Shown here: positions 1 to 64,000 of the stretch, in pieces
Layout of the letters: every line of letters starts with the position of its first letter
Position numbering within the stretch: position 1 is the first letter of the stretch
Assembly: GCA_965224245.1 (NCBI GenBank)
Contig: OZ245046.1
Location: 6,112,001-6,176,000 of the forward strand
Length of the DNA: 64,000 nt
Direction: 5' to 3'
Source: Candidatus Eiseniibacteriota bacterium
GTDB taxonomy: Bacteria; Eisenbacteria; RBG-16-71-46; CAZAMP01
Program-made: the position numbers and the translations under genes
The notes under the pieces: model-generated
Seen by the model: the letters and a program-made list of their open reading frames with translations, nothing else
Database searches by the model: none
Told to the model about the DNA's origin: nothing

Positions 1-275
1 GGACGCGCGTGATGCCGACGCTGCCCGAGAAACCGCGCCGCATCGTGGTCGGCCTGGTCGACCTCGTGCTGTACGTCGATCTCGACGGGACTGGCCCCGG
101 TGCGCGCCGCGTCATCCGGACGAAGCCGACGGCGAGCTACGACGCGGGCGATCGCACGGGGCGACTGCCCGAGGTGATCGGACTGAACTACAACGAGTTC
201 GACGCGGCGTTTCGCCGCTCGGTGACGGAAGCGGACCAGACCACTCACTCGACCGACAAGGAGAAGCCAGTATGA
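1..275 (+). CDS. Phage AAA-family ATPase (AAA_24/Sak4-like), C-terminal part, truncated by window edge
   Basis: PTLPEKPRRIVVGLVDLVLY...RVIRTKPTASYDAGDRTGRLP resembles the C-terminus of phage NTP-binding proteins that precede DUF669 genes; stop overlaps the next start. Confidence 0.6.
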   Translation, partial: TRVMPTLPEKPRRIVVGLVDLVLYVDLDGTGPGARRVIRTKPTASYDAGDRTGRLPEVIGLNYNEFDAAFRRSVTEADQTTHSTDKEKPV

Positions 276-688
276 GCCAGCTCGCAGACGTCCTCGCACA
301 GTTTGACGACACCTTCAACAACTTGGAGGTGGTCGCGGAGTCCGAGATCCCTGACGGCAAGTACCACGTGACGGTCGAGAAGGCCGAACTGACGAAGTCC
401 CAGACCGGCAACCCGATGCTCCTGTGGCGTCTTCGCATCATCGGCCCTGATCAGGACGGGCAGGTGCTCTGGCACCGGAACATGATCGCGACGGAGGACA
501 ACGTCATGTGGCTCAAGAAGGACCTCGTCACGTGCGGGGTGCATCTCGATCGGCTCAGCGAGCTGCCCGGCGCACTCGATCGCCTCGTGGGGCTGACGCT
601 CGCCGTGGCGAAGAAGACCAAGGGCGAGTACGAGAACGTGTACCTCAACAAGCGGCTCGAGGTCCCCGCTGGCGCGACGTCGTTTTGA
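272..688 (+). CDS. DUF669-family phage protein (putative ssDNA-binding)
   Basis: IPDGKYHVTVEKAELTKSQTGNPMLLWRLRI pattern; RBS AAGGAG; ATGA overlap with upstream gene. Confidence 0.75.
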   Translation: MSQLADVLAQFDDTFNNLEVVAESEIPDGKYHVTVEKAELTKSQTGNPMLLWRLRIIGPDQDGQVLWHRNMIATEDNVMWLKKDLVTCGVHLDRLSELPGALDRLVGLTLAVAKKTKGEYENVYLNKRLEVPAGATSF

Positions 689-698
689 TGCCGGGCGC

Positions 699-1142
699 GT
701 GACGATCGTCGTCGACACGCGTGAACAACGACCGTGGAGCTTCTCGCCGGAGCGTCCGACCGTGCGTCGGGCGCTCCCGGCGGGCGACTACTCGGTCGTG
801 GGGCTGGAGGAGTGGGTCGCCGTGGAGCGGAAGTCGGTGAACGATCTCGTGACGAGCCTGACCCGGGAGCGAGCGCGGTTCCTTCGCGAGATGGAGCGCT
901 TCGGGGCCTACGACGCGGCCTGTGTCGTCGTCGAGGCGGAGCTGGCCGACATCGCGGCGCACCGGTACCGGTCGAGGGCCACGCCGCGTTCCATTGTGGG
1001 CTCGGTGATCACGATCGGACTCCGCTACCGCGTGCCCACCTACTTCTGTGGAAGCCGCTCGCTCGCGGCCGCGTTCACCGAGCGCTATCTCGTTCGGTAC
1101 GCCCAGGAGCGGGCGGCAGTCCAGGTGAGGGCCGCGTCGTGA
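699..1142 (+). CDS. ERCC4/XPF-domain nuclease
   Basis: IVVDTREQ, GDY, VERKS..DL, VVVE motifs. Confidence 0.9.
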   Translation: MTIVVDTREQRPWSFSPERPTVRRALPAGDYSVVGLEEWVAVERKSVNDLVTSLTRERARFLREMERFGAYDAACVVVEAELADIAAHRYRSRATPRSIVGSVITIGLRYRVPTYFCGSRSLAAAFTERYLVRYAQERAAVQVRAAS

Positions 1143-1185
1143 GGGGCGGGGTCGTGCGGCGTTCCATCGCCCCGGGGGGTACGAC

Positions 1186-1686
1186 ATGACCGGCGAGACA
1201 CTCGGGCACGCGCTGCGGTGCGCCGAGCGCGGATGGCGGGTGTTCCCGTGCGGGCCGGGGGCCAAGACACCGGTCGCCGGCTGCCACTGGCCGGACGAGG
1301 CGTCTCGGGACCCCGACCAGATCGCACGCTGGTGGCAGATCCACGCCGAGCCCAACTACGGGATCGTGACGGGCGAGACGAGTGCCATCTTCGTCGTCGA
1401 TCTCGATCGCCATGGGCACGAAGCGGACGAGTCGGGGGTCGAAGATGGACTCGTGACGCTCGCGACCCTGGAGAACGAGCACGACGAGATCCCTCCCACG
1501 CTGACGGTGCGGACACCCTCGGGTGGGTTCCATCTGTACTTCCAGTACCCCGAGGGCGGCGTCCGGAACTCGGCGCGGCGCATTGGTCCCGGCATCGACG
1601 TGCGCGGAGACGGCGGCTACGTGGTCGGTCCCGGGTCCATCGTCGACGGCAGGCGCTACACCATCGTCGATCGGTGGCGGCCATGA
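1186..1686 (+). CDS. Bifunctional DNA primase/polymerase (Prim-Pol) domain protein
   Basis: GWRVFPC, NYGIVTG, VVDLD, TPSGGFHLYF, GIDVRGDGGYVVGPGS. Confidence 0.9.
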   Translation: MTGETLGHALRCAERGWRVFPCGPGAKTPVAGCHWPDEASRDPDQIARWWQIHAEPNYGIVTGETSAIFVVDLDRHGHEADESGVEDGLVTLATLENEHDEIPPTLTVRTPSGGFHLYFQYPEGGVRNSARRIGPGIDVRGDGGYVVGPGSIVDGRRYTIVDRWRP

Positions 1687-3413
1687 CGGTGGTCCAGACC
1701 GAGATCGCCGAGGCCCCGGCCTGGCTCCTCGAACTGGCGCGAGAGAGGCCGAGGGCACTGTCGCTCGTACCATCGCCCGTGTCGCCGCGCGTGAAGACCG
1801 TGGGCGAGATCATGGCCGAAGCGGGGAAGCTGGAAGGGTTCACCGAGACGGCCCCGGGCAAGCTGAGGGGATGCTGCATCTTTCACGACGACACGCATCC
1901 GTCGGCCGCGATCTGGGTCGGCGACGAACACGATCTCGGCAGCTATCACTGTTCGGCCGGCTGCGGGTCGTTCGGGGCCAAGGACCTCGCGGCACGTCTC
2001 GGCATCGCGTTCCATCGGGAAGGCCCCCTCGGGCCGGGGCGTACCACCGGGCAGCTCACGTACCGCCTGGACGAGGTGGGCAACGCCGAGCGGCTGGTCG
2101 ACCGGTTCGGCGACGTGCTGCGCTATTGCCCGCAGCGCCGGTCGTGGCTCGTGTGGGACGGGGGCCGCTGGGCCTGGGACGAGGCCGACAGCGTCTTCGA
2201 GTACGCCCGAAAGACGATCAATGCGCTGTTCGACGAGGCGCGCGACTCCGGCGATGACGCCAAGAAGATCGTCACGCACGCAGTACGCTCGCGCACGCAC
2301 CGGGCACTGCGGGACATGATCGCCCAGGCGGCCACCATGCCGGGCGTCATCGTCCACGCGCGTGAGCTGGATGCCGACCCCTGGCTCTTCAACGTCGCGA
2401 ACGGGACCCTGGATCTCCGCTCGGGGACCCTTCGGCCGCATGACGCCGCTGACTTGATCACGCGGCAGTCGCCCGTGGTCCATGACCCCGAGGCATGCGC
2501 CGAGCGCTGGGAGCAATGCCTCGAGGAAATCTTCGCCCGGGACACCGACGCGATTGCGTTCCTCCAGCGCTGGGGCGGCTACGCGCTCACCGGGGTCATC
2601 CGCGATCACGTGGTCCTCATCGCCCACGGGACCGGCCGCAATGGCAAGGGGACCGTCTTCGAGCGCCTTCGCGACGTCCTGGGCGACTACGCGGTGGCCG
2701 TACCATTCGCGGCGTTCACCGAGAGCCGCTATCGCGACGATGCCGGCGCGCGGCCCGACATCGTGCGCATGCGGGGCGCCCGGATGATCACGACGTCCGA
2801 GGGGGCGTTCGGGACGTACCTCGACGAGAGCACCATCAAGCGCCTCAGCGGCGGCGACACGATCTACGCGCGCGGCATGCGCGAGAACGGCGACGAGTTC
2901 CAGGTGATCGGCAAGTGCATCTTGCAGACGAACCATCGCCCGCTCGTCAAGGGCACCGACACCGCGCTCAAGGCGCGTCTCAGGCTTCTGCCGTTCAACG
3001 TGAGCTTCGCTGGTCGCGAGGACACGACGCTCGCAGAGGCGCTCAAAGCCGAGCTACCGGGCATTCTGAACTGGCTCCTCGCCGGCTGCCGGGCGTACCA
3101 GGCGGCAGGTGGCGTCGGCTCGTGCACGGCCGTCGACGCGACCACGAGCGACTACTTCACCGACATGGACGTCATCCAGGGCTTCCTCGACGAGTGGGTC
3201 GTCGCTGGCGACGAAGTGGCCTTCAAGGAGCTGTACGAGGCGTATCGCTACCACTGTGAGGAGGCCGGCATCCGACCGCTCGCAGGCCAGCGAATGGGGG
3301 AACGATTGACGGAGAAGGGCATCGGGAAAGTGAAGCGTGGCGGACAGGCAGTTCGGACCGGGATCGTGCTCGCGCGCCACGTCCCGGTGGGCTGGAGCGG
3401 GGGTCGCAGATGA
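1683..3413 (+). CDS. Phage/plasmid P4-family (D5-like SF3) primase-helicase with N-terminal Zn-finger
   Basis: ATG 1683 overlaps prim-pol stop; CCIFHDDTHPS..YHCSAGC; D5_N NAERLVDRFG..WDGGRW; Walker A GTGRNGKGT; TNHRP. Confidence 0.9.
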   Translation: MTVVQTEIAEAPAWLLELARERPRALSLVPSPVSPRVKTVGEIMAEAGKLEGFTETAPGKLRGCCIFHDDTHPSAAIWVGDEHDLGSYHCSAGCGSFGAKDLAARLGIAFHREGPLGPGRTTGQLTYRLDEVGNAERLVDRFGDVLRYCPQRRSWLVWDGGRWAWDEADSVFEYARKTINALFDEARDSGDDAKKIVTHAVRSRTHRALRDMIAQAATMPGVIVHARELDADPWLFNVANGTLDLRSGTLRPHDAADLITRQSPVVHDPEACAERWEQCLEEIFARDTDAIAFLQRWGGYALTGVIRDHVVLIAHGTGRNGKGTVFERLRDVLGDYAVAVPFAAFTESRYRDDAGARPDIVRMRGARMITTSEGAFGTYLDESTIKRLSGGDTIYARGMRENGDEFQVIGKCILQTNHRPLVKGTDTALKARLRLLPFNVSFAGREDTTLAEALKAELPGILNWLLAGCRAYQAAGGVGSCTAVDATTSDYFTDMDVIQGFLDEWVVAGDEVAFKELYEAYRYHCEEAGIRPLAGQRMGERLTEKGIGKVKRGGQAVRTGIVLARHVPVGWSGGRR

Positions 3414-3438
3414 ATGTGAACCGGGGAATGCGTCTTGA

Positions 3439-3664
3439 GTGTCCTGCTGTGACCTCAACCCGAAAAAGCATCCTGGCTGTCCTGCGTGTCTTGGTCGAGC
3501 CGCAATGTGTTGTCGGGAAAGAAGATCGCGAGCGGCGCGTTCCATGGGCGATCGACGTCGCAGGACACCGTAGGACACTGAAGGGCATTTTCAGTATAAA
3601 CGCTACGCGCGCGCGCGTGAGCGCTTATACCAAATCAGCCCTCAGGTGTCCTGCGGTGTCCTGG
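3439..3664. repeat. Iteron-like GTGTCCTGC repeats, putative replication origin
   Basis: Direct copies at 3439, 3477, 3486, 3646, 3656; inverted copies at 3560, 3570; AT-rich 3586-3600; palindrome ACGCGCGCGCGCGT 3605-3618; directly after the helicase gene. Confidence 0.6.
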
Positions 3665-3687
3665 TCCCGCCCCCGGGGGTGTGCGTG

Positions 3688-4776
3688 ATGGTACGCGCGG
3701 CCGCGTCGATATGGTCCGCACTGCCGGCGTACATCGGCGGCAAGCGGAGGCTCGCCCCGCTCATCTTCCGAGAGCTGGACCGCGTGTTCCCGCGACGCCT
3801 CTGGGGGGGCGCCCGGTTCGTCGACGCGTTCGCCGGCGGCGGCTCGGTGTCGCTGTTCGCCAAGGCCCAGGGGTTTCTCCACGTCCACGCCATCGACATC
3901 GCCGAGCGATCGGTCATCGTGGGGCGTGCGCTCATCGCGAACGGTCGCGTCCACCTGACCGAGGCCGATCTTCTCCGCATCGCCGGCACCGAGATCCGGA
4001 CGCCCGGACCCATCGAGACGCTCCACGTGCCGAGCGTGTTCCCGGCGAACGTGGCCCAGTTCCTCGATCGCGCGCTGGCCACCGCCGAGGCGACCGCCGA
4101 TGGTGCAAAGGCCAACCTCATCAAGCTCCTGGCGATGAAGCTCGCCATGGCGGCACATCCGATGGCGCAGGTCCGCCCTGGTACGGCACACCGCGTGGCG
4201 ACCGGCGAACTCGAAGCGATCACCGAGAGCTGCGTGAAGGTCTACATCGATGCGAAGCGGCTCACGAGCCCCGCGAAGCTGCGAGCGTTCATTCGCGCGA
4301 TCAACGGTGGTGTGATTGCGGGCGAAGGCGACGTCACGAAGGGCAGCGCGATCGATGTGCTCCCGACCCTGAAGGCCGATGTCGTGTACTGCGATCCGCC
4401 GTACGCGGGAACGACGAGCTACGAGCGGGAGTTCAAAGTCATCGACGCGATCTTCGACGATGGCCCCAAGCCCGTGAGTCGGTTCAGCCAGTCCGTCGAA
4501 CTCCTCGACGCGCTCTTCGACTCAGCGGTCCACATTCCGGTCTGGCTCTTGTCCTACGGCAACGCCGAGCTGTCCGGGGCCGAACTCCAGGACCGCGTTG
4601 CCGCATGCGGACGCGAGACGCGCCTCGTCGAGGTGCCCTATGCCCACAAAGCCTCCGTCGCCCGGGCCGAGACCCGCGCCCGCAACCGCGAGCTCCTCGT
4701 CGTCGCCGTCGACCCCGAGCACCGCCTCATCCAGCGTATCCGTGAGAGGAGGGCCGTCGATGCCTTCGAGTCCTAG
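3688..4776 (+). CDS. DNA N6-adenine methyltransferase (Dam/D12-like), orphan
   Basis: YIGGKRRL, motif I DAFAGGGSV, motif IV DPPY. Confidence 0.85.
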   Translation: MVRAAASIWSALPAYIGGKRRLAPLIFRELDRVFPRRLWGGARFVDAFAGGGSVSLFAKAQGFLHVHAIDIAERSVIVGRALIANGRVHLTEADLLRIAGTEIRTPGPIETLHVPSVFPANVAQFLDRALATAEATADGAKANLIKLLAMKLAMAAHPMAQVRPGTAHRVATGELEAITESCVKVYIDAKRLTSPAKLRAFIRAINGGVIAGEGDVTKGSAIDVLPTLKADVVYCDPPYAGTTSYEREFKVIDAIFDDGPKPVSRFSQSVELLDALFDSAVHIPVWLLSYGNAELSGAELQDRVAACGRETRLVEVPYAHKASVARAETRARNRELLVVAVDPEHRLIQRIRERRAVDAFES

Positions 4777-5451
4777 CACGGTGCCCGAGACGCGCGTCGT
4801 CCCCATCGCCGATCTCGTCCCGCACCCCATGAACACCAACGCAGATGCCGCCGGATCTCTTCGAGAAGCTTAAGGGGTCACTTGCGGCGCAACGGACGGT
4901 ACCCCGCCGTGATCGTGCGGCCACACCCGAGCGACGACGGGAAGTACGAGGTCATCGACGGGCACCACCGCGCGCGAGCCCTGGAGAGCCTAGGACACGA
5001 GACGGTGCGCGTGGACGTGTGGCACGTCGATGACACCGAGACGCGGGTGCTCCTCGCGACGTTGAACCGTCTCGAAGGCGACGACGTCCCGGTGCGTCGG
5101 GCCGAGCTGCTGCACGCGTTGATGGGCGAGATGTCCAGCGCGGACCTCGCGGGCTCGTTGGTGCCGGAGAGCGGAAGCTGAGATCCGAGGACTCTGCACG
5201 CTTTGCTTGGAACTGCCGGCCGGCGATCATCGCTGCCGAGCTGGCGCGACGAGGCCGCCGAGACCGAGAAGACCCTGCCCGTCGTCCTGACCTACGTCGT
5301 CCACCCCGAGCACGCCACGCTCATCGCCGATGCCGTGGAACGCGCCTCGGACGGCATCGTTGGTCGCGATCGGAAGGCCCGGGGGCTCTTCAACCTCGCC
5401 ACCCACTACCTGGAAGGAGTCACCGATGCTGACCCGACGCCAGAAGCGTGA
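4760..5451 (+). pseudogene. ParB/Srx N-terminal domain protein, several frameshifts
   Basis: Pieces in different frames: VPIADLVPHPMNTN / MPPDLFEKLKGSL / IVRPHP..YEVIDGHHRARAL..LNRLEG. Confidence 0.75.
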
Positions 5452-5977
5452 GCAGGCGCGTCACCTCTACCTGACCGGTGAGTGTGACAGCAACGCCGCG
5501 ATCGCCCGGCGAGCTGCACATGAAGGCGCGCACCGTCGCCCGCTATCGCAAGGAAGAGGGCTGGGACGAGCTCCGCGTGAAGGTCGATCGGCAGGCGGCG
5601 GAGAAGCTCGTCGAAAGCCTCGCTGGTGAGCGAACGAGCCTGAACCTGCGGCACTTCCGCTACTGGGACGCCATCCTGGCCCAGGTGGGCGAGGCGATGA
5701 AGACCGACACGGCGCACGGCATCCGCGAGCTGGAACGGCTCACGCACATCGTCGAAAGGTGCAGAAAGGCCAGCGGCTCGCTCGCGGCCTCAGCCTCAAC
5801 GGGGAGAACGAGGAGCAGATCCGTGCCCAGGCGGCGGCCGAGTCCCGTGCACTGGTCGATGCGTTCATCGACGCCGTGAAGGCGCACGTGCCAGACGAGG
5901 AAGCGCGCGATCAGATCCGACTCACGGTGCTCGCCAAGCTGCCGCAGCAGCCCGAAGAGGCGGACGTCGACGCATGA
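5426..5977 (+). pseudogene. Putative terminase small subunit (HTH), frameshifted
   Basis: KREQARHLYLTG..NAAIA plus RTVARYRKEEGWDE HTH-like segment split over three frames; directly upstream of terL. Confidence 0.55.
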
Positions 5978-7546
5978 GTGTCCACCGCTATCTCACCGGG
6001 CGCCTCATGGAGGTCGTCTCCCCGGCGGTACGGACGCGGAGTCAGCCGCTGGCGAACTGGGCCGTGCGCGGTGCGTCTCGACGGCAAGCCGTTCACCTTC
6101 GACGGGTCACGCCTACCTGCGGGCAATCTACGACGACACGAGCCCGCACGTGGTGCTGATCAAGGCCGCCCAGATCGGGGGTACTACCTGGGCGATCCTC
6201 CGGAGCATCCACGCGTGCCTCTCGGGGCTTCACGTGATGTATCTCTTCCCAACGCGAAGCGGACGTCATCGAGTTCTCGAAGTCACGCGTGCGACCGCTC
6301 ATCGAGGAGAACGCGTTCCTCCAGAAGGCGATGACGGACACCGACACCGCCGGGCTCAAACGCATCGAGGGGAGCTACCTGTACCTGCGCGGCATGAGAA
6401 GCCCCATCGGCATCAAGAGCGTGCCCGCCGACATGATCGTGTTCGACGAGCTGGATGAGGCCACGCCCGACGCGAAGACCCGTGCGAAGGAGCGGCTCTC
6501 GCACTCCAGCTACAAGCGAGTGATCGAGCTCAGCAATCCCTCGATCCCCGACTTCGGCATCGACGAGGCGTTCCAGCGCCAGCGATCAGCGGCACTGGCA
6601 CCTCAAGTGCCCCGGGTGCAACGAATGGACCGCCCCGGCGCTCGCGTTCCCACGGACCCTGAACACCGAGGTGCGCATCATCCAGAAGGACGTCGACGGC
6701 AACGCGTACCTGGCCTGTCCCGAGTGTGACGCCGCGCTGGACCCCGAGGCCGGGGAATGGGTCGCGACGCATCCCGGACGGGAGTCCCACGGGTATCTTG
6801 ATCTCGCAGCTCTGTCTCAGCACGCTCATCGACCCCGGCGAGATCCTGCGGGAGTACGAGGCGACCCGGTTCCCTGATCGCTTCTACAACCTCAAGATCG
6901 GTGTCGCTTGGGTGGACAAAGCCAACCGGCTCTCGACCGACGAGGTGCTCCGCCTCTGCGGCCCCATGGGCATCCTCGAGCGATCGTCGGCGTCGTGCAC
7001 CATGGGCGTCGACACGGGCCGCGAGCTTCACGTGGTCATCGCACGCCCACGCGGGGACCGGCGCGAGATCGTGTACATCGGCGTGCATGCGGCCTTCGAC
7101 GAGCTGGACGACTTGATCCGTCGGTTCAACGTGTACCGCTGCGTGATCGATGGGCTGCCCGGAGACGCACGCGGCCCGCGAGCTGGCCGCTGCGGCAGCG
7201 CGGGCATCGTGTACCTCAACTTCTTCAATCACGCACCAGCGGGGAACGCCCGCGGTGGGATCAAGCGACAGCTACACCGTCAGCGGAGAACCGGACCGAG
7301 GCGCTCGATGCCTCACGGCGCGCCATCCGCGACGGGGAGATCGTGCTGCCTCGACGCTGCCGCATCGTGGACGAGTTCGCCAAGCACCTGACCGGTGACG
7401 CGAAGCAGCTGGTCGAGGATGACGAGACCGGGGCGCAGCACTACCGGTACGTCCGCGTTGGCACGAACCACCTCAGCATGGCACTGACCTACGAATGCAT
7501 CGCGGCGGAGGCGCACGACGTGCTCGACTACGTGCCGCTGGCGTGA
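5974..7546 (+). pseudogene. Phage terminase large subunit (GpA family), multiple frameshifts
   Basis: VLIKAAQIGGT, Walker B IVFDELDE, LSNPS, CPGC/CPEC Zn motifs, nuclease MGVDTG, C-terminal GTNHLSMA. Confidence 0.8.
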
Positions 7547-7853
7547 CCCCCGAACCGTGCCCTGGCGCACGGCGCGAGGTGCCGATCCACGACGCGGAGC
7601 GCATATAGATGTGCCGAACGGCGACGCGCCGACCCCTGAAGACGCCCGAAACAGGACGCGAACGGCCCCTCGGTCTGCCGAACGGGGACGCGACTGAGCG
7701 ACTCGGCGATGCCGTAAGTTGCAATGGTGCAACCGGTGTGGCGATGGGGTCCCCTCGGTGAGGGGCATCAGGCGGGCACCCCAGAGCGATTTCTGCGCTG
7801 AAATCGGACCCTAACCTGGCCCCTCGCCCCGAAACAGGCTCTCTGTCGTCTAT

Positions 7854-7877
7854 CGACACGGAAACGATTATGTGGCT
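7854..7877 (+). repeat. 24-bp conserved site downstream of terL, copy 1
   Basis: CGACACGGAAACGATTATGTGGCT, identical to 26492-26515. Confidence 0.85.
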
Positions 7878-8055
7878 TGAGGTTACGCTGGGCGCGACAC
7901 CCGCGTCCGTATCGCGATAGACTCACCGGGAATGCTGGGGAGTGCGGCGAGCGACGCTGCGCAGAGCCAGGTGAGCATGGCTGGCGATCTCACGACTGCG
8001 CCCATCACCTTATCTTGATAACATCCGGCTCGGTCTTGTTTCTTCCAAGATTGCG

Positions 8056-8358
8056 GTGGGCCACGCCCTTCCCTCGTTCGAAAAGCATCCCCGGATCTGG
8101 TCAGTGTCGAACCCATCGGGCCCGATCACCCACTTGAAGTACAACCTACCGGTTGGTGGTCGGGCGACTGTGACTATCGTTGACGTAGCGGGAAGGACCG
8201 TTCGAAGTTTTCCGGTCACGCACGATCCGCCGGGCACGTATCGGCTTACTTGGGATGGACGGAATGATGGTGGACTACTGGTATCCGCCGGCGTGTATGT
8301 CGTGAAGCTTGAGACAGACAGAGACACAGCCACGTACCGCGTTGTCATGACGCAGTAG
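8056..8358 (+). pseudogene. Orphan FlgD-Ig-like C-terminal domain fragment
   Basis: NPSGPITHLKYNLP..IVDVAGRTVR..LTWDGRNDGG..SAGVYVVKL; no N-terminal region. Confidence 0.7.
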
Positions 8359-8436
8359 CAACACCCGAGCAGTCGCATCTTCCGAAGTGAGTACGCACTG
8401 ACCTGCATCCACATGCCGTAGGCGGCGTCTTCCATC

Positions 8437-8493
8437 GTGCGCCCGCATCCCACGGACCATGCGAAGTACGAGGTCATCGACGGACACGACCGC
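8437..8493 (+). pseudogene. Short diverged copy of the ParB-like gene
   Basis: VRPHPTDHAKYEVIDGHDR versus VRPHPSDDGKYEVIDGHHR at about 4915-4970. Confidence 0.75.
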
Positions 8494-8564
8494 GAAGAAC
8501 CCCGCACACGCGGTTCGCGCCTCCGCAGGCCAACGGCGAGACTGGCCCGCAGTGTCCTAAAGTG

Positions 8565-8590
8565 GTGCGCCGCAAAAAGCGACGACATCC
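8565..8590 (+). ncRNA. Group II intron 5'-end remnant
   Basis: GTGCGCCGCAAAAAGCGACGACATCC matches the start of the intron at 53361; preceded by CGCAGTGTCCTAAAGTG. Confidence 0.55.
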
Positions 8591-8599
8591 CGCCTCGTT

Positions 8600-8858
8600 C
8601 GAAGAGGAGGCCGCGTTCTGGCCGGCCCGTCTCGACATGCCGTTCGAGGTGGTTGCGCTAGCGGACGTCGATCACGACGGTCGTATGGACATGCTCGAGC
8701 GGCAAGGTGATGGCCTCGTGATACGTCGCGGGTTGCCCAATGCATGTTTCTCACTGGAGACGTACCTGGCCGGCGATCCAGAGCCGGACGATGAGGTCTG
8801 GTGGCGAGACGTGACGGGCGACGGGATCTGTGATCTGCTGTCAAGTGGCTACTACTCC
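8600..8858 (+). pseudogene. FG-GAP/VCBS repeat protein fragment cut by IS66
   Basis: LADVDHDGRMD and WRDVTGDGICDLL loops; ends at the IS66 IR at 8859. Confidence 0.6.
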
Positions 8859-10260
8859 GTAAGCGGTCAGCCTAGGACGTCGGTCCACCCGGTCGGTCCA
8901 GCATGGACTGCAGCGGCTCCTCGGCGAAACGCGTCTTCCACTCACGCGGCGTGAGTTCATGGACGTTCTTCGCGGGATGGATCGCCACGCGCTGCAGCAC
9001 GTCGACGAGGTAGGCGAACGGATCGACGCCGTGAAGTCGGCACGTGACGATGAGGCTCTGCACCCACCCCAACGCCTCGGCACCCACTTCGGTCGTACAG
9101 AACAACCAGTTCTTGCGCCCGAGCGCCACCGGGCGGATCGTGCGCTCCAGGTGGTTCGTGTCCGGCGCGACGGCCGGATCGTCGAGGAACACCCGTAGCG
9201 CTCTCTCACGATCGAGCGCGTAGCGTGCCGCTTTGGTGAACGGACTGGTCGGCAAGAGGACGTGCTCATCCATCGCGGCCTCCAGCGCCGCGAAGAACGC
9301 GTCGACGATCGGGCGGCTGTGCTCGCGCCGATGCGCGAGGATCGCGTCGGGACCATCGAGCTCCGCGGCGCTCGCCTCTTGCTCATAGAGCGCACCGATG
9401 CGATCCAGCGCGTCACCTGCCAGCGAGGGTTCCACGTCCTCGCCGTCCACGAACCCGCGACGCACGTGGGCCCAGCACTGCGCATGCACCACCCCGGCAC
9501 GACGCGCCGCGTACTTCTCGTAGGCCTCGTACCCGTCGCTCAGAAGCGTGCCCGAGTAGTCGGCCAGGACCTCCTGGACCACCGCATGCGCCCGCGTCGG
9601 CGAGAACACGAACGCCACCTCGTCACGATCCCCGTACACCGGCCAGAAGTACCCGGTCTTCATCGTCCCCCGGTTCGGCGGCTTGCCCTTCTTGCGGCCC
9701 GCCTTGATCGGCGTCTCGTCCATCGCGATCACCTTGCTCGCGAGGATCGACTCCACCTGGGCCGCGAAGATCGGCCCCAGAAGGTCAGCCGCTCGATGGA
9801 AGTACGTCGTCAGCGTCGAGCGGCCGATCCGTACGCCGCTGGCCGCCAGACGCTGGTGCTGGCGATACAGCGGCAGGTGGTACGCCAGCTTGTCGATCAG
9901 CATCCCGGCCAGGAAGCTCACGTCGGCCACGCTCTTCTCCAACACGGTGATCGGCGCTGGCGGGCAGGAGAACGTCTCGTCGGTCTTGTGCTTGAACACC
10001 GGACGCACGATCCGAAGCACCACGTACGCGGCGGGGCGCTGGGCCAGCCGCTCGGTGACCTTCTCGCCGATCTTCTCGTACTGGTCCATCTCATCGGCCG
10101 GGATCTCGAGATTCGGGATCACGACCGTCTCCACCGGCACCGACTCGTCGAACCGGACTCCGGAGCTCGTGTCGCGTGGGGGGCGTCGACGCCGGGTGTG
10201 AGCACCGACCACCGTCGTTGCGTCCGCGGGCTCGGACGGCGCGTCGATCTCGCCGGGGGA
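8859..10260 (-). mobile_element. tnpC: Truncated IS66-family element (tnpC, ORF 8872-10212, N-terminus missing)
   Basis: IR GTAAGCGGTCAG at 8859; HLPLYRQ, MDETP, LSDGYEAY, CWAHVRR, TNHLERTIR..GRKNWLF; tnpA/tnpB absent; a related IR lies at 10500-10519. Confidence 0.9.
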
Positions 10261-10344
10261 GCAGAGGCCACGTTACGTGGGATGAACTCACACAGTCCTG
10301 GAACGGCTTCTAGGACCGTTTGGTCCCCCAAAAAACTTTGCCGT

Positions 10345-10373
10345 TCCTTCCCCGTGTGCGCGGGGATGGACCG
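10345..10373 (+). CRISPR. Single orphan type I-E-like CRISPR repeat (no array)
   Basis: 29 nt TCCTTCCCCGTGTGCGCGGGGATGGACCG with CCCCG/CGGGG stem and GGGGATGGACCG 3' end; no second repeat, no cas genes. Confidence 0.4.
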
Positions 10374-10445
10374 GCAGCGGGATCGCAGTTTCCGCCCGGC
10401 GATTACGCGGTTCCGTTCCAGATGCTGAGCTGCGTCGTGGTCGAG

Positions 10446-10476
10446 CCCGGCGACGGGTCGCTCCAGCCGGAAGCAG
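10446..10476 (+). ncRNA. Group II intron domain I fragment
   Basis: CCCGGCGACGGGTCGCTCCAGCCGGAAGCAG, close to 53405-53435. Confidence 0.6.
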
Positions 10477-10534
10477 GGGAGTTCGAGTTGCGTTCTGGGG
10501 TCCCGGGCGGGACGCTTACGCGAACCCGAGTGCA

Positions 10535-10601
10535 GGCTGGAGCGACCCGTCGACGAGCGGGATTCTCACTCGCTGGACGTCGACGCCCTTGCACGGCGCA
10601 C
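10535..10601 (-). ncRNA. Group II intron 5'-end remnant
   Basis: Minus strand GTGCGCCGTGCAAGGGCGTCGACGTCCAGCGAGTGAGAATCC...GACGGGTCGCTCCAGCC; preceded by GGTAGGGTCGGGAACTGG. Confidence 0.75.
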
Positions 10602-10809
10602 CCAGTTCCCGACCCTACCGGGTTCCATGAACGGACGTGTGCGGCATGCCACCGCAGTGCAGCTCTCCCCTACAGCTTCGTGCCTACGGCGCCCATCGTG
10701 TGCGCGGCGAGGGGATTCTATGGAAAGGCACACAGGCAACGCGCTATACTCACGCTGCGAGCAGTCTATTGGGGTGTTTACGGAGCCTGCTACGAAGGGA
10801 CCGACAACC

Positions 10810-12987
10810 ATGCGTGTTCATGTCGCCTCAGTGCTTCTCTTGGTGCTTGGTGCAACATCGAACGTTGAAGCCGAGGAGAGCTATCGTCCAGATCAGGCGA
10901 TCGTCCGGTTTCAGCCCGGGCTCGTGGAGTTTCCTGAGCACTTGGGCCGAGAGGTTTCACTCGAACAGATCGCGTTCGGTTCGGAATCCACGCGGACGCT
11001 TCTACGGGGACTAAGTGTTGTCAGCTTCCGAACGATCGCGCCGGAATGGCGCCACCTACCACTCCCGCCTCACGTCGACATCCACGGAAACGAACTCGCG
11101 AAGCCCCTCATCGACTTTACGGACGTGTACCTACTGACGCTCGCTACATCGGATGCGGCAGCCGTTGTGGGGACGCTTGGTCGAATGGAGCAAACCGTCG
11201 TCTATGCTCAAACAAACGACCGTGTTCGTGGAACCGCCGACGGAGACTGTGACCCTGACTCGGTCATTGTGAACGATGAGTTCTTCCCGGAGACATCCAC
11301 CTTTCCTGGGCAATTCTGCTTCAACAACACCGGGGTGTATCAGGTCGGCGCAGATACTGCCCTTGTTGACATCGACATCAACCTTCGCGAGGGATGGGAC
11401 GTTTGGTCCGACGTGACCGTGAAGGTCGGAATCGTGGATGTTGAGTTCGACAAAGATCACGATGACTTGGCCGGTGTCTTCGACCCGAATCTGTCGGCCT
11501 GTTTTCCCGCGGACCCCCTGTCCACGTGTGATTGGTTCGGTACTGCCGGCCAAGACCACGGCACGTCCTGCGCGGGTTTTCTCGCAGCACGGGCTAACAA
11601 CGACTGCGATGTCAACGGTGAAGAGTGCCTAGGCGTTGTAGGAGTACTTGGCAATGCGCCAAGCATTAGCTCGACGCCTCCCGTGGTGGCACTCCGCGTT
11701 GAGGCCACGGCTGGAGCGACCTACGTTGATGGGCTTTGCGATGCGTTCGAGTACGCGCATACTGCCTCGCTGCCGATTGTATCTTCAAGCAGAGTTTCTA
11801 GCTCTGGCGGTGGAGCATCGTTCTGCCTTGCCGAAGCGGTGAGCAATCTTGCGCAGAGCGGCATCCTCCTCGTGAACAGCTCCAGCAATCAAGCGGACGA
11901 CTTCCCTACACTCCCAGTGCGGTGGGATTCTCTCACTCTTGGCGTAGGCGCTGTGACGATCGAAGGCCAGGCGCCTGTGGGGTATCACAGAGGACCCTGG
12001 ATCGACGTCGTGGCTCCCGGTGGTACAGGTCCTGCGCCGCACACGACAGCTCGCGGCAATAACTACACAGCGTTCGGTGGGACGTCGGCTTCTGCTCCTC
12101 AGGTTGCTGGCGTGGCGGCGCTGATCGCGTCGCATACAACGCATGCCGAGCGAGAGGACTTGGTGAGCATCATCGCTCGACGCGCGGTCCTCCTTCCCGG
12201 ACAGATGGAGCCTGACTCAACGTTCGGCAGCGGGCTGGTGAAACTGGACAGATCACTATGCTGGGTAGAGGATAGGGACCTAGTGCACGGCACGAAATCA
12301 CAGACACCGACTCCGACCGAACACGCCGTGGAGCAGAGGAGTTTTCGCCACTGCGAGGACTTCCAGCCAGGTTCTTCCTCGGAAACACTGTACACGAAGG
12401 TGTGGGAGTACGAGGTCAGCGTCACGTTTCCTCCACACTCTGGGATCCTTGATTCGACGCATGTGTGGGCCCGCGACCACCTCTCTCCCGGTTGGCGAGA
12501 TACGTCGGACGTGAATGGCATCGAGGACATGACCTGGGCCGGTGTTCGCAACGTTACGAGCTCCGGCTGCGACCTGTACTCATACTTCTACGAGGTATAC
12601 AACGACGCTCTCTTGACGGACTTTCGTGGTTGGCATCCGTACGATCCGACCGGCGTTCAGCCGTCGCCAATGCAGTGGCGTTACTCGGCCATGCTGGAGC
12701 CGTCGAGTTCTAGGGCGAGTGAGTCGTCATCGGCTGATCTCGACATGGATCGTTCGGTCGACGCGACGCAGTTTGTCGTCCCCGTTTCCATAGAGGGAGC
12801 CGTACAGGTTGAGGCGTTCGATGTCCGCGGTAGATCCGTGAAGTCGTGGGACACTCTTCCGGTTCAGCCGGGCATGACCGTCATCGAGTGGGACATGGAG
12901 CTGCGAAGCGCCTCCGCGGGGGTCTACTTCCTTCGAGCGACGACCCCGAGTGGAAGACGAATCGTTGGGAAGGTCGTGCACAGATGA
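10810..12987 (+). CDS. Secreted S8 (subtilisin-family) peptidase with C-terminal FlgD/T9SS-like domain
   Basis: Signal peptide from ATG 10810; triad VGIVD, DHGTSCAG, GTSASAPQVAG; C-terminal FDVRGRSV..SAGVYFLR. Confidence 0.85.
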   Translation: MRVHVASVLLLVLGATSNVEAEESYRPDQAIVRFQPGLVEFPEHLGREVSLEQIAFGSESTRTLLRGLSVVSFRTIAPEWRHLPLPPHVDIHGNELAKPLIDFTDVYLLTLATSDAAAVVGTLGRMEQTVVYAQTNDRVRGTADGDCDPDSVIVNDEFFPETSTFPGQFCFNNTGVYQVGADTALVDIDINLREGWDVWSDVTVKVGIVDVEFDKDHDDLAGVFDPNLSACFPADPLSTCDWFGTAGQDHGTSCAGFLAARANNDCDVNGEECLGVVGVLGNAPSISSTPPVVALRVEATAGATYVDGLCDAFEYAHTASLPIVSSSRVSSSGGGASFCLAEAVSNLAQSGILLVNSSSNQADDFPTLPVRWDSLTLGVGAVTIEGQAPVGYHRGPWIDVVAPGGTGPAPHTTARGNNYTAFGGTSASAPQVAGVAALIASHTTHAEREDLVSIIARRAVLLPGQMEPDSTFGSGLVKLDRSLCWVEDRDLVHGTKSQTPTPTEHAVEQRSFRHCEDFQPGSSSETLYTKVWEYEVSVTFPPHSGILDSTHVWARDHLSPGWRDTSDVNGIEDMTWAGVRNVTSSGCDLYSYFYEVYNDALLTDFRGWHPYDPTGVQPSPMQWRYSAMLEPSSSRASESSSADLDMDRSVDATQFVVPVSIEGAVQVEAFDVRGRSVKSWDTLPVQPGMTVIEWDMELRSASAGVYFLRATTPSGRRIVGKVVHR

Positions 12988-14585
12988 AACGAAACGCTAG
13001 TGTTGCTCTGGTTGAGCGGTTCTTCCTCACCGTCCTCGTTGTCGCCCCGAGCGCGTCGTCGTTCCCGGTGTTGGATCAAGCCAAGATTAGCCAGACCGAA
13101 GGCGGGTTCTCTGGACAGATGCTCTTCTCCGGCTTCGGTTTCTCCGCCACTTCGGTCGGGGACCTGGATGGGGATGGGCGAGACGAGCTCGCGGTGGGGT
13201 CTCCTTGGCTCTTCGATGACGCAGAGGATTTCGAGACTGGCGGCGTGTGGATCTTGTTCCCTGCCACGTTTGATTCGTTGGCTAGCGAACAGCGGATTCA
13301 GTCGAACGTCGGCGGTTTCTCGGGCTTGCTGGATCAGGACGACTTCTTCGGCGCGAGTGTCGCCGCGCTTGGTGACCTCGACGGAGACCTCGTTCCGGAC
13401 ATCGCCGTTGGGTCCGCTTTTGACGACGACGGAGGTACCGACCGCGGAGCCGTCTGGATACTCTTCATGAACAGCGACGGAACGGTCCGAGATCACACGA
13501 AGATCAGTCAGACTTCGGGTGGCTTTGGGGGAACGCTGTCGGATGACGACTGGTTCGGTCGCTCGATATCTGTGATCGGAGATCTCGATGGGGATCTCGT
13601 GGTCGACATCGCGGTGGGACACGATCGCGCGGACGACAACGGGTTCGTCAATTGCGGAGCCGTCTGGATACTCTTCATGAACACCGACGGCAGCGTTCGA
13701 GATGAGGCTCGAATCACGAGTTCTGAGGGCTGGCCGGGCAACGACCTCGGAAGCAATAACTACTTCGGTCGGTCCGTGTCGTGGTTGGGAGACCTCGACG
13801 GAAACGGCATCACAGAGATCGCGGTAGGCGAACCGCGCGACAGCGACGGTAACGGTACACCAGGGGCCGTTTGGGTGCTCAGCGTTGGGCCAGGGGGAAG
13901 CGTCGTTGGCCAACAAAAGATCAGCACACTCGAGGGTGGCTTTCTCGGTGAGATCGAAGACAGCGATCAGTTCGGAGAGAGCTGCGTTGCCCTTCCTGAC
14001 TTGGATGGAGACGGAGTGCCCGAACTCGTCGTCGGCGCGGATGGAGATGACGATGGCGCGCCGCAGGCCGGTGCCGCTTGGCTCTTGTACCTGGACTCGG
14101 ACGGACGGGCCAAGGACTACAGGAAGATCAGCGCACTCGAGGGTGGCTTCACCGGTCAGCTGGATGAGACCGACTGGTTCGGCACCGGGCTTGCCTCACT
14201 CGGCGATGTCTCGGGTGACGGGATCCCGGATCTTGCGGTCGGCGCGCCGGGTGACGATGACGGTGGCGGGGCCTCCGGCGCACTTTGGCTGCTAGCGCTC
14301 GCCGACGACACCGTTGCTACCCCTCCGAGCAACGATGATCCACAGGCGCTCTCGGGAGTCCGCCCGCTACCTGCGGACCGGTTTGTCGTGATACAGCACG
14401 CCCGCACCGCGGAGGAGATCGTGGTTCACGACGCAGCGGGCCGCTTCGTCGTTCGGCTGCCGGTTTCTCGTGGTGCCTCGGCGTCACGATGGGATCTTCG
14501 CGATCTCAGGGGCCGGAGAGTGTCCAGTGGTGTGTACTTCGCTTCCCCATCGGGTTCGTCGGCGCTTCGCATGATCGTTCGGTGA
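12984..14585 (+). CDS. Secreted integrin-alpha/FG-GAP beta-propeller protein with FlgD-like C-terminus
   Basis: Seven FG..GDLDGDG..DIAVG..GAVWIL repeats; ATGA overlap with the peptidase; WDLRDLRGRRVSSGVYF. Confidence 0.85.
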   Translation: MKRNASVALVERFFLTVLVVAPSASSFPVLDQAKISQTEGGFSGQMLFSGFGFSATSVGDLDGDGRDELAVGSPWLFDDAEDFETGGVWILFPATFDSLASEQRIQSNVGGFSGLLDQDDFFGASVAALGDLDGDLVPDIAVGSAFDDDGGTDRGAVWILFMNSDGTVRDHTKISQTSGGFGGTLSDDDWFGRSISVIGDLDGDLVVDIAVGHDRADDNGFVNCGAVWILFMNTDGSVRDEARITSSEGWPGNDLGSNNYFGRSVSWLGDLDGNGITEIAVGEPRDSDGNGTPGAVWVLSVGPGGSVVGQQKISTLEGGFLGEIEDSDQFGESCVALPDLDGDGVPELVVGADGDDDGAPQAGAAWLLYLDSDGRAKDYRKISALEGGFTGQLDETDWFGTGLASLGDVSGDGIPDLAVGAPGDDDGGGASGALWLLALADDTVATPPSNDDPQALSGVRPLPADRFVVIQHARTAEEIVVHDAAGRFVVRLPVSRGASASRWDLRDLRGRRVSSGVYFASPSGSSALRMIVR

Positions 14586-14800
14586 CGTGCACACCGGGGC
14601 CGCGAAGGACGGGCGTGGTCCTCCGCCGTTCTTCACTGGGTTCGACCGTTGACCACGAAAACGGCTGGAGTTCGATGAGAACGGCGACCCCGCGTCGGGG
14701 TGGCCGGCAAATGGCGTTGGGCTCTCACCCGTTACCGACCACCACCGGAGTCATCGTGGTCTGGGAAACGCGAAGTCACGCCCGTTAGCGTCCGAGAATC

Positions 14801-14870
14801 GTGCGCCGCGAAAAGACATCGACGTCCAGCGGGTGCAAGACCTGCCGGCGACGGGTGGCTCCAGACGCAG
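14801..14870 (+). ncRNA. Group II intron 5'-end remnant
   Basis: GTGCGCCGCGAAAAGACATCGACGTCCAGCGGGTGCAAG...GGCTCCAG; preceded by CGTTAGCGTCCGAGAATC. Confidence 0.75.
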
Positions 14871-14896
14871 TTCGAGGTTCGAAACGAATTGTGGTA

Positions 14897-15261
14897 CCCC
14901 ACGTCGGACGCTCTGCAGAACTGAGAATCAAGCGGGTCGCGAGGAGTGCGAAGCGACGCATCTCGCAACTCGCATTGGAGAAAGCGCTTACCCGAGTTCG
15001 CGAGGCGTCCGAACCGGACACCAAGTAGGACGCAAAACGTAACAGAGAAAGTTAGCGGAGCGTCCTACGTGGGGAGCCACGCTCTGGGGGCGTCTACGGG
15101 CGCCCCTTCTTGTTGACTCTTCCTCACGCCTCTCTCGCCACCCCGAGGCCGTATATCGCGTTGGGGTGCAACGTTCTCCAGCGATATCCAGGCGTCGGAG
15201 TCTCAGCACCCTCGCGCGCTTCTATCCCCTCGCCGGGGGTTCGCCGGGCGTCCGACGTGGG
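14897..15261. repeat. Four copies of GCGTCC[G/T]ACGTGGG (two inverted, two direct)
   Basis: 14897-14913 (minus), 15021-15033 (minus, partial), 15058-15074, 15246-15261. Confidence 0.65.
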
Positions 15262-15344
15262 CGGCAATTCTCAGCATCTGCGTAACCGTTCGGGCATCCC
15301 ATCCGGGTGATCAGCCCGTGTCCCGGCGCGCTGTCGGGTGAGGC

Positions 15345-16958
15345 CTACCTGGGGTCTGCTTCGTAGCAGGGAACGTGGTTCTCGGGCAGCAGCTCGTCGA
15401 TCTTGGCGTCGGGCCACCCATCGGCGATGCGCTCGAGAACGCGGATGAGATACGCGTAGACGTCGATCTTCGCCAGCGCGGCGGTGCGCACGACGGAGTA
15501 GAGGATCGCCGCGCGCTGGGCGGCCCGGTCGGATCCCGCGAACAGGTAGTTCTTCCGACCGACGGCGACCGCTCTCAACTGCCGCTCGCACAGGTTGTTG
15601 TCCAACGGCAGATGTCCGTCGTCGAGGAAGCACCAGAGCGCGTCGTGTTGATTCACGACGTACCCGCACGCCTTCGACAGCGCGCTCTCGGGCGGCTCGG
15701 ACTCTTCGGTTCGCACGATCCATCGATCGAGCCGATCCAGGATCGCTCGGCTGCGCTCGGTGCGGAGCTCCTGGCGTTCGGGGGGATCGAGCCCACGCCG
15801 ATCGGCCAGCGTCTCCACTCGATACAGCTGCGCGATCAGCTTCAGCGGATACGCCACGCGAGAGTCCGTGTCGCGCAACGCCTCGAAGCCCCGCCTGGCA
15901 TGCGCCCAGCAGCCGACCTCGATCGCGCTGGCCACCTCGCCGTTGTACACCCGATCGTAGACCGTCGCCGCGTCCGCCTGGTGATAGCCCTCGCGGCCCG
16001 CCAGGAAGCGCCACGGGCCGTCCTCGCCCGTGCCGGTCTTCGCGTAGTGGAACGCCGCGTACGTCCCATCCCCGATGGCGCACCACATCGTGCCCATCCG
16101 CACCCCGTTCGGGTCGTCACGATCGAGCACCCGCAGCCCGGTCGCGTCGCTCTGCAGCGTGTGCGCGTGGAACGCCTTCTCCCAGATCCGCTCGGCGATG
16201 GGCCGTAGCTCCTCGGCCACGCGCGCCGTCCAGTCGCAGAGCGTGGAGCGCGCGATCGCGACCCCGCCGCGGGCGTAGATCTCGCTCAGCCGCGCCAGCG
16301 GGATGTGGTCCTGGTACTTCGCTTGAACGACGTGCGCCAAGAGGCTCGGCGCCGCACGACCCTTGTCGATGAACTTGGCGGGCCCCGGCGCGGTGACCAC
16401 CGCGTCCTTGCACGTCGAACACGCGTACTTCGTGCGACGGTGCTCCTCGACCTCGAACCGGGCGGGGACCAGGCGCAGGATCTCGCTCACGTCCTCGCCG
16501 ATCGCCTTCATCGGAACGCCACACGTGCCGCAAGGCAGATCCTGCTCCGGCAGCGTGTGGGTCACGATCTCGCGTGGGAGTGTCTCGGGGAGCCGTTGCC
16601 GGCGGGGCCGCCGCGTCGGCGGACTCGGCAACGCCGCTTCGGCCGCCGCGATCTCCTCCGTCAGCTGCGCATCGTCGGTCTCGGTGTCGTCGAGATCGTT
16701 CTCGGGATCGACGTTGTTCTCGGGCATCTTGGCCAACATCAACAACAGCTGAGCCGGGTCCACCTTCTCGCTCCGGATCCCCGCGCGCTTGCGACGCTCG
16801 GCGAACAGCGCCAGCTCGAGATGGAGGTTCCGGTGCAGGAGCAGGCGCATGCGCTCGAACGCCTTCTCGATCGCGTCATCGGTACGGCCGTTGGCGGCCA
16901 GCGTCTGGAGCTCGGAGCGGAAGCGCTCGAGTTCACGAGTGAGTTGCGCGAAGGTCAT
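15345..16958 (-). CDS. tnpC: IS66 transposase TnpC
   Basis: CGTCG/CSTC Zn finger, KYQDHIPLAR, CWAHARR, DNNLCERQLR..GRKNYLF. Confidence 0.95.
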   Translation of the reverse strand: MTFAQLTRELERFRSELQTLAANGRTDDAIEKAFERMRLLLHRNLHLELALFAERRKRAGIRSEKVDPAQLLLMLAKMPENNVDPENDLDDTETDDAQLTEEIAAAEAALPSPPTRRPRRQRLPETLPREIVTHTLPEQDLPCGTCGVPMKAIGEDVSEILRLVPARFEVEEHRRTKYACSTCKDAVVTAPGPAKFIDKGRAAPSLLAHVVQAKYQDHIPLARLSEIYARGGVAIARSTLCDWTARVAEELRPIAERIWEKAFHAHTLQSDATGLRVLDRDDPNGVRMGTMWCAIGDGTYAAFHYAKTGTGEDGPWRFLAGREGYHQADAATVYDRVYNGEVASAIEVGCWAHARRGFEALRDTDSRVAYPLKLIAQLYRVETLADRRGLDPPERQELRTERSRAILDRLDRWIVRTEESEPPESALSKACGYVVNQHDALWCFLDDGHLPLDNNLCERQLRAVAVGRKNYLFAGSDRAAQRAAILYSVVRTAALAKIDVYAYLIRVLERIADGWPDAKIDELLPENHVPCYEADPR

Positions 16959-16970
16959 GCACTCTTTGAA

Positions 16971-17351
16971 TCACATCGTCGCGCGCCAGGCAAGTCCCTT
17001 CTTCGGCGACCAGCGACTCCGGCGCTGGGAGCCGCGAAGATCGATCCCATCCAGGAGCAACGTCAGCTCCGACGACTCGATCTCGACGTGCGAGGACCCG
17101 ACCTCGGGGTGGCGCGGGAGCGTGAAGCGGCCGCGTTCGAGGCGCTTGTAGACGAGGAGATAGCCCGAGGGCTGCCAGACGAGGATCTTCATCCGGTTCG
17201 CGCGCCGGTTGATGAACACGAACAGGTGTCCCGAGAGGGGATCGGCGGAGATGATCTCGCGCGTGGCCGCCGAGAGCCCGTCGAAGCCCTTGCGGAGATC
17301 GACGGGCTCAGCGGCGATGTAGATGCGCACGGTGTGCGGCAGGGTCAGCAC
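16971..17351 (-). CDS. tnpB: IS66 accessory protein TnpB
   Basis: PVDLRKGFDGL, LFVFINRR..KILVW..KRLERGRF. Confidence 0.95.
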   Translation of the reverse strand: MLTLPHTVRIYIAAEPVDLRKGFDGLSAATREIISADPLSGHLFVFINRRANRMKILVWQPSGYLLVYKRLERGRFTLPRHPEVGSSHVEIESSELTLLLDGIDLRGSQRRSRWSPKKGLAWRATM

Positions 17352-17701
17352 GGATCGAGCGCCTCGATGAGCTCGTGTAGCAGCGTGCGATCGAAGCCGC
17401 GGCGGACGACGATCCGGTGGCGCTGCCCGACGATGAGCTCGATACCGGCGTCGGAGTCGGCCACGTCGGCGTCAGCCGTCTCCACGATCTCGACCGGGTG
17501 GAAGCGGGGGCTGCCGTCGGCCTCGAGCTTGGACTTCCAGCGGCGCAGTCGCGACACACTGAGGCCACACTGTCGCGCAAAGGCGTTCAGTGTGAGCCCA
17601 CTCTGGCTCCAGATGGCAAGTGCGCGTTCCGCGTCCGACTCCCGCCAGTAGCGGTTGTCGGAGATCGGGGCGAGCGCGGTCGTGATCGACTTCGAGAGCA
17701 T
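17345..17701 (-). CDS. tnpA: IS66 accessory protein TnpA (HTH)
   Basis: WSQSGLTLNAFARQCGLSVSRLRRWK, FHPVEIV; first ORF of the IS66. Confidence 0.85.
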   Translation of the reverse strand: MLSKSITTALAPISDNRYWRESDAERALAIWSQSGLTLNAFARQCGLSVSRLRRWKSKLEADGSPRFHPVEIVETADADVADSDAGIELIVGQRHRIVVRRGFDRTLLHELIEALDPC

Positions 17702-18129
17702 GCGGCACCTCCTCGGGTGCGCACGTTCTCAGGACCGGCCGATGGGCTCAACATGGGTTCACCGAACGGATACGCATCTGCGAACCGGCAGCCCCGTTGT
17801 TGACACCGCCGCCGTAACCCGTTGGTACGCCTTGAGCCGATTGCGGCTTTCCGCGACTCGCACGGAACGTGTTGAAGACGCGATCGAGGTGCCACGCGCT
17901 CCGGATTGAGCATCACCGGTCACGTGTGGCTATGTGCACGCATTTTGGAGAGGGACAGGGACGATCACGATTCGTTGTGGCCGTTTTCGCGGCCGATCTG
18001 CGCGTACTGGATGTTCGGCACTTCGGGCCGCGCACTTTCGCCGCACGCGGAGTGCCGCGCGTTCCCTCACCAGTTTGGCCCAGGGGCGGTATCGCGCGTC
18101 CTCGTCGGCCGCGCTGTTCCCGGGAGGTG

Positions 18130-18636
18130 CCCGTGCGACCTCGGTCGACGATCGTGAAGTTCGTCCTCGCTCAGCTGGGCACAGGGCTGCTCGGGTCGCC
18201 ACAGCCGTCCTCGGCCACTGCGCCCCCGGCTCGATCCGCAGACGGCGTTGCCATCCGAGCGCTGCCTGGCGACACCGTGGATCTCAACGGTTCCGCGGAG
18301 CTCACCGTCACCGACGTCGGAGCGATCGGATACTCCGATCCTGACGGCACGGAGCGCGGACTCGGTTTCCGTCTGGCCGGAGGGATGCGCGCCCTTTATC
18401 ACGCCGGAGTGGTTCTCGGCGTTTCACCGGGGCAGGTGTCCGACGCCGCCTACGGATCCGACGACAAACGGGGCCACGATTCCCTTCGACTTTGCCGGGA
18501 CGTCACCACTGCGGTGGGAGATGAACGGGGCGGTGATCCGGTCTACATACGACGACTCCCCGTCCCCGGCTCCTCTCGGCGTCTCGATTCGCCAGGACGT
18601 GAGCCTGATCCCAGGAGCGGCCGTCGCCGCTCCTGA
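18130..18636 (+). pseudogene. Fragment of a secreted protein, frameshifted and truncated
   Basis: ELTVTDVGAIGY..GLGF..LYHAGVVLG..VSDA continues in another frame as RSTYDDSPSPAPLGVSIRQ, then breaks off. Confidence 0.45.
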
Positions 18637-18757
18637 GAAGAGATCAGAATGTGCCTTGACTAGGGTCGTTCCATATCAGAACCGGACTCCGACGCGGAGG
18701 TCTCCGGGACCTGCTGAACGTGCATGAAATCCACGCCTTACGAAACGGGAGGAACTC

Positions 18758-21700
18758 GTGCTGCGCATCTCGATCGGGCCGGGACGAACGCCGCTACAGC
18801 TGCTGCTCATCGTCCTCCTCGGATCGGGGGGGCCGGCCGCCGCACAGACCTTCGTGGACGTCACGAACAGCGCACTCGTTGACTGGGGGTATGGCCTGGG
18901 TGCGGCGTGGGGGGACTACGACGACGACGGCGATCTCGACCTCTACGTCCTCAACGGCGGATCTGACCCAAACCGTCTGCTTCGCAACGACGGCGGGACG
19001 TGGGCGGTGGTCACCAGCGGTCCTCTCGGCGACACGGGCTCCGGAGCTGGCATGGCCTGGGGGGATTACGACAACGATGGTGATCTCGACCTCTACGTCG
19101 AGAACTGGGACTCGTCGAACAAGCTGTTCCGCAACGACGGCGGGACGTGGGCGGACGCCACCAGCGGTCCACTCGGCGATGTCGAGGGAGGTACCACGGC
19201 CTGGGGGGACTACGACAACGACGGGGACCTCGACCTCTACGCGGCGCGGAACGTTGGGCCGTCCAAGTTGATCCGCAATGACGGTGCGACGTGGGTGGAT
19301 GTCACGACCGACCCGCTGGGCGACACGAGGAGCAATGGCTTCGTGGCGTGGGGGGATTACGACAACGACGGGGACCTCGATCTCTGCGTCAACGGCGACT
19401 ACCCCGCAAGCCCCAGGCAGTTCCGCAACGACGGCGGGGCATGGGTGCTCGTGACACTCCCGACGTCGCACGCGGATTGTGTAGCGTCAGGCGACTACGA
19501 CAACGACGGGGACCTCGACCTCTATCTCGGGAGAACCTACGACACACTGCTCCGCAACGACGGTGGTACGTGGGCGGATGCCACCAGCGACCCGATCGGC
19601 TACCTTCCGTCAGATGCAGCATGTGCGGCCTGGGGGGACTATGACAACGACGGGGACCTCGACCTCTGCGTCGCCAACCGCGGCCTCGGCTCCCAAGAGG
19701 AACACAACCTGTTCCGCAACGACGCCGGAACCTGGGTGGACGTGGCCGGTGGCCAGCTCGGCGGCGAATATGATCAGGGCTTTGGCGTGGCCTGGGGGGA
19801 CTATGACAACGACGGGGACCTCGACCTCTACATCGTCAACTACGAGGGATGGAACAAGCTCTTCCGGAACGAGGTGGGGAGCAAGAACCACTGGCTGCAG
19901 GTGAAGCTCCAGGGCACGGTGTCCAACTCGGCGGGGATCGGAGCACAGGTCCGGCTGACGGCGGGGGGCATCACGCAGATCCGCGAGCTCTCGGGTGGCT
20001 CGGGCCGGTCGCAGGATGCGCTCATCGCGAGCTTCGGACTGGGCGCCACGTCGACGATCGATCAGCTCGAGGTGATCTGGCCGAGCGGGCTCGTGCAGGT
20101 CGTGAGTCCGCCGCCGACCATGGACGAGAGGATCACGGTGGTGGAAGCGCCGCCCTTCACGGACGTCACGAACGACCCGCTGGACCACGCCGGGCAGAGT
20201 CGGGGTGTCGCGTGGGGGGACTACGACGATGACGGGGACCTCGATCTCTACCTCGCGAACAACGGCTCGGCGAACAAGCTGTTCCGCAACGATGGCGGGA
20301 CGTGGGTGGATGCCACGAGCGGCCCGGTCGGCGATACGAATCGGGGCATTGGTGTGGCGTGGGGGGACTATGACGATGACGGGGACCTCGACCTCTACCT
20401 CGCGAACGACGGCTCGGCGAACAAGCTGTTCCGCAACGATGGCGGGACGTGGGTGGATGCCACGAGCGGCCCGGTCGCCGACACGGGCGATGGCCGGGCC
20501 GTGGCCTGGGGCGACTACGACAACGACGGCGACCTCGATCTCTACCTCGCCAACTTCGGCTCGGCGAACAGGCTCTTCCGCAACGACGGCGGGGTATGGG
20601 TGGACGTCACGAACGATCCGCTCGACGACGCCGGGCAGAGTCGGGGTGTCGCGTGGGGGGACTACGACGATGACGGGGACCTCGATCTCTACCTCGCGAA
20701 CAACGGCACGGCCAACAAGCTGTTCCGCAACGATGGCGGGACGTGGGTGGATGCCACGAGCGGCCCGCTCGGCGATACGGGTCCAGCATCCGGTGTGGCG
20801 TGGGGGGACTTCGACAACGATGAGGACCTCGACCTCTACCTCGCCAACCACGGGGAGGCGAACCGCCTGTTCCGTAACGATGGCGGGATGTGGGTGGATG
20901 CCACGAGCGGCCCGCTCGGCGACACGAACGGGGGCCTTGGTGTGGCGTGGGGGGACTACGACAACGACGCCGACCTCGATCTCTACCTCGCGAACAACGG
21001 CGCTGCGAACAAGCTCTTCCGCAACGATGACGGGACGTGGGTGGATGCCACGAGCGGACCGTTCGACGACACGGGGCTCGGCCAGAGTGTGGCGTGGGGG
21101 GACTACGACGAGGACGGAGATCTCGACCTCTACCTTGCCAACTCCAATTCGGCCAACAAGCTGTTCCGTAACGAGGTGGGGAGCGAGAACCACTGGCTCC
21201 AGGTGAAGCTGCGGGGGACCGTGTCCAACTCGGCCGGGATCGGCGCACGGGTCCGTCTGACGGCCGGGGGCGTCACGCAGATCCGTGAGCTCTCCGGTGG
21301 CTCGGGATACCTGTCGCAGGATGCTCTGACCGCGAGCTTCGGGCTGGGCGCCACGACGGTGATCGATCAGCTCGAGGTGGTTTGGCCGAGCGGGTTCGTG
21401 CAGGTGGTGAGCCCGCCGCCGGCGGTCGACGGGACCCTCACGGTGGTGGAGGATCTGCTCTTCACGGATGTCACGAGCGGCCCACTCGGTGACACGGGGC
21501 AGGGCCAGGGCGTGGCGTGGGGAGACTATGACGACGACGGGGACCTCGACTGCTACGTGGGCAACTATGGTCAGGCGAACAAGCTCTTTCGCAACGACGC
21601 GGGAGCCTGGGTGGACGCCACGAGCGGTCCGCTGGGTGACACGGGCAACGTGCGCGGCGTGGCCTGGGGGGACTACGACGACGACGGGGATCTCGACCTC

Positions 21701-24700
21701 TACGTCGCGAACAACGGCTCGGCGAACCGGCTGTTCCGCAACGACGGCGGAAGCTGGGTGGATGCCGCCACCGGCCCGCTCGCCGATGCGGGCCCCGGCG
21801 CTGGCGTGGCGTGGGGCGACTACGACAACGACGGGGATCTCGACCTCTACCTCGCCAACTTCAGCTCGGCGAACAAGCTCTTCCGCAACGACGGCGGCAC
21901 GTGGGTGGACGCGACCAGCGGTCCGCTCGGCAGCACTGCCGCGTCCTACGGGGTCGCGTGGGGCGACTACGACGGCGACGGAGACCTCGACCTCTACGTC
22001 TCGAACAACGGCACGGCCAACAAGCTCTTCCGCAACGACGCGGGCACGTGGGTGGACGCCACCAGCGGACCCCTGGGCAACGCGGGGCAGGGCCGGGGTG
22101 TGGCGTGGGGCGACTACGACAACGACGGGGACCTCGACCTCTACCTCGCCAACTTCAGCTCGGCGAACAAGCTCTTCCGCAACGACGTCGGGACGTGGGT
22201 GGACGCCACCAGCGGTCCGCTCGGAGACGCCGGTGGGGGCTTCGGCGTGGCATGGGGAGACCACGACAACGACGGGGACCTCGATCTCTATCTCGCGAAC
22301 TGGAACTCGGCGAACAGGCTCTTCCGCAACGACGATGGCACGTGGGTGGATGCCACGAGCCCTTCACTCGGCGATACGGGTCCGGGCCGAGGCGTGGCAT
22401 GGGGAGACCACGACGACGACGGCGACCTCGACCTCTACCTCGTCAACTACGGAGAGGCCAACAAGCTCTTCCGGAACGAGGTGGGGATCGAGAATCACTG
22501 GCTGCGGGTGAAGCTCCAGGGCACGGTGTCAAACTCTTACGGGATCGGCGCGCGGGTCCGGGTGACGGCGGGGGGCATCACACAGGTGCGCGAGCTGTCG
22601 GGTGGCTCGGGCTGGCTGTCGCAGGACGCGCCGAGCGCGAGCTTCGGGCTAGGTGCCTCGACGACGATCGATCAGCTCGAGGTGGTCTGGCCGAGCGGGC
22701 TGGTCCAGGTCGTCAGCCCACCGCCGACCGTCGACGGGATGATCACGGTGGTGGAAGACATCCCCTTCACCGACGCCACGAGCGCCCCGCTCGGGGACAC
22801 GGGGCAAGGCTATGGCGTGGCCTGGGGGGACTACGACGACGACGGCGACCTCGACGTCTATGTCGCCAACTACGCTTCCGCGAACAAGCTCTTCCGTAAC
22901 GACGGTGCAACGTGGGTGGATGCCACGAGCGGTCCACTCGGTGACACGGGCCCCGGCCGGGGGGTGGCCTGGGCAGACGCCGACAACGATGGGGATCTCG
23001 ACCTCTACCTCGCGAACGCCGGCACGGCGAACAAGCTGTTCCGCAACGATGGCGGGACGTGGGTGGACGCCACCGGCGGTCCACTCGGTGACTCGGGTAA
23101 CGGTCTTGGCGTGGCGTGGGGGGATTACGATAACGACGGCGACCTCGACCTCTATCTCGCGAACGGTACCACGGCGAACAAGCTGTTCCGCAACGACGGT
23201 GGAGCCTGGGTGGACGCCACGAGCGGCCCCCTCGGTGACTCTGGTCGTGGTCACTGCGTGGCGTGGGGAGACTACGACGACGACGGTGACCTCGACCTCT
23301 ATCTCACCAACATCGGGGAACCGAACAAGCTGTTCCGCAACGACGGTGGAGCATGGGTGGATGCCACGAGCGGCCTCCTCGGCGACTCGGGGATCGGCTA
23401 TGGCGTGGCCTGGGGGGACTACGACAATGACGGCGACGTTGATCTCTACGTTGTCAATTTCGATTCGGCTAACAAGCTCTTCCGCAACGATGACGGGACA
23501 TGGGTGGACGTCACTAGCGGTCCCCTCGGTGACGCGGGTGGCCGGGGTGTGGCGTGGGGGGACTATGACAACGATGGGGACCTCGACCTCTACGTCACCA
23601 GCGTGCATGCGGCGAACCGGCTGCTCCGCAACGATGGTGGAACGTGGGCAGATGTCACGAGTGGTCCTGTCGGTGATGTGGCCAGTGCCGGAGGCGTTGC
23701 ATGGGGGGACTATGACAACGATGGGGATGTCGATCTCTACCTCGCCAACGTGAGCACTGGGAACAAGCTCTTGCAGAACGAGGTGGGGAGCGAGAACCAC
23801 TGGCTGCAGGTCAGGCTCCAGGGGACGGTGTCGAACCGGGCGGGCATCGGAGCGCGGGTCCGGGTGACGGCGGGAGGCACCACACAGACGCGCGAGCTGT
23901 CGGGTGGCTCGGGCTACCTGTCGCAGGATGCGCTCATCGCGAGCTTCGGACTGGGCGCCACGTCGACGATCGATCAGCTCGATGTGACCTGGCCGGGCGG
24001 GCTCGTGCAGGTCGTGAGTCCGCCGCCGACCGTGGACGAGAGGATTACGGTGGTGGAAGCACCACCTTTCACGGACGTCACGAACGACCCGCTCGGCGAC
24101 GCCGGCTCGGGTCGGGGTGTGGCATGGGGGGACTACGACGACGACGGTGACCTCGATCTCTACCTCGTGAACAACGGCACGGCAAACAAGCTGTTCCGCA
24201 ACGACGGCGAAACGTGGGTGGAAGCCACGAGCGGCCCGCTCGGGGACACGGGCCTTGGACGAGGCGCGGCGTGGAGTGACGAGGACAACGACGGTGACCT
24301 GGACCTCTACCTCGCCAACTACAATTCCGCGAACAAGCTGTTCCGCAACGATGGCGGGATGTGGGTCGATGCCACGAGTGGTCCGCTCGGCGACACGGGA
24401 AACGGCTTTGGCGTGGCGTGGGGGGATTACGACAACGACGGGGATGTCGACCTCTATCTTGCCAACTACAACTCGGCGAACAAGCTGTTCCGCAACGACG
24501 GGGGGGTGTGGGTGGACGCGACGAGCGACCCGCTCGGCGACACCGACGGCCGGGGTGTGGCGTGGGGGGACTACGACGGCGACGGCGATCTCGACCTTTA
24601 CGTCGCCAACAACGGCACGGCGAACCAGCTGTTCCGCAATGACGGCGGCGCGTGGGTGGATGCCACCTCGAGCCCGCTGGACGACACAGGGTTTGGCCGG

Positions 24701-25672
24701 GGCGCGGCGTGGGCGGACTACGACAGCGACGGCGATCTTGATCTCTACCTCACCAACTACGAGTCACCAAACAAGCTGTTCCGCAACGACGGCGGAGCCT
24801 GGGTGGACGCCACCAGCGGTCCGCTGGGCGACACGGGTGGGGGCTTTGGCGTGGCGTGGGGCGACTACGACAACGATGGGGATGTCGACCTCTACCTCGC
24901 CAACGACGGTTCGGCCAACAAGCTGTTCCGCAACGACGGTGGGACGTGGGCGGAGGCCACGAGCGCTCCACTCGACGACACGGGGCAGGGCTATGGCGTG
25001 GCGTGGGGAGACTGCGATGACGATGGGGATCTCGACCTCTACCTCGTCAACTCCAGCTCGACCAACAGGCTCTTCCGCAACGAGGTGGGGAACGAGAACC
25101 ACTGGCTGCAGGTGAAGCTCCAGGGGACGGCGTCCAACCGGGCGGGCATCGGTGCGCGGGTCAGACTCACCGCGGGAGGCACCACGCAGCTCCGCGAGCT
25201 GTCGGGTGGCTCGGGCTACCTGTCGCAGGATGCCCTCACCGCGAGCTTCGGCCTCGGCTCCACGACGACGATCGACCAGCTCGAGGTGAGCTGGCCGAGC
25301 GGGATCCTGCAGGAGGTCGATCCCCCCGGTGTCGACCAGAAGATCACGGTCATCGAAGCGGATCTGCTCGGGGTGTTCCCCTTGACGATGCCGCGGCACA
25401 TCGTGCTCCATCCCGCCGCGCCGAATCCCTTCTCGGGCACGACGAGCATCCGCTACGACCTCCCCCGCCGGTCGAACGTCCACCTGCGGCTGTATGACGT
25501 GACGGGGCGTCTGCTGCGCGTGCTGGAGAGCTCCCCGCGGAGCGCGGGACGGCACGTGTCGGTGTGGGACGGCACGGACCGCGCCGGCGCGAAGGCGGCG
25601 CCAGGCGTGTACTTCTATCGACTGGAGACGGACGACTTCGGGGCCACGCGACGCGTCATGAGACTACGGTGA
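18758..25672 (+). CDS. Giant secreted CRTAC1-like protein: 5 x (7 FG-GAP/VCBS repeats + ASPIC-UnbV) + FlgD-Ig
   Basis: About 49-aa repeat VAWGDYDNDGDLDLYLAN..NKLFRNDGG; five NHWLQVKLQGTVSN..GLG..WPSG domains about 1.3 kb apart; signal peptide; C-terminal PNPF..WDGTD..PGVYFYRL. Confidence 0.9.
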   Translation: MLRISIGPGRTPLQLLLIVLLGSGGPAAAQTFVDVTNSALVDWGYGLGAAWGDYDDDGDLDLYVLNGGSDPNRLLRNDGGTWAVVTSGPLGDTGSGAGMAWGDYDNDGDLDLYVENWDSSNKLFRNDGGTWADATSGPLGDVEGGTTAWGDYDNDGDLDLYAARNVGPSKLIRNDGATWVDVTTDPLGDTRSNGFVAWGDYDNDGDLDLCVNGDYPASPRQFRNDGGAWVLVTLPTSHADCVASGDYDNDGDLDLYLGRTYDTLLRNDGGTWADATSDPIGYLPSDAACAAWGDYDNDGDLDLCVANRGLGSQEEHNLFRNDAGTWVDVAGGQLGGEYDQGFGVAWGDYDNDGDLDLYIVNYEGWNKLFRNEVGSKNHWLQVKLQGTVSNSAGIGAQVRLTAGGITQIRELSGGSGRSQDALIASFGLGATSTIDQLEVIWPSGLVQVVSPPPTMDERITVVEAPPFTDVTNDPLDHAGQSRGVAWGDYDDDGDLDLYLANNGSANKLFRNDGGTWVDATSGPVGDTNRGIGVAWGDYDDDGDLDLYLANDGSANKLFRNDGGTWVDATSGPVADTGDGRAVAWGDYDNDGDLDLYLANFGSANRLFRNDGGVWVDVTNDPLDDAGQSRGVAWGDYDDDGDLDLYLANNGTANKLFRNDGGTWVDATSGPLGDTGPASGVAWGDFDNDEDLDLYLANHGEANRLFRNDGGMWVDATSGPLGDTNGGLGVAWGDYDNDADLDLYLANNGAANKLFRNDDGTWVDATSGPFDDTGLGQSVAWGDYDEDGDLDLYLANSNSANKLFRNEVGSENHWLQVKLRGTVSNSAGIGARVRLTAGGVTQIRELSGGSGYLSQDALTASFGLGATTVIDQLEVVWPSGFVQVVSPPPAVDGTLTVVEDLLFTDVTSGPLGDTGQGQGVAWGDYDDDGDLDCYVGNYGQANKLFRNDAGAWVDATSGPLGDTGNVRGVAWGDYDDDGDLDLYVANNGSANRLFRNDGGSWVDAATGPLADAGPGAGVAWGDYDNDGDLDLYLANFSSANKLFRNDGGTWVDATSGPLGSTAASYGVAWGDYDGDGDLDLYVSNNGTANKLFRNDAGTWVDATSGPLGNAGQGRGVAWGDYDNDGDLDLYLANFSSANKLFRNDVGTWVDATSGPLGDAGGGFGVAWGDHDNDGDLDLYLANWNSANRLFRNDDGTWVDATSPSLGDTGPGRGVAWGDHDDDGDLDLYLVNYGEANKLFRNEVGIENHWLRVKLQGTVSNSYGIGARVRVTAGGITQVRELSGGSGWLSQDAPSASFGLGASTTIDQLEVVWPSGLVQVVSPPPTVDGMITVVEDIPFTDATSAPLGDTGQGYGVAWGDYDDDGDLDVYVANYASANKLFRNDGATWVDATSGPLGDTGPGRGVAWADADNDGDLDLYLANAGTANKLFRNDGGTWVDATGGPLGDSGNGLGVAWGDYDNDGDLDLYLANGTTANKLFRNDGGAWVDATSGPLGDSGRGHCVAWGDYDDDGDLDLYLTNIGEPNKLFRNDGGAWVDATSGLLGDSGIGYGVAWGDYDNDGDVDLYVVNFDSANKLFRNDDGTWVDVTSGPLGDAGGRGVAWGDYDNDGDLDLYVTSVHAANRLLRNDGGTWADVTSGPVGDVASAGGVAWGDYDNDGDVDLYLANVSTGNKLLQNEVGSENHWLQVRLQGTVSNRAGIGARVRVTAGGTTQTRELSGGSGYLSQDALIASFGLGATSTIDQLDVTWPGGLVQVVSPPPTVDERITVVEAPPFTDVTNDPLGDAGSGRGVAWGDYDDDGDLDLYLVNNGTANKLFRNDGETWVEATSGPLGDTGLGRGAAWSDEDNDGDLDLYLANYNSANKLFRNDGGMWVDATSGPLGDTGNGFGVAWGDYDNDGDVDLYLANYNSANKLFRNDGGVWVDATSDPLGDTDGRGVAWGDYDGDGDLDLYVANNGTANQLFRNDGGAWVDATSSPLDDTGFGRGAAWADYDSDGDLDLYLTNYESPNKLFRNDGGAWVDATSGPLGDTGGGFGVAWGDYDNDGDVDLYLANDGSANKLFRNDGGTWAEATSAPLDDTGQGYGVAWGDCDDDGDLDLYLVNSSSTNRLFRNEVGNENHWLQVKLQGTASNRAGIGARVRLTAGGTTQLRELSGGSGYLSQDALTASFGLGSTTTIDQLEVSWPSGILQEVDPPGVDQKITVIEADLLGVFPLTMPRHIVLHPAAPNPFSGTTSIRYDLPRRSNVHLRLYDVTGRLLRVLESSPRSAGRHVSVWDGTDRAGAKAAPGVYFYRLETDDFGATRRVMRLR

Positions 25673-25759
25673 TGACTCGACGTGGCTGCGCCTGCGGGTG
25701 GCCCGCGTGAGGTCCCAATGAACGGGACCGGGGCCGCAACGTCAGCTGCCGCTCGAACT

Positions 25760-25853
25760 CGTGGTGTCCGTAAATTGGCAACGAACCCGGCGGGCTGCCC
25801 AAGTTCCACGACCGGAGGGTCGCGTGAGGTCGTTCGAGTCTTCGGACACTACA
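25760..25853. mobile_element. 94-bp MITE-like element bounded by rve-IS-type inverted repeats
   Basis: Left CGTGGTGTCCGTAAATT; right end reverse complement TGTAGTGTCCGAAGACT; no TSD seen. Confidence 0.55.
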
Positions 25854-26137
25854 CCGAGGCGCTGGACGCATCACGACGGGCGATCCGCGAGGGCGAGGTG
25901 CTGCTCCCACGCCGGGGACCGGTGGTCGAGGCGTTCGCCACGCAGCTCGCGAACGATGCCAAGCGGCTCCTGGAGGACGAGGAGACGGGGGCGCAGAGCT
26001 ATCGGTACGTGAAGCTCGGGACCAACCACTACTCGCTGGCCTGGACCTACTGGCTGGCGATCGATCGCCTGGTGGTGTGGCCCACGCTGGATCGGCGGTT
26101 CATCCGTCGTCGACCGCGCCCCCGGCTGCCGCGGTGA
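25853..26137 (+). pseudogene. Second, diverged terminase large subunit C-terminal fragment
   Basis: TEALDASRRAIREGEVLLPRR..DAKRLLEDEETGAQSYRYVKLGTNHYSLA versus TEALDASRRAIRDGEIVLPRR..DAKQLVEDDETGAQHYRYVRVGTNHLSMA at 7295-7546. Confidence 0.85.
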
Positions 26138-26491
26138 TGGCCGTGCTGACGGGGTCGGGGAGAGCGCTCTCCCGAGGTGCCGAAACCGGTCACGACGGGC
26201 GTTCCGAACGCTCGAAACGGTCCTCACGCGCGTGTGAAACGTCCGAACCGTGACGCGGGAGGGGGCATCGATGCCCGAACGCGGACGCGGCGTGCCCTCG
26301 ATCGGCCCCTTCGAGACGCGACGGGCCGACCCGCCCGATCCTGTAACGCTTTGACACATGGACAGGTGGGGAGTTCAGGTCCTTCGGCGGTGCCCGGCGA
26401 CGGTGTGATTTGGTCGTGAAACCTGCCCCAAACCTGCCCCTTGGCCTGGAATCCGGCCCCTGGACGGCCACACAGGCGGTGTGTCGTACTC

Positions 26492-26515
26492 CGACACGGA
26501 AACGATTATGTGGCT
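26492..26515 (+). repeat. 24-bp conserved site downstream of terL, copy 2
   Basis: Identical to 7854-7877. Confidence 0.85.
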
Positions 26516-26762
26516 GTGAGTTACGGCTGTCTTGGGTTGCCCGATCCCTCGACGATGCAGCGACGCTGGACGGGGCTCCTGGGTCTGGGCAGGAAGGTGG
26601 AATGATGCAGTCGCATCATTGCGAGCGCCTCATTCCGAGTCCGGCCCGGACACTGGATTGGAGGACGAGATGGCTTTCTGGACCCGGCAGACGCGGGGGG
26701 CGTCCCCGCCCGTGACGTCAGACGTGGGCGAGGTGACGAAGCCGGAGCGTCTCGACACAAAC

Positions 26763-26802
26763 CAAGAGGCGATCCCTCCCAACCCGAGAGAATCGCCTCT
26801 TG
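26763..26802 (-). terminator. Probable intrinsic terminator of the 26819-29158 gene
   Basis: 11-bp stem CAAGAGGCGAT/ATCGCCTCTTG starting 16 nt after the stop, followed by GTTTGT on the minus strand. Confidence 0.55.
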
Positions 26803-26818
26803 ACAGGGTCATTCCATA

Positions 26819-29158
26819 TCACCGGGTGAGAACCAGCCGCTGGGTGATCGAGGACGACCCGTGTGAGAGCTGGACGAAGTAGACGCCTGACGGAACCTCG
26901 CGTCCGTGATCATCCCGTCCATCCCAGCCGAGCCGGTGAACACCCGCCGCGAGCATGGCGTGGGGTACCAGCCGGCGCAGCATCCGTCCGCGCGCGTCGT
27001 AGACCGACACGTGCGCCAGCGCCGGCCGGAGCAGCTGGAACGTCACGACCGTGGCCCGGCGGAACGGGCTCGGCGAGACCCCGAGCATGTGCTCGACCCT
27101 GTCCGCCGGCTGCTCGGGTGAGCCAGCCGACAGGGGACACGGATCGGAGCTCAACCGATAGCTGACCACGCGCTCATCGTTCCCCACGTGCCCGAGCGAG
27201 AGCATGTCGAACCGCATCGACACCGCCCATCCGAACTGGTCGATGCCCGCGGGATCCCGGAGCTTGTCGACGGGTAGCCAGTCCAACCCATCGAACTGGT
27301 AGACGTAGGCGGCGTCGGCATTGGCTGCGCCGGCGACGAGGACGTCCCCGCGAGCGTCCATCTCCCATCCGAACCAGTCGAAGCTGGAGCCGTCGGAGTC
27401 CCAGGCGGAGACGGTGGACGCGTGAACCCATCCCGTTCCGTCGTGTCGGTACACGTGACACCGGCCGGGGCCGGCGGCCGACGTGGACGCGGAGATGAAC
27501 AACCGGTCGCCCGTCACACTGTCGGAGGCGAGGACGACGTCGTCTCCGAAGCACTGCGCCGGCGACTGCGGCGGCAGGATCTCCTGTACCTGCTCGAAGC
27601 TCGACGACAGGGCGTCGTACTCGAAGACGTACGTCACGCCGAAATCCCCGCTGGCGAGCGGTGCTGCCCAGTCGGACACCACGATCATGTCCCGGATCTC
27701 CGACACCGGGGCGCCGGCGCGACCGATCGCGAGGCTTTCGCCGAACCCACTGAGCGACAGGACGTCGGGACCCCGTGTCGGCGTGATGGTGATCAGGGGC
27801 ACGATGCCCTCCGCGCCCGCGTAATCGAACATCTCCACGTAGGAGTCATTCCCCTTGGCGGAGCCGATCGCGAGGAACCCTTCCTCGACGACGTCCATGC
27901 CGTAGCCCCATGCCTCGGTGGAGGGCGAGACCGGCGCCAGCCGGTCGTACTCCGTCCAGGTCTCGCCGTCCGAATGGAAGACATACACGGCGTCGTCGTC
28001 GCCCCACGGCTGGTTGGCGATCAGCGCCAGGGGTGGGCTCATCACGACGCGGTAGCCGAACTGCTTGTCCGGACCGGGATCCGAAGGGAAGAGGGTCTGC
28101 TCGAGGTCCCAGCTCGCACCGTTCCACCGGTAGAGGTAGGCGGCCCCGCCGGCCGGGGCGAGGCTGTCGTCGAGCGGCGCCCCGACCAGCATCACGAATC
28201 GATCGTCGTAGTAGTCGAACTGAACGTCGACCGAGGCCCGGCCGAACCAGCCGGGGTCGCTGGGTTCGACGAGCTCCTCGAAGCAGATGTGGCAGGGCGA
28301 GGTGCCCTGGGCGTCCAGCGACACGTCGATCGGCTGGACCGAGTAGGGCGTCCAGCTGGAAAGCTGCTGGCCCGAGAGCGTCGTCCGCAGAATGCGACCC
28401 CCATCCCCGGCACCGGTCGTCCAGTACATCCGACCCCCGGGCAGATCCAGGATGAGGAACTGGGGCTCGGTCAGCCCGCTCACCAGCAGCGTCGCGTCGC
28501 TTCCGTCGAGCGACGCACGCCAGATCTCGCCGTCGGTGTTGTCACTCCAGTAGAGGTGGTCGGACTCGACATCCAGGGCCACGTCCCATGGAGACGTCAG
28601 GCCGCTGGCCAGAATCTCGAGGGACGATCCATCGAGGTTGGCTCTGTAGAGCCCTCTCGACGACGCATCGACCCAGTACATCGCGCCGGCATCCAGATCC
28701 AGCTCGATCCCCATCGGATCGCGCCCCGTGATGATTGTCTCCCGACCCGTGCCATCCAGGTTGGACCGCTCGATCCGACTGGCATCGATGTCACTCCAGT
28801 AGAGCTTGCCCGCCAGAGGATCCATGGTGATGTCGCGCGCCCGGAGGAGCCCCGTGGAGATCACGATCTCCACGTTCGACCCGTCGAGATTGGCACGTGA
28901 GATCGTGTCGTCGGTCTGATCCGTCCAGTAAACCTTCCCGCCGTCTATGTCCACGTGAATCCCGGAGGGATCGGTGAGACCGGACACGATCTCCGTCGGG
29001 GCACGTGGATTGCTGAGCGGCGCCCGAACGATGGCGCCGAGGTCATCGTCGGCCCACCACAGGTAGCGCAGGGCGTCACAAGGTGCTTGAGCGGCGGCGC
29101 CCAGCGCCGTAACCAGTGACAGCATAAGCAGATACGACAGAGAAAGAGATCGAGTCAT
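26819..29158 (-). CDS. Secreted YWTD (LDL-receptor class B) propeller + FG-GAP-like propeller + FlgD-Ig protein
   Basis: Signal peptide from ATG 29158; YWTD/YWSD/YWVD..RANLDGS repeats; LVGAP..GAAYLY repeats; WDGRDDHGREVPSGVYF. Confidence 0.85.
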   Translation of the reverse strand: MTRSLSLSYLLMLSLVTALGAAAQAPCDALRYLWWADDDLGAIVRAPLSNPRAPTEIVSGLTDPSGIHVDIDGGKVYWTDQTDDTISRANLDGSNVEIVISTGLLRARDITMDPLAGKLYWSDIDASRIERSNLDGTGRETIITGRDPMGIELDLDAGAMYWVDASSRGLYRANLDGSSLEILASGLTSPWDVALDVESDHLYWSDNTDGEIWRASLDGSDATLLVSGLTEPQFLILDLPGGRMYWTTGAGDGGRILRTTLSGQQLSSWTPYSVQPIDVSLDAQGTSPCHICFEELVEPSDPGWFGRASVDVQFDYYDDRFVMLVGAPLDDSLAPAGGAAYLYRWNGASWDLEQTLFPSDPGPDKQFGYRVVMSPPLALIANQPWGDDDAVYVFHSDGETWTEYDRLAPVSPSTEAWGYGMDVVEEGFLAIGSAKGNDSYVEMFDYAGAEGIVPLITITPTRGPDVLSLSGFGESLAIGRAGAPVSEIRDMIVVSDWAAPLASGDFGVTYVFEYDALSSSFEQVQEILPPQSPAQCFGDDVVLASDSVTGDRLFISASTSAAGPGRCHVYRHDGTGWVHASTVSAWDSDGSSFDWFGWEMDARGDVLVAGAANADAAYVYQFDGLDWLPVDKLRDPAGIDQFGWAVSMRFDMLSLGHVGNDERVVSYRLSSDPCPLSAGSPEQPADRVEHMLGVSPSPFRRATVVTFQLLRPALAHVSVYDARGRMLRRLVPHAMLAAGVHRLGWDGRDDHGREVPSGVYFVQLSHGSSSITQRLVLTR

Positions 29159-29314
29159 CGTGACCCCCCGAGGTTGCAGACCCGTTACCGGGAACGGGCG
29201 ATCCTCGTGGGCCACTCCCCGAAGAGACCACCCCTGCTGTGTTACGCGCAGGAGGGGGATGGAACCGGCCACGAAAAGGCAGGAACGGGGCTGTCGAACC
29301 CGGAGAGGGACTGG

Positions 29315-29884
29315 CTACGCGCGCTCGCTCAGGCGCCGATGGAGCCACGCACGCCCGTACGTCCAGAGGCGCCGCACCGTTCTCGGCGAGACGCCGATGC
29401 ATTCGGCGACCTCGTCGATCGGTAGCCCGGAGAAGAACCGCAGCTCCACGACCCGCGCCGAGTCGGGGGCGACGGCGGCCAGCTTGCCGAGCGCATCGTC
29501 CAGTGCGACGTAGTCGATCCGGAGGGCGTTGGCTCCGAGGGTCGCCGCCTCGTCGAGCGGCACCGTGGATGTGCCTCGGCCGCGCCGATGACTGCCCCGG
29601 CGTCTGGCGTGATCGACCAGGATGCGCCTCATGGCGATGGCCGCGAGCGCCATGAAGTGTGCGCGGTCGTTGACGCGGGCGCGAGTCTGATCGACGAGGC
29701 GGAGGTACGCCTCGTGCACGAGCTCGGTGGCCTGGAGGGTATGATCCGGCCGCTCCCCGGCCAGATAGGATTGCGCCAACCGGTGCAGCTCGCGATAGAC
29801 GATGGGCAGCACGTCGGCGTAGGCGGAGGAATCTCCGTCCGCCGTGGCCTGCAGCAGCTCGGTGAGGTCGCGACGTCGTGCCAA
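29315..29884 (-). CDS. ECF RNA polymerase sigma factor (TIGR02999-like, kinase-associated)
   Basis: VYRELHRLA, HTLQATELVHEAYLRL, AMRRILVDHAR, VVELRFFSGL; TTG start after AAGGGGGAG. Confidence 0.9.
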   Translation of the reverse strand: MARRRDLTELLQATADGDSSAYADVLPIVYRELHRLAQSYLAGERPDHTLQATELVHEAYLRLVDQTRARVNDRAHFMALAAIAMRRILVDHARRRGSHRRGRGTSTVPLDEAATLGANALRIDYVALDDALGKLAAVAPDSARVVELRFFSGLPIDEVAECIGVSPRTVRRLWTYGRAWLHRRLSERA

Positions 29885-30016
29885 ACTCGACTCCCCCTTC
29901 AGCCGACTCCGAATGCTGCTATATACTAGCAAAGAAGTCACTTCAGGCGATTGCCGGTGATCTCCGCGTCCTCGTGGCGCCGGACGCCGGGCTCGTTCGA
30001 TCGACGCCGGGGGCCG

Positions 30017-33000
30017 ATGACCGACGAGAATCCACTAGACGCCGCGCGGATCCTCTGGGACGCCCTCGAGCGTCCGGCCGAGGAGCGGGATGACTTCCTC
30101 CGCCGGGCGTGTGCGCAGGACCCGGAGCTCCTGGAGGAGGTCCGATCGCTCCTGAAGGCACACGCGGCGGCGGGCGACACGCTGGCCACCGCCGGAGCGG
30201 AGGCCGATCTGGCCGTCGCGATCGGCGCACTGGACGAGCTCCCGGTCGGAATGCGGCTGGGCGCCTACACGATCCGATCACTCATCGCCACGGGCGGAAT
30301 GGGCGCGGTCTATCTGGCGGAACGGAGCGACGCCGAGTACGAGAAGAGGGTCGCGATCAAGCTCCTGCGGTCGGCGCTCGTCGCCGATGTGATGCTGGAC
30401 CGCTTTCGCACCGAACGGCAGGTGCTGGCGAGCCTCGATCATCCCAACATTGCCCACCTGATCGACGGCGGAGCGACGAGCGACGGCATCCCGTACATCG
30501 TCATGGAGTACGTGGATGGATGTCCCATCGACGAGTACTGCCGCGCGACGGATCCGTCGATCCGCGAGCGGCTCGAGCTCTTCCGTTCCGTCTGCGCCGC
30601 CGTCAGCTCCGCACATCGAAACCTGATCGTTCATCGGGATCTGAAGCCATCCAACATCCTCGTCGATCGTTCCGGACAGGTGAAGCTGCTCGACTTCGGG
30701 CTGGCGAAGATCCTCGATCCGAGCGAGGTCGCCGCGCAGTCGGTCACACGGCTCCGGATGTTGACGCCTCGCTACGCCAGCCCGGAGCAGATCCGGGGCC
30801 AGCGGGTGACGGCCGCGACGGACGTGTATTCCCTCGGCATCGTGCTGTACGAGATTCTCACGGAATGCTCGCCGTACGAGCTGTCGGGAGACGAGTCGTG
30901 GAGGCTGGAGCGGGCGATCTGTGAGCAGCTTCCTCCGCGTGCCAGCACGAAGCGATGGTCCGGTCCGGCCTCCGAGTCGAGACCGACGCGACGACGGCGA
31001 AGGCAGCTGCGGGGCGACGTGGACACGATCCTCGCCAAGGCGCTCCGAAAGAACCCGGACGATCGCTACCGATCGGCAGACGAGCTGGCCGAGGACATTC
31101 GACGTCATCTCGACGGGTCCACGGTCACGGCCCGGCCGGACACGTTCCGCTATCGAACGCTCGTCTTCGTGCGAAAGCAGCGGGGCCTCGTCACGAGCGT
31201 CCTGGGTATCGTCATCGCTCTCGCCGTCGGGCTCGTGATCGCCCTGCACCAGTACTCCCGCGCCCAGGAGCGCACGAGGGCCGCGGAGCGACTCGCGTAC
31301 TCCGCGAAGATCGCGGCCGCGGAGAAGGCGATCCTGGCGAACCAGCTGGATTCTGCGGAGAGAGCCCTGGACCAGGCGCCTCCTTCTCTTCGCGGCTGGG
31401 AGTGGGGTCATTTGCACAGCCGCCTCGATGGCAGCCACGCGAGCTGGAAGGGCCACGATCACTGGGTGACCACGCTCGCGGTCTCTCCCGACGGATCGAT
31501 GTTCGCGTCCGGCTCGTACGACGGGAGCATCAAGACCTGGGATCTCCCGGGCGGATCGCACGTCCGGACGTTCACGCGCGACGGGACCCGCACGTGGGAC
31601 CACGGCGTGCTGAGTCTCGCGTTCACACCCGACGGACGCCGTCTCCTGGCCGGGTACATCGATTCGACGAGCGAGGACCCGCAAGACGTCGTTCTCTGGG
31701 ACGTCGGGACCGGCGACGTGATCGGGGGTGTGGAAGACGCGATCTGGAGCGAGGTCGCGATCGACGAGGCCGGAGCGTACGCGGCCGTGGGCGTCTTTCA
31801 TGGTCAGGCGCACGTGTTCTCCCTCTCCGATCTGTCGAGCCCCGTTGCCGTGCTCGAGCCTTCGCTCGTGAAACGAGATGGCGAAGACGACCCGGCGGCA
31901 CCTCTTCATGTTCGACTGCAGGATGTCGCGTTTCAGCCCCATGGGAGCTTGCTGGCGACCGCACGTCAACGGGTCGAGCTCTGGGACACCGGCACGTGGA
32001 CGCGGGTGTCGGCGTGGCCGCGAATGGGGCCCGGAGTCGAGTCACTGGCGTTCAGCCCGGATGGGACGCGACTCGCAGCGCTGGTGCGAGAGGGGCCGAT
32101 CATCGTCAGAGAGGTCGCGAACGGCGACGTGGTCGCCGCGTTCGGAGGGGATGGCGGTGACGTGCACGCCATCGCCTTTGCGCCATCGGGTGACGAGGTC
32201 TTCTCGGTCGGCGATGACGGCCGGGTACTCGCCTGGTCGGCGACGAGCAGCGCCCTCCGGCGCGTGCTCAGAGGGCACCGGTCCCCGGTGCGCGCACTGG
32301 CCCTGACGGCGGACGGCCGCACGGTGATCAGCGGGGATGACCGGGGGGAGCTGCGGACGTGGCGCTCGGCAACGGACGACGTCCCGACGTGGAGAGCGTC
32401 ACGACAGTGGCGCCCGACGTGGCCGACTCGCGTGGCCTTCACGCCGGACGGGCGCCGCGTGGTCGTGGCACGCGATGGAGATCTTCCGGCCCTCTGGGAT
32501 TTCGAGGGCGGGTCCAGCGTGGAACACGTTCCGGGTATCGAGCCAATCGATGCCGTGGCGTTCGCCTTCACCCACGATGGCGATCACCTGGTCGTCGCGC
32601 TTCTGCACGGCCTCGTCTCGGTGTCCGGCTATCGAGACCGGACGCGTCTGTATTGCCTGAAGGCGGACCCGGAGGAGGTGAGTGTCGTCGCGACGCATCC
32701 CACGCGGGATCTGTACGTCACCGCCGGCAGCGAGCCGACGGTGAGGATCTGGAAACCCAATTCGATGATGCCCGCGGCCGAGCCACTTCCACATGCAACG
32801 CGGGTGACGGCCGCGCTCTTCACGCCGGACGGCTCTCACCTCATCACCGGTGACGATGGCGGGCGTCTGGTCCGCTGGCGCTGTGAGGGATGGCACCACG
32901 ACGGCGAGCTGAGCGCTCACGCCGCCGGCGTCGTGGATCTCGCCGTCTCTCCCGATGGAGACAGGCTGGCGGCGGTGTTCGCCGACGGGACGGTGCACGT

Positions 33001-34015
33001 GCGGTCGTGCACCCAAGACGACGCCCCCGGCATCGTGATCGGCGATCGTGGTGCCACGTCGGTGAGCTTCGCCCCCGACGGCAGCCGGCTCTTCATCGGC
33101 GATGAGAGCGGTGGGATCCACGTTCTCGATGGCGAGACGCTCGACGAGATCGTCAGCGTGGATGCTCACGAGGGTCGACTCCTGGACCTCGAGTGTTCGA
33201 GGGAGGGTACGCTCGTGTCCGCGTCCCGGGACGGGACGGTCAAGCTCTGGAGGCGATACGGGCGGACGGTCACGGCGGACGCGGCGAGCGCGCAGGTGCG
33301 ATCCACGGGGAGTCCGAACGGCGTGCCTGGGTCTTCACCATCGCGTCCGGATCAGGCAATACCGGCGAACGGTACGCTCCTGGCGCAGTGGGACGCGACG
33401 GCAGGGGCGCACGACGTGATCGGCTCACATGATGGACGCCTGGAGAACGGCGCATCGACCCGCGTGGACTCGAGCGGGAGCGTCTTCACGCTCGACGGTC
33501 CGACGGCCGTCCTCCGGATCGACGATGTGCCGGGCTGCCTGGCCGCTGGTCGGAGCTTCACCATCCTCGGCTGGTTCGGGCCGGACAGCTCGAACGCAAC
33601 CCGCGTGCTCGTGGCGCACGAGCGCTCGGTCAGACTGGCCGACACCGGGTGGTCACTCGCGGCGCAGTATCGAAACGTCCGCCTGACGTTGCGCCGTCCT
33701 CTGGCCGACGGAAGAGCGTCTCATCTCGAGCTCCTGGGGAAGATCGATCTCTCGCGAGCACGGCACGTCGGCCTGAGTCATGATCGTGCGACGGGCTCGG
33801 TGTCCATCTTCGTGGACGGCGAGCTCGTGGGACGTGCGACGCTGAACCTCGAGGACGTCCTCGACCCCGAAGCGCCGCTCCTCATCGGTCGCCATGCACA
33901 CCGGGGCAATCACCCGTTCGACCACTTCGATGGAGCCGTCGATGACGTTCGTGTCTACGAGGGCTCGTTGAGCGTGGACGAGGTGCGAGCGATCTTCCGG
34001 AGAGGCCCGTCCTGA
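30017..34015 (+). CDS. Ser/Thr protein kinase with hydrophobic segment, WD40 repeats and C-terminal LamG-like domain
   Basis: GGMGAVY, VAIK, HRDLKPSN, DFG, YASPEQ; GH..SGSYDGSIKTWD repeats; IFVDG..LLIG..FDGAVDDVRVY. Confidence 0.9.
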   Translation: MTDENPLDAARILWDALERPAEERDDFLRRACAQDPELLEEVRSLLKAHAAAGDTLATAGAEADLAVAIGALDELPVGMRLGAYTIRSLIATGGMGAVYLAERSDAEYEKRVAIKLLRSALVADVMLDRFRTERQVLASLDHPNIAHLIDGGATSDGIPYIVMEYVDGCPIDEYCRATDPSIRERLELFRSVCAAVSSAHRNLIVHRDLKPSNILVDRSGQVKLLDFGLAKILDPSEVAAQSVTRLRMLTPRYASPEQIRGQRVTAATDVYSLGIVLYEILTECSPYELSGDESWRLERAICEQLPPRASTKRWSGPASESRPTRRRRRQLRGDVDTILAKALRKNPDDRYRSADELAEDIRRHLDGSTVTARPDTFRYRTLVFVRKQRGLVTSVLGIVIALAVGLVIALHQYSRAQERTRAAERLAYSAKIAAAEKAILANQLDSAERALDQAPPSLRGWEWGHLHSRLDGSHASWKGHDHWVTTLAVSPDGSMFASGSYDGSIKTWDLPGGSHVRTFTRDGTRTWDHGVLSLAFTPDGRRLLAGYIDSTSEDPQDVVLWDVGTGDVIGGVEDAIWSEVAIDEAGAYAAVGVFHGQAHVFSLSDLSSPVAVLEPSLVKRDGEDDPAAPLHVRLQDVAFQPHGSLLATARQRVELWDTGTWTRVSAWPRMGPGVESLAFSPDGTRLAALVREGPIIVREVANGDVVAAFGGDGGDVHAIAFAPSGDEVFSVGDDGRVLAWSATSSALRRVLRGHRSPVRALALTADGRTVISGDDRGELRTWRSATDDVPTWRASRQWRPTWPTRVAFTPDGRRVVVARDGDLPALWDFEGGSSVEHVPGIEPIDAVAFAFTHDGDHLVVALLHGLVSVSGYRDRTRLYCLKADPEEVSVVATHPTRDLYVTAGSEPTVRIWKPNSMMPAAEPLPHATRVTAALFTPDGSHLITGDDGGRLVRWRCEGWHHDGELSAHAAGVVDLAVSPDGDRLAAVFADGTVHVRSCTQDDAPGIVIGDRGATSVSFAPDGSRLFIGDESGGIHVLDGETLDEIVSVDAHEGRLLDLECSREGTLVSASRDGTVKLWRRYGRTVTADAASAQVRSTGSPNGVPGSSPSRPDQAIPANGTLLAQWDATAGAHDVIGSHDGRLENGASTRVDSSGSVFTLDGPTAVLRIDDVPGCLAAGRSFTILGWFGPDSSNATRVLVAHERSVRLADTGWSLAAQYRNVRLTLRRPLADGRASHLELLGKIDLSRARHVGLSHDRATGSVSIFVDGELVGRATLNLEDVLDPEAPLLIGRHAHRGNHPFDHFDGAVDDVRVYEGSLSVDEVRAIFRRGPS

Positions 34016-34022
34016 CCAGGTC

Positions 34023-34475
34023 TCAGCGATACATGGCCTTCACGCCGGCCCACGAGGTCGGTATCGTGGGGACGACGTCTCCGTCCTGACGGAACACCAC
34101 GTAGTCCCAGTCGACGTCTGCGTCGCAATCCGTTCCCCACGCGATGTCTCCAAACCGCCATCTGTTCTCCGGCACGGTGCGCGCGGCGCCGGTGAAGAGA
34201 AGGACGTCGTCTCGGTAGAAGAAGAAGGTGTTGCTGCTCGCGGGCGAGATGATCCGGAACACGTGGAAGTCACCTCCCGCGTCGATGTCGAAGTCGACCT
34301 GTGTCTCACCCTTGCCCTCGAGGACCACAATTGCCCCGCCCGAGTTCAACGCGAACGCATACTGGTTCGATCCGTCCTCCAGAGCCGGCCCCGTCGATCG
34401 ACAGGCACCGATGGAGTGCACCCTGATCCGGGCCTCGACCTCGATCGGCAGCGTCGTCACGAAGCCGGGCGACAT
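34023..34475 (-). pseudogene. Probably 5'-truncated secreted beta-sandwich protein ending in SWAGVKAMYR
   Basis: DFHVFRI..FYRDDVL..FGD..DWDYV pattern; no signal peptide; IS-end motif at 34497 just upstream. Confidence 0.55.
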
Positions 34476-34778
34476 GGCCGACTCGTAATACGCGCGCGTA
34501 GTGTCCGAAAATACGATTGCGTTGCCAAATAGTAGCTTACGCGTCGCGTGCTAGACTCGTCACATGTGCGAAATCATCCATCTCCAGCTCCTGCTGGCGA
34601 CGCTCTCCGCCTGGATCGGACGTCGGCAGGCGTCAGTCATTGCGTAAGTGATCGAAGAGAATCCGAGCATGGGCGTTCCCGGCGTAGAATGAATGTAAGG
34701 GCGACGCCGGGAAGCTGGCACGGTGGGAGCGTAACGCTACGCCGACCTTGGGCGTCCGGGCCGATGATCAGCCGCAGA

Positions 34779-36820
34779 TCACTCGGGCTGTGAGAACGTG
34801 ACTTGCCAATCCATCTCAGATCGCGCTGGACCTTCAAACTCGCGACCTAGACCTAGGACGCTGATGGCACTGATCGCTAACCAGTATCGGGCTGGCTCCA
34901 GTCGTACCACGTGGGTGCCTTCCTTTCGTTCCCAGTGGCCAATGGCGCTGCTGCTACCCGGTATCCTCACATCCGCCACACAGTTGGCGTATGGGAAGTC
35001 GGCTACCACATCGCTCAATGTAACCTCTAGCATGACGGGCGATGTCGGCTCGATCTCCCACCGCATGCTCCACTGAGTGGTCACCCAGTAGCCACCATTC
35101 AGCGTGGCCGTGGTGGTCCCATGACCCGCCATGTTGGTGAGGGCCGCCGGTGTCCCTTCCCACTCGAAGCTCATCGCGGCGGCGGCATCAACGATCAATT
35201 GATCATCGGATACCTCAGCCATGATGGAACGACGATCGAAGCTCACGTCGGTCTCGAAGACCAAGTCCTCGCCGTAGGTCTTAGGATCATCCCTGGTGTC
35301 TAGACCCTCGTATTTGCACAAGTATTGCAAATGGTGGAACACCACGCTGCCTTGTGAACCGCTCTCCACCTGAACCTCGAACAGCTTGACGTCATTCACG
35401 CCCGCAACCGGGGCTCCGAGATACCATCCGCCGCACATTTCGCCCACGCGATGGATCGACAGCGTCGCCGAGCGATCGGCGGAGGACGCATCGAGGAGCT
35501 GACTCACCGGGATGTCCAGGGGGGTCGAGAAGAAGTTGCCACTGATCGGCATCGGCAGCCGACGGATCTCGGTGGACCCCACCCGGAAGACCAGCTCATC
35601 GTCGCTGAGGAACGCCGAGCCGCCGGGCGGACTGCACCGGAGCGAGCGGAGCAGACCCGAGAAGCCGAGCATGGCATCGGCGGGTACTCCTCGCAGAGCG
35701 AGCTCGGTCTGGATGCTGCCGGGAGGGGTCCCCTCGCCCAGGGTGTGGGTCGAGAGCACGGTTCCGATCGGCTCGTAGACCTCCAGCGTCACATCGCTAC
35801 CGCAGTACTGGATCGCGTCCAGGATCTCCTGGCGGCTCATGCTCGCCTGCGCCACGATGAGGCTGTCGAGCGGAGGAGCCACGGGCCGGTTCGAGTAGGC
35901 GCCGGCCGTGGCCAGGTCGACGAACGGTGTCTGATCGCCCCACTCCCGGCAGATCTCCTGTGCAATCGGCCAGTAGACGTCGTAGAGCGCACCGCCCAGG
36001 CGTTCGAGGCTGGGGCTGACCTGAGGCTCGATGTCGAGCTGCTGGGAGTAGCTCCGGATCTCGTTGACGGTCTGGGCGAGCCAGTACCACAGGAGCCGCC
36101 AGAAGGGATAGTCGATGACCACCCCGTCGTCGTTCACCGACTGCGTGTACGCGTCGATGTAGCGGTTGAAGGGCTCGGCGAACTCGCCCGCATCGAAGCA
36201 CTCCACGTCCAGGGCCATCGCGTTCGCCCCGGCCGCGATGACCGGCGCAAAGCGCCGCACCAGCTCGTCGGCCATGTCGGGTAGGGGTACGACCGTGAAG
36301 TCGGAGCCCGCGTGCTGGAGCACCCTCGCGTGGTGCGTACAGACGACATCTCCGACCAGCGCCAGCTCCGCGGTGACGTCCTCCTTCGCACAGACCCGCT
36401 GTAGCTCGGCGATCTGGTCCAGGAGCGCGCGAGCGCGTCTCATCATCCGATCGGTGCTCGGGTTCTCGGCGACCATCCAGCTCTCCAGGTCGTCGGTCTC
36501 GTCCTGGATGCGTCTCAGCTCCCGGGGGCAGTCCACCGTGGTGACGCCGATCTCGCTGGCTCCGGCCGTCCGGCGCCCGGTGTCGTCGTCGTACCCCGTG
36601 TGCCAGAGCGTGACCTCGAGCCCGGCATCGATGGGCGTCGCGTGCGTGAGCACGCTGTCGAGCCCGGTATAGAGGTACGCTGACCAGCTCTCCGGGGACT
36701 CCCCGTCCGGCAGGGCGATGCGAAGCAGCGCCGGATGGTCGAACGACTGGTTCGCCGGCTCGAGGCGGACGGAGCGCCAGGTGTCCCTCCGGCGGCGTCT
36801 CGGCGACCAGTCGCATCACG
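34779..36820 (-). pseudogene. Large hypothetical protein, 5' end frameshifted or truncated (ZU5-like N-terminus)
   Basis: 624-aa ORF extends upstream in frame as SVRLEPANQSFDHPALLRIALP; frame change near 36785. Confidence 0.5.
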
Positions 36821-37239
36821 ACGTCGTCGGCACGGCGGCTCTTGTCGCTGGGGAGCGAGTCAATTCAGTGGGACCGTCTGACTCGACGAGGTGAGGTCGT
36901 CGCCCCTGGTGTCTACTTTGCACGTGTGAGGTCTAGTGCCGGGGCCGTGACTCTGCGCTTTCTGCTAAGCAAGTGAGCCGGCCGAGCCAGGAGAACATCG
37001 AATGGCAAGCGACAAGAGACCTGCAAAGCGGCACGCGGAAGGTGGTTACGGGCAGATCCTCCAGAGCCTGTCCATCGCAGACTCCGAGATAGTCCACGGC
37101 AGTCAAGATCCTTCTGACGCTTGTGAGAGGCGCTGCTATGCACAACCCGATGTTCCCAGGTGCGCTGAAGTGTCTTCCAGCCACCTCACGAGCCCGAGAG
37201 GTGAAGGTATGAACCGTACCGGGTTCTCCGGAGAGCTGG

Positions 37240-38573
<1,334 letters not shown>

Positions 38574-38623
38574 GGAGGTATCCTCTCAAGGAATACACCC
38601 TCCGGCAAACCCGGCGTGGTTCA

Positions 38624-38750
38624 CAATGACGAGAGGATCCGATCGCGATCGGTGAGCTTTGGGCGCTTGACAGTGCGTTGGTAGACGGCGAGTTGGTGGC
38701 GGAGGACGGCGTTCTCGAGTCGAAGACGGGAGTGGGAGACGAAGGTCCCT
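38624..38750 (-). pseudogene. N-terminal fragment of an rve-integrase-type transposase cut by the IS3
   Basis: Minus strand reads SRLRLENAVLRHQLAVYQRTVKRPKLTDRDRIL up to the IS3 end. Confidence 0.65.
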
Positions 38751-38888
38751 GCGCCCGTTCGTGCGCCATAGTCGCTCACCCTCTCTTGCGAGAGGCTAAG
38801 TTGTCGCGAGGAAGGCTAATCTACCGGAAGAAACCCTGGCTAGGCACGGATGGAGCAGGCCCTGGCTAGGTGTAACGTCCGAAAGCGG

Positions 38889-38956
38889 GTGCGCCGTGAA
38901 GAGCCCACGACATCCAGCGGGTAAGCCCGGCGACTGGCCGCTCCAGCCGGAAGCAG
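38889..38956 (+). ncRNA. Group II intron 5'-end remnant
   Basis: GTGCGCCGTGAAGAGCCCACGACATCCAGCGGGT...CGCTCCAGCCGGAAGCAG; preceded by TGTAACGTCCGAAAGCGG. Confidence 0.75.
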
Positions 38957-39043
38957 CGGTTCGCGATGTGTTCTTGGGGGGCAGGTAGGACTCGAACTCG
39001 CAGGGCCTTTGACTCGAACGGGTTGTTCGACGTTCCGCGTCGA

Positions 39044-39136
39044 GTCGCGAGCGCCCCGGTGGACTGCTGAGGTACTACCATCGGGAGGCGGCGTGATGGG
39101 GCGGTTCTGGGCCCGGTTCAATTGTTTGACGCAACG
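39044..39136 (+). mobile_element. 3' end and right IR of an rve-integrase IS
   Basis: GTCGCGAGCG..GGTGG.CTGCTGAGGTACT.CCATCGGGAGGCGGCGTGATGGGG nearly identical to 60407-60464; ends AATTGTTTGACGCAACG. Confidence 0.75.
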
Positions 39137-39194
39137 CTGCGAAGTCGGATGGAGGCGCGGCTCCGGTGTGCAGTCGGTCTTCGGCATGGACACA

Positions 39195-39632
39195 CTAACG
39201 CGCCCGCCCCGGATCATCGTCCCCCTCAGGTTCGTACGCCGCCAGCTCCCGGATGGTGAGCGATCCAACCGTCGTGTCGAACTGATCGCGCACTCGCGCC
39301 CAGTGCTCGTGAAGCGGACACGCCACGAGGCTGTTGCACTCCGGGTGGCCCAAGATGCAGCGCTTCTCGGCGAGACGCCGTCCCTCCACCGCGACGAGGA
39401 CGTCGTCCACGGTGATCTGTCCGGGGGCACGCGCCAGCACGAACCCCCCGCCCCGGCCCTTCCGAGACCTGACCAGGCGCTCCTGCACGAGCCTCTGAAG
39501 GATCTTGGCCAGGAAGGGTCGGGGGACGTCCGCAGCATCGGCGATGTCGCGGGCCAGGGTGGGACCGCGATCGGCCACGCGACCGAGATGGACGAGTGCA
39601 CGCAACGCGTACTGACAGGTTGGTGAGATCAT
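39195..39632 (-). CDS. Rrf2-family Fe-S transcriptional regulator
   Basis: YALRAL, FLAKILQRL, SRKGRGGGF, three Cys in RCILGHPECNSLVACPLH. Confidence 0.92.
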   Translation of the reverse strand: MISPTCQYALRALVHLGRVADRGPTLARDIADAADVPRPFLAKILQRLVQERLVRSRKGRGGGFVLARAPGQITVDDVLVAVEGRRLAEKRCILGHPECNSLVACPLHEHWARVRDQFDTTVGSLTIRELAAYEPEGDDDPGRAR

Positions 39633-39754
39633 GCGCCGCCGATCTTGTGAGCATGGCAGAGTTGGAGATCCAAGGATCTTCCATAGCCCCGGATGTCACG
39701 CGTCAGTGGTTCCGCGAGCCGGGCTGGAGGGTCGACCATCATCCCTCTCCATCT

Positions 39755-39812
39755 TTACATGTGTAGCATGTCCGATAATACTTGACTACAGGATCCTTTT
39801 TTCTGAAAGTTT
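39755..39812. promoter_or_regulatory. AT-rich divergent promoter region, possible Rrf2 operator
   Basis: AT-rich patch between the Rrf2 gene and the operon; ATACTTGACTA (39778-39788) fits an IscR type-1 half site; TGTAG..CTACA dyad. Confidence 0.4.
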
Positions 39813-39850
39813 CCACGGAGGGCCTGCATGATGCACGGAGCGGCACCCCG

Positions 39851-41806
39851 GTGACCACTTCCACGACGAGACGTCGTGCCTCAGCCCCGCACCTCCACGT
39901 GGAGGTGCCAGGGGCCGGCTATCACCGCGAGCTCGTCTCATGCCAGCAAGCATGTCCCGTTCGCACCGACGCTCGCGGCTACGTCCGCGCCATCGCGGAT
40001 GGGCGCTTCGACGATGCCTATCTCATCGCCCGCGGCCCCAATCCCTTCGCCTCGATCTGTGGGCGCATCTGCGGCGCGCCCTGCGAGGCAGCGTGTCGGC
40101 GGGGTCGGATCCCGCGCGTCGATGCCGAAGGTCGGTACCTAGGCGACGATCGGCCCGTCGCGATCCGGGCGCTGAAGCGGGTCGCCAGCGAGCAGTACGG
40201 CGCCGACGAGCGGTCGCCGGACCGGATCCTCGACGACATCAGGGAACATGTGCCCGGCGCATGTGCGGACGCGGAGGAGATGGCTGCTCTCGTGCGGAGC
40301 CGCGTGCGAGGTGGCTTCGAGCCGGCGACGGGGGAGCCGGTCGCCATCGTCGGGGGTGGGCCCGCGGGTCTCAGCGCCGCACACGACCTCGCGCTCCTCG
40401 GCTTCAAGCCGATCGTCTACGAGTCCGAGCGCGTCGCCGCGGGGATGCTCCATCTCGGCGTTCCCGCGTATCGGCTTCCGCGCGATCTGATTCGCCACGA
40501 GGTCGCGGTCATCGAGGCCCTGGGAGTGGAGATCCGCTACGGCACGGCGGTCGGAGACGCCGTCACGTTCGAGGCGCTGCGCCGCGAACATGCCGCCGTC
40601 ATCGTCGCCGTGGGCGCCAAGCGATCGCGCTCGCTGGAGCTGGAGGGCGAACGCGGACCGTTCGTCTACGGCGGTGTCGACGTCCTGCGTTCCATCGCAC
40701 TGGACGAACCCATCGACCTCGGAAGCGATGTCGTCGTCATTGGAGGCGGGAACGTTGCCTATGACGTCGCCCGGACGGTGCTGCGTCAGGCCGCCTACGA
40801 CGCGGCACGGGCAGTCGCCCGGCTGCCGCGGACGCGGACCGTGAGTCTCGTCTCGCTCGAAGGCCTCGAAGAGATGCCCGCCGACACGATCGAGATCGTC
40901 GAGGGCGACGAGGAGGGCATCCGTCGCATCAACGGCTGGGGACCCCTCGAGATCCAGCGCGAGGGTGCGCGCGTCATCGGAGTCGTGTTCCGCCGGTGCC
41001 TGCGCGTCTACGACGACGAGCGCCGCTTCTCGCCGATCTTCGACGATCAGCAGCAGACGGTGCCGTGCGACACGGTGCTCCTGGCGACGGGTCAGGTACC
41101 GGATCTCTCCTTTCTTCATCCCGGCGGTGAGGACATCGAGGAGGCGCGGCCGGGCTGGCCGCGCATCGATCAGAACTCACTTGCCACGACGGCGCCCGGC
41201 GTGTTCGTCGCGGGTGACCTGGCGCACGGCACGAGGCTGCTCATCGATGCGGTTGCCTCCGGCAAGCGCGCCGCTCGCTCCGTCTACCAATATGTGACGG
41301 GGCGCACCGTGCATCCCCGCATGGTCGAGTCATATCTACCGATCGAGCGGTACCGGCGTGAGCTCGGCTACGAGACGCTGCGCCGTGTCGAGGTGCCGGC
41401 GCTCCATCCGAAAGAGCGTCTGGATGACCCCTCCGCCGTGGTCGAGATCGGCTTCGATCCGGATGCCGCGACGAGGGAGGCGTCGCGGTGTCTCGACTGT
41501 GGCGTTACGCCCGTGTTTGACGGCTCACGATGTGTGCTATGCGGCGGTTGCGCGGACGTTTGCCCCACGCAGTGCCTGAAGCTCGTCGCCCTCTCACGGA
41601 TCGTCCCCACTGCTGATCTGGACGCTTGCATCGAGCGATCCCTCGGGAGCGACGTCGACATCGGCGGGCATTCAGCCATCGTGAAGGATGAAGACCGCTG
41701 CATTCGCTGTGGCCTCTGCGAGCAGCGATGTCCCGTCCAGGCGATCTCCATGGAACGCGTGTGTTTCGCCGTCGACTGGCAATGGAATGGAGGAGCACGG
41801 AAGTGA
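39851..41806 (+). CDS. GltD/SudA/NfnB-like FAD- and NAD(P)-binding oxidoreductase with N- and C-terminal 4Fe-4S clusters
   Basis: CQQACP, ICGRICGAPCEAAC, GGGPAG, GGGNVA, FVAGD, RCLDC, CVLCGGCADVCP, CIRCGLCEQRCP; no signal peptide. Confidence 0.9.
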   Translation: MTTSTTRRRASAPHLHVEVPGAGYHRELVSCQQACPVRTDARGYVRAIADGRFDDAYLIARGPNPFASICGRICGAPCEAACRRGRIPRVDAEGRYLGDDRPVAIRALKRVASEQYGADERSPDRILDDIREHVPGACADAEEMAALVRSRVRGGFEPATGEPVAIVGGGPAGLSAAHDLALLGFKPIVYESERVAAGMLHLGVPAYRLPRDLIRHEVAVIEALGVEIRYGTAVGDAVTFEALRREHAAVIVAVGAKRSRSLELEGERGPFVYGGVDVLRSIALDEPIDLGSDVVVIGGGNVAYDVARTVLRQAAYDAARAVARLPRTRTVSLVSLEGLEEMPADTIEIVEGDEEGIRRINGWGPLEIQREGARVIGVVFRRCLRVYDDERRFSPIFDDQQQTVPCDTVLLATGQVPDLSFLHPGGEDIEEARPGWPRIDQNSLATTAPGVFVAGDLAHGTRLLIDAVASGKRAARSVYQYVTGRTVHPRMVESYLPIERYRRELGYETLRRVEVPALHPKERLDDPSAVVEIGFDPDAATREASRCLDCGVTPVFDGSRCVLCGGCADVCPTQCLKLVALSRIVPTADLDACIERSLGSDVDIGGHSAIVKDEDRCIRCGLCEQRCPVQAISMERVCFAVDWQWNGGARK

Positions 41807-42294
41807 CCACCAGACCCTCCACGGAACGCTCGCGGCTCGATCCCGATCCCATGCCGCGTCGCGACTTTCTCGGAATCGCGGCGTTCTGGTCCGCGATGGT
41901 CGCGGGACTGCTGGCGATGGTCGGGATCGGGCGGCTGCCTCGTGCTGCCGTGCTTCCATCACCTTCGCGCCGCTTCCGGGTGCAGCTCCCGGAGTCCCTC
42001 ACGCCGGGCAGCCCCTTCCTGCCCCCTGGACGCGCGGTGGCGGTGATCCGCGATCGCGATGGAGGGGTGTTCGCGATCTCGACCGTGTGCACGCACCTCG
42101 GCTGCATCGTCAAGGAGGCCGCCGACGGCTTTCACTGCCCATGCCACGGATCTCGTTTCGGGCTCAACGGTGAACTCGTCCAGGGCCCCGCTCCGAAGGG
42201 CCTGCCCTGGCTCGCGGTGACCCATGTCTCGGGTGACATGTGGATGGTGGATGAAGACCAGCCGGTGCCAGCGGGAACGAAGGTGATGGCATGA
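41803..42294 (+). CDS. Rieske 2Fe-2S protein (Tat-exported)
   Basis: RRDFL plus TM helix; CTHLGC and CPCHGS. Confidence 0.93.
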   Translation: MTTRPSTERSRLDPDPMPRRDFLGIAAFWSAMVAGLLAMVGIGRLPRAAVLPSPSRRFRVQLPESLTPGSPFLPPGRAVAVIRDRDGGVFAISTVCTHLGCIVKEAADGFHCPCHGSRFGLNGELVQGPAPKGLPWLAVTHVSGDMWMVDEDQPVPAGTKVMA

Positions 42295-43886
42295 ACGTCG
42301 AGGGCGAGAAGCCGATCGTGGCTCGTGGTCACGGGGGAGCCGAGGCGCCCGATGCGCCCGCTCTCAGCCGGTACCTGGAGAACCTGCGACGAACGCATCG
42401 ACGATTCGTGTCCGCGGTCTTCCGGTCCGGCTGGCCGCGCTCGGACCGGAGCCGGTCACTGTTCGTGTTCGGCAGCGTGTTCTTGCATCTCCACTCGGTA
42501 CGCGTACATCGCTGGACCTTGCGGTGGCGTACGACGGGAGGGCTGGGCGTTGCAGCCGGGTCCGCATTCGTTCTCACGCTCATCACCGGCGTGCTGCTCA
42601 TGTTCTATTACAAGCCCTACCCCGACGTGGCCTACGAGTCGATGAAGGACATCCACTTCGTCGTCCCCACCGGGCGCTTCATCCGGAACATCCATCGCTG
42701 GGCCGCCAACGTGATGGTGATCTGCGTCTTTCTGCACATGGCCCGAGTATTCTACACTGGCGGATACCGGTCGCCGCGCGAGTTCAACTGGGTCATCGGC
42801 ATGGCGCTTCTCGCGACGACGCTGGGACTCTCCTTCACGGGCTACCTTCTACCCTGGGATCAGCTCGCCTACTGGGCCATCACGATTGGCGCCAACATTG
42901 CCCAGTCCCCTCGTGAGATCACCGACGCCCTCCAGATCACGGACTCCTTCGACATCGGAGGGCTCCAGAGACTCTTGCTCCTCGGTTCGGATGAAGTCGG
43001 AGAGGAGGCGCTGATCCGCTTCTATCTTCTTCACGTGATGGTCCTCCCGCTCGTTCTCGTGTCCCTGCTCGCCGTTCACCTCTGGCGCGTCCGAAAGGAC
43101 GGCGGGATCGTGCGCCCTGTGGACGCCGATCGCCGTCTCCCCGCTCCGGATCCAGAGACATACCCCGTGTTCACCGAGGCGCCGCAGAGGACGTACCAGC
43201 TCGCGGCCGTCGTACGTGGTCGAACGCCGGCGGTCGGCAACGGACCCGAGAACACGCTGCCCTCGATGCCCCACCTCTTCTACGCCGAGGCCGGTGTGTT
43301 CATGCTGACCACGCTGATCTGCCTCGCACTGGCTCTGGTTGCCGACGCTCCGCTCAAGGAGATCGCGAACCCCAACGTGCCCGAGAACCCGGCCAAGGCG
43401 CCGTGGTACTTCCTCGGTCTACAGGAGCTCGTGGCGTTCTCGGCGTTCATGGGAGGGATCGGAATCCCCGGCGTGGTGCTCATCGGTCTCGGCCTGATCC
43501 CCTTCCTGGAGCGCGAGAAGCAGGATACGGGGCTCTGGTTCGCCGGACCGGGCGGTCTGGGTACAGTCCTCCGATCGGCCGCGTTCGGGTTCGGCGCCGT
43601 ACTCGTCGTCGAGACGATGGCGATCCGCCTGGGCTGGATCCGGCAGTGGTGGCCCGATGCCCCACAGCTTCTCATCACCGCACTGAATCCGGGCACGGTC
43701 CTGGCGCTGCTCTACGCATGGTTCTCTCTTCACATCGTTCGCCGTCACGACTCCACGCGTGCGGGCGCCGTCGCGCTCTTCACGTGCTTCCTGTGTGGCT
43801 ACATCGTCCTGACGGTCATCGGCGTTCACTTCCGTGGCCCGAACTGGGAGTTCTTCTGGTCTCCCGGTCAATGGCCAGGACACTGA
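42291..43886 (+). CDS. Cytochrome b of a Rieske/cytb complex (unsplit)
   Basis: Heme His in IRNIHRW, FLHMAR, YLLHVM, AVHLW; TGYLLPWDQ; PEWY-equivalent APWY. Confidence 0.93.
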   Translation: MNVEGEKPIVARGHGGAEAPDAPALSRYLENLRRTHRRFVSAVFRSGWPRSDRSRSLFVFGSVFLHLHSVRVHRWTLRWRTTGGLGVAAGSAFVLTLITGVLLMFYYKPYPDVAYESMKDIHFVVPTGRFIRNIHRWAANVMVICVFLHMARVFYTGGYRSPREFNWVIGMALLATTLGLSFTGYLLPWDQLAYWAITIGANIAQSPREITDALQITDSFDIGGLQRLLLLGSDEVGEEALIRFYLLHVMVLPLVLVSLLAVHLWRVRKDGGIVRPVDADRRLPAPDPETYPVFTEAPQRTYQLAAVVRGRTPAVGNGPENTLPSMPHLFYAEAGVFMLTTLICLALALVADAPLKEIANPNVPENPAKAPWYFLGLQELVAFSAFMGGIGIPGVVLIGLGLIPFLEREKQDTGLWFAGPGGLGTVLRSAAFGFGAVLVVETMAIRLGWIRQWWPDAPQLLITALNPGTVLALLYAWFSLHIVRRHDSTRAGAVALFTCFLCGYIVLTVIGVHFRGPNWEFFWSPGQWPGH

Positions 43887-43899
43887 GGAGCAGTTCCGG

Positions 43900-45576
43900 A
43901 TGAACGTACGCTCCAACAAGCACCTGTTGTTGTGGTCGAGTGTGTCGACGGTCGTGCTTCTGGGAACGGCCGCGTACCGTGAAAACGTGCAGCAGGAATG
44001 GCGCCGTCTGCAGCGGGAGTACGGGGAGCGTGCGGTCCTCGCGGGCGGCGAGCGGTTCGATGTCAAGCTCCGTCAGATCGTCGTGCCGGTGCTCGACGTC
44101 TCGGATCGATGTGTGACGTGCCACCTCGGTATGTCGCCGGGCATCTCGGCCATCGAAGGACATCCGGTGTTCGGTTCACACCCAGACGTCGTTCACGACG
44201 TTTCCGAGTACGGGTGCACCACCTGTCACTCCGGTCAAGGGCGGGCCACGGAGAGCGCGGCCGCGCACGGCACGGTCCCCCACTGGCCGGAGCCGATGTT
44301 GCCCCTCGAGAGCTCCTATGCGGGGTGCGGCGTTTGCCACACCCACCTCGACGTTCCGAGCGTCGATTTGCTCGAGCGCGGTACCGCCCTGATCGAGCGC
44401 CATGATTGCCTCGCGTGCCACAGGCTCGACGGGCGCGGCGGGACGCTCCGCCCCGGTGGCGCCGGCGGCATGGAAGGTCCCGATCTCTCGCGCGTGGGCG
44501 GGACGGGATATGACCCGGGCTGGTACGAGGCGCATCTTCGCGAGATGGGGCGAGGTGGCTCGGCCTGGACTGCATCCTTCGGTCCCTTACCGGATTCGGA
44601 GCGTCGTCAGATCGAGACCATGCTGTCGACCCGCGTGGGTGCGAGCAAGCTCGTCGAGTCCAAGGCACTCTTCCACTCGCTCGGGTGCCGCGGCTGCCAC
44701 ACGGTCGGCGGCATCGGCGGGGATGACGGGCCCGACCTCTCGCACGTCGGCGATCGCGATCCCGCGCAGCTCGACTTCACACAGGTGCCAGGACCTCACA
44801 CCGTCGCAGCGTGGCTGGCCGAGCACTTCCGTGCTCCGGCGCGGGTCGTCCCGGGTTCGCAGATGCCCGAGCTCGGGCTGACCGAGCCGGAGATCGAGGC
44901 GCTCACCTTCTACATGCTGTCCCTGAGGCAGGGTGAGTTTCCGGGAACGTACTGGCCCGACGATCGTCTGAGCAGCGAGCGTTTCGGACGGCGCGAGTTC
45001 GCGAACGACGGCGCGACGCTCTACGGAACCTTCTGTGCCGCCTGTCACGGTGTGGAGGGACAGGGCATGCGATATGCGGGCATGCCCGCCTTTCCCGCCA
45101 TCGCCCACCCCGATTTCCTGGCACTGGCCAGTGACGAGTTCATCGCGGCCACCATCCGCGCGGGCCGACGAGGCCGGCGAATGCCCGCCTGGGGCCAGTC
45201 GAGCGGAGGGCTCCGGGAAGAGGAGATCGACGCCGTGGTCGCGCACATCCGCATCCTCGGCGCTGTCCGCCAGGAAGCGGACGAACGTCCTCGCCGATGG
45301 GTTCGAGGGAAGCCGGACCAGGGCGCCCGGCTGTTCGAGCACCACTGCGCATCGTGCCACGGTACGGACGGCAAGGGGAATGAAGGCCCCTCGCTCGCGG
45401 ACCCCGTGTTCCTGAACCACGCCACCGACTTCTACCTCTTCGAGTCCATACGACGGGGTCGCCGCGGCACCTCGATGCCGGGCTTCGGTACGCCCTCCGT
45501 TTCTCGACCCACGCTTTCGAGCCAGGAGATCGAATCGATCGTCGCATTCATCCGCACGTGGGAGGTTCCGCAATGA
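43900..45576 (+). CDS. Membrane-anchored multiheme cytochrome c (7 CxxCH)
   Basis: CVTCH, CTTCH, CGVCH, CLACH, CRGCH, CAACH, CASCH; N-terminal hydrophobic helix. Confidence 0.92.
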
Positions 45577-48500
45577 CGGATCAGCAGACACGCCGGCGGT
45601 TCCTTCAGCTCACGAGTACCGCGGGCTTCGGTGCGTTCATCGCATCGGCAACGCGCGGCTGGGCGCTCGACGCAGTGGACAATCCCCTGGCCCACTATCC
45701 CGGCCGGGACTGGGAGCGAGCCTACCGTGATCTGTGGAAGGTCGATTCTGACTTTCACTTCGTATGCGCGCCGAACGACACTCACAACTGTCTGCTGAAG
45801 GCTCATGTGCGGTCCGGTGTCATCGCGCGGATCGGTCCCAGCATGCGTTACGGCGAGGCCACCGATCTCGACGGAAACCGTGCGTCTCATCGCTGGGATC
45901 CGCGAATCTGCCAGAAGGGCCTCGCCTTGACCCGCCGGTTCTACGGGGATCGGCGCCTTCGCCACTGCATGGTGAGAGCCGGCTTCAAACGGTGGGTCGA
46001 GGCAGGGTTTCCACGAAACGCCGACGGCACGCCCCCACGGGAGTTCTTCAACCGAGCACGCGACGAATGGGACCGAGCGAGTCACGAGGAGGCCGCCGAT
46101 CTCGTGGCACGCACCCTGATCGACATAGCCCGTACCTACAGTGGTGAGACGGGCGCGGACCTCCTTCGCGCGCAGCACTACGACGAGGAAACGATTGTCG
46201 CGGCACGGGGAGCCGGGACGCAGGTCATGAAGTTTCGGGGCGGAATGCCACTTCTCGGCGTGACCCGCGTGTTCGGCATGTACCGCCTGGCCAACTCGAT
46301 GGCACTGCTCGACGCGCACGTGCGCGGTGTCGGTTCCGACGACGCCCTGGGCGGCCGCGGCTTCGACAACTACTCGTGGCACACCGATCTCCCGCCGGGA
46401 CACCCGATGGTCACTGGTCAGCAGACGGTGGAGTTCGATCTGCACGCGGTCGAACAGGCGCGGACGGTTGTCGTCTGGGGGATGAACTGGATCACGACGA
46501 AGATGCCCGACGCGCACTGGCTCACCGAGGCGAGGCTGAAGGGGACGAAGATCGTGGTCATCGCATGCGAGTACTCCGCCACAGCTTCGAAAGCGGACGA
46601 GGCGATCGTCTGTCGTCCCGGCATGACGCCGGCGCTGGCGACGGGGCTCTCGCACGTGATCCTGCGAGATGGTCTCTACGATACCGACTACATCAAGCGC
46701 TGGACCGACCTGCCCATCCTGGTCAGGATGGACACGCTGAAGTACCTTCGTGCGTCGGACGTGTTCGACGGTGAGCTCGCGGAGCTCCAAAACCAGACAC
46801 GCGTGCTTCGAAGGGGAGAGAAGGCCCCTCCGCCGCTTCGGCAAGACGAGCTTCTCATCCCCCAGGCGCTACGTGAAGAGTGGGATGACATGGTGTGGTG
46901 GGATCGCTCCGCCGACCGTCCTTCACGACTCACCCGCGATGATGTCGGACGCCTGTCGAACGTAGGTGATCCGCTTCTGAAGGGCTCGGTCGAGGTCACG
47001 CTCCGGAGCGGCGAGCGGATCCGGTGCCGCCCCGTCTTCGACCTCATCGAGGACTACGTCTCCCACTTCGATCCCGAGACCACGGAAGGACTCACGTGGA
47101 CGCCCGCGGAGTCGGTCGAGCGCCTCGCGCGCGACATCGCCGCCCATCCCGGGGAGACCCTGTTCGCGGTCGGCATGGGTCCCAACCAGTTCTTCAACAA
47201 CGACAACAAGGATCGCGCCGTCTTCCTGCTCGCCGCCCTCACGGGCAACGTCGGACACATCGCGGGAAACGTGGGTTCGTACGCGGGAAACTACCGGGTG
47301 GCACTCTTCAACGGAGTCCCTCAGTACATCAACGAGAACCCCTTCGACCTCGAGCTGGATCCGACCAAGCCCGCGCGTCCACGGATGTACTGGCGTGCCG
47401 AGTCCGCGCACTTCTACAACCACGAGCATCACCCGCTCCGGGTGGGCAACCGTCTCCTCACCGGCCAGACGCACATGCCCACTCCCACCAAGTCGATGTG
47501 GTTTGCCAACGCGAACTCGATCCTCGGCAACGTGAAATGGCACTACAACACGGTGGTCAACGTCCTGCCGAAGATGGAGATGATCTGCGTGCAGGAGTGG
47601 TGGTGGACGGCTTCTTGCGAGTGGGCGGACGTGGTCTTCGCGGCCGACTCCTGGGCCGAGCTGAAGCAACCGGACATGACGGCCTCGGTCACCAATCCGT
47701 TCCTCAACGTGTTTCCGCGCACACCTCTGAAGCGGGTTTTCGACACCAGAGGCGATGCCGAATGCATGGCCCTGGTGGGCGAGAGATTGGCCGAGCATAC
47801 CGGCGACCGGCGTTTCGCCGACGTGTGGAAGTTCGTGCAGGAGGACCGCATGGACGTGTACCTCCAGCGGATCCTCGACCACTCCAGTGCCGTGAAGGGC
47901 TATCGGATCGAGGATCTCGAAGAAAAGGCGAAGCAGGGCGTCCCCGCCCTCATGATGAACCGAACCTATCCCAAGGCGGTCGGTTACGAGCAGGTCACGG
48001 ACTCGCGCCCCTGGTTCACGAGGACGGGACGCCTCGAGTTCTACCGCGACGAGGATGAGTTCATCGAAGCAGGCGAGAACCTGCCCGTGCATCGCGAGCC
48101 GGTCGACTCGACCTTCTATGAGCCGAACGTCATCGTGGCCGGAAGCCACGACGCCATCCGGCCCGCCGGGCCCGATAGCTACGGCATCGACCCGGACGAT
48201 CAGTCCAACGAGGTGCGTCAGGGGAGGAACGTGGTCAAGACGTGGCGCGAGCTCGAGAAGTCGCCCCACCCCCTGGCCAAAGACGGGTACACCTTCGTTT
48301 TCCACACGCCGAAGTACCGACACGGGTCGCACACGATGCCGATCGACACCGACATGATTGCGATCCTGTTCGGCCCGTTCGGTGACATCTACCGACGGGA
48401 CAAACGCATGCCGTTCGTCGGAGAGGGCTACGTGGACATCAATCCGGCCGATGCCCGGGCGCTCGGGGTGGACGACGGCGACTACGTCTGGATCGACTCC

Positions 48501-49031
48501 GACCCCAGCGACCGGCCGTTCCGCGGGTGGCAGAGCAATCAGAAGGACTACGAGTTTTCGCGCCTCATGTGCCGGGCCCGCTACTACCCCGGGACGCCCC
48601 GGGGTGTGACACGCATGTGGTTCAACATGTACGGCGCCACGCCCGGGTCTGTGGAAGGCACGAAGACACGATCCGACGGACTGGCCAAGAACCCGAAGAC
48701 GAACTACCAGGCGATGTTTCGGTCCGGTTCTCACCAGTCGGCCACACGTGGCTGGCTGAAGCCCACCTGGATGACGGACTCGCTCGTACGCAAGGATCTC
48801 TTCGGGCAGTCGATCGGAAAGGGATTCCTGCCCGATGTTCATTGCCCCACGGGAGCGCCCCGGGAGGCGATCGTCAAGATCACCCGAGCCGAACCCGGCG
48901 GGCTCAACGCCGAGGGACTGTGGCGGCCCGCGGCCAAGGGCCTGAGACCATCGTACGAGAGCGATGCGATGCGCCGGTATCTCGTGGGTTCCTTCCTCGA
49001 GAGGGGCGACTCCCATGGAGGTGATGTCTGA
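45573..49031 (+). CDS. nxrA: Periplasmic nitrite oxidoreductase / nitrate reductase alpha subunit (type II DMSO reductase family)
   Basis: Tat motif TRRRFLQ; FS0 motif CAPNDTHNC...RICQKG (Cx3Dx3C as in periplasmic NXRs); putative Mo-ligand Asp in [21 protein letters not shown]. Confidence 0.85.
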
Positions 49032-50158
49032 TGGCACGCGTTCGCAACTGGCAGCTCGACCGGGACATGTCCTACTGGTATCCGGAGAGTCGCCCCCGAC
49101 GACAGTTCGCCGCTGTTTTTGATACGAACAAGTGCATTGCATGTCAGACCTGCACGCTCGCCTGCAAGACGACCTGGACGTCGGGCAAGGGGCAGGAATA
49201 CATGCTGTGGAACAACGTCGAATCGAAGCCCTACGGCTTCTATCCCCTGGGGTGGGATCTCAATGTCCTCGAGAAGCTGGGGGGCGGTAACTGGACGGAA
49301 GGACGGTACGACGGGCGCACGATCTTCGAGGCCGCGGAGGCCGGAGAGCGCGTGCTCGGCTGGCGGCCGGACGACCACGACTACGCGTATCCCAACGTGG
49401 GAGAGGACGACTGCGCCGGCACCGTCGAAGGCGGCGCGTTCATGCAGCTTCCTCACACGCGGTGGTTCTTCTACCTCGCCCGCATCTGCAACCACTGCAC
49501 GTTCCCGGCCTGTGCGGCATCCTGTCCGCGGGGATCGATCTACAAGCGATCCGAGGACGGCATCGTTCTCGTCGATCAGCAGCGGTGTCGGGGATACCGT
49601 GAGTGCGTGAAGGCCTGTCCATACAAGAAGGTCTTCTTCAATCCCACCACGAACACCTCCGAGAAGTGTATCGGCTGTTTCCCCAAGATCGAGATGGGTG
49701 AGCAGCCACAGTGCTTCGTTAACTGCATCGGGAAAATCCGGCACGTCGGTTTCGTGTCACGTCCCGAGGACGCGCGGCCGGACAATCCGATCGATTACCT
49801 GGTCCACGTTCGAAAGGTCGCACTTCCTCTCTATCCGCAGTTCGGTCTGGAGCCGAACGTGTACTACGTGCCGCCGGTTCACGTGCCGCGTCCATTCCTT
49901 CGTCAGATGTTCGGACCTGCCGTGGATGGTGCGATCGAGACCTACCGTCAGTCGGCGGACGATCCCGATCTCACCGCGCTGCTCTCTCTCTTCGGATCGA
50001 GCCACAGGATCATGCATCGGTGGAGACGCACCGGAGATCAGGTGCTCGGACTGGATGCCCGGGGCGACGAGATCGTGCGCGTGCCGGTCAAGGAGCCCGT
50101 GCACGTTCGAAAGGCCTTCGACGATGCACAGGGCGTCGTTCGCTCGAACGTCACGTGA
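49031..50158 (+). CDS. nxrB: NXR/Nar beta subunit (four Fe-S clusters)
   Basis: [70 protein letters not shown]. Confidence 0.9.
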
Positions 50159-50179
50159 GTGGGCTCACGCAAAGGAGCG

Positions 50180-51091
50180 ATGTTCATGAAATCGGGTGCG
50201 AAGGATGGTGGTACCCGGGCAGTTCCCGCGCACGGCAATCGCGCGGCAGTTTCCCTGACAGTCTCCATCGTCGGGATGTCCGTCATCTCCGGGTGCGAAA
50301 GTGAGCCACCAGCGGCGGTGGAGGTGGACGCCGCCCATGTCGAGACGCTCCCGTCGACGCAGGAGGACGCCGCGTGGCGGGGAGCACCGGTCTATATGGC
50401 GCCGCTCCTTCCGCAGGACATGGTCGAACCCCGTCTGCTCGACACCAGCACCGCCACCGTGCGCGTGCAGGCCCTGACCGACGGCGAGAGGGTGGCCTTT
50501 CGGCTCAACTGGGCGGACGACACACTCGACGATCTGCCTGGCGCCTCGCGCTTCTCGGACGCCTGCGCGGTCCAGCTGCCCGCGTCTCCGGGTCCGGACT
50601 TGCCGGCTCCGCAGATGGGCGAGACCGGCAAACCCGTCGAGATGACCTACTGGACGGCTGCCTGGCAGGCGGAGGTCGACGGAAGACCGCTCGAAACGAC
50701 GACGCTCTACCCGAACGCCAGCGTCGATCACTATCCCTTCGAGGCCCCATCGCTCGAGCCCGGATCGGAGGAGCAGCGGGCCATGGAGCTTCGCTATGCG
50801 CCGGCACGCGCAGTGGATCGCCCTGACCACCCGGCGGATCGACCGGTTCAGGATCTCGTGGCGGAGGGACCGGGCACGATCACCGCCGCTGAACGCACCG
50901 CATCGGACGGTCACGGGCGGCGGATGCCATGGGGATGGGACGTCATCCTCGTCCGACCGCTCTCCCCGGTGCTGAGAGCCGCCGCGCGCTCGCACGTCGC
51001 CTTTGCGGTGTGGGACGGAGGCCGTGAGGAGGTCGGCGCGAGGAAGATGCGCTCCGTCTGGATCCCGATGCGACTGGGAGGGACACCGTGA
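50180..51091 (+). CDS. Heme b gamma subunit (EbdC/NxrC-like), putative lipoprotein
   Basis: ISGC lipobox; VAFRLNWAD, FSDACAVQLP, PQMG, VAFAVWDG..GARK; follows the beta subunit. Confidence 0.8.
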   Translation: MFMKSGAKDGGTRAVPAHGNRAAVSLTVSIVGMSVISGCESEPPAAVEVDAAHVETLPSTQEDAAWRGAPVYMAPLLPQDMVEPRLLDTSTATVRVQALTDGERVAFRLNWADDTLDDLPGASRFSDACAVQLPASPGPDLPAPQMGETGKPVEMTYWTAAWQAEVDGRPLETTTLYPNASVDHYPFEAPSLEPGSEEQRAMELRYAPARAVDRPDHPADRPVQDLVAEGPGTITAAERTASDGHGRRMPWGWDVILVRPLSPVLRAAARSHVAFAVWDGGREEVGARKMRSVWIPMRLGGTP

Positions 51092-51723
51092 GAACCGGAT
51101 CTTCCTCGACACAGCTCGTCCGCTCCGCTGCCGAGTGGCGACTTCTCGGCCTGCTTTTTGAGCGGAAACGCCCGGACACGCTGTCGGAGATCCGGTCACT
51201 TTCGGAGGAGATCGCTGACGCGCTGCTCGGGAAGGCTGCTGACCGCATCGACGACGTGACCTCGGCTCAGTACATCGACGCGCTGGGCCCGGGAGGACTG
51301 GTTCCTGCCCGCGAGGTTGCGTACCGCGGTCGAGAGGATCCGGGCCAGATCATCGCGGACGTATCAGGGTTCTATGATGCCTTCGCCTTCAAGCCGACCG
51401 TCGAGGACCCACCGGATCATGTCGCCGTCGAGTGCGGCTTCGTGGGCTACCTCTTCCTGAAGCAGGCCTACGCCGTCTCGGCTGGGGATCAGGAGAGGAC
51501 GCAGCTCACGTGTGGAGCGCGCGAACGCTTCGTCGACGCCCATCTCCAGCACTTTGCCCGGCCTCTCGCGGAGCGCCTCGTGGCAATCCAGCACCCAGTC
51601 CTCTCCCGGGCTGCTCTCGCGCTGCAGGATCGCGTGGGGCCGGCTCCCGTTCCCGTCTCCCTCGATACGGACATGGAGGCATTGGGGGGTGATCACGCGT
51701 GTGGATCGTGCGGCCCACGGTGA
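51088..51723 (+). CDS. TorD/DmsD/NarJ-family molybdoenzyme chaperone
   Basis: VSGFYDAFAF, PPDHVAVECGFVGYL, FVDAHL. Confidence 0.85.
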   Translation: MRTGSSSTQLVRSAAEWRLLGLLFERKRPDTLSEIRSLSEEIADALLGKAADRIDDVTSAQYIDALGPGGLVPAREVAYRGREDPGQIIADVSGFYDAFAFKPTVEDPPDHVAVECGFVGYLFLKQAYAVSAGDQERTQLTCGARERFVDAHLQHFARPLAERLVAIQHPVLSRAALALQDRVGPAPVPVSLDTDMEALGGDHACGSCGPR

Positions 51724-51824
51724 AGAGAGACGAGTCCCCTGATCGCCCAGGATCTGACGTGTCAATGCAATCGGAGGACGCAAGCGAGTGGACGGCGAAT
51801 CTCACGCCTGACCGGTCGTTACAC

Positions 51825-51849
51825 CTCGGTCGCATTCTCTGACCCTACG
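51825..51849 (-). repeat. Unoccupied rve-IS terminal repeat / intron target motif
   Basis: Minus strand CGTAGGGTCAGAGAATGCGACCGAG matches the spliced target of the 53361 intron at 21/25. Confidence 0.7.
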
Positions 51850-52019
51850 AGGGCCGCAACGCAGTGAACCCACGGGTGGCCTCGACAAACAATGGTTCCG
51901 GAGGCGGAGCTCTAGGGTCCGGCGAAGGCAGCATGGCGTATCGCAGACTGACTGACGCGGCACGTCACGCCGGCGGGGTGGGAGGGACGGCACGGTGACA
52001 ACGACGCGCTGAGCAACTG

Positions 52020-52229
52020 GAGAAGAGATGGATACACGAGACGCTGGGACTCTACGATGATTACCGGGTTCGCTGGTCCGCGTCGGCAGCCACTCCGGCT
52101 CGATGAGTCTCATAACCCTTGGCGCGAAGCATGCAGGAGCGCGTAGTGCGGGAAATCCGCACGCTGCGTGCGGCGTGGCGGGAGCTGGAAACGGAGTCAA
52201 TGGATCACCGCGCCAGCTCTCGACCCTAC
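52020..52229 (+). ncRNA. 3' remnant of a different group II intron (RT C-terminus, DV, DVI)
   Basis: KRWIHETLGLYDDYRVR; DV-like GAGCGCGTAGTGCGGGAAATCCGCACGCTGCGTGC; end ACCGCGCCAGCTCTCGACCCTAC. Confidence 0.75.
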
Positions 52230-52542
52230 CGCGATCGGACGTGAACGACCGGTAATAGCGTCCCTTGAATCGACTGCACAGTGCTCTGACACGTCACGCA
52301 TGGACCGATGCCCACCGACATCGATCCGGGTCGAGAACGTGGTCAGCGGGGTGCGACACCATGGGCTCGCTCCTTCCGGCAAGCGATTCTCGGCGCCCTC
52401 TACTTGCTTTGCTCGATTGCGGCCGCCAGTACTCTCTCATCGTTGTCGTACATGGGAGCCGAAGATGAGATCCTGGTCGGCGACGGCGGCTCCGTGGTGG
52501 GGTCCTCCCACTATGCCGGTTGCTCGGTGTCGCCCGGGGCTA

Positions 52543-53100
52543 CTATCCGATCTCGTCCACACGTACCGGGAATCCCCGATGTGCCTCGCCGCCGACTCCG
52601 AACGCGCGAAAGTCGTACGTGTGAGGAGATCCCGGGAGGGCGAGCGTCACGAACAGGGTCACACCGGCCTCCGGCTCGATCTCGACGTCGATGTTGTCGA
52701 CCACGACGTGACGAACCGCAGGCTGGTCCTCCGATGCGAAGTCGACGTTCAGCTCACCGGTCCACATGCCCTCGTTGGGGTTGTGGAAGTAGATCTCCGC
52801 CTCCACCACGCTCCCGAGGTCATGAAGCTGCATCGCGATCGCCAGGCCGCTGCAGGGGTCTCCCCGGTCGGGGGCGGATTCGGCCGGAGACGCGATCGGC
52901 TCCAGGTACTGAGATCGGGGGTCCCGCATGAGCTTCCAGGAAAGAACGACCGCGCCCACCACGACCGATCGGTCGCTCTCGCCGCCTGGCGAGCGCGCGA
53001 CCGCGGCCGGCGACGACGGGCCTTCGCCGCCGCAGGCGCTCATGAGCGCCACGACCAGCACCACGCCGATCGCGAGTCGGCGGACCTTCGAGCTGCACAA
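52543..53100 (-). CDS. Hypothetical lipoprotein
   Basis: RRLAIGVVLVVALMSAC lipobox; start uncertain. Confidence 0.55.
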   Translation of the reverse strand: MCSSKVRRLAIGVVLVVALMSACGGEGPSSPAAVARSPGGESDRSVVVGAVVLSWKLMRDPRSQYLEPIASPAESAPDRGDPCSGLAIAMQLHDLGSVVEAEIYFHNPNEGMWTGELNVDFASEDQPAVRHVVVDNIDVEIEPEAGVTLFVTLALPGSPHTYDFRAFGVGGEAHRGFPVRVDEIG

Positions 53101-53360
53101 TCCACGGCCTCCTCGAGTTCGTCGGACCGGGACGCCTGGCCCTATGTGCGGTCGGTGTATCGTGGCGCCCCGCTACTACCCGTGCGCAGAAGGGCCGGCG
53201 GAACACATCATGGAGTCGCCGAAAAGATGTCGGTGCGCAGGTGAAGACGTCCGGGACGCGGTAACCGGTTCCAAAACGTCTAGGGCCCGTATTGGGAGAG
53301 AACTCAGGTCATCGCACCGTTGGCGTGTGAGTCGTGGAAAGCCCGTAGGGTCAATGAACT

Positions 53361-55353
53361 GTGCGCCGTGAAAAGGCGGCGACGTCCAGCGGGTGCAAGC
53401 CCCGCCCGGCAACGGATCGCTCCAGCCGGAAGCAGTCGAGCGGCGGAGGAGGTAACGAGTCCGTCGAAGCCTCGATGGAACGAGTCACTTCGGGTGACTC
53501 AGCGCAGCATGCAGGCCGAAACGTGAGTGAACGCTGAGCAGGCCTCGAAAGACCGAGATGCGGGAGCCGACCTGTCAGTTTTTCAGGGAAGGCCGCCGTC
53601 GAGCAGGGAAGAAGCGATAGATGCACCCGCTCGGTCCCGCCGGGGTAGTGGCGTCGGCATGTATGCGAGAGGGACGTCGATCGCAACACGGGAAGCCCCA
53701 TCGGTGAGGGCGTGACCTCAACCGGACTCCCGCGAGGGACAGGCCGGGCCGTATGGGGTGGCGGAGAGGCCCGTAGTAGTGATGAAGCCGGGTAATGCCG
53801 GTGGAGCGAAGGGGCCTTGGGTCGAGGTCAACGTAGGACGTAGCGACAGCCAGGAGAGTGGCCGTGAGCCTGAGACCTCCGGAAACGGTTGGGAAGCTAC
53901 AGGCGACGTTGCATGCCAAAGCGAAGGGATCGCCCGACTACCGGTTCTACACGCTGTACGACAAGGTGTATCGCTCGGACGTGCTCGCGTACGCGTATCG
54001 GCTCTGCCGTCACAACGGTGGAGCGGAAGGCGTCGACGGGCAGTCGTTCGAGGACATCGAGACGTTCGGTCGCGATCGGTGGTTGGACGAACTGACGGAG
54101 GAGCTTCGAACGAAGCGTTACCGTCCGAGGCGGTCCGGCGGGTCCACATCCCCAAGCCGGGCCAGCCGGGGCGAACGCGCCCGCTCGGGATCCCGACGAT
54201 CCGAGACCGGGTGGTGATGACGGCCGCGACGCTGGTGCTGGCACCGATCTTCGAGGCCGACCTCCCACCCGAGCAGTACGCCTACCGTCCGGAGAAGAGC
54301 GCGCTGGACGCGGTTCGCCACGTCCACACGCTGTTGACGTCGCGGCACTGGGAGGTGGTCGACGCGGACCTGTCCGGGTACTTCGATACGATCCCGCACG
54401 CCGAGCTGATGAAGTCGGTGTCGCGTCGCGTCGTGGATCGGCATGTACCACGGCTGATCAAGATGTGGCTCCAGGCACCGGTGGAAGAGACGGACGATCG
54501 GGGTCGGCGCCATCGAACGACCCGGAACAAGGACGAGGGGAGAGGATGCCCACAAGGAGCGCCCATCTCTCCGCTGCTGGCGAACCTCTACATGCGGCGC
54601 TTCATCATGGGATGGAAGGTGCTCGGACACGAGACGCGTCTTCAGGCCCAGATCGTCAACTACGCCGATGACTTCGTGATCTGCTGCCGTGGCTCCGCCG
54701 AGGAGGCGATGGTCACGATGCGGGGCATGATGCGTCGGTTGAAGCTGACGCTCAACGAGGAGAAGACGCGGATCCGTCGGCTCCCGGACGAGTCGTTCGA
54801 CTTCCTCGGGTACACCTTCGGACGATGCTACTCGCGTCGGACGGGCCGCCGATACATCGGTCAGCGCCCGTCGAAGAAGAAGGTGGCAGCGATCTGTCAC
54901 CGGATCAGCGAGTGGACGTCGTCGCGTTGGAGCTTCCTGGACGAGACGGAGCAAGTCGCCCGACTCAACCGGATGATGGTCGGGTGGGCGAACTACTTCT
55001 GCCAAGGTCCGGTGAGCTCCGACTATCGAAGGATCACCGAGCACGCCCGAGAACGGGTGCGCCAGTGGTTGCGACGAAAGCACAAGGTGCAGGGTCGAGG
55101 ATACTCACGCTTCCCCGACGATTACCTGCACGGAGAGCTGGGCCTGGTACAGCTCCGTCTGTGCGATCGCAACGTCCCGTGGGCGAGCGCATGAGTCCTC
55201 GTCCGAGAGCCGGATGCGGGAAACCCGCACGTCCGGTTCGACGAGCGGGAGTGTGGAGACGGAGCAGGGTTCGGATAGTGAGGCACCGGCAGACGAAAGG
55301 GCCGGAGAACAGGCAGGCCGAACCTAAACCACCGCGCCACCTCCCGACTCTAC
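53361..55353 (+). ncRNA. Full-length group II intron
   Basis: 5' GTGCG at 53361; DV GAGCCGGATGCGGGAAACCCGCACGTCCGGTTC at 55207-55239; 3' end CCCGACTCTAC; candidate EBS1 AGTTT (53577-53581) pairs with exon GAACT. Confidence 0.92.
53858..55194 (+). pseudogene. ltrA: Group II intron reverse transcriptase/maturase, one frameshift near 54125, no endonuclease domain
   Basis: KLQATLHAKAK..LYDKVYR..GVDG in one frame; RRVHIPK..RPLGIPTIRDR, DADLSGYFD, PQGAPISP, YADD, FDFLG, GWANYF in another. Confidence 0.9.
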
Positions 55354-55550
55354 CGACCGAGCCGCAACTTGGCTCTGCCGTTGAGCTTGGCTGCCAGCGC
55401 ATGCTCGCTCCCGGGTAGTGAGTCAGTGACCCACCGCCCGCTCCCGAGTCGAGTTGATGGGACCCCCCGAGCGCAATCAGGCTCTCGAGTTCGCCCACTC
55501 CATCGAGACGCCGAACGCTTCTCCCGATACATCTCCTGATCGTGATCCTG
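55354..55550 (+). mobile_element. Left-end segment of an rve-integrase IS (interrupted by the intron), truncated
   Basis: Homologous to 59695-59868 (shared GCAACTTGG, GTTGAGCTT, ATCAGGCTCTCGA, TTCGCCCACTCCATCGAGA, CCGATACATCTCCTGATCGTGATCCTG). Confidence 0.75.
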
Positions 55551-55636
55551 CATAGCGCTTCGAGTGGCTGAGGAAGACGGTGGGTCTGGACATTGCGCGC
55601 ATTGTAGCCGCGGCGTTGAAAGAGGACGGAAAGTGC

Positions 55637-55667
55637 TTGCACCTAACGCGACGTGAGGTCGTATCGT
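55637..55667 (+). promoter_or_regulatory. MerR/TipA-type promoter-operator, likely leaderless
   Basis: -35 TTGCAC, 19-bp spacer with dyad ACCTAACG-CGA-CGTGAGGT, -10 TATCGT, ATG 7 nt later. Confidence 0.8.
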
Positions 55668-55674
55668 CGACGGC

Positions 55675-56460
55675 ATGAGTGAGGAACGCAGGATCGGCGA
55701 GCTGGCGAGGGCGACGGGCTTGACGGTGCGGACGCTGCACCACTACGAGGAGATCGGCCTGCTGGTCGCCTCGGGGCGGAGTTCGGCGGGGCATCGCGTC
55801 TACAGCGACGAGGATGTGCGGCGGCTGTACCGGATCTGTCTGCTGCGGAGCATCGGCCTGCCGCTGGCCGAGATCGGGCGCGCGCTGGATGACCCGGCAT
55901 GGGATCTGCGTGGTTCCATCGCAGCGCATCTGACGAAGCTCGAGCGCCGGCTCGAGGGAGAGCAACGGCTGCGCGGGAGGCTCGTTCACCTGCTGAGTTC
56001 GGTCGAGGCGGCCGGGAGCCCAATCACGAACGACCTACTAACCGTGCTGGAGGAGATGGCCATGCTGGACAGGAACGTGCAACGCCGGATCTCGATCCTT
56101 GTCTACGCCGATCTCGAGGGGGCACACGAGCACCTGACGCGGGTCTTCGGGCTGGGGCCGGGGAAGCTGAGCCGCGACGGGGAGGGCAACGTCGTGCACG
56201 GCGAGATCCAGGCCGGCGACGGTGTGGTCTGGCTGCACCGCGAGACGCACGACTTCGGTCTGGCCTCGCCGAAGGCGCTGGGTGCGGCCACCGGCTGCAC
56301 CGCCGTGCTGGTCGACGACGTCGATGCGCACTTCCGGCATGCGCGCGAGCAGGGTGCCGAGATCGCCTACGAGCCGGTCGACCAACCGTACGGCTACCGC
56401 GAGTACTCGGCGCGCGATCTGGAGGGGCACCTCTGGTCGTTCATGAAGCCGATCGACTGA
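55675..56460 (+). CDS. MerR-family regulator fused to a VOC/glyoxalase domain
   Basis: RIGELARATGLTVRTLHHYEEIGLL..GHRVY; VDDVDAH..PVDQPYGYREYSARDLEGHLWSF. Confidence 0.92.
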   Translation: MSEERRIGELARATGLTVRTLHHYEEIGLLVASGRSSAGHRVYSDEDVRRLYRICLLRSIGLPLAEIGRALDDPAWDLRGSIAAHLTKLERRLEGEQRLRGRLVHLLSSVEAAGSPITNDLLTVLEEMAMLDRNVQRRISILVYADLEGAHEHLTRVFGLGPGKLSRDGEGNVVHGEIQAGDGVVWLHRETHDFGLASPKALGAATGCTAVLVDDVDAHFRHAREQGAEIAYEPVDQPYGYREYSARDLEGHLWSFMKPID

Positions 56461-56830
56461 CTCGCTCGACCTTCGATCTCGTTCCGACTCGGCGAGCACG
56501 GCCTGGAGCAACTCGGCGAGGATCCGTTTGGGCCGACCAGGCCGACGACTCTCCCCGGATCGAGGGCCGCCACGCAGACGAGCCGCTCCCGGAAGGACAT
56601 CGAGACGCGCGCCCCTTCTCCGGTTGCGCTCGTCACGATACGTGTGGGACCGTGTCAATCGGACCTCTCGCGCATGGATTGCCGAAGAGCCGTTATACTG
56701 AGTCGAGCGATCCTCTTTCCGGTACATCGTGGTGCCCAAGGCAAATGGGAGGGACGCCACATCAGGTCGATCCGCGCCGAGAGCGTCGGCGGATCGCCAT
56801 GTCGGACGTGACGTAGGAGACCCTTGCCGC

Positions 56831-59659
56831 ATGATGTCGTCAGCTCGAATTGCCTGTATCGTGTTTCTGGTTGGAGTCCAGTCCTCGACCCGCACCGCCG
56901 CTGGGTCGTTTCTCGTGGTTCTCGACAGCGCACGGGCCGTCGGCACCACAGCCTCATGGTCCTTCGAGGGATCGACCCCGGGGGGGTTTCTCGGGCAGTC
57001 CGTGGCCAGTGCGGGCGACGTCAACGGGGACGGCCATCTCGACCTCATCGTGGGTGTCCCCGCGGCGGGAGAGGCGTTCGTCTTTCATGGTGCGGTCGAT
57101 GGTCCGTCGACGACACCGGACTGGACCGGCAGCGGTCTCGCGGACTTTGGATGGTCGGTTGCATCCGCTGGCGACGTGAACGCAGACGGCTACGCGGACG
57201 TCATCATCGGTGCTCCCCTGGCGCCGGGTGTCGAGTTGGGCCGAGTCTACATGGCCCTGGGGTCGGCGACCGGACTCGAGATGTCCTGGTGGGAGTGGAG
57301 TCCGTACCTGGAGTCGCACGACAACCACGTCGGCGCGTCGGTGTCGTCGGCCGGGGATGTGAATGGCGACGGGCACGCCGACGTCATCATCGGAAGTCCC
57401 GGACTCTCGGAGGAGAGCGGCAGCGCGCGGGTCTTCCACGGAGACGCGACGGTGCTGGAAGGCACTCCAGCCTGGGCGGCCATGGGCGCACACGCCGGGG
57501 CCCAGCTCGGATGGTGCGTGTCGTCGGCCGGAGACGTGAACGGCGACGGCTACGCGGACGTCATCGTCGGGGCGCCAGGGTTTGACGACGTCGCGTACAA
57601 CGAGGGACGCGCCCACGTCTACCTCGGATCCGCATCCGGCCTCTCGCCCGTGCCGGCCTGGACGTTCACGGGCTCGGAGGCAAACGAGAACGTCGGTGAA
57701 GCCGTGGCGTGCGCGGGAGACGTGAACGGCGATGGATACGACGACGTGATCGTGGGAGCGCCGGGACAGGACATCGGACAGACGGAACGCGTGTTCGTGT
57801 TCCACGGATCGTCAACGGGGCTCTCGACGACACCCGATTGGGAGACGACCTCGGGCCTCGACGCGGAGTTCGGCGGCTCCGTGGGGCCGGCCGGCGACGT
57901 CAATGGAGACGGGTATGACGACCTCATCGTGGGCGCGCGTCTCTATGACGGCATCGCCGCCGCCGAGGAAGGCGCGGCCCTCATCTTCGCCGGCTCGGGC
58001 GACGGCATCGTCGAGACGGCGATCTGGTTCGTCGAGAGCGACGACGCGGCAGCGCACTTCGGGACCTGGGTCAGGACCGCGGGCGACCTGAACGGCGACG
58101 GAACGTCTGAGATCATAGTCGGCGCGCCAGGCTGGGGGGACAATGAAGGCAAGGCCTTGGTCTTCGACGGCGCTTCCGACTTCGCCTGCTCGTACCTGCC
58201 CGAGCTCACCGACGGTGGCTTCGAGGAGACACCACCTGGCTCGACGCCGAGCGACTTCGGTTACTGGGGTCACGACCTCGCCGAGCTCGTGACGGCCGAG
58301 AACGGGATCACGCCCCTCGAGGGCGACCGGATGCTGAAGTTCCTGGCCACGTTCCCCGACGGCCCGAGCGCACCGGCACGCGACTGTGACATGGAGCAGC
58401 TGGTGAGCCTGTGCGGGATGTCGATCGGCGCGGCCGGAGTCGAGGCGGAGGTGACCGCCCACTTCAACCGCGTGCTCGGCGACGCGGAGACGGATACCGA
58501 GTTCAGCATCCGTCTGCGATCCTATGCGGGTTCCCCCGCGGACTACCCGTCGAGCGCGGGAAGCTTTCTGGCGGAGTCGTTCATCACAATCGAGAGCGAC
58601 GGCGATCCCGCGACGTGGGAAGAGCTGACGTCGACGCTGCTGATCCCCGCGGGGTCGGACTACTTCGTGGTGTGGCTGGCGGCGACCGAGAACGTGTACA
58701 ACGACGGGGTGGAACCGGAGTTCGATGGTCATTACGTCGATGCGGTGACCGTGCACGTATGCGATCCGGCGCTCCAGACCGATCCGGAGCTGAGCGACCC
58801 GAGCTTCGAGGAGTCCGATCCGGTGGTGGGCTCGCTGCCGAGCGGAGTGGGGTACTGGGGCTACGACGTCTGTGCGGCGGTGGGCGCGGAGAACGGGATC
58901 ACGCCGCCGGATGGGGCGGAGATGCTGTCGTTCCTCGCCACGAGTCCGAGCGGTGCGCATGCCGCGGGCACGAGCTGCGACGTGGTCCAGCTGGTGAGCC
59001 TGTGCGGCCTCGACGAGCTCTGGACGGGAGATCACACGGCGACGGTCTCGGCGCTGTTCAATCGGGTGGCGGGAGATGCCGACACCGACCGTCGGTTCTC
59101 GATCGTGCTGAAGACCTACGATGGACCGCCTTCCAGCTTCACCGGCGGCGACGGTCTGGTACACGACATCGCGACGTTGCTCTCCGATGACGACCCCAGC
59201 ACCTGGGAGGAGCTGTCGGCGAGTGTGCGGATCCCGCTCGGCTCGCAGTACCTGGCGATCTGGGTACAGGCGACGGAAGACGTGTTCAATGATGCGGTGG
59301 AGCCGGAGTTCGACGGCCACTACGTGGACCGGGTCCTGCTCGAGTTCGACGGGGAGCTCCTGCACCTGCCGCCGACATCGACGCCGATCGTCACCCTCGG
59401 CGCGCCGTTCCCGAACCCGTTCCGCCACGCCACGACGTTCCGGTACGTGGTCGATGCTGCCGTCACGATGGATGCGCGAGTGTACGATGTCTCCGGGCGC
59501 CTCGTCCGAAACCTTGGAACCCAGTTCCGCCTACCCGGCCGGTATCGAGTGACATGGGACGGACGAGACGATCGAGGAATCCGCGCGCCGTCGGGCATCT
59601 ACTTCCTGAGACTCGATGGCGCCTCCCCGCGTGTGCGCCGCGTCGTCCTGGCGCGTTAG
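56831..59659 (+). CDS. Secreted FG-GAP propeller protein with a duplicated ~195-aa domain and FlgD-Ig C-terminus
   Basis: Seven AGDVNGDG..DVIVGAP repeats; two PEL.D..FEE..FDGHYVD domains; PNPF..WDGRDDRG..PSGIYF. Confidence 0.88.
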   Translation: MMSSARIACIVFLVGVQSSTRTAAGSFLVVLDSARAVGTTASWSFEGSTPGGFLGQSVASAGDVNGDGHLDLIVGVPAAGEAFVFHGAVDGPSTTPDWTGSGLADFGWSVASAGDVNADGYADVIIGAPLAPGVELGRVYMALGSATGLEMSWWEWSPYLESHDNHVGASVSSAGDVNGDGHADVIIGSPGLSEESGSARVFHGDATVLEGTPAWAAMGAHAGAQLGWCVSSAGDVNGDGYADVIVGAPGFDDVAYNEGRAHVYLGSASGLSPVPAWTFTGSEANENVGEAVACAGDVNGDGYDDVIVGAPGQDIGQTERVFVFHGSSTGLSTTPDWETTSGLDAEFGGSVGPAGDVNGDGYDDLIVGARLYDGIAAAEEGAALIFAGSGDGIVETAIWFVESDDAAAHFGTWVRTAGDLNGDGTSEIIVGAPGWGDNEGKALVFDGASDFACSYLPELTDGGFEETPPGSTPSDFGYWGHDLAELVTAENGITPLEGDRMLKFLATFPDGPSAPARDCDMEQLVSLCGMSIGAAGVEAEVTAHFNRVLGDAETDTEFSIRLRSYAGSPADYPSSAGSFLAESFITIESDGDPATWEELTSTLLIPAGSDYFVVWLAATENVYNDGVEPEFDGHYVDAVTVHVCDPALQTDPELSDPSFEESDPVVGSLPSGVGYWGYDVCAAVGAENGITPPDGAEMLSFLATSPSGAHAAGTSCDVVQLVSLCGLDELWTGDHTATVSALFNRVAGDADTDRRFSIVLKTYDGPPSSFTGGDGLVHDIATLLSDDDPSTWEELSASVRIPLGSQYLAIWVQATEDVFNDAVEPEFDGHYVDRVLLEFDGELLHLPPTSTPIVTLGAPFPNPFRHATTFRYVVDAAVTMDARVYDVSGRLVRNLGTQFRLPGRYRVTWDGRDDRGIRAPSGIYFLRLDGASPRVRRVVLAR

Positions 59660-59694
59660 GAGCTGGAGTGACGGTGCGCTTCTCCGCACCGCGT

Positions 59695-60500
59695 CGACCG
59701 ACCTGCAACTTGGTTCCGGTGTTGAGCTTTGTTGCCAGCCGACGCACGACCGCTCCCCGGCCGAGTTGACTGACCCTCCGAGCGCGATCAGGCTCTCGAT
59801 TTCGCCCACTCCATCGAGAGCCGTGACGATGACGCTTCTACCGATACATCTCCTGATCGTGATCCTGGCCGGCCGGATCAACCGGGAGCAACAAGTTGTG
59901 ATCGACTACCTCCGCGCCGAGAACCGGGTCTTGAAGAAGGGCCACGGAAGCAGGTTGTCCCGCTCACTGACGACCAGCGCCGACGCCTCGCGGTCAAGGG
60001 CACGGTTCGGCCGAAAGCGTCTCGGCGACATTGCCACGATCGTAACGCCCGACACCATTCTCTGTCGGCACCGCGATCTGATCCGGAGGAAGTGGGACTT
60101 CAGCGACCGGCGGAGGCGCGTTGGACGTCCTCCTGTGGATGCAGACGTGGCGAGGCTCGCGGTACAGATAACCCGAGAAAACCCGTCCTGGGGCTACGCC
60201 TCGATCGCCGAACCTGAACGCCCACATCGAGCGGTTCATACGGAGCCTGAAGGAGGAGTGCCTCGGCCGGATCATCTTCTTCGGCGAGGCATCGCTCCGG
60301 CGCGCGACAAACGAACTCGTCGATCACCATCATCGGGAGCGGACCCACCTAGGCATCGGCAACCGGCTCCTCGAGCCAGAGCCCGGCGAGTCGGGGAACG
60401 TCACTTGTCGCGAGCGGCTCGGTGGGCTGCTGAGGTACTGCCATCGGGAGGCGGCGTGATGGGGCCGTTTCTCAGCTCTGCCGAGTTGCTTGACCCTATG
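59695..60500 (+). mobile_element. Internally deleted rve-integrase (IS481/IS3-like) element with right IR
   Basis: GRINREQQVVIDYLRAENRVLK, VTPDTIL.RHR, ENPSWGY, then PNLNAHIERFIRSLKEECL and CRERLGGLLRY; IR at 60476-60500. Confidence 0.8.
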
Positions 60501-60560
60501 GCGTGAGGTTGATCGAGCTTTCCGACGGCGCGCGGCAAACGGCTTTGCAGTTCTCGAACG

Positions 60561-63500
60561 CTACGCGTCGTCGCGGTCGTCCAACGCATACTCGATTGCC
60601 TCATCAATGGACATTTCTCGACCCCTCGCCCACTCCACCGAGAACGCCGTGGCACCCAGAGCTTCCTTCGTGAGGGTGATTGTCTCCTCGAACTCGCGTT
60701 TGTCACGGGACTCTGGCTCTCCCCCTACCTCGGTCCAGTACCTGTCGGATGTCCCCAGTATGCGCGCCGCTCGAGAAGATCGACCGAGTCGTGCTGCCAA
60801 AGTGCCCAGACACCCCAAACTAGCGGCAACTCCTCGCGTGTCACCGAGGTCACGAAAGGCCAGCACCGCACTCTTGTAATGGACACGCGCGCCCGCATGA
60901 AGTCCCTGACGCGACGCCACTCTTCCGAGGTTCTCTGCAGCACTTGCGATGCCGTCTCGATCACCGAGATCACGAAAAGCGGATTGACTTTCCCTGTACT
61001 GCGACTCGGCGGTAGCCAGATCGCCCTGCCCGTCGGCCAGTCCACCTAGGTTGTGGTGCGCGACCGCCAAGAGCCGACGGTCGCCAAGCTCATGTGCTAT
61101 CGACAGAACCTCTTCGTAGTGGGCCTTCGTAAGCGGGAAGTCCTTCTGATCAAATGCGACTGTTCCCAGGTTCATGTGCGCGATTGCCATGAGCCGCCGG
61201 TCACCGAGCTCACGGGCGATCGACAAACCCTCTTCGAGACGTACCCGGGCCGTGCTGATCTCATTGTCATATCGATCCACGAGTCCCAAGTTGACGAGAG
61301 CAGTTGCCATGATCCGTTGATCGCCGAGCTCGTTGGCGATCGAGAGACTCTCTTCCGAATGCGCCCGTGCAGCCGAGTAGTCGCAGCCGCTCATTGCCAT
61401 GATTGCATGGTTCTTGAGGGAGTCAGCGATTCCCTGTCGGTCATCGAGAGCTCGGAACAGTGCCATGCTCTTCGCATGTTGGGCGCGAGCCTCCGGAAGA
61501 TCACCTTGACGCCATGCCAGGAAACCCGCCGCACTCAGGGCCCGTGCATGCGTGAGTGTGGAGTTGACGGATCTCATTCCCGTGAGCGCCTGTGCAGACA
61601 ACGCCCGCCCTTGACTCCAGTACCCTCTGATGTCCCAGTATGTTATGAGCGACGCCACCAGGCGGAGCCGGCGCTCGTCGTGATCGCTCTCGTTGCGCTC
61701 GAATCCAAGACGGAGGTTCTCGTAGTCTGCGTCGAGACGAGCCAGCCACACCAGCTGGTCAGAACCCATCAGATGAGGCGCAGCAGTCTCCGCTAGGGCG
61801 ACGAAATAGGTCTGGTGTCGACGCCGCAACGCCGTCTCCTCGCCTGCCTCCTTCAGCTGTGTGAGCGTGAACTCCCGCAAGGTTTCCAGCATCCGGTAAC
61901 GTGCCTGCCCGCACCGTAAGCTCTTGTCAGGGTCATGTTCGACCAGAGACTTGTCCATGAGTCGTGTGAACAGATCCAGAACTTCCCACCTCTCCACGAC
62001 CTCGTCTGAACACACAGCCTCGGCTGCCGTCAGCGTCCAGCCGCCTGCGAACACCGACAGTCGGCGGAGCACCGCTTTCTCCTTCTCATCCAGGTGCTCA
62101 TAGCTCCAGTCGATCAGCCCGTGTAGCGTCCGATGGTGTGGCAACCCGGTACGTCCACTGCCGACAAGTACATTGAGTCGTGCGTCGAGCCGCGCGGCAA
62201 GGTCTCTCGCCGTCAGCACTTTCATGCGTGCCGCTGCCATTTCCAACGCCAGCGGAATGCCATCGAGACGCCGACAGATCTCTGACACAAAGGAGGCGTC
62301 ATCATCGGTGAGATCGAATCCGGGGCATACCGCGCGCGCTCGTTTCACGAACAGCTGCACGGCCTCGCTGCGCGAGACGTCCTCCGCCGTTGCGGACTCG
62401 GCCGCGTCGGGCACCGCCAGCGTGGGAACTACCAGAATCGTCTCGCCCGTGATGCCGAGCGCCTCTCGACTCGTTGCCAGAAGTCTCACTCCGGCACCAA
62501 TCCGCAACCACGTCTCAGCGAGGGGCGCGATGGCGTCCAGCACGTGCTCACAATTGTCGAGGACCAGGAGGATCTCTTTCGCGCGGAGATAGTCCTCAAC
62601 CACGTCCTCAACACCACGGCCCACGCTCTCCTTGAGTTCGAACGCCGCCGCCACCGCCTGGGGTACGAACTGTGCGTCGCTTGAAGGTGCGAGGTCCACC
62701 ATCCAGATGCCATGCTCGAACCGGTCGAGTATTCGCGAGCAGCCCTCTAGCGCTAGACGCGTCTTGCCGCAACCGCCGGCCCCGGTCAGCGTGACCAGTC
62801 GATGCTCGTCAAGCATGGCGGTCAGTATGCCCAGCTCGGTCTCCCGTCCCACGAAGCTCGAGAGCGGAGCAGGGAGGTTGGTCGTTGCCGAGTCCGTGGC
62901 GCGCTGCACCAGGTTTCGAGGAACCGACGCCAGGGCCAGTTCTTCGTCGAGCCCGTGACGGACCTCATTCATGGTGGCGACGCGCTGCCCCGCGTCCTTC
63001 TGCAGACACCCATGGATCAAGTCACTCACCCCTGGAGGAACGTCGGGCGGAAGACGGTCCCAGTCCGGCTCCTGCTCCAGCGTCGCCACGTAGGCGTCCG
63101 GTACCGCCGGACCCCGGAAAGGGGCGTTCCCTGTCAGGCACTCGTACAGGATGCAGCCGATCGCCCAGATATCCGTGCGTACGTCGATCGCCTCGCCCCG
63201 CAGCTGCTCGGGGCTCGCGTACCCGGGCGTGCCCATCACGGCGCCGTCCACGGTGAGCCCATCAAGCCCCTGGATCGACCGCGCCAGGCCGAAGTCCAGC
63301 ACCTTCACGTGTCCTTCGGGCGTGACCATCGCATTCGCCGGCTTGAGGTCTCGGTGGATGATGCCACGTCTGTGCGCCGCCTCGACCGCCGCCGTGATCT
63401 GGCGACCGATCCGTAGCGTCTCGCTCACTGGGATTGCACCAGAACGCAGCGTGTCGTCCAGCGAAGTTCCGGCGACGCGCTCCATGGTCAGGAACACCGA

Positions 63501-63956
63501 CCCCTCAGACTCCTCGATCGTGTGGATCATCGCGATGTTCGGATGGGTCACCGCGGCGAGCATTCTCGCCTCGCGCCGGAAGCGCGCGATGCGTTCGGCG
63601 TCCTGCGCGAATGACGCAGGAAGGGTCTTGAGGGCAATCTCGCGGTCGAGCTCGGGATCGCGCGCCAGGTACACCACACCCATGCCGCCGGAGCCCAGTT
63701 GGCCGAGGATCGGGTAGCGACCGATTCGAGCCGGGTCGTCCTCGGTCTTCGAATCCATATCGGTCGGATGGTCGAGTAGGGGCACTACGGGGAGCTGGTC
63801 GGTCCGCACGCTCCTGGCAATCAGCTCCTCAACCTCGCGCCGGAGATCCGGGTCGTTCGCACACGCGCAGTCAAGAAAGTCGGAACGACTTGTAGCGTTG
63901 AGCGAGATCGCCCGATCGAACAGTTCATACACGCGCTGATGGCGATCGTGCGTCAC
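60561..63956 (-). CDS. Ser/Thr kinase + STAND/NB-ARC-like ATPase + TPR repeat protein
   Basis: GSGGMGVVY, HRDLKPAN, DFG; SFVGRE, GAGGCGKT, LVLDNCEH, LDGIPLALE; repeated LSIARELGDRR; GTG start after GAGGA. Confidence 0.9.
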   Translation of the reverse strand: MTHDRHQRVYELFDRAISLNATSRSDFLDCACANDPDLRREVEELIARSVRTDQLPVVPLLDHPTDMDSKTEDDPARIGRYPILGQLGSGGMGVVYLARDPELDREIALKTLPASFAQDAERIARFRREARMLAAVTHPNIAMIHTIEESEGSVFLTMERVAGTSLDDTLRSGAIPVSETLRIGRQITAAVEAAHRRGIIHRDLKPANAMVTPEGHVKVLDFGLARSIQGLDGLTVDGAVMGTPGYASPEQLRGEAIDVRTDIWAIGCILYECLTGNAPFRGPAVPDAYVATLEQEPDWDRLPPDVPPGVSDLIHGCLQKDAGQRVATMNEVRHGLDEELALASVPRNLVQRATDSATTNLPAPLSSFVGRETELGILTAMLDEHRLVTLTGAGGCGKTRLALEGCSRILDRFEHGIWMVDLAPSSDAQFVPQAVAAAFELKESVGRGVEDVVEDYLRAKEILLVLDNCEHVLDAIAPLAETWLRIGAGVRLLATSREALGITGETILVVPTLAVPDAAESATAEDVSRSEAVQLFVKRARAVCPGFDLTDDDASFVSEICRRLDGIPLALEMAAARMKVLTARDLAARLDARLNVLVGSGRTGLPHHRTLHGLIDWSYEHLDEKEKAVLRRLSVFAGGWTLTAAEAVCSDEVVERWEVLDLFTRLMDKSLVEHDPDKSLRCGQARYRMLETLREFTLTQLKEAGEETALRRRHQTYFVALAETAAPHLMGSDQLVWLARLDADYENLRLGFERNESDHDERRLRLVASLITYWDIRGYWSQGRALSAQALTGMRSVNSTLTHARALSAAGFLAWRQGDLPEARAQHAKSMALFRALDDRQGIADSLKNHAIMAMSGCDYSAARAHSEESLSIANELGDQRIMATALVNLGLVDRYDNEISTARVRLEEGLSIARELGDRRLMAIAHMNLGTVAFDQKDFPLTKAHYEEVLSIAHELGDRRLLAVAHHNLGGLADGQGDLATAESQYRESQSAFRDLGDRDGIASAAENLGRVASRQGLHAGARVHYKSAVLAFRDLGDTRGVAASLGCLGTLAARLGRSSRAARILGTSDRYWTEVGGEPESRDKREFEETITLTKEALGATAFSVEWARGREMSIDEAIEYALDDRDDA

Positions 63957-64000
63957 AGACGTTCCTCGGTCAGGCAATCCGATCTGTCCATGCCGAAAGC

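Follow-up and report, generated by a model that had tools for sequence, protein, structure and literature searches.

Within the window, the stretch of 64,000 nucleotides of DNA analysed here, five group II intron 5' ends each follow a form of one short motif, raising the question of what the motif is and how the introns come to lie beside it. We find that the motif, CGTrnGGTCaAnGAACT, forms the outer 17 nt of the terminal inverted repeat (~25 bp) in an IS family of rve_3 type (~1.4 kb, with a 360-aa transposase), and that an endonuclease-less IIB-type intron very probably spreads by retrohoming into one position of this repeat. The features of the window are collected in Table 1.

Table 1. Positions of intron, exon and IS features in the window.
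Feature	Position	Strand	Details
IS repeat tip and 26-nt intron 5' relic	8548..8590	+	tip GCAGTGTCCTAAAGTG; intron 5' end 8565; motif score 7/11; too short for BLAST
IS repeat tip and ~82-nt intron 5' relic	10520..10619	-	tip GGTAGGGTCGGGAACTGG; intron 5' end 10601; found by BLAST
IS repeat tip and ~68-nt intron 5' relic	14783..14868	+	tip GTTAGCGTCCGAGAATC; intron 5' end 14801; paralogue of the composite at G000 C23:4729-5223
Collapsed IS, ~265 bp	38871..39137	+	left tip TGTAACGTCCGAAAGCGG, ~80-nt relic (38889), ~75 nt, transposase C-terminus, right inverted repeat ending ..TTGACGCAACG
Solo empty IS inverted repeat	51825..51849	-	21/25 matches
5' exon, outer 17 nt of IS left inverted repeat	53344..53360	+	IBS2 GGTC -12..-9; IBS1 GAACT -5..-1; T-15/A-14
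Complete group II intron, 1993 nt	53361..55353	+	Rfam RF02003 and RF00029; starts GTGCG, ends CTAC
D1-D4	53387-53526	+	Rfam, within intron
EBS2 candidate (GACC)	53551-54	+	within intron
EBS1 (AGTTT)	53577-81	+	within intron
Intron-encoded protein, 478 aa	53758..55194	+	RT and maturase (X) domains; YADD; RVT_1, GIIM
D5/D6	55205-55353	+	Rfam, within intron
3' exon	55354..55570	+	inner 8 nt of repeat (CGACCGAG), then IS left end
Internally deleted IS copy	59695..60500	+	left-end sequence, transposase N-terminus, then C-terminus (..GGLLRYCHREAA), empty right inverted repeat 60476-60500

The initial annotation had listed five intron 5' ends. All five lie where it placed them, with a GTGCG-type start and the motif before each, but only one belongs to a whole intron. 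This intron carries the hallmarks of group II (5' GUGYG, 3' AY, domain V/VI, D1-D4), and its matches to RF02003 (90.2 bits) and RF00029 (43.6 bits) are both above the Rfam gathering thresholds. Its end had been set at 55365; because the RF00029 match ends at 55353, we place the 3' splice site there. Comparison with contigs of four runs, whose kind is not on record, detected no splice joint at 53360/55354; the joints present in these contigs (e.g. 53816 to 55205) are short-sided and derive from conserved RT/D5 segments of different metagenome introns. As had been proposed, the 3' exon continues as the IS left end: it is 82% identical over 45 nt, then 84% identical over 122 nt, to the left part (59695-59867) of the deleted IS copy, and the homology ends after ~200 nt, short of a MerR-type gene at 55675.

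A domain search of the intron protein identified RVT_1 (5.9e-35) and GIIM (9.1e-13) and no other domain, an endonuclease domain being absent; its TIGR04416 score of 281.7 bits is just below the cutoff of 300. With RT and maturase X domains encoded in domain IV, this is an ORF-containing group II intron, and the intron minus its ORF (1993 - 1437) measures 556 nt. ORF class D, that of RmInt1 and RmInt2, was rejected since the class D C-terminal motif LX3AX3PXLF[V/A]HW, as given in the part of PMC4615759 drawn on here, is missing from the protein, whose C-terminus reads ..LGLVQLRLCDRNVPWASA. The intron is IIB-type, probably with an ORF of class E, a class placed by features rather than by phylogeny: no D/En domain, a IIB-like ribozyme, and EBS1 and EBS2 in domain I. 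The link to class E runs through the 59-60% identity of the protein to introns of Photorhabdus khanii and Xenorhabdus, together with the statement in a portion of PMC3753933 that P.l.I1 is IIE; that portion gives no class E signature.

Every copy of the IS in this genome is broken, the best transposase match being 224 aa, so that in this genome the intron cannot be linked to any activity of the IS. In the deleted copy at 59695-60500 the outer 17 nt of the left repeat are unrecognisable, and the ORF at 59616-60506 gave no Pfam rve match. The family was assigned from other genomes, where transposases at loci L011 and L001 match rve_3 (3.6e-11), HTH_32 and HTH_21; ~25-bp repeats at both ends and an rve-type DDE transposase mark it as an IS. 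It has at least 7,959 transposase relatives of ~360 aa, named 'transposase InsO family' or 'DDE-type integrase', and a 260-aa partial protein stays below the NCBIfam family cutoffs for IS481 (76.9 vs 224 bits), IS3 (64.4 vs 160) and IS630 (52.6 vs 100). The repeat matches first reported at 51825-51849 and 60476-60500 (21/25 and 20/25) proved exact, with 4 and 5 mismatches. Another empty repeat, CGTGTGGTCAAGAAACT followed directly by CGACCGAG, adjoins a transposase C-terminus at C10:7550, and across the genome the 25-mer has 16 matches with at most 6 mismatches, compared with 0-4 for five shuffled versions.

Besides the complete intron, the window holds four old 5' relics of 26-82 nt, each starting with GTGCGCCG and homologous to the 5' end of the full intron; their lengths (~26, 82, 68 and 80 nt) were read by eye from the sequence. 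Downstream of these four neither RT nor D5 was found, and an Rfam scan of 8300-15400 at E <= 0.1 gave no match. An inverted copy of intron nt 44-75 lies at 10445-10476, beyond the 10601 relic. A whole-genome BLAST search with the intron as query returned 11 sites with its 5' end, itself included, which together with 8565 make 12 junctions: one intact intron, one 99%-identical truncated copy and 10 short 5' stubs. The intact and truncated copies indicate fairly recent activity in this genome, and the predominance of 5' stubs (10 of 12) is the opposite of what abortive reverse transcription leaves. Among the stubs, the full RF02003 model matched weakly at C23 and C11 only (24-25 bits). Since sequence downstream of the relics did not align significantly with the tail of the intron joined to the left end of the IS (z <= 2.4), most stubs are not simple internal deletions, with an exception seen by eye at C11:38064. 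We rejected the idea that the stubs are IS66 ends: the IS66-family element at 15282-17774 inserted recently, has copies of 99.9% identity elsewhere, and its empty site is at C23.

Relatives in other genomes were recovered with the RT alone as query, giving 28 junction rows. Eleven have matching exons, with CGTAnGGTnAAnnnAnT before the intron and C(G/A)(G/A)(C/T)CGA after it; they represent 10 loci in MAGs labelled Gemmatimonadota, Acidobacteriota and Gemmataceae. A transposase of the family adjoins the intron at six of the 10 loci, and no recognisable one at four. The intron occupies the left-repeat side in L003, L004, L005 and L011(+) and the right-repeat side in L001, L002 and L011(-). L011 is a single IS (5603-6989) flanked by two convergent introns; the opposite repeat is unoccupied in L005 and L001, and the right-repeat placement in L002 may stem from inversion between two intron copies, not from direct insertion. 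In the Gemmataceae MAG five introns are 99.9-100% identical, with IS 3' flanks 80-90% identical (99.7% in one pair), and such near-identical introns in diverged flanks favour repeated retrohoming over one inherited insertion. This lineage thus inserts in the terminal repeat, uses both repeats and has inserted independently in the relatives. Comparing the 5' exons of homologous introns with IS ends, as the initial annotation had suggested, bore out its view of a lineage specialised on IS ends.

A metagenome scan with an intron-only 22-mer yielded 79 junctions that could be used, of which 16 are repeat-type. Only one of the five repeat-type contigs with at least 2.6 kb downstream carries a recognisable transposase, the metagenome contigs being too short to judge IS association, and a search for the partner repeat by reverse complement (at most 8 mismatches in 28) found none in a test so insensitive that known positives were likewise missed. 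The suggestion that distant relatives also target IS ends was unsupported for most of them, with L025 lying after the frr stop codon and others being intergenic. Some distant relatives have unrelated transposases nearby.

Pairing of the intron with its exons, anchored at -1 for EBS1, averages 5.5 bp with the own exon versus 1.95 bp with non-cognate exons. EBS1 pairs over 5-7 bp and EBS2 over 3-5 bp (3 bp in L002 and L011), except for 2 bp in L025. EBS1 had first been put at only about 5 nt; the window intron itself pairs over 5 bp, and an EBS2 candidate is present as well. Of 14 exons, 12 keep T-15 and 12 keep A-14. Judged from these pairings, recognition is sequence-specific, EBS1 clearly and EBS2 less clearly covarying with the repeat variants. 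The intron RNA would find its site by pairing EBS2 with GGTC at -12..-9 and EBS1 with the 5-7 nt that end the 5' exon, and T-15 and A-14 would most likely be read by the intron protein; protein reading of the distal 5' exon (T-15) has been demonstrated experimentally for RmInt1 and RmInt2 (parts of PMC4615759; PMC5894124).

It is unlikely that the introns merely hitch-hiked, that is, that one or a few ancient repeat insertions were then multiplied by the IS or by larger duplicated blocks. The window block 14795-15288 is 75% identical over ~500 nt to C23:4729-5223, the two being copies of one composite; the relics at 14801 and C23:4735 are therefore paralogous, and it is not proven that each of the five window junctions arose independently. 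At two different sites, L003 and L005 carry a 100%-identical intron and a 99.7%-identical IS flank, and all relics are old and lie within one repeat-rich part of the genome. Some copies, these two pairs among them, may thus have spread through duplication or IS movement. Against such an origin for the whole set, identical introns sit in IS copies differing by 10-20%, both repeats are occupied, even within a single IS, EBS1 varies from genome to genome along with the repeat, and the collapsed element at 38871-39137 occurs once in the genome. Coincidence of the motif among a few GTGCG sites of a GC-rich genome has next to no probability. The word GTGCG is common, and the window junctions score 7, 8, 6, 6 and 11 of 11 in window order, two of them thus reaching only 6; as a signal by itself the word fails, with 242 occurrences in the window versus 304.8 expected. 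The junctions, however, were located through intron homology and not through the motif, and the score (maximum 11) uses a motif built from other genomes only, with 27,858 GTGCG sites as background. All 12 genome junctions are preceded by a recognisable form of the motif; eight score at least 7 (background 4.3%), six at least 8 (background 0.6%), and two, with blurred boundaries, only 4. The same exons also recur in other phyla.

Group IIC introns use recurring non-coding sites (terminators, attC), often within other mobile DNA, and they lack EBS2 and need a stem-loop. The initial annotation had drawn an analogy with targeting of this kind, and the present target is likewise a recurring class of non-coding site. 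On that reading the intron would recognise structure, such as a hairpin or the shape of a transposon end, with minimal base pairing. Such recognition would suit the variable bases next to the junction and the mere 5 bp of EBS1 pairing in the window intron, yet we regard it as very improbable. The bases vary because EBS1 carries matching changes, and the EBS2 candidate favours its own exon, weakly (3.9 vs 2.9 bp on average). None of eight 5' exons tested as upstream 40-mers folds better than its shuffles (z -0.96 to +0.97), so the analogy fails for want of a hairpin, and distant relatives occupy unrelated, unstructured sites that match their own EBS1 and, mostly, EBS2. On the strength of the EBS2 candidate and the folding result, we did not assign the intron to group IIC.

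We thus return to retrohoming into the IS repeat. The target position, with ..GAACT before it and CGACCGAG after it, lies 17 nt from the repeat tip. One sequence stands inverted at the two IS ends, so either end can be invaded, the intron always reading inward. As the protein has no endonuclease, nascent DNA at replication forks presumably serves as primer. The intron would be expected to splice, and it may, as first suggested, disable the IS or travel with it. In this genome the IS family is dead, and most intron copies have decayed into short 5' stubs. A wider scenario, which we consider possible but doubtful, is an old multi-phylum partnership in which one clade of introns is paired with a single, very large IS family, with EBS1 repeatedly retuned as the IS ends drift. 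Introns in both repeats would then let the IS body flip by recombination (compare L011 with L002), and a regular deletion route leaving the tip and ~60-86 nt would account for 10 of 12 copies being 5' stubs.

Homing into IS inverted repeats is an already published principle: RmInt2 of Sinorhizobium meliloti GR4 uses the two inverted repeats of ISRm17 as homing sites (PMC4615759; PMC5894124; the former, like PMC3522654 and PMC3753933, is cited from part of its text). RmInt2 is likewise an endonuclease-less IIB intron with all copies inside IS terminal inverted repeats, left and right both serving as targets, and it combines EBS1/EBS2/EBS3 pairing with a protein-read distal 5' exon including T-15 (PMC4615759). 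It differs in its ORF class D, its 419-aa protein with the class D motif (here 478 aa without it), its alphaproteobacterial host and its IS. RmInt1 in ISRm2011-2 and Sr.md.I1 in an IS66-type unit are also specialised on multicopy IS, with a critical T-15, no endonuclease domain and persisting old fragmented copies, but they insert within the body of the IS or the transposase gene and not at the terminal repeat (PMC4615759, PMC5894124). E.c.I1, E.c.I3, E.c.I4, E.c.I9 and c-Ha.de.I1 similarly retrohome into a fixed position of particular IS, a strategy called widely used; they belong to other intron classes and use other IS families, and the cited part of PMC3522654 reports no terminal-repeat targeting for them. 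Group IIE P.l.I1 of Photorhabdus luminescens shares the small IIB-like ribozyme (450-700 nt, versus 556 nt here), EBS1 and EBS2 in domain I and the lack of an endonuclease domain (PMC3753933), whereas the Photorhabdus and Xenorhabdus relatives do not lie in ends of the rve_3-type IS. The intron as a transposon parasite, end repeats included, is therefore already in print, and no new question is opened. What the present lineage adds is that RmInt2-type behaviour now extends to another lineage of introns, to another IS family that is very abundant, and to phyla of soil and freshwater; it offers a series of naturally occurring EBS1/IBS1 variant pairs that may help in designing retargeting experiments, and would present intron pairs as a means of rearranging the host IS.

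The four further intron 5' ends named in the initial annotation are real: each starts with GTGCGCCG and then tracks the first nucleotides of the intron, with neither RT nor D5 sequence downstream of any of the four. The word GTGCG alone is no evidence, since the window contains 242 matches compared with 304.8 expected. A genome-wide BLAST search (6.94 Mb, 27 contigs) with the intron placed its 5' end at 11 places including itself, and its 3' part in one piece only; adding the 26-nt stub at 8565 gives 12 junctions genome-wide. All 12 are preceded by versions of CCCGTrgGGTCaAnGAACT. We scored the first 11 positions of this motif using reference exons from other genomes only, with 27,858 GTGCG sites as background. 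Eight of the 12 junctions scored at least 7, compared with 4.3% of the background, and six scored at least 8, compared with 0.6%; two junctions with blurred boundaries scored 4.

Removal of the intron restores CGTAGGGTCAATGAACT joined to CGACCGAG, as had been claimed, and the uninterrupted 25-mers reported at 51825-51849 and 60476-60500 are present with 4 and 5 mismatches, respectively. Another, with 4 mismatches, lies at C10:7550 right behind a transposase C-terminus (..GGLLRYYHREAA and stop), and there are a few further places. The rebuilt 25-mer has 16 genome matches at up to 6 mismatches, compared with 0-4 for five shuffled 25-mers; judged from the list, about 9-10 of the 16 are credible as unoccupied ends, whereas 12 ends are occupied. 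Homology of the 3' exon (55354-55570) with the left portion of 59695-60500 was borne out, at 82% over 45 nt and 84% over 122 nt. Since flank similarity between different IS copies ends just upstream of CGTA, the intron lies 17 nt inside the IS, within its repeat. The initial observation of intron junctions in the IS repeat is confirmed. We also noticed two empty, inverted IS repeats about 313 bp apart at C1:6231325-6231637, without an intron stub; the pair resembles a miniature IS derivative that has no transposase.

Features of the window and their extents
Feature	Position	Strand	Description
Relic	8565		~26 nt of intron 5' end
Relic	10601	minus	~82 nt of intron 5' end
Relic	14801		~68 nt of intron 5' end
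Relic	38889		~80 nt of intron 5' end
IS66-family element	15282-17774	minus	transposase 15345-16958, DDE_Tnp_IS66
Older IS66 copy	8872-10212	minus	
Transposase gene	37240-38487	minus	Pfam rve, rve_3, HTH_21; ~400 bp from relic 38889
Intron-encoded protein	53758-55194		478 aa; RVT_1 and GIIM, no other domain at E<=0.001

A single group II intron in the window passes the Rfam gathering thresholds (RF02003, D1-D4, 53387-53526; RF00029, D5/D6, 55205-55353). It extends from 53361 to 55353, with GTGCG as first and CTAC as last bases; the end at 55365 given initially was wrong, taking in 12 nt of exon. The intron protein contains YADD and ends in ..LRLCDRNVPWASA, and inspection of this C-terminus found no class D motif. 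The intron is likely to belong to class E, because this motif is absent, because the ribozyme part, at 556 nt, is of the size that PMC3753933 reports for IIE and IIF introns (450-700 nt), and because the protein is 59-60% identical to introns of Photorhabdus khanii and Xenorhabdus; P.l.I1 of Photorhabdus luminescens is classed as IIE in the same paper.

Of the 12 genome copies, ten consist of a 5' stub about 26-86 nt long; one further copy is cut at nt 1108. Incomplete reverse transcription is expected to leave 3' pieces, unlike these stubs. By our reading of the alignment, the stub at C11:38064 arose by an internal deletion, with nt 86 now directly followed by the 3' half of D5, while others abut unrelated sequence, an inverted intron piece (10445-10476) or the IS C-terminus (39044-39137); the sequences adjoining the genome stubs revealed no mechanism shared by all. 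The genome has a single copy of the collapsed element (38871-39137). A ~22-bp tandem repeat (GAGCGCATGGGACCGAGCCAGG, about five copies; C1:4120700-4120830, minus strand) sits just upstream of a second, 99%-identical intron copy. The window also retains part of a second and more diverged group II intron (51879-52229, plus strand): positions 116-216 of the RF02005 model match 51879-51979 (27.3 bits), and D5/D6 (RF00029) is at 52137-52229 (36.2 bits, under gathering). This remnant, which ends in ..GACCCTAC before CGCG, lies immediately beyond the solo IS repeat (51825-51849), and its D5/D6 is similar to the 3' portion of the C11:38064 mini-copy. Between this remnant and the full intron is a 358-aa ORF (52168-53244, plus strand) with no Pfam or NCBIfam match, which may be a spurious GC-rich frame.

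The IS copy at 59695-60500 is internally deleted, and for this reason ORF 59616-60506 has no Pfam rve match. An intact transposase of the family is absent from the genome, the best match being 224 aa, on C10. The protein encoded by intact or near-intact relatives in other genomes is 360 aa long and has rve_3, HTH_32 and HTH_21 domains; the element is about 1.4 kb (by arithmetic, 1406 bp without the intron in the copy at locus L005). A 260-aa partial protein falls far short of the cutoffs that NCBIfam sets for IS481, IS3 and IS630. This is a very large family: at least 7,959 proteins of the family were found at E<=0.001 among 8,000 candidates examined, under the database names 'transposase InsO family protein' or 'DDE-type integrase/transposase/recombinase'. 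Other IS are present in the window. Judged by sequence comparison, the IS66 element at 15282-17774 is a recent insertion into an older relic-bearing repeat, because it has 99.9%-identical copies elsewhere (C1:911288-913784 and C1:3187712-3190204) and its site is found unoccupied at C23. The transposase gene near relic 38889 contains an ALIL pseudoknot (38179-38295, minus strand, 114.3 bits), the frameshift signal of IS3-family elements.

An RT-only search of species-representative genomes yielded 79 loci, in which 28 5' junctions were located. Eleven of these (10 loci) have IS-repeat exons, with CGTAnGGTnAAnnnAnT upstream of the intron and C(G/A)(G/A)(C/T)CGA downstream; 16 have other exons, and one (L008) has only 6 nt of exon. 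The repeat-type loci belong to a Gemmataceae MAG (L003-L006, L009, L023), to Acidobacteriota MAGs (L002, L011 with two junctions, L027) and to a MAG labelled Gemmatimonadota (L001). An IS-family transposase lies beside the intron in six of the 10: downstream and in the same sense in L003, L004, L005 and L011(+), so that the intron occupies the left repeat, some 135 nt ahead of the start codon, and antisense in L001, L002 and L011(-), placing it in the right repeat. The clearest case is L011, in which two convergent introns at 3602-5602 (+) and 8990-6990 (-) bracket one IS (5603-6989); L005 has an empty right repeat (..CGTACGGTCAAGAAACT followed by GAAAC..) and L001 an empty left one. A metagenome scan with a 22-letter pattern drawn from the intron only gave at least 80 loci; among the matches listed, 79 have at least 19 nt of exon, and 16 of these 79 have an IS-repeat-type exon (score >=8). 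Five of the repeat-type contigs extend 2.6 kb or more downstream, and one of these shows a transposase fragment; the contigs are too short for a fair test of transposase association.

Relatives at 50-65% RT identity are inserted at other kinds of site, which retain TA(G/A) and fit the EBS1 of the intron concerned and usually its EBS2 as well. In L025 (junction region 3589-3604) the intron starts 12 nt past the TAG stop of a ribosome-recycling-factor gene, the first two bases of this stop codon being T-15/A-14. The introns of L010, L029, L032, L020 and L021 lie between ordinary genes, and transposases of other families are found at least 1 kb away in L010, L026, L012, L022 and L021; some of the distant relatives could have other mobile targets. 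A sister lineage in one Planctomycetota MAG (L012, L018, L022, L024, L030) recurs between GCTACGACCCCTACCAGGG and CGATCGG, a target that likewise has the look of a repeated element; an inverted copy of the upstream exon about 40 nt downstream hints that this target is a small palindromic repeat.

Alignment of domain I for 17 introns showed a hairpin loop that varies with the last exon bases (EBS1 loop/exon: window, AGTTT/GAACT; L001, ACTTT/AAAGT; L002, AGTATTT/AAATACT; L003, AGTTTTT/AAGAACT; L023, ACTAAAT/ATTTAGT). Pairing was tallied for 14 introns, one per distinct intron-and-exon combination (L004, L011b and L027 were dropped as repeats of L003 or L011a). The longest EBS1 pairing anchored at -1 averaged 5.5 bp with the own exon (n=14) and 1.95 bp with other exons (n=174). 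A candidate EBS2 in the window intron, the single-stranded ..AAAGACCGAG.., pairs with GGTC at -12 to -9, and pairs are seen elsewhere (TACCG/CGGTA in L003, CGGGT/ACCCG in L010, ACGC/GCGT in L020, GGGC/GCCC in L017). Support for EBS2 is weaker than for EBS1, with a cognate mean of 3.9 bp compared with 2.9 bp for non-cognate exons, and only 3 bp in L002, L011a and L021 and 2 bp in L025. T-15 and A-14 are each present in 12 of the 14 exons, the pair being shifted by one position in L020 and L021. None of eight upstream 40-mers folded better than its shuffles (z -0.96 to +0.97); because no hairpin precedes the site, the comparison with IIC introns made in the initial annotation fails. The target is an ordinary IIB-type, sequence-guided one.

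As to whether the insertions are independent, five intron copies in the Gemmataceae MAG are 99.9-100% identical over about 2 kb, while the 300 nt of IS following them are 80-90% identical between copies, with one pair at 99.7%; sequence outside the IS is at about 70-83%, the level of unrelated DNA in such alignments. Near-identical introns in IS copies of 80-90% identity indicate that the intron is of far more recent origin than the divergence among the IS copies that carry it. Window 14795-15288 and C23:4729-5223, which are one composite present twice (75% over about 500 nt), speak against full independence, and in L003 and L005 the intron may have homed twice, or only once with the IS then moving. 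L002 shares its upstream flank with L011(+), but there the intron leads into the opposite end of the IS, with the 3' exon of L011(-); recombination between two intron copies in inverted orientation, flipping the IS body, would give this arrangement.

A limited literature set contained no paper on this intron lineage or its IS family. Excerpts of PMC4615759 describe T-15 as the critical protein-read position in RmInt1 and RmInt2, and an RT tree in part of PMC3552965 has classes D and E as sister groups, which would fit a T-15 reading common to both. According to excerpts of PMC4615759 and PMC5894124, all RmInt2 copies reside in inverted repeats of ISRm17, each IS offering two sites on opposite strands and so raising the chance of a lagging-strand target; IS targeting is called a widely used strategy in an extract of PMC3522654. 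The initial interpretation, an intron lineage specialised on transposon ends, is thus right in substance, apart from its IIC analogy, but it is not new given the RmInt2/ISRm17 precedent: intron homing to IS repeats was already known, and the window case extends this behaviour.

Follow-up and report, generated by a model that had tools for sequence, protein, structure and literature searches.

A conserved cassette of eight genes (positions 39782-51723, plus strand) lies within the window, the 64,000-nucleotide stretch of DNA analysed here, and encodes a Tat-exported molybdoenzyme of the nitrite oxidoreductase (NXR) clade together with a Rieske protein, a cytochrome b, a seven-haem cytochrome c, an Fe-S flavoprotein and an assembly chaperone. 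The reading that we favour, with a probability of roughly 0.6, is nitrate respiration coupled to a Q-cycle, with a side branch to NAD(P). The cassette is mobile and widespread in uncultured bacteria, and a literature search found no functional description of it. The features of the locus, numbered from the first letter of the window, are as follows.

39195..39632, minus strand: Rrf2-family regulator (PF02082, 2.3e-30) with Cys92, Cys99 and Cys105
39754..39782, plus strand: sigma-70-like promoter match 5' of the first gene, the sole plus-strand match in 38400-53800
39782..41806, plus strand: GltD/NfnB-like Fe-S flavoprotein, cytoplasmic, NAD(P)-binding (Pfam and NCBIfam: Fer4_20, Pyr_redox_2, C-terminal 2x[4Fe-4S])
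41728..42294, plus strand: Rieske [2Fe-2S] subunit (PF00355) with a Tat-type signal anchor (RRDFLG) and a box II of the 'SF' type (CPCHGSxF)
42291..43886, plus strand: fused cytochrome b6-like and five-helix subunit IV-like protein, 531 aa (PF00033)
43834..45576, plus strand: membrane-anchored seven-haem cytochrome c (Cytochrom_C, CBB3 and C7 domains)
45558..49031, plus strand: alpha, Tat-exported molybdopterin catalytic subunit of the NXR clade (profile matches, tree, FS0 alignment)
49031..50158, plus strand: beta, Fe-S subunit of the four-cluster type (TIGR03478, 268 bits; 16 conserved Cys)
50159..51091, plus strand: gamma, EB_dh-family haem b subunit (PF09459) with a lipobox (...ISGC46)
51088..51723, plus strand: TorD/NarJ-type assembly chaperone, delta (PF02613; TIGR03482 under cut-off)

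The earlier note had described eight intact same-strand genes, overlapping or nearly adjacent and divergent from a three-cysteine Rrf2 gene; all nine genes are intact at the coordinates it gave, and the junctions agree. The Rieske and cytochrome b genes overlap by 4 nt, as do the gamma and delta genes and, provided that alpha starts at Met6, the cytochrome c and alpha genes; alpha and beta overlap by 1 nt, and beta and gamma abut. These junctions would fit translational coupling. The start of the flavoprotein is probably GTG 39851, and those of the cytochrome c and alpha are likely ATG 43900 and ATG 45573; the database alpha protein from the host genome (1152 aa) is consistent with the Met6 start. 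Since one sigma-70-like site was observed on the plus strand of 38400-53800 against 1.5 expected from shuffles, the promoter match is weak evidence alone.

The catalytic subunit carries both of the features ascribed to it earlier, a twin-arginine signal (TRRRFLQ) and a Cx3Dx3C FS0 motif. The latter (C70-x3-D74-x3-C78...C118) aligns with H-x3-C-x3-C...C of E. coli NarG, and Asp277 lines up with the Asp that ligates Mo in NarG. The Asp-containing motif is also ascribed to Nitrotoga-type enzymes. The best solved match of alpha is Kuenenia NxrA (864 bits, vs 169 for PcrA, 131 for EbdA and 125 for NarG), while NCBIfam matches all fall far under their equivalog cut-offs. In the tree, alpha lies inside the Cx3Dx3C clade that it shares with P0124, a Kuenenia-like representative scoring 1590 bits to the Kuenenia NXR (7B04). 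The alpha family forms a tight, separate sister lineage of the anammox-type/Kuenenia-like NXR clade, outside that clade but joined to it with full support. An NxrA/NarG phylogeny had been proposed in the earlier note as a check; it sets alpha apart from the ethylbenzene, selenate and perchlorate enzymes and does not group it with EbdA, PcrA, NarG or haloarchaeal pNar. Beta and gamma have Kuenenia NxrB (386 bits) and NxrC (62 bits) as their best solved matches. Gamma is a predicted lipoprotein in which a scan for transmembrane segments found none; its Cys46, Met153 and Lys295 are each present in at least 90% of 58 sequences.

The flavoprotein consists of an N-terminal two-cluster domain, a GltD/NfnB-like FAD domain and a C-terminal polyferredoxin. 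Among solved structures it is matched best by the Bfu-type NfnABC chain (9bov/9bp5, 239 bits) and, over the C-terminus, by FwdF; 19 Cys are conserved, and a scan for hydrophobic or membrane segments found none. The Rieske protein has conserved cluster ligands and a transmembrane segment at residues 47-65. Among solved structures it matches 9rk4 best, which is Kuste4569 of a Rieske/cytochrome b complex that anammox bacteria link to NAD(P). In the cytochrome b, an N-terminal extension of about 85 residues with conserved His66, His68 and His73 precedes the bis-His pairs H135/H149 and H248/H263, which are invariant. Where b6 has its haem ci Cys, this protein has Gly84, a residue shared by 40 of 40 sequences. 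Five hydrophobic helices are seen in the part that resembles subunit IV. C499 and H531 are invariant, with C502 in at least 90% of sequences. Matches of cytochrome b to the ExtP and ExtQ models are under cut-off. The haem sites of the cytochrome c comprise four in an N-terminal multihaem part and three in class I domains, and each of the seven CxxCH motifs recurs in 90% or more of the 67 family sequences.

The eight genes occur in the same order and on the same strand in 41 of the 42 related loci with sufficient flank on both sides, in genomes labelled as many phyla, which places the arrangement far beyond chance. The earlier note had also suggested a synteny survey, and the Rieske, cytochrome b and GltD-like genes prove to be co-conserved with alpha. 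Counted over loci whose contig extends far enough, the flavoprotein gene is present in 49/50, Rieske in 56/57, cytochrome b in 58/58, cytochrome c in 67/67 and the TorD/NarJ chaperone in 58/59. Downstream neighbours are not conserved, the commonest family appearing in 4 of 42 loci. Of the 41 loci that include upstream flank, 23 have an adjoining Rrf2 gene, which in most cases shares the strand of the cassette; a Crp/Fnr regulator is linked to the cassette in 4 loci, and 4 have a gene for ScdA/RIC Fe-S repair on the downstream side. The Rrf2 protein in the window scores 111 bits to TIGR00738, over its cut-off, and 43.8 bits to the NsrR equivalog (cut-off 182). All 26 aligned operon-linked homologues share Cys92 and Cys105, and 65% of them have Cys99. 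The regulator is probably Fe-S based, and it may control the operon in response to a signal that is probably NO or redox state.

The host is Eisenbacteria-like, and the cassette is flanked by two further elements.

37240..38573, minus strand: IS3-family insertion sequence, orfA/orfB transposase with a programmed frameshift, upstream of the cassette
53387..55353, plus strand: group II intron, domains 1-4, reverse transcriptase/maturase and domains 5-6, downstream of the cassette

The IS3 ORF (37240-38487) has rve, HTH_21 and rve_3 domains, with an ALIL frameshift pseudoknot at 38179-38295 (minus strand, 114 bits). The intron has RNA matches at 53387-53526 (RF02003) and 55205-55353 (RF00029), and its ORF (53758-55194) has RVT_1 and GIIM domains. 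Because of these flanking elements, and because only 3 of 40 relatives carry a homologue, the cassette was probably acquired laterally. Elsewhere the host encodes a second cytochrome b (C1:1429556), NosZ, two haem-copper oxidase family genes and a canonical NapA (1277 bits), so the cassette is not required here to replace a missing nitrate reductase. RuBisCO, NirK and NirS were sought in the host genome without a match, and the NrfA search gave only a similarity of 25 bits. In such a host the cassette would be a lateral addition to a genome already equipped with NapA and NosZ.

The physical assembly, catalytic direction and flavoprotein role that we infer are the following. The cassette would constitute one respiratory module with a Rieske/cytochrome b complex of its own, whose outer (P-side) site would oxidise quinol from the membrane. 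The high-potential electron would pass from the Rieske cluster to the membrane-anchored seven-haem cytochrome c, then through the lipid-anchored haem b gamma subunit and the Fe-S beta subunit to the Mo-containing alpha subunit, where nitrate would be reduced to nitrite in the periplasm. Since a periplasmic enzyme cannot use a NarI-type redox loop to build a proton gradient, a bc-type Q-cycle would conserve energy instead, in parallel with what has been proposed for haloarchaeal pNar. The flavoprotein is most likely an extra subunit bound to cytochrome b on its inner side, where it would join NAD(P)(H) to the low-potential chain of b haems. It might take the second electron to form NAD(P)H (bifurcation, as proposed for the anammox complexes) or feed electrons from NAD(P)H into the inner quinone site. 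The earlier note had proposed a single module joining NAD(P)(H) or ferredoxin, the quinone pool and the nitrate/nitrite couple, and both the co-conservation and the NXR placement support this.

The same parts could run the other way, with electrons from nitrite passing through alpha, beta, gamma and the seven-haem cytochrome to a terminal oxidase while the Rieske/cytochrome b complex and flavoprotein work in reverse, raising some of the electrons to quinone and NAD(P)+. The carriers would then be unrecognised facultative nitrite oxidisers. We agree with the earlier note that the sequence does not reveal the direction of catalysis; Kuenenia NXR, the nearest enzyme with a solved structure, is described as bidirectional (PMC10732223, in excerpt). 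Alpha, beta and gamma are nearest to a true NXR and alpha shares its Asp-containing FS0, the host has a NapA apart from the cassette but no recognisable nitrite reductase, and Planctomycetota/Verrucomicrobiota genes of this type have been termed putative NXRs (excerpts of bioRxiv 10.1101/2020.05.19.103440 and PMC10732223). Haem-copper oxidase family genes are present in all 50 carriers searched, as they are in the host, so no argument against aerobic nitrite oxidation can be drawn from a missing oxidase. The genomic context nevertheless favours nitrate reduction, and we consider nitrite oxidation unlikely as the physiological role. The family lies outside the Kuenenia-like clade, and RuBisCO, the carbon-fixation marker used, has a family match in 8 of 50 carriers, strong in one, and none in the host. 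Canonical NarG is absent in 42 of 50 carriers, NapA above cut-off in 46 and both in 39; a strong NrfA accompanies the cassette in 29, of which 22 lack NarG and NapA. As the carriers are mostly MAGs of unstated completeness, and the counts cover carriers only, these co-occurrences are only suggestive. The Rrf2, Crp/Fnr and RIC neighbours suit anaerobic or NO-stress control, and the literature excerpts do not describe nitrite oxidisers as having their NXR genes strictly tied, within one operon, to a quinol oxidase. The cultured organisms linked to the family are, from excerpted sources, a nitrate respirer, Thermogutta terrifontis, and an anaerobe. The latter is represented by a protein labelled Thermopirellula anaerolimosa, an obligate anaerobe by the cited title; this protein is 81% identical to the alpha of locus L033, which lies in the family clade.

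It is rather improbable that the genes are merely co-regulated, encoding an NXR-type enzyme fed by any periplasmic cytochrome, a general second bc complex and an independent soluble NAD(P)H:ferredoxin-type flavoprotein. In favour of this reading, the flavoprotein has no membrane segment, and more distant alpha relatives can lack bc genes, a Natronococcus plasmid copy (~50% identical) being flanked only by beta and TorD. Against this, although the genes have moved laterally, their order, strand and tight coupling persist across phyla in those 41 of 42 loci, the host has another cytochrome b for general use, and anammox Rieske/cytochrome b clusters encode homologous flavoproteins (from excerpted literature). 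That the molybdoenzyme acts on chlorate/perchlorate, selenate, arsenite or a hydrocarbon is highly improbable: type II DMSO-reductase enzymes are diverse in substrate, the NCBIfam scores fit no equivalog, and the cytochromes b and c weakly match, under cut-off, the Geobacter selenite/tellurite models ExtP, ExtQ and ExtS, but PcrA and EbdA score five- to seven-fold under NxrA, the tree fully supports grouping with the NXR clade, and the cultured organism reported with such an arrangement respires nitrate (in excerpt).

Thermogutta terrifontis grows anaerobically with nitrate, and its sole reported Nar, of deep lineage, is THTE_1506-1509 (PMC5673643, in excerpt); its NarG has been assigned to the NXR clade (PMC10732223, in excerpt). 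The reported TorD, NarI-like, NarH and NarG genes adjoin three bc genes (THTE_1510-1512) in an order that matches the cassette, a probable orthology deduced from the published description and from a Thermoguttaceae MAG (L033) with the full cassette. The excerpts of PMC5673643 treat the enzyme, unlike ours, as cytoplasmic NarGHI and do not mention the flavoprotein.

Kuenenia stuttgartiensis NxrABC (PDB 7B04), which alpha, beta and gamma each match best among solved structures, shares Tat export, Cx3Dx3C FS0, the Mo-ligand Asp and an EB_dh-type haem b gamma. The cassette alpha differs in belonging to its separate lineage (~42% identical to P0124) and the gamma in being a predicted lipoprotein. 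The operon also includes Rieske/cytochrome b genes, an arrangement that the literature excerpts describe neither for nitrite oxidisers nor for anammox bacteria in their NXR clusters.

Haloarchaeal pNar is coupled to Rieske/cytochrome b proteins, as the earlier note stated: the Haloferax mediterranei pHM300 cluster (narB/narC-narGH) runs Rieske, cytochrome b, Tat-exported NarG, NarH, EB_dh haem b protein and TorD, a layout that the cassette shares. A Q-cycle in place of the NarI redox loop has been proposed there, and nitrate-dependent growth of Haloferax is antimycin-sensitive (excerpts of PMC3509893). By contrast, the haloarchaeal alpha is only ~29% identical over half its length and lies in another part of the tree, the cytochrome b is of the Actinobacteria/Thermus type (same source, in excerpt), and the cluster lacks a multihaem cytochrome c and an NAD(P) flavoprotein.

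The anammox Rieske/cytochrome b complexes (Kuste4569-4574, Kustd1480-1485) differ from the cassette in having a split cytochrome b, an 'SY' rather than 'SF' Rieske and, as high-potential partner, an HAO-like octahaem protein rather than an NXR-type molybdoenzyme. Because the cassette cytochrome b is unsplit and has Gly84 in place of the haem ci Cys, the analogy for the flavoprotein branch is incomplete. The claim that anammox clusters include NAD(P) oxidoreductases holds in the excerpts of PMC12954380, which also describe a b6-like cytochrome, a five-helix subunit IV and a multihaem cytochrome c replacing cytochrome f, as in the cassette. The cassette flavoprotein, with its NfnB/GltD-like FAD part, FwdF-like polyferredoxin and several clusters, has the same structural relatives (9bp5 and FwdF) as Kuste4570 (PMC12954380, in excerpt), and the cassette Rieske protein is nearest to Kuste4569.

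The earlier note had described eight genes on one strand with a divergent Rrf2 gene at 39195-51723, and gene coordinates, Pfam and NCBIfam bore this out in every point.

Genes of the cassette and the divergent regulator, as assigned with Pfam and NCBIfam
39195-39632, minus strand: Rrf2-family regulator
39782-51723, plus strand: eight cassette genes, in the following order
Gene 1: GltD/NfnB-like flavoprotein, 674 aa, with Fer4_20, Pyr_redox_2 and a C-terminal 2x[4Fe-4S] domain
Gene 2: Rieske protein
Gene 3: cytochrome b, 531 aa
Gene 4: c-type cytochrome, 580 aa
Gene 5: alpha, molybdopterin subunit, 1157-aa ORF
Gene 6: beta, four-cluster Fe-S subunit
Gene 7: gamma, EB_dh-family haem b subunit
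Gene 8: TorD/NarJ-like chaperone

The top NCBIfam model for the flavoprotein is PRK12771, 'NAD(P)-binding protein' (368 bits, under the cut-off). The c-type cytochrome carries the seven CxxCH motifs that had been claimed for it, each conserved across the family. Given the likely starts, the cassette junctions are 1-4 nt overlaps or abut; alpha probably begins at Met6 of its ORF, because the database protein from the same genome has 1152 aa. A promoter/terminator scan found no terminator-like site directly 3' of the last cassette gene and one promoter-like site, with 1.5 expected by chance. A look for sequencing runs over 41800-51700 listed four DNA runs, all of a single study, and no RNA run. 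About 110-125 bp downstream of the promoter-like site, where the flavoprotein ORF is poorly conserved at its 5' end, lies a perfect 20-bp palindrome (39889-39908, GCACCTCCACGTGGAGGTGC), which may be a candidate operator, for example for the divergent Rrf2 protein. A mini-ORF of 8 codons at 39828-39854, in which a strong GGAGG precedes ATGATG, is out of frame with the flavoprotein ORF, and its TGA stop overlaps the likely flavoprotein start, GTG 39851; it could encode a leader peptide or be due to chance. The Rrf2 protein has the three cysteines reported for it. Its assignment as NsrR was rejected, as NF008240 gives 43.8 bits against a cut-off of 182 and only the Rrf2 superfamily model passes.

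Both sequence marks previously claimed for alpha are present. A Tat signal, TRRRFLQ, occupies residues 11-17 of the 1157-aa ORF, and an RR motif is also found at the N-terminus of alpha homologues. In the Cx3Dx3C motif for the N-terminal Fe-S cluster FS0, residues C70, D74, C78 and C118 align with the H/C/C/C of E. coli NarG; the motif, with Asp replacing the second Cys of NarG, is identical in P0124 and P0131, two Kuenenia-like representatives of 50%-identity clusters of alpha relatives. In the alignment, D277 corresponds to the CDLPP Asp of E. coli NarG (D222 in PDB numbering), which is the Mo ligand. When alpha was compared with all PDB sequences, the top match was Kuenenia NxrA (7B04, 864 bits), and the top solved matches of beta and gamma were NxrB (386 bits) and NxrC (62 bits) of the same organism. 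The lipobox Cys46, Met153 and Lys295 of gamma are each kept in 90% or more of 58 sequences of the family; gamma is probably a lipid-anchored haem b protein, presumably with Met/Lys haem ligation as in EbdC. A membrane-bound NarGHI type was considered for alpha and rejected: the Tat signal is present, NarI is absent, and alpha reaches 135 bits with TIGR01580, whose cut-off is 1084.

We placed alpha in a 42-row maximum-likelihood tree (IQ-TREE quick search, LG+G4, with SH-aLRT as the sole support measure). Its rows comprised the window protein, 22 locus-derived family members, a Thermopirellula protein, 14 representatives of the 50% clusters, NarG of E. coli, Thermus and Haloferax, and a Natronococcus plasmid copy; the tree is anchored by PDB searches and named plasmid records and has no named Nitrospira, Nitrospina or Nitrotoga rows. 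Several rows have long branches, and some joins outside the NXR-type group were flagged as doubtful by the tree tool. The NXR-type clade has 100% SH-aLRT support. The stem of the Cx3Dx3C group is long and fully supported; NarG, the pNar NarG of haloarchaea and a Cx3Cx3C group (P0136, P0145, P0146, P0149) all fall outside this group. The alpha family of the window is a tight clade with full support. Moving outward from it come P0121 with the Natronococcus copy, P0127, P0122 and finally P0124/P0131, the last two scoring 1590 and 1133 bits, respectively, against 7B04. The family is a sister lineage, separated from the Kuenenia-like pair by the intervening P0121, P0127 and P0122 lineages in this tree without named Nitrospira or Nitrospina. 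Within the family, the partner of the window alpha is that of a Deltaproteobacteria-labelled MAG from groundwater (99% support) rather than either of the two Eisenbacteria copies.

Two other loci of the NXR clade deserve description. On Natronococcus occultus SP4 plasmid 2 (8995-12198 of the locus), an alpha about 50% identical to that of the window is out of frame over roughly its first 105 residues, which cover the Tat signal and FS0 motif, with no CDS listed at that place. Genes for beta and TorD come next, Rieske/cytochrome b genes are absent from the locus, and nearby are an RIC gene and a large gene of the haem-copper oxidase family. In a class-level relative, an alpha homologue 41% identical to that of the window (G005:C1:17815-24171) has one in-frame TGA; it may encode selenocysteine or show that the gene, for another enzyme of the NXR clade, is broken.

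The cassette is widespread and conserved as a unit. A protein search with alpha returned at least 120 relatives at 75-79% identity, the listed ones labelled as Acidobacteria, 'Deltaproteobacteria', Eisenbacteria, Kryptonia, Latescibacterota and Limnocylindria, and at least 666 stretches in a one-genome-per-species collection encode an alpha relative. Neighbours were sought by tblastn with the window proteins in the best 77 of these stretches, where alpha is 71-79% identical, so that the counts describe the closest family only; each gene was counted only where the contig reaches far enough. On the electron-transfer side, alpha is accompanied by the cytochrome c in 67/67 loci, cytochrome b in 58/58, the Rieske protein in 56/57 and the flavoprotein in 49/50; on the enzyme side, by beta in 65/65, gamma in 59/60 and the chaperone in 58/59. 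Where both flanks could be seen, the eight genes, their order and their strand were kept in 41 of 42 loci, in agreement with the co-conservation that the earlier note had proposed to check. The sole exception (L072) has neither gamma nor the chaperone. Downstream neighbours vary, the commonest family occurring in 4/42 loci. An Rrf2 gene lies upstream in 23/41 loci, usually on the same strand; four loci have a Crp/Fnr regulator, and four have ScdA/RIC downstream.

The host genome (6.94 Mb, 97% complete) has a single copy of alpha, and the window lies on its 6.45-Mb contig. Among 40 relatives, 39 at class level and one of the same family, only three have an alpha match: two, the Eisenbacteria copies, at 76-77% and one, with the in-frame TGA, at 41%; the same-family genome G001 has none. 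An IS3 element with a frameshift pseudoknot flanks the cassette upstream and a complete group II intron flanks it downstream, with two IS66 copies and phage-like replication genes further upstream. The patchy occurrence in relatives, the pairing with a Deltaproteobacteria-labelled alpha and the mobile elements on both sides point to lateral acquisition of the cassette by this host. The window as a whole seems rich in mobile elements. The intervals 272-4776, 8872-10212 and 15345-17701 contain two IS66-family elements, of which one has its TnpB-like orf2, and phage/plasmid-like replication genes (DUF669, ERCC4 nuclease, D5-type primase, Dam-like methylase). The window also encodes three very large secreted FG-GAP/ASPIC repeat proteins (18758-25672, 2304 aa; 26819-29272, 817 aa; 56729-59659, 976 aa), all with a C-terminal FlgD_ig-like domain, a type that serves as a tail for type IX secretion, and an ECF sigma factor (29315-29941) adjoining a 1354-aa Ser/Thr kinase-WD40-lectin protein (29951-34015).

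The redox partners resemble those of anammox Rieske/cytochrome b complexes. Among 177,635 PDB sequences, the top match of the Rieske protein is 9rk4 (60 bits, whole soluble domain covered), and 9rk3 also matches (42 bits); according to PMC12954380, 9rk4 is Kuste4569, which serves as Rieske subunit in an anammox complex with an NAD(P) oxidoreductase, and 9rk3 is Kustd1480. The top solved matches of the flavoprotein are a Bfu-type NfnABC chain (9bov/9bp5) and, for its C-terminus, FwdF, and the same paper names the 9bp5 and FwdF structures as relatives of Kuste4570. The flavoprotein has no hydrophobic segment and has 19 conserved Cys, including two CxxCxxCxxxCP motifs and further Cys pairs. Cytochrome b has four invariant haem-ligand His with b6 spacing (H135/H149, H248/H263) and, in its subunit IV-like half, five hydrophobic helices. 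Its N-terminal extension of about 85 residues contains invariant His66 and His73 and a nearly invariant His68. AlphaFold3 models described in PMC12954380 have an extra haem b between N-terminal His of two cytochrome b copies, and by analogy the N-terminal His of the window protein may hold an extra haem likewise. At the position of the Cys that binds haem ci/cN, whose role is discussed in PMC3509893, the window protein has Gly84, invariant in 40/40 sequences (the register is taken from a b6 alignment that starts five residues downstream). Rieske box II is CPCHGSxF, with the 'SF' signature that, according to PMC3509893, is associated with about +200 to +230 mV. In the last predicted helix of cytochrome b, Cys499 is invariant and Cys502 nearly so (CxxC, not CxxCH), and the final residue, His531, is invariant in 40/40 family sequences; neither the Cys pair nor His531 is explained by what is known of b6f or bc1.

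That the direction of catalysis cannot be read from the sequence, as had been stated, holds: sequence cannot decide it. Weighing the genomic context, we put the probability that the cassette works in nitrate respiration at roughly 60%. The reading draws on Thermogutta terrifontis, which, according to PMC5673643, grows anaerobically with nitrate and has genes for a chaperone, 'NarI', NarH and a deep-branching NarG followed by three bc-complex genes, in an order as in the window; this 'Nar next to complex III' is an earlier sighting of part of the cassette, and PMC10732223 places the Thermogutta NarG in the NXR clade. A member of the alpha family is labelled Thermopirellula anaerolimosa, an organism to which a title cited in PMC11929135 refers as an obligate anaerobe. 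The 120 listed homologues of a Thermoguttaceae MAG alpha include Thermopirellula anaerolimosa and do not include T. terrifontis. The reading is also supported by the other genes of carriers, sampled at 50 of the 77 loci, those whose contigs carry the largest part of the cassette: in these MAGs of unstated completeness, counted without a non-carrier comparison, canonical NarG occurs in 8/50, NapA above the cut-off in 4/50 and neither in 39/50; strong NrfA occurs in 29/50, of which 22 have neither NarG nor NapA; and RuBisCO-family matches occur in 8/50, only one of them strong. NirK was found in none of the 50 at E <= 1e-40. Two of the strong NrfA matches have in-frame stops (G070:C38:57871-59118, one TGA; G053:C1:321080-322342, one TAG and one TAA). 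Finally, the linked Rrf2, Crp/Fnr and RIC genes would fit anaerobic or NO-stress control.

Some of the evidence is against nitrate respiration or neutral to it. The argument that some carriers would lack an oxygen reductase fails, as haem-copper oxidase family genes occur in 50/50. NXR enzymes are reversible. The host has a canonical NapA (1277 bits) with no obvious nitrite reductase: a search of its genome found one 25-bit NrfA-like match and neither NirK nor cytochrome d1. The same search found a clade II-type NosZ (812 bits), two haem-copper oxidases, a second cytochrome b outside the cassette and no RuBisCO. We regard a physiological nitrite oxidoreductase, to which the oxidases and the reversibility of NXR would be congenial and the scarcity of RuBisCO less so, as unlikely. 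It is less probable still that the genes are merely co-regulated and do not form one machine; the gene order is nearly constant. A complex prediction with two copies of cytochrome b residues 28-330 and the C-terminal ferredoxin domain of the flavoprotein (40-row alignments) scored 0.04 against a mark of 0.32, which, run without controls, is uninformative on binding either way. Another substrate for the molybdoenzyme is very improbable. Alpha scores far lower against perchlorate and ethylbenzene enzymes than against NxrA, with 169 bits to PcrA and 131 to ethylbenzene dehydrogenase, beside some 120-125 to NarG.

In nitrate respiration, electrons would pass along a high-potential path from quinol to the Rieske cluster, the seven-haem cytochrome c, the gamma haem b, the beta Fe-S clusters, the alpha Mo and periplasmic nitrate, and a Q-cycle would supply the proton gradient, after the haloarchaeal model in PMC3509893. 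At the cytoplasmic face, the flavoprotein might take the low-potential electron and reduce NAD(P)+; alternatively, it might pass electrons from NAD(P)H to the inner quinone site. More tentatively, and with considerable doubt, we suggest that the cassette may be an electron-bifurcating quinol:nitrate/NAD(P)+ oxidoreductase, a scheme proposed for anammox Rieske/cytochrome b complexes by Kartal et al., 2013, as relayed in PMC12954380. For each quinol, one electron would go downhill to periplasmic nitrate and the other, through the b haems, a possible extra haem at the N-terminal His and the Fe-S chain of the flavoprotein, to NAD(P)H. Reduction of NAD(P)+ would be thermodynamically feasible, since the nitrate/nitrite couple should be as oxidising as the nitrite/NO couple invoked for anammox. 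If the suggestion is true, bifurcation as proposed for anammox would operate in hundreds of common bacteria of soil, sediment and sludge, spread laterally; because an anammox-type complex is here tied to a defined high-potential partner in growable organisms, it could be tested by experiment in cultivable, non-anammox hosts.

The direction of alpha matters beyond this host. Family alphas are labelled 'nitrate reductase', 'nitrite oxidoreductase' or 'molybdopterin oxidoreductase' in databases, and some papers report them as 'putative NXR' in Planctomycetota and Verrucomicrobiota MAGs and take them as a sign of new nitrite oxidisers (bioRxiv 10.1101/2020.05.19.103440; PMC10732223). With such mixed labels on a family of this abundance, the direction alters how much potential for nitrate reduction, and how much for nitrification, is counted in soils, aquifers and reactors. 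An 'Nxr' with a 'non-canonical bc1' reported in Methylomirabilis is likewise an earlier sighting of part of the cassette. Nitrate-respiring Limisphaera strains, in a genus without a bc1 complex, have 'distant NarGHI homologues' (PMC13608581), for which we found no link to the window alpha family. The literature searched, which did not cover Ten Brink et al. 2013, held partial mentions only and no description of the eight-gene unit or its function. The window cassette is one member of a wider cassette family, distinguished by its Eisenbacteria-like host, from a poorly known group, in which it is an acquisition flanked by mobile elements.

The separate parts are already known, as NXR-type enzymes, haloarchaeal bc-coupled pNar and anammox NAD(P)-linked Rieske/cytochrome b complexes. 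The cassette is a bacterial counterpart of the haloarchaeal bc complex feeding a periplasmic nitrate reductase: the pNar locus on the Haloferax mediterranei replicon pHM300 likewise combines Rieske and cytochrome b genes with a Tat-exported alpha, beta, an EB_dh-type haem b protein and TorD. The catalytic subunit, however, differs. The window alpha is 28.8% identical to that of pNar over 50% of the query, and Haloferax NarG, whose FS0 motif is Hx3Cx3C, groups with the cluster representatives P0245 and P0251, far from the window. As in the anammox complexes, the window encodes an NAD(P) oxidoreductase with FAD and an Fe-S chain in the cluster, and a Rieske protein related to Kuste4569 and Kustd1480, although the Rieske signature is 'SF' in the window and 'SY' in Kuste4569, and invariant Gly84 replaces the anammox haem ci Cys. 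The anammox cytochrome b is split, with a separate subunit IV, while that of the window is a single fused 531-aa protein; the five-helix subunit IV part is common to both.
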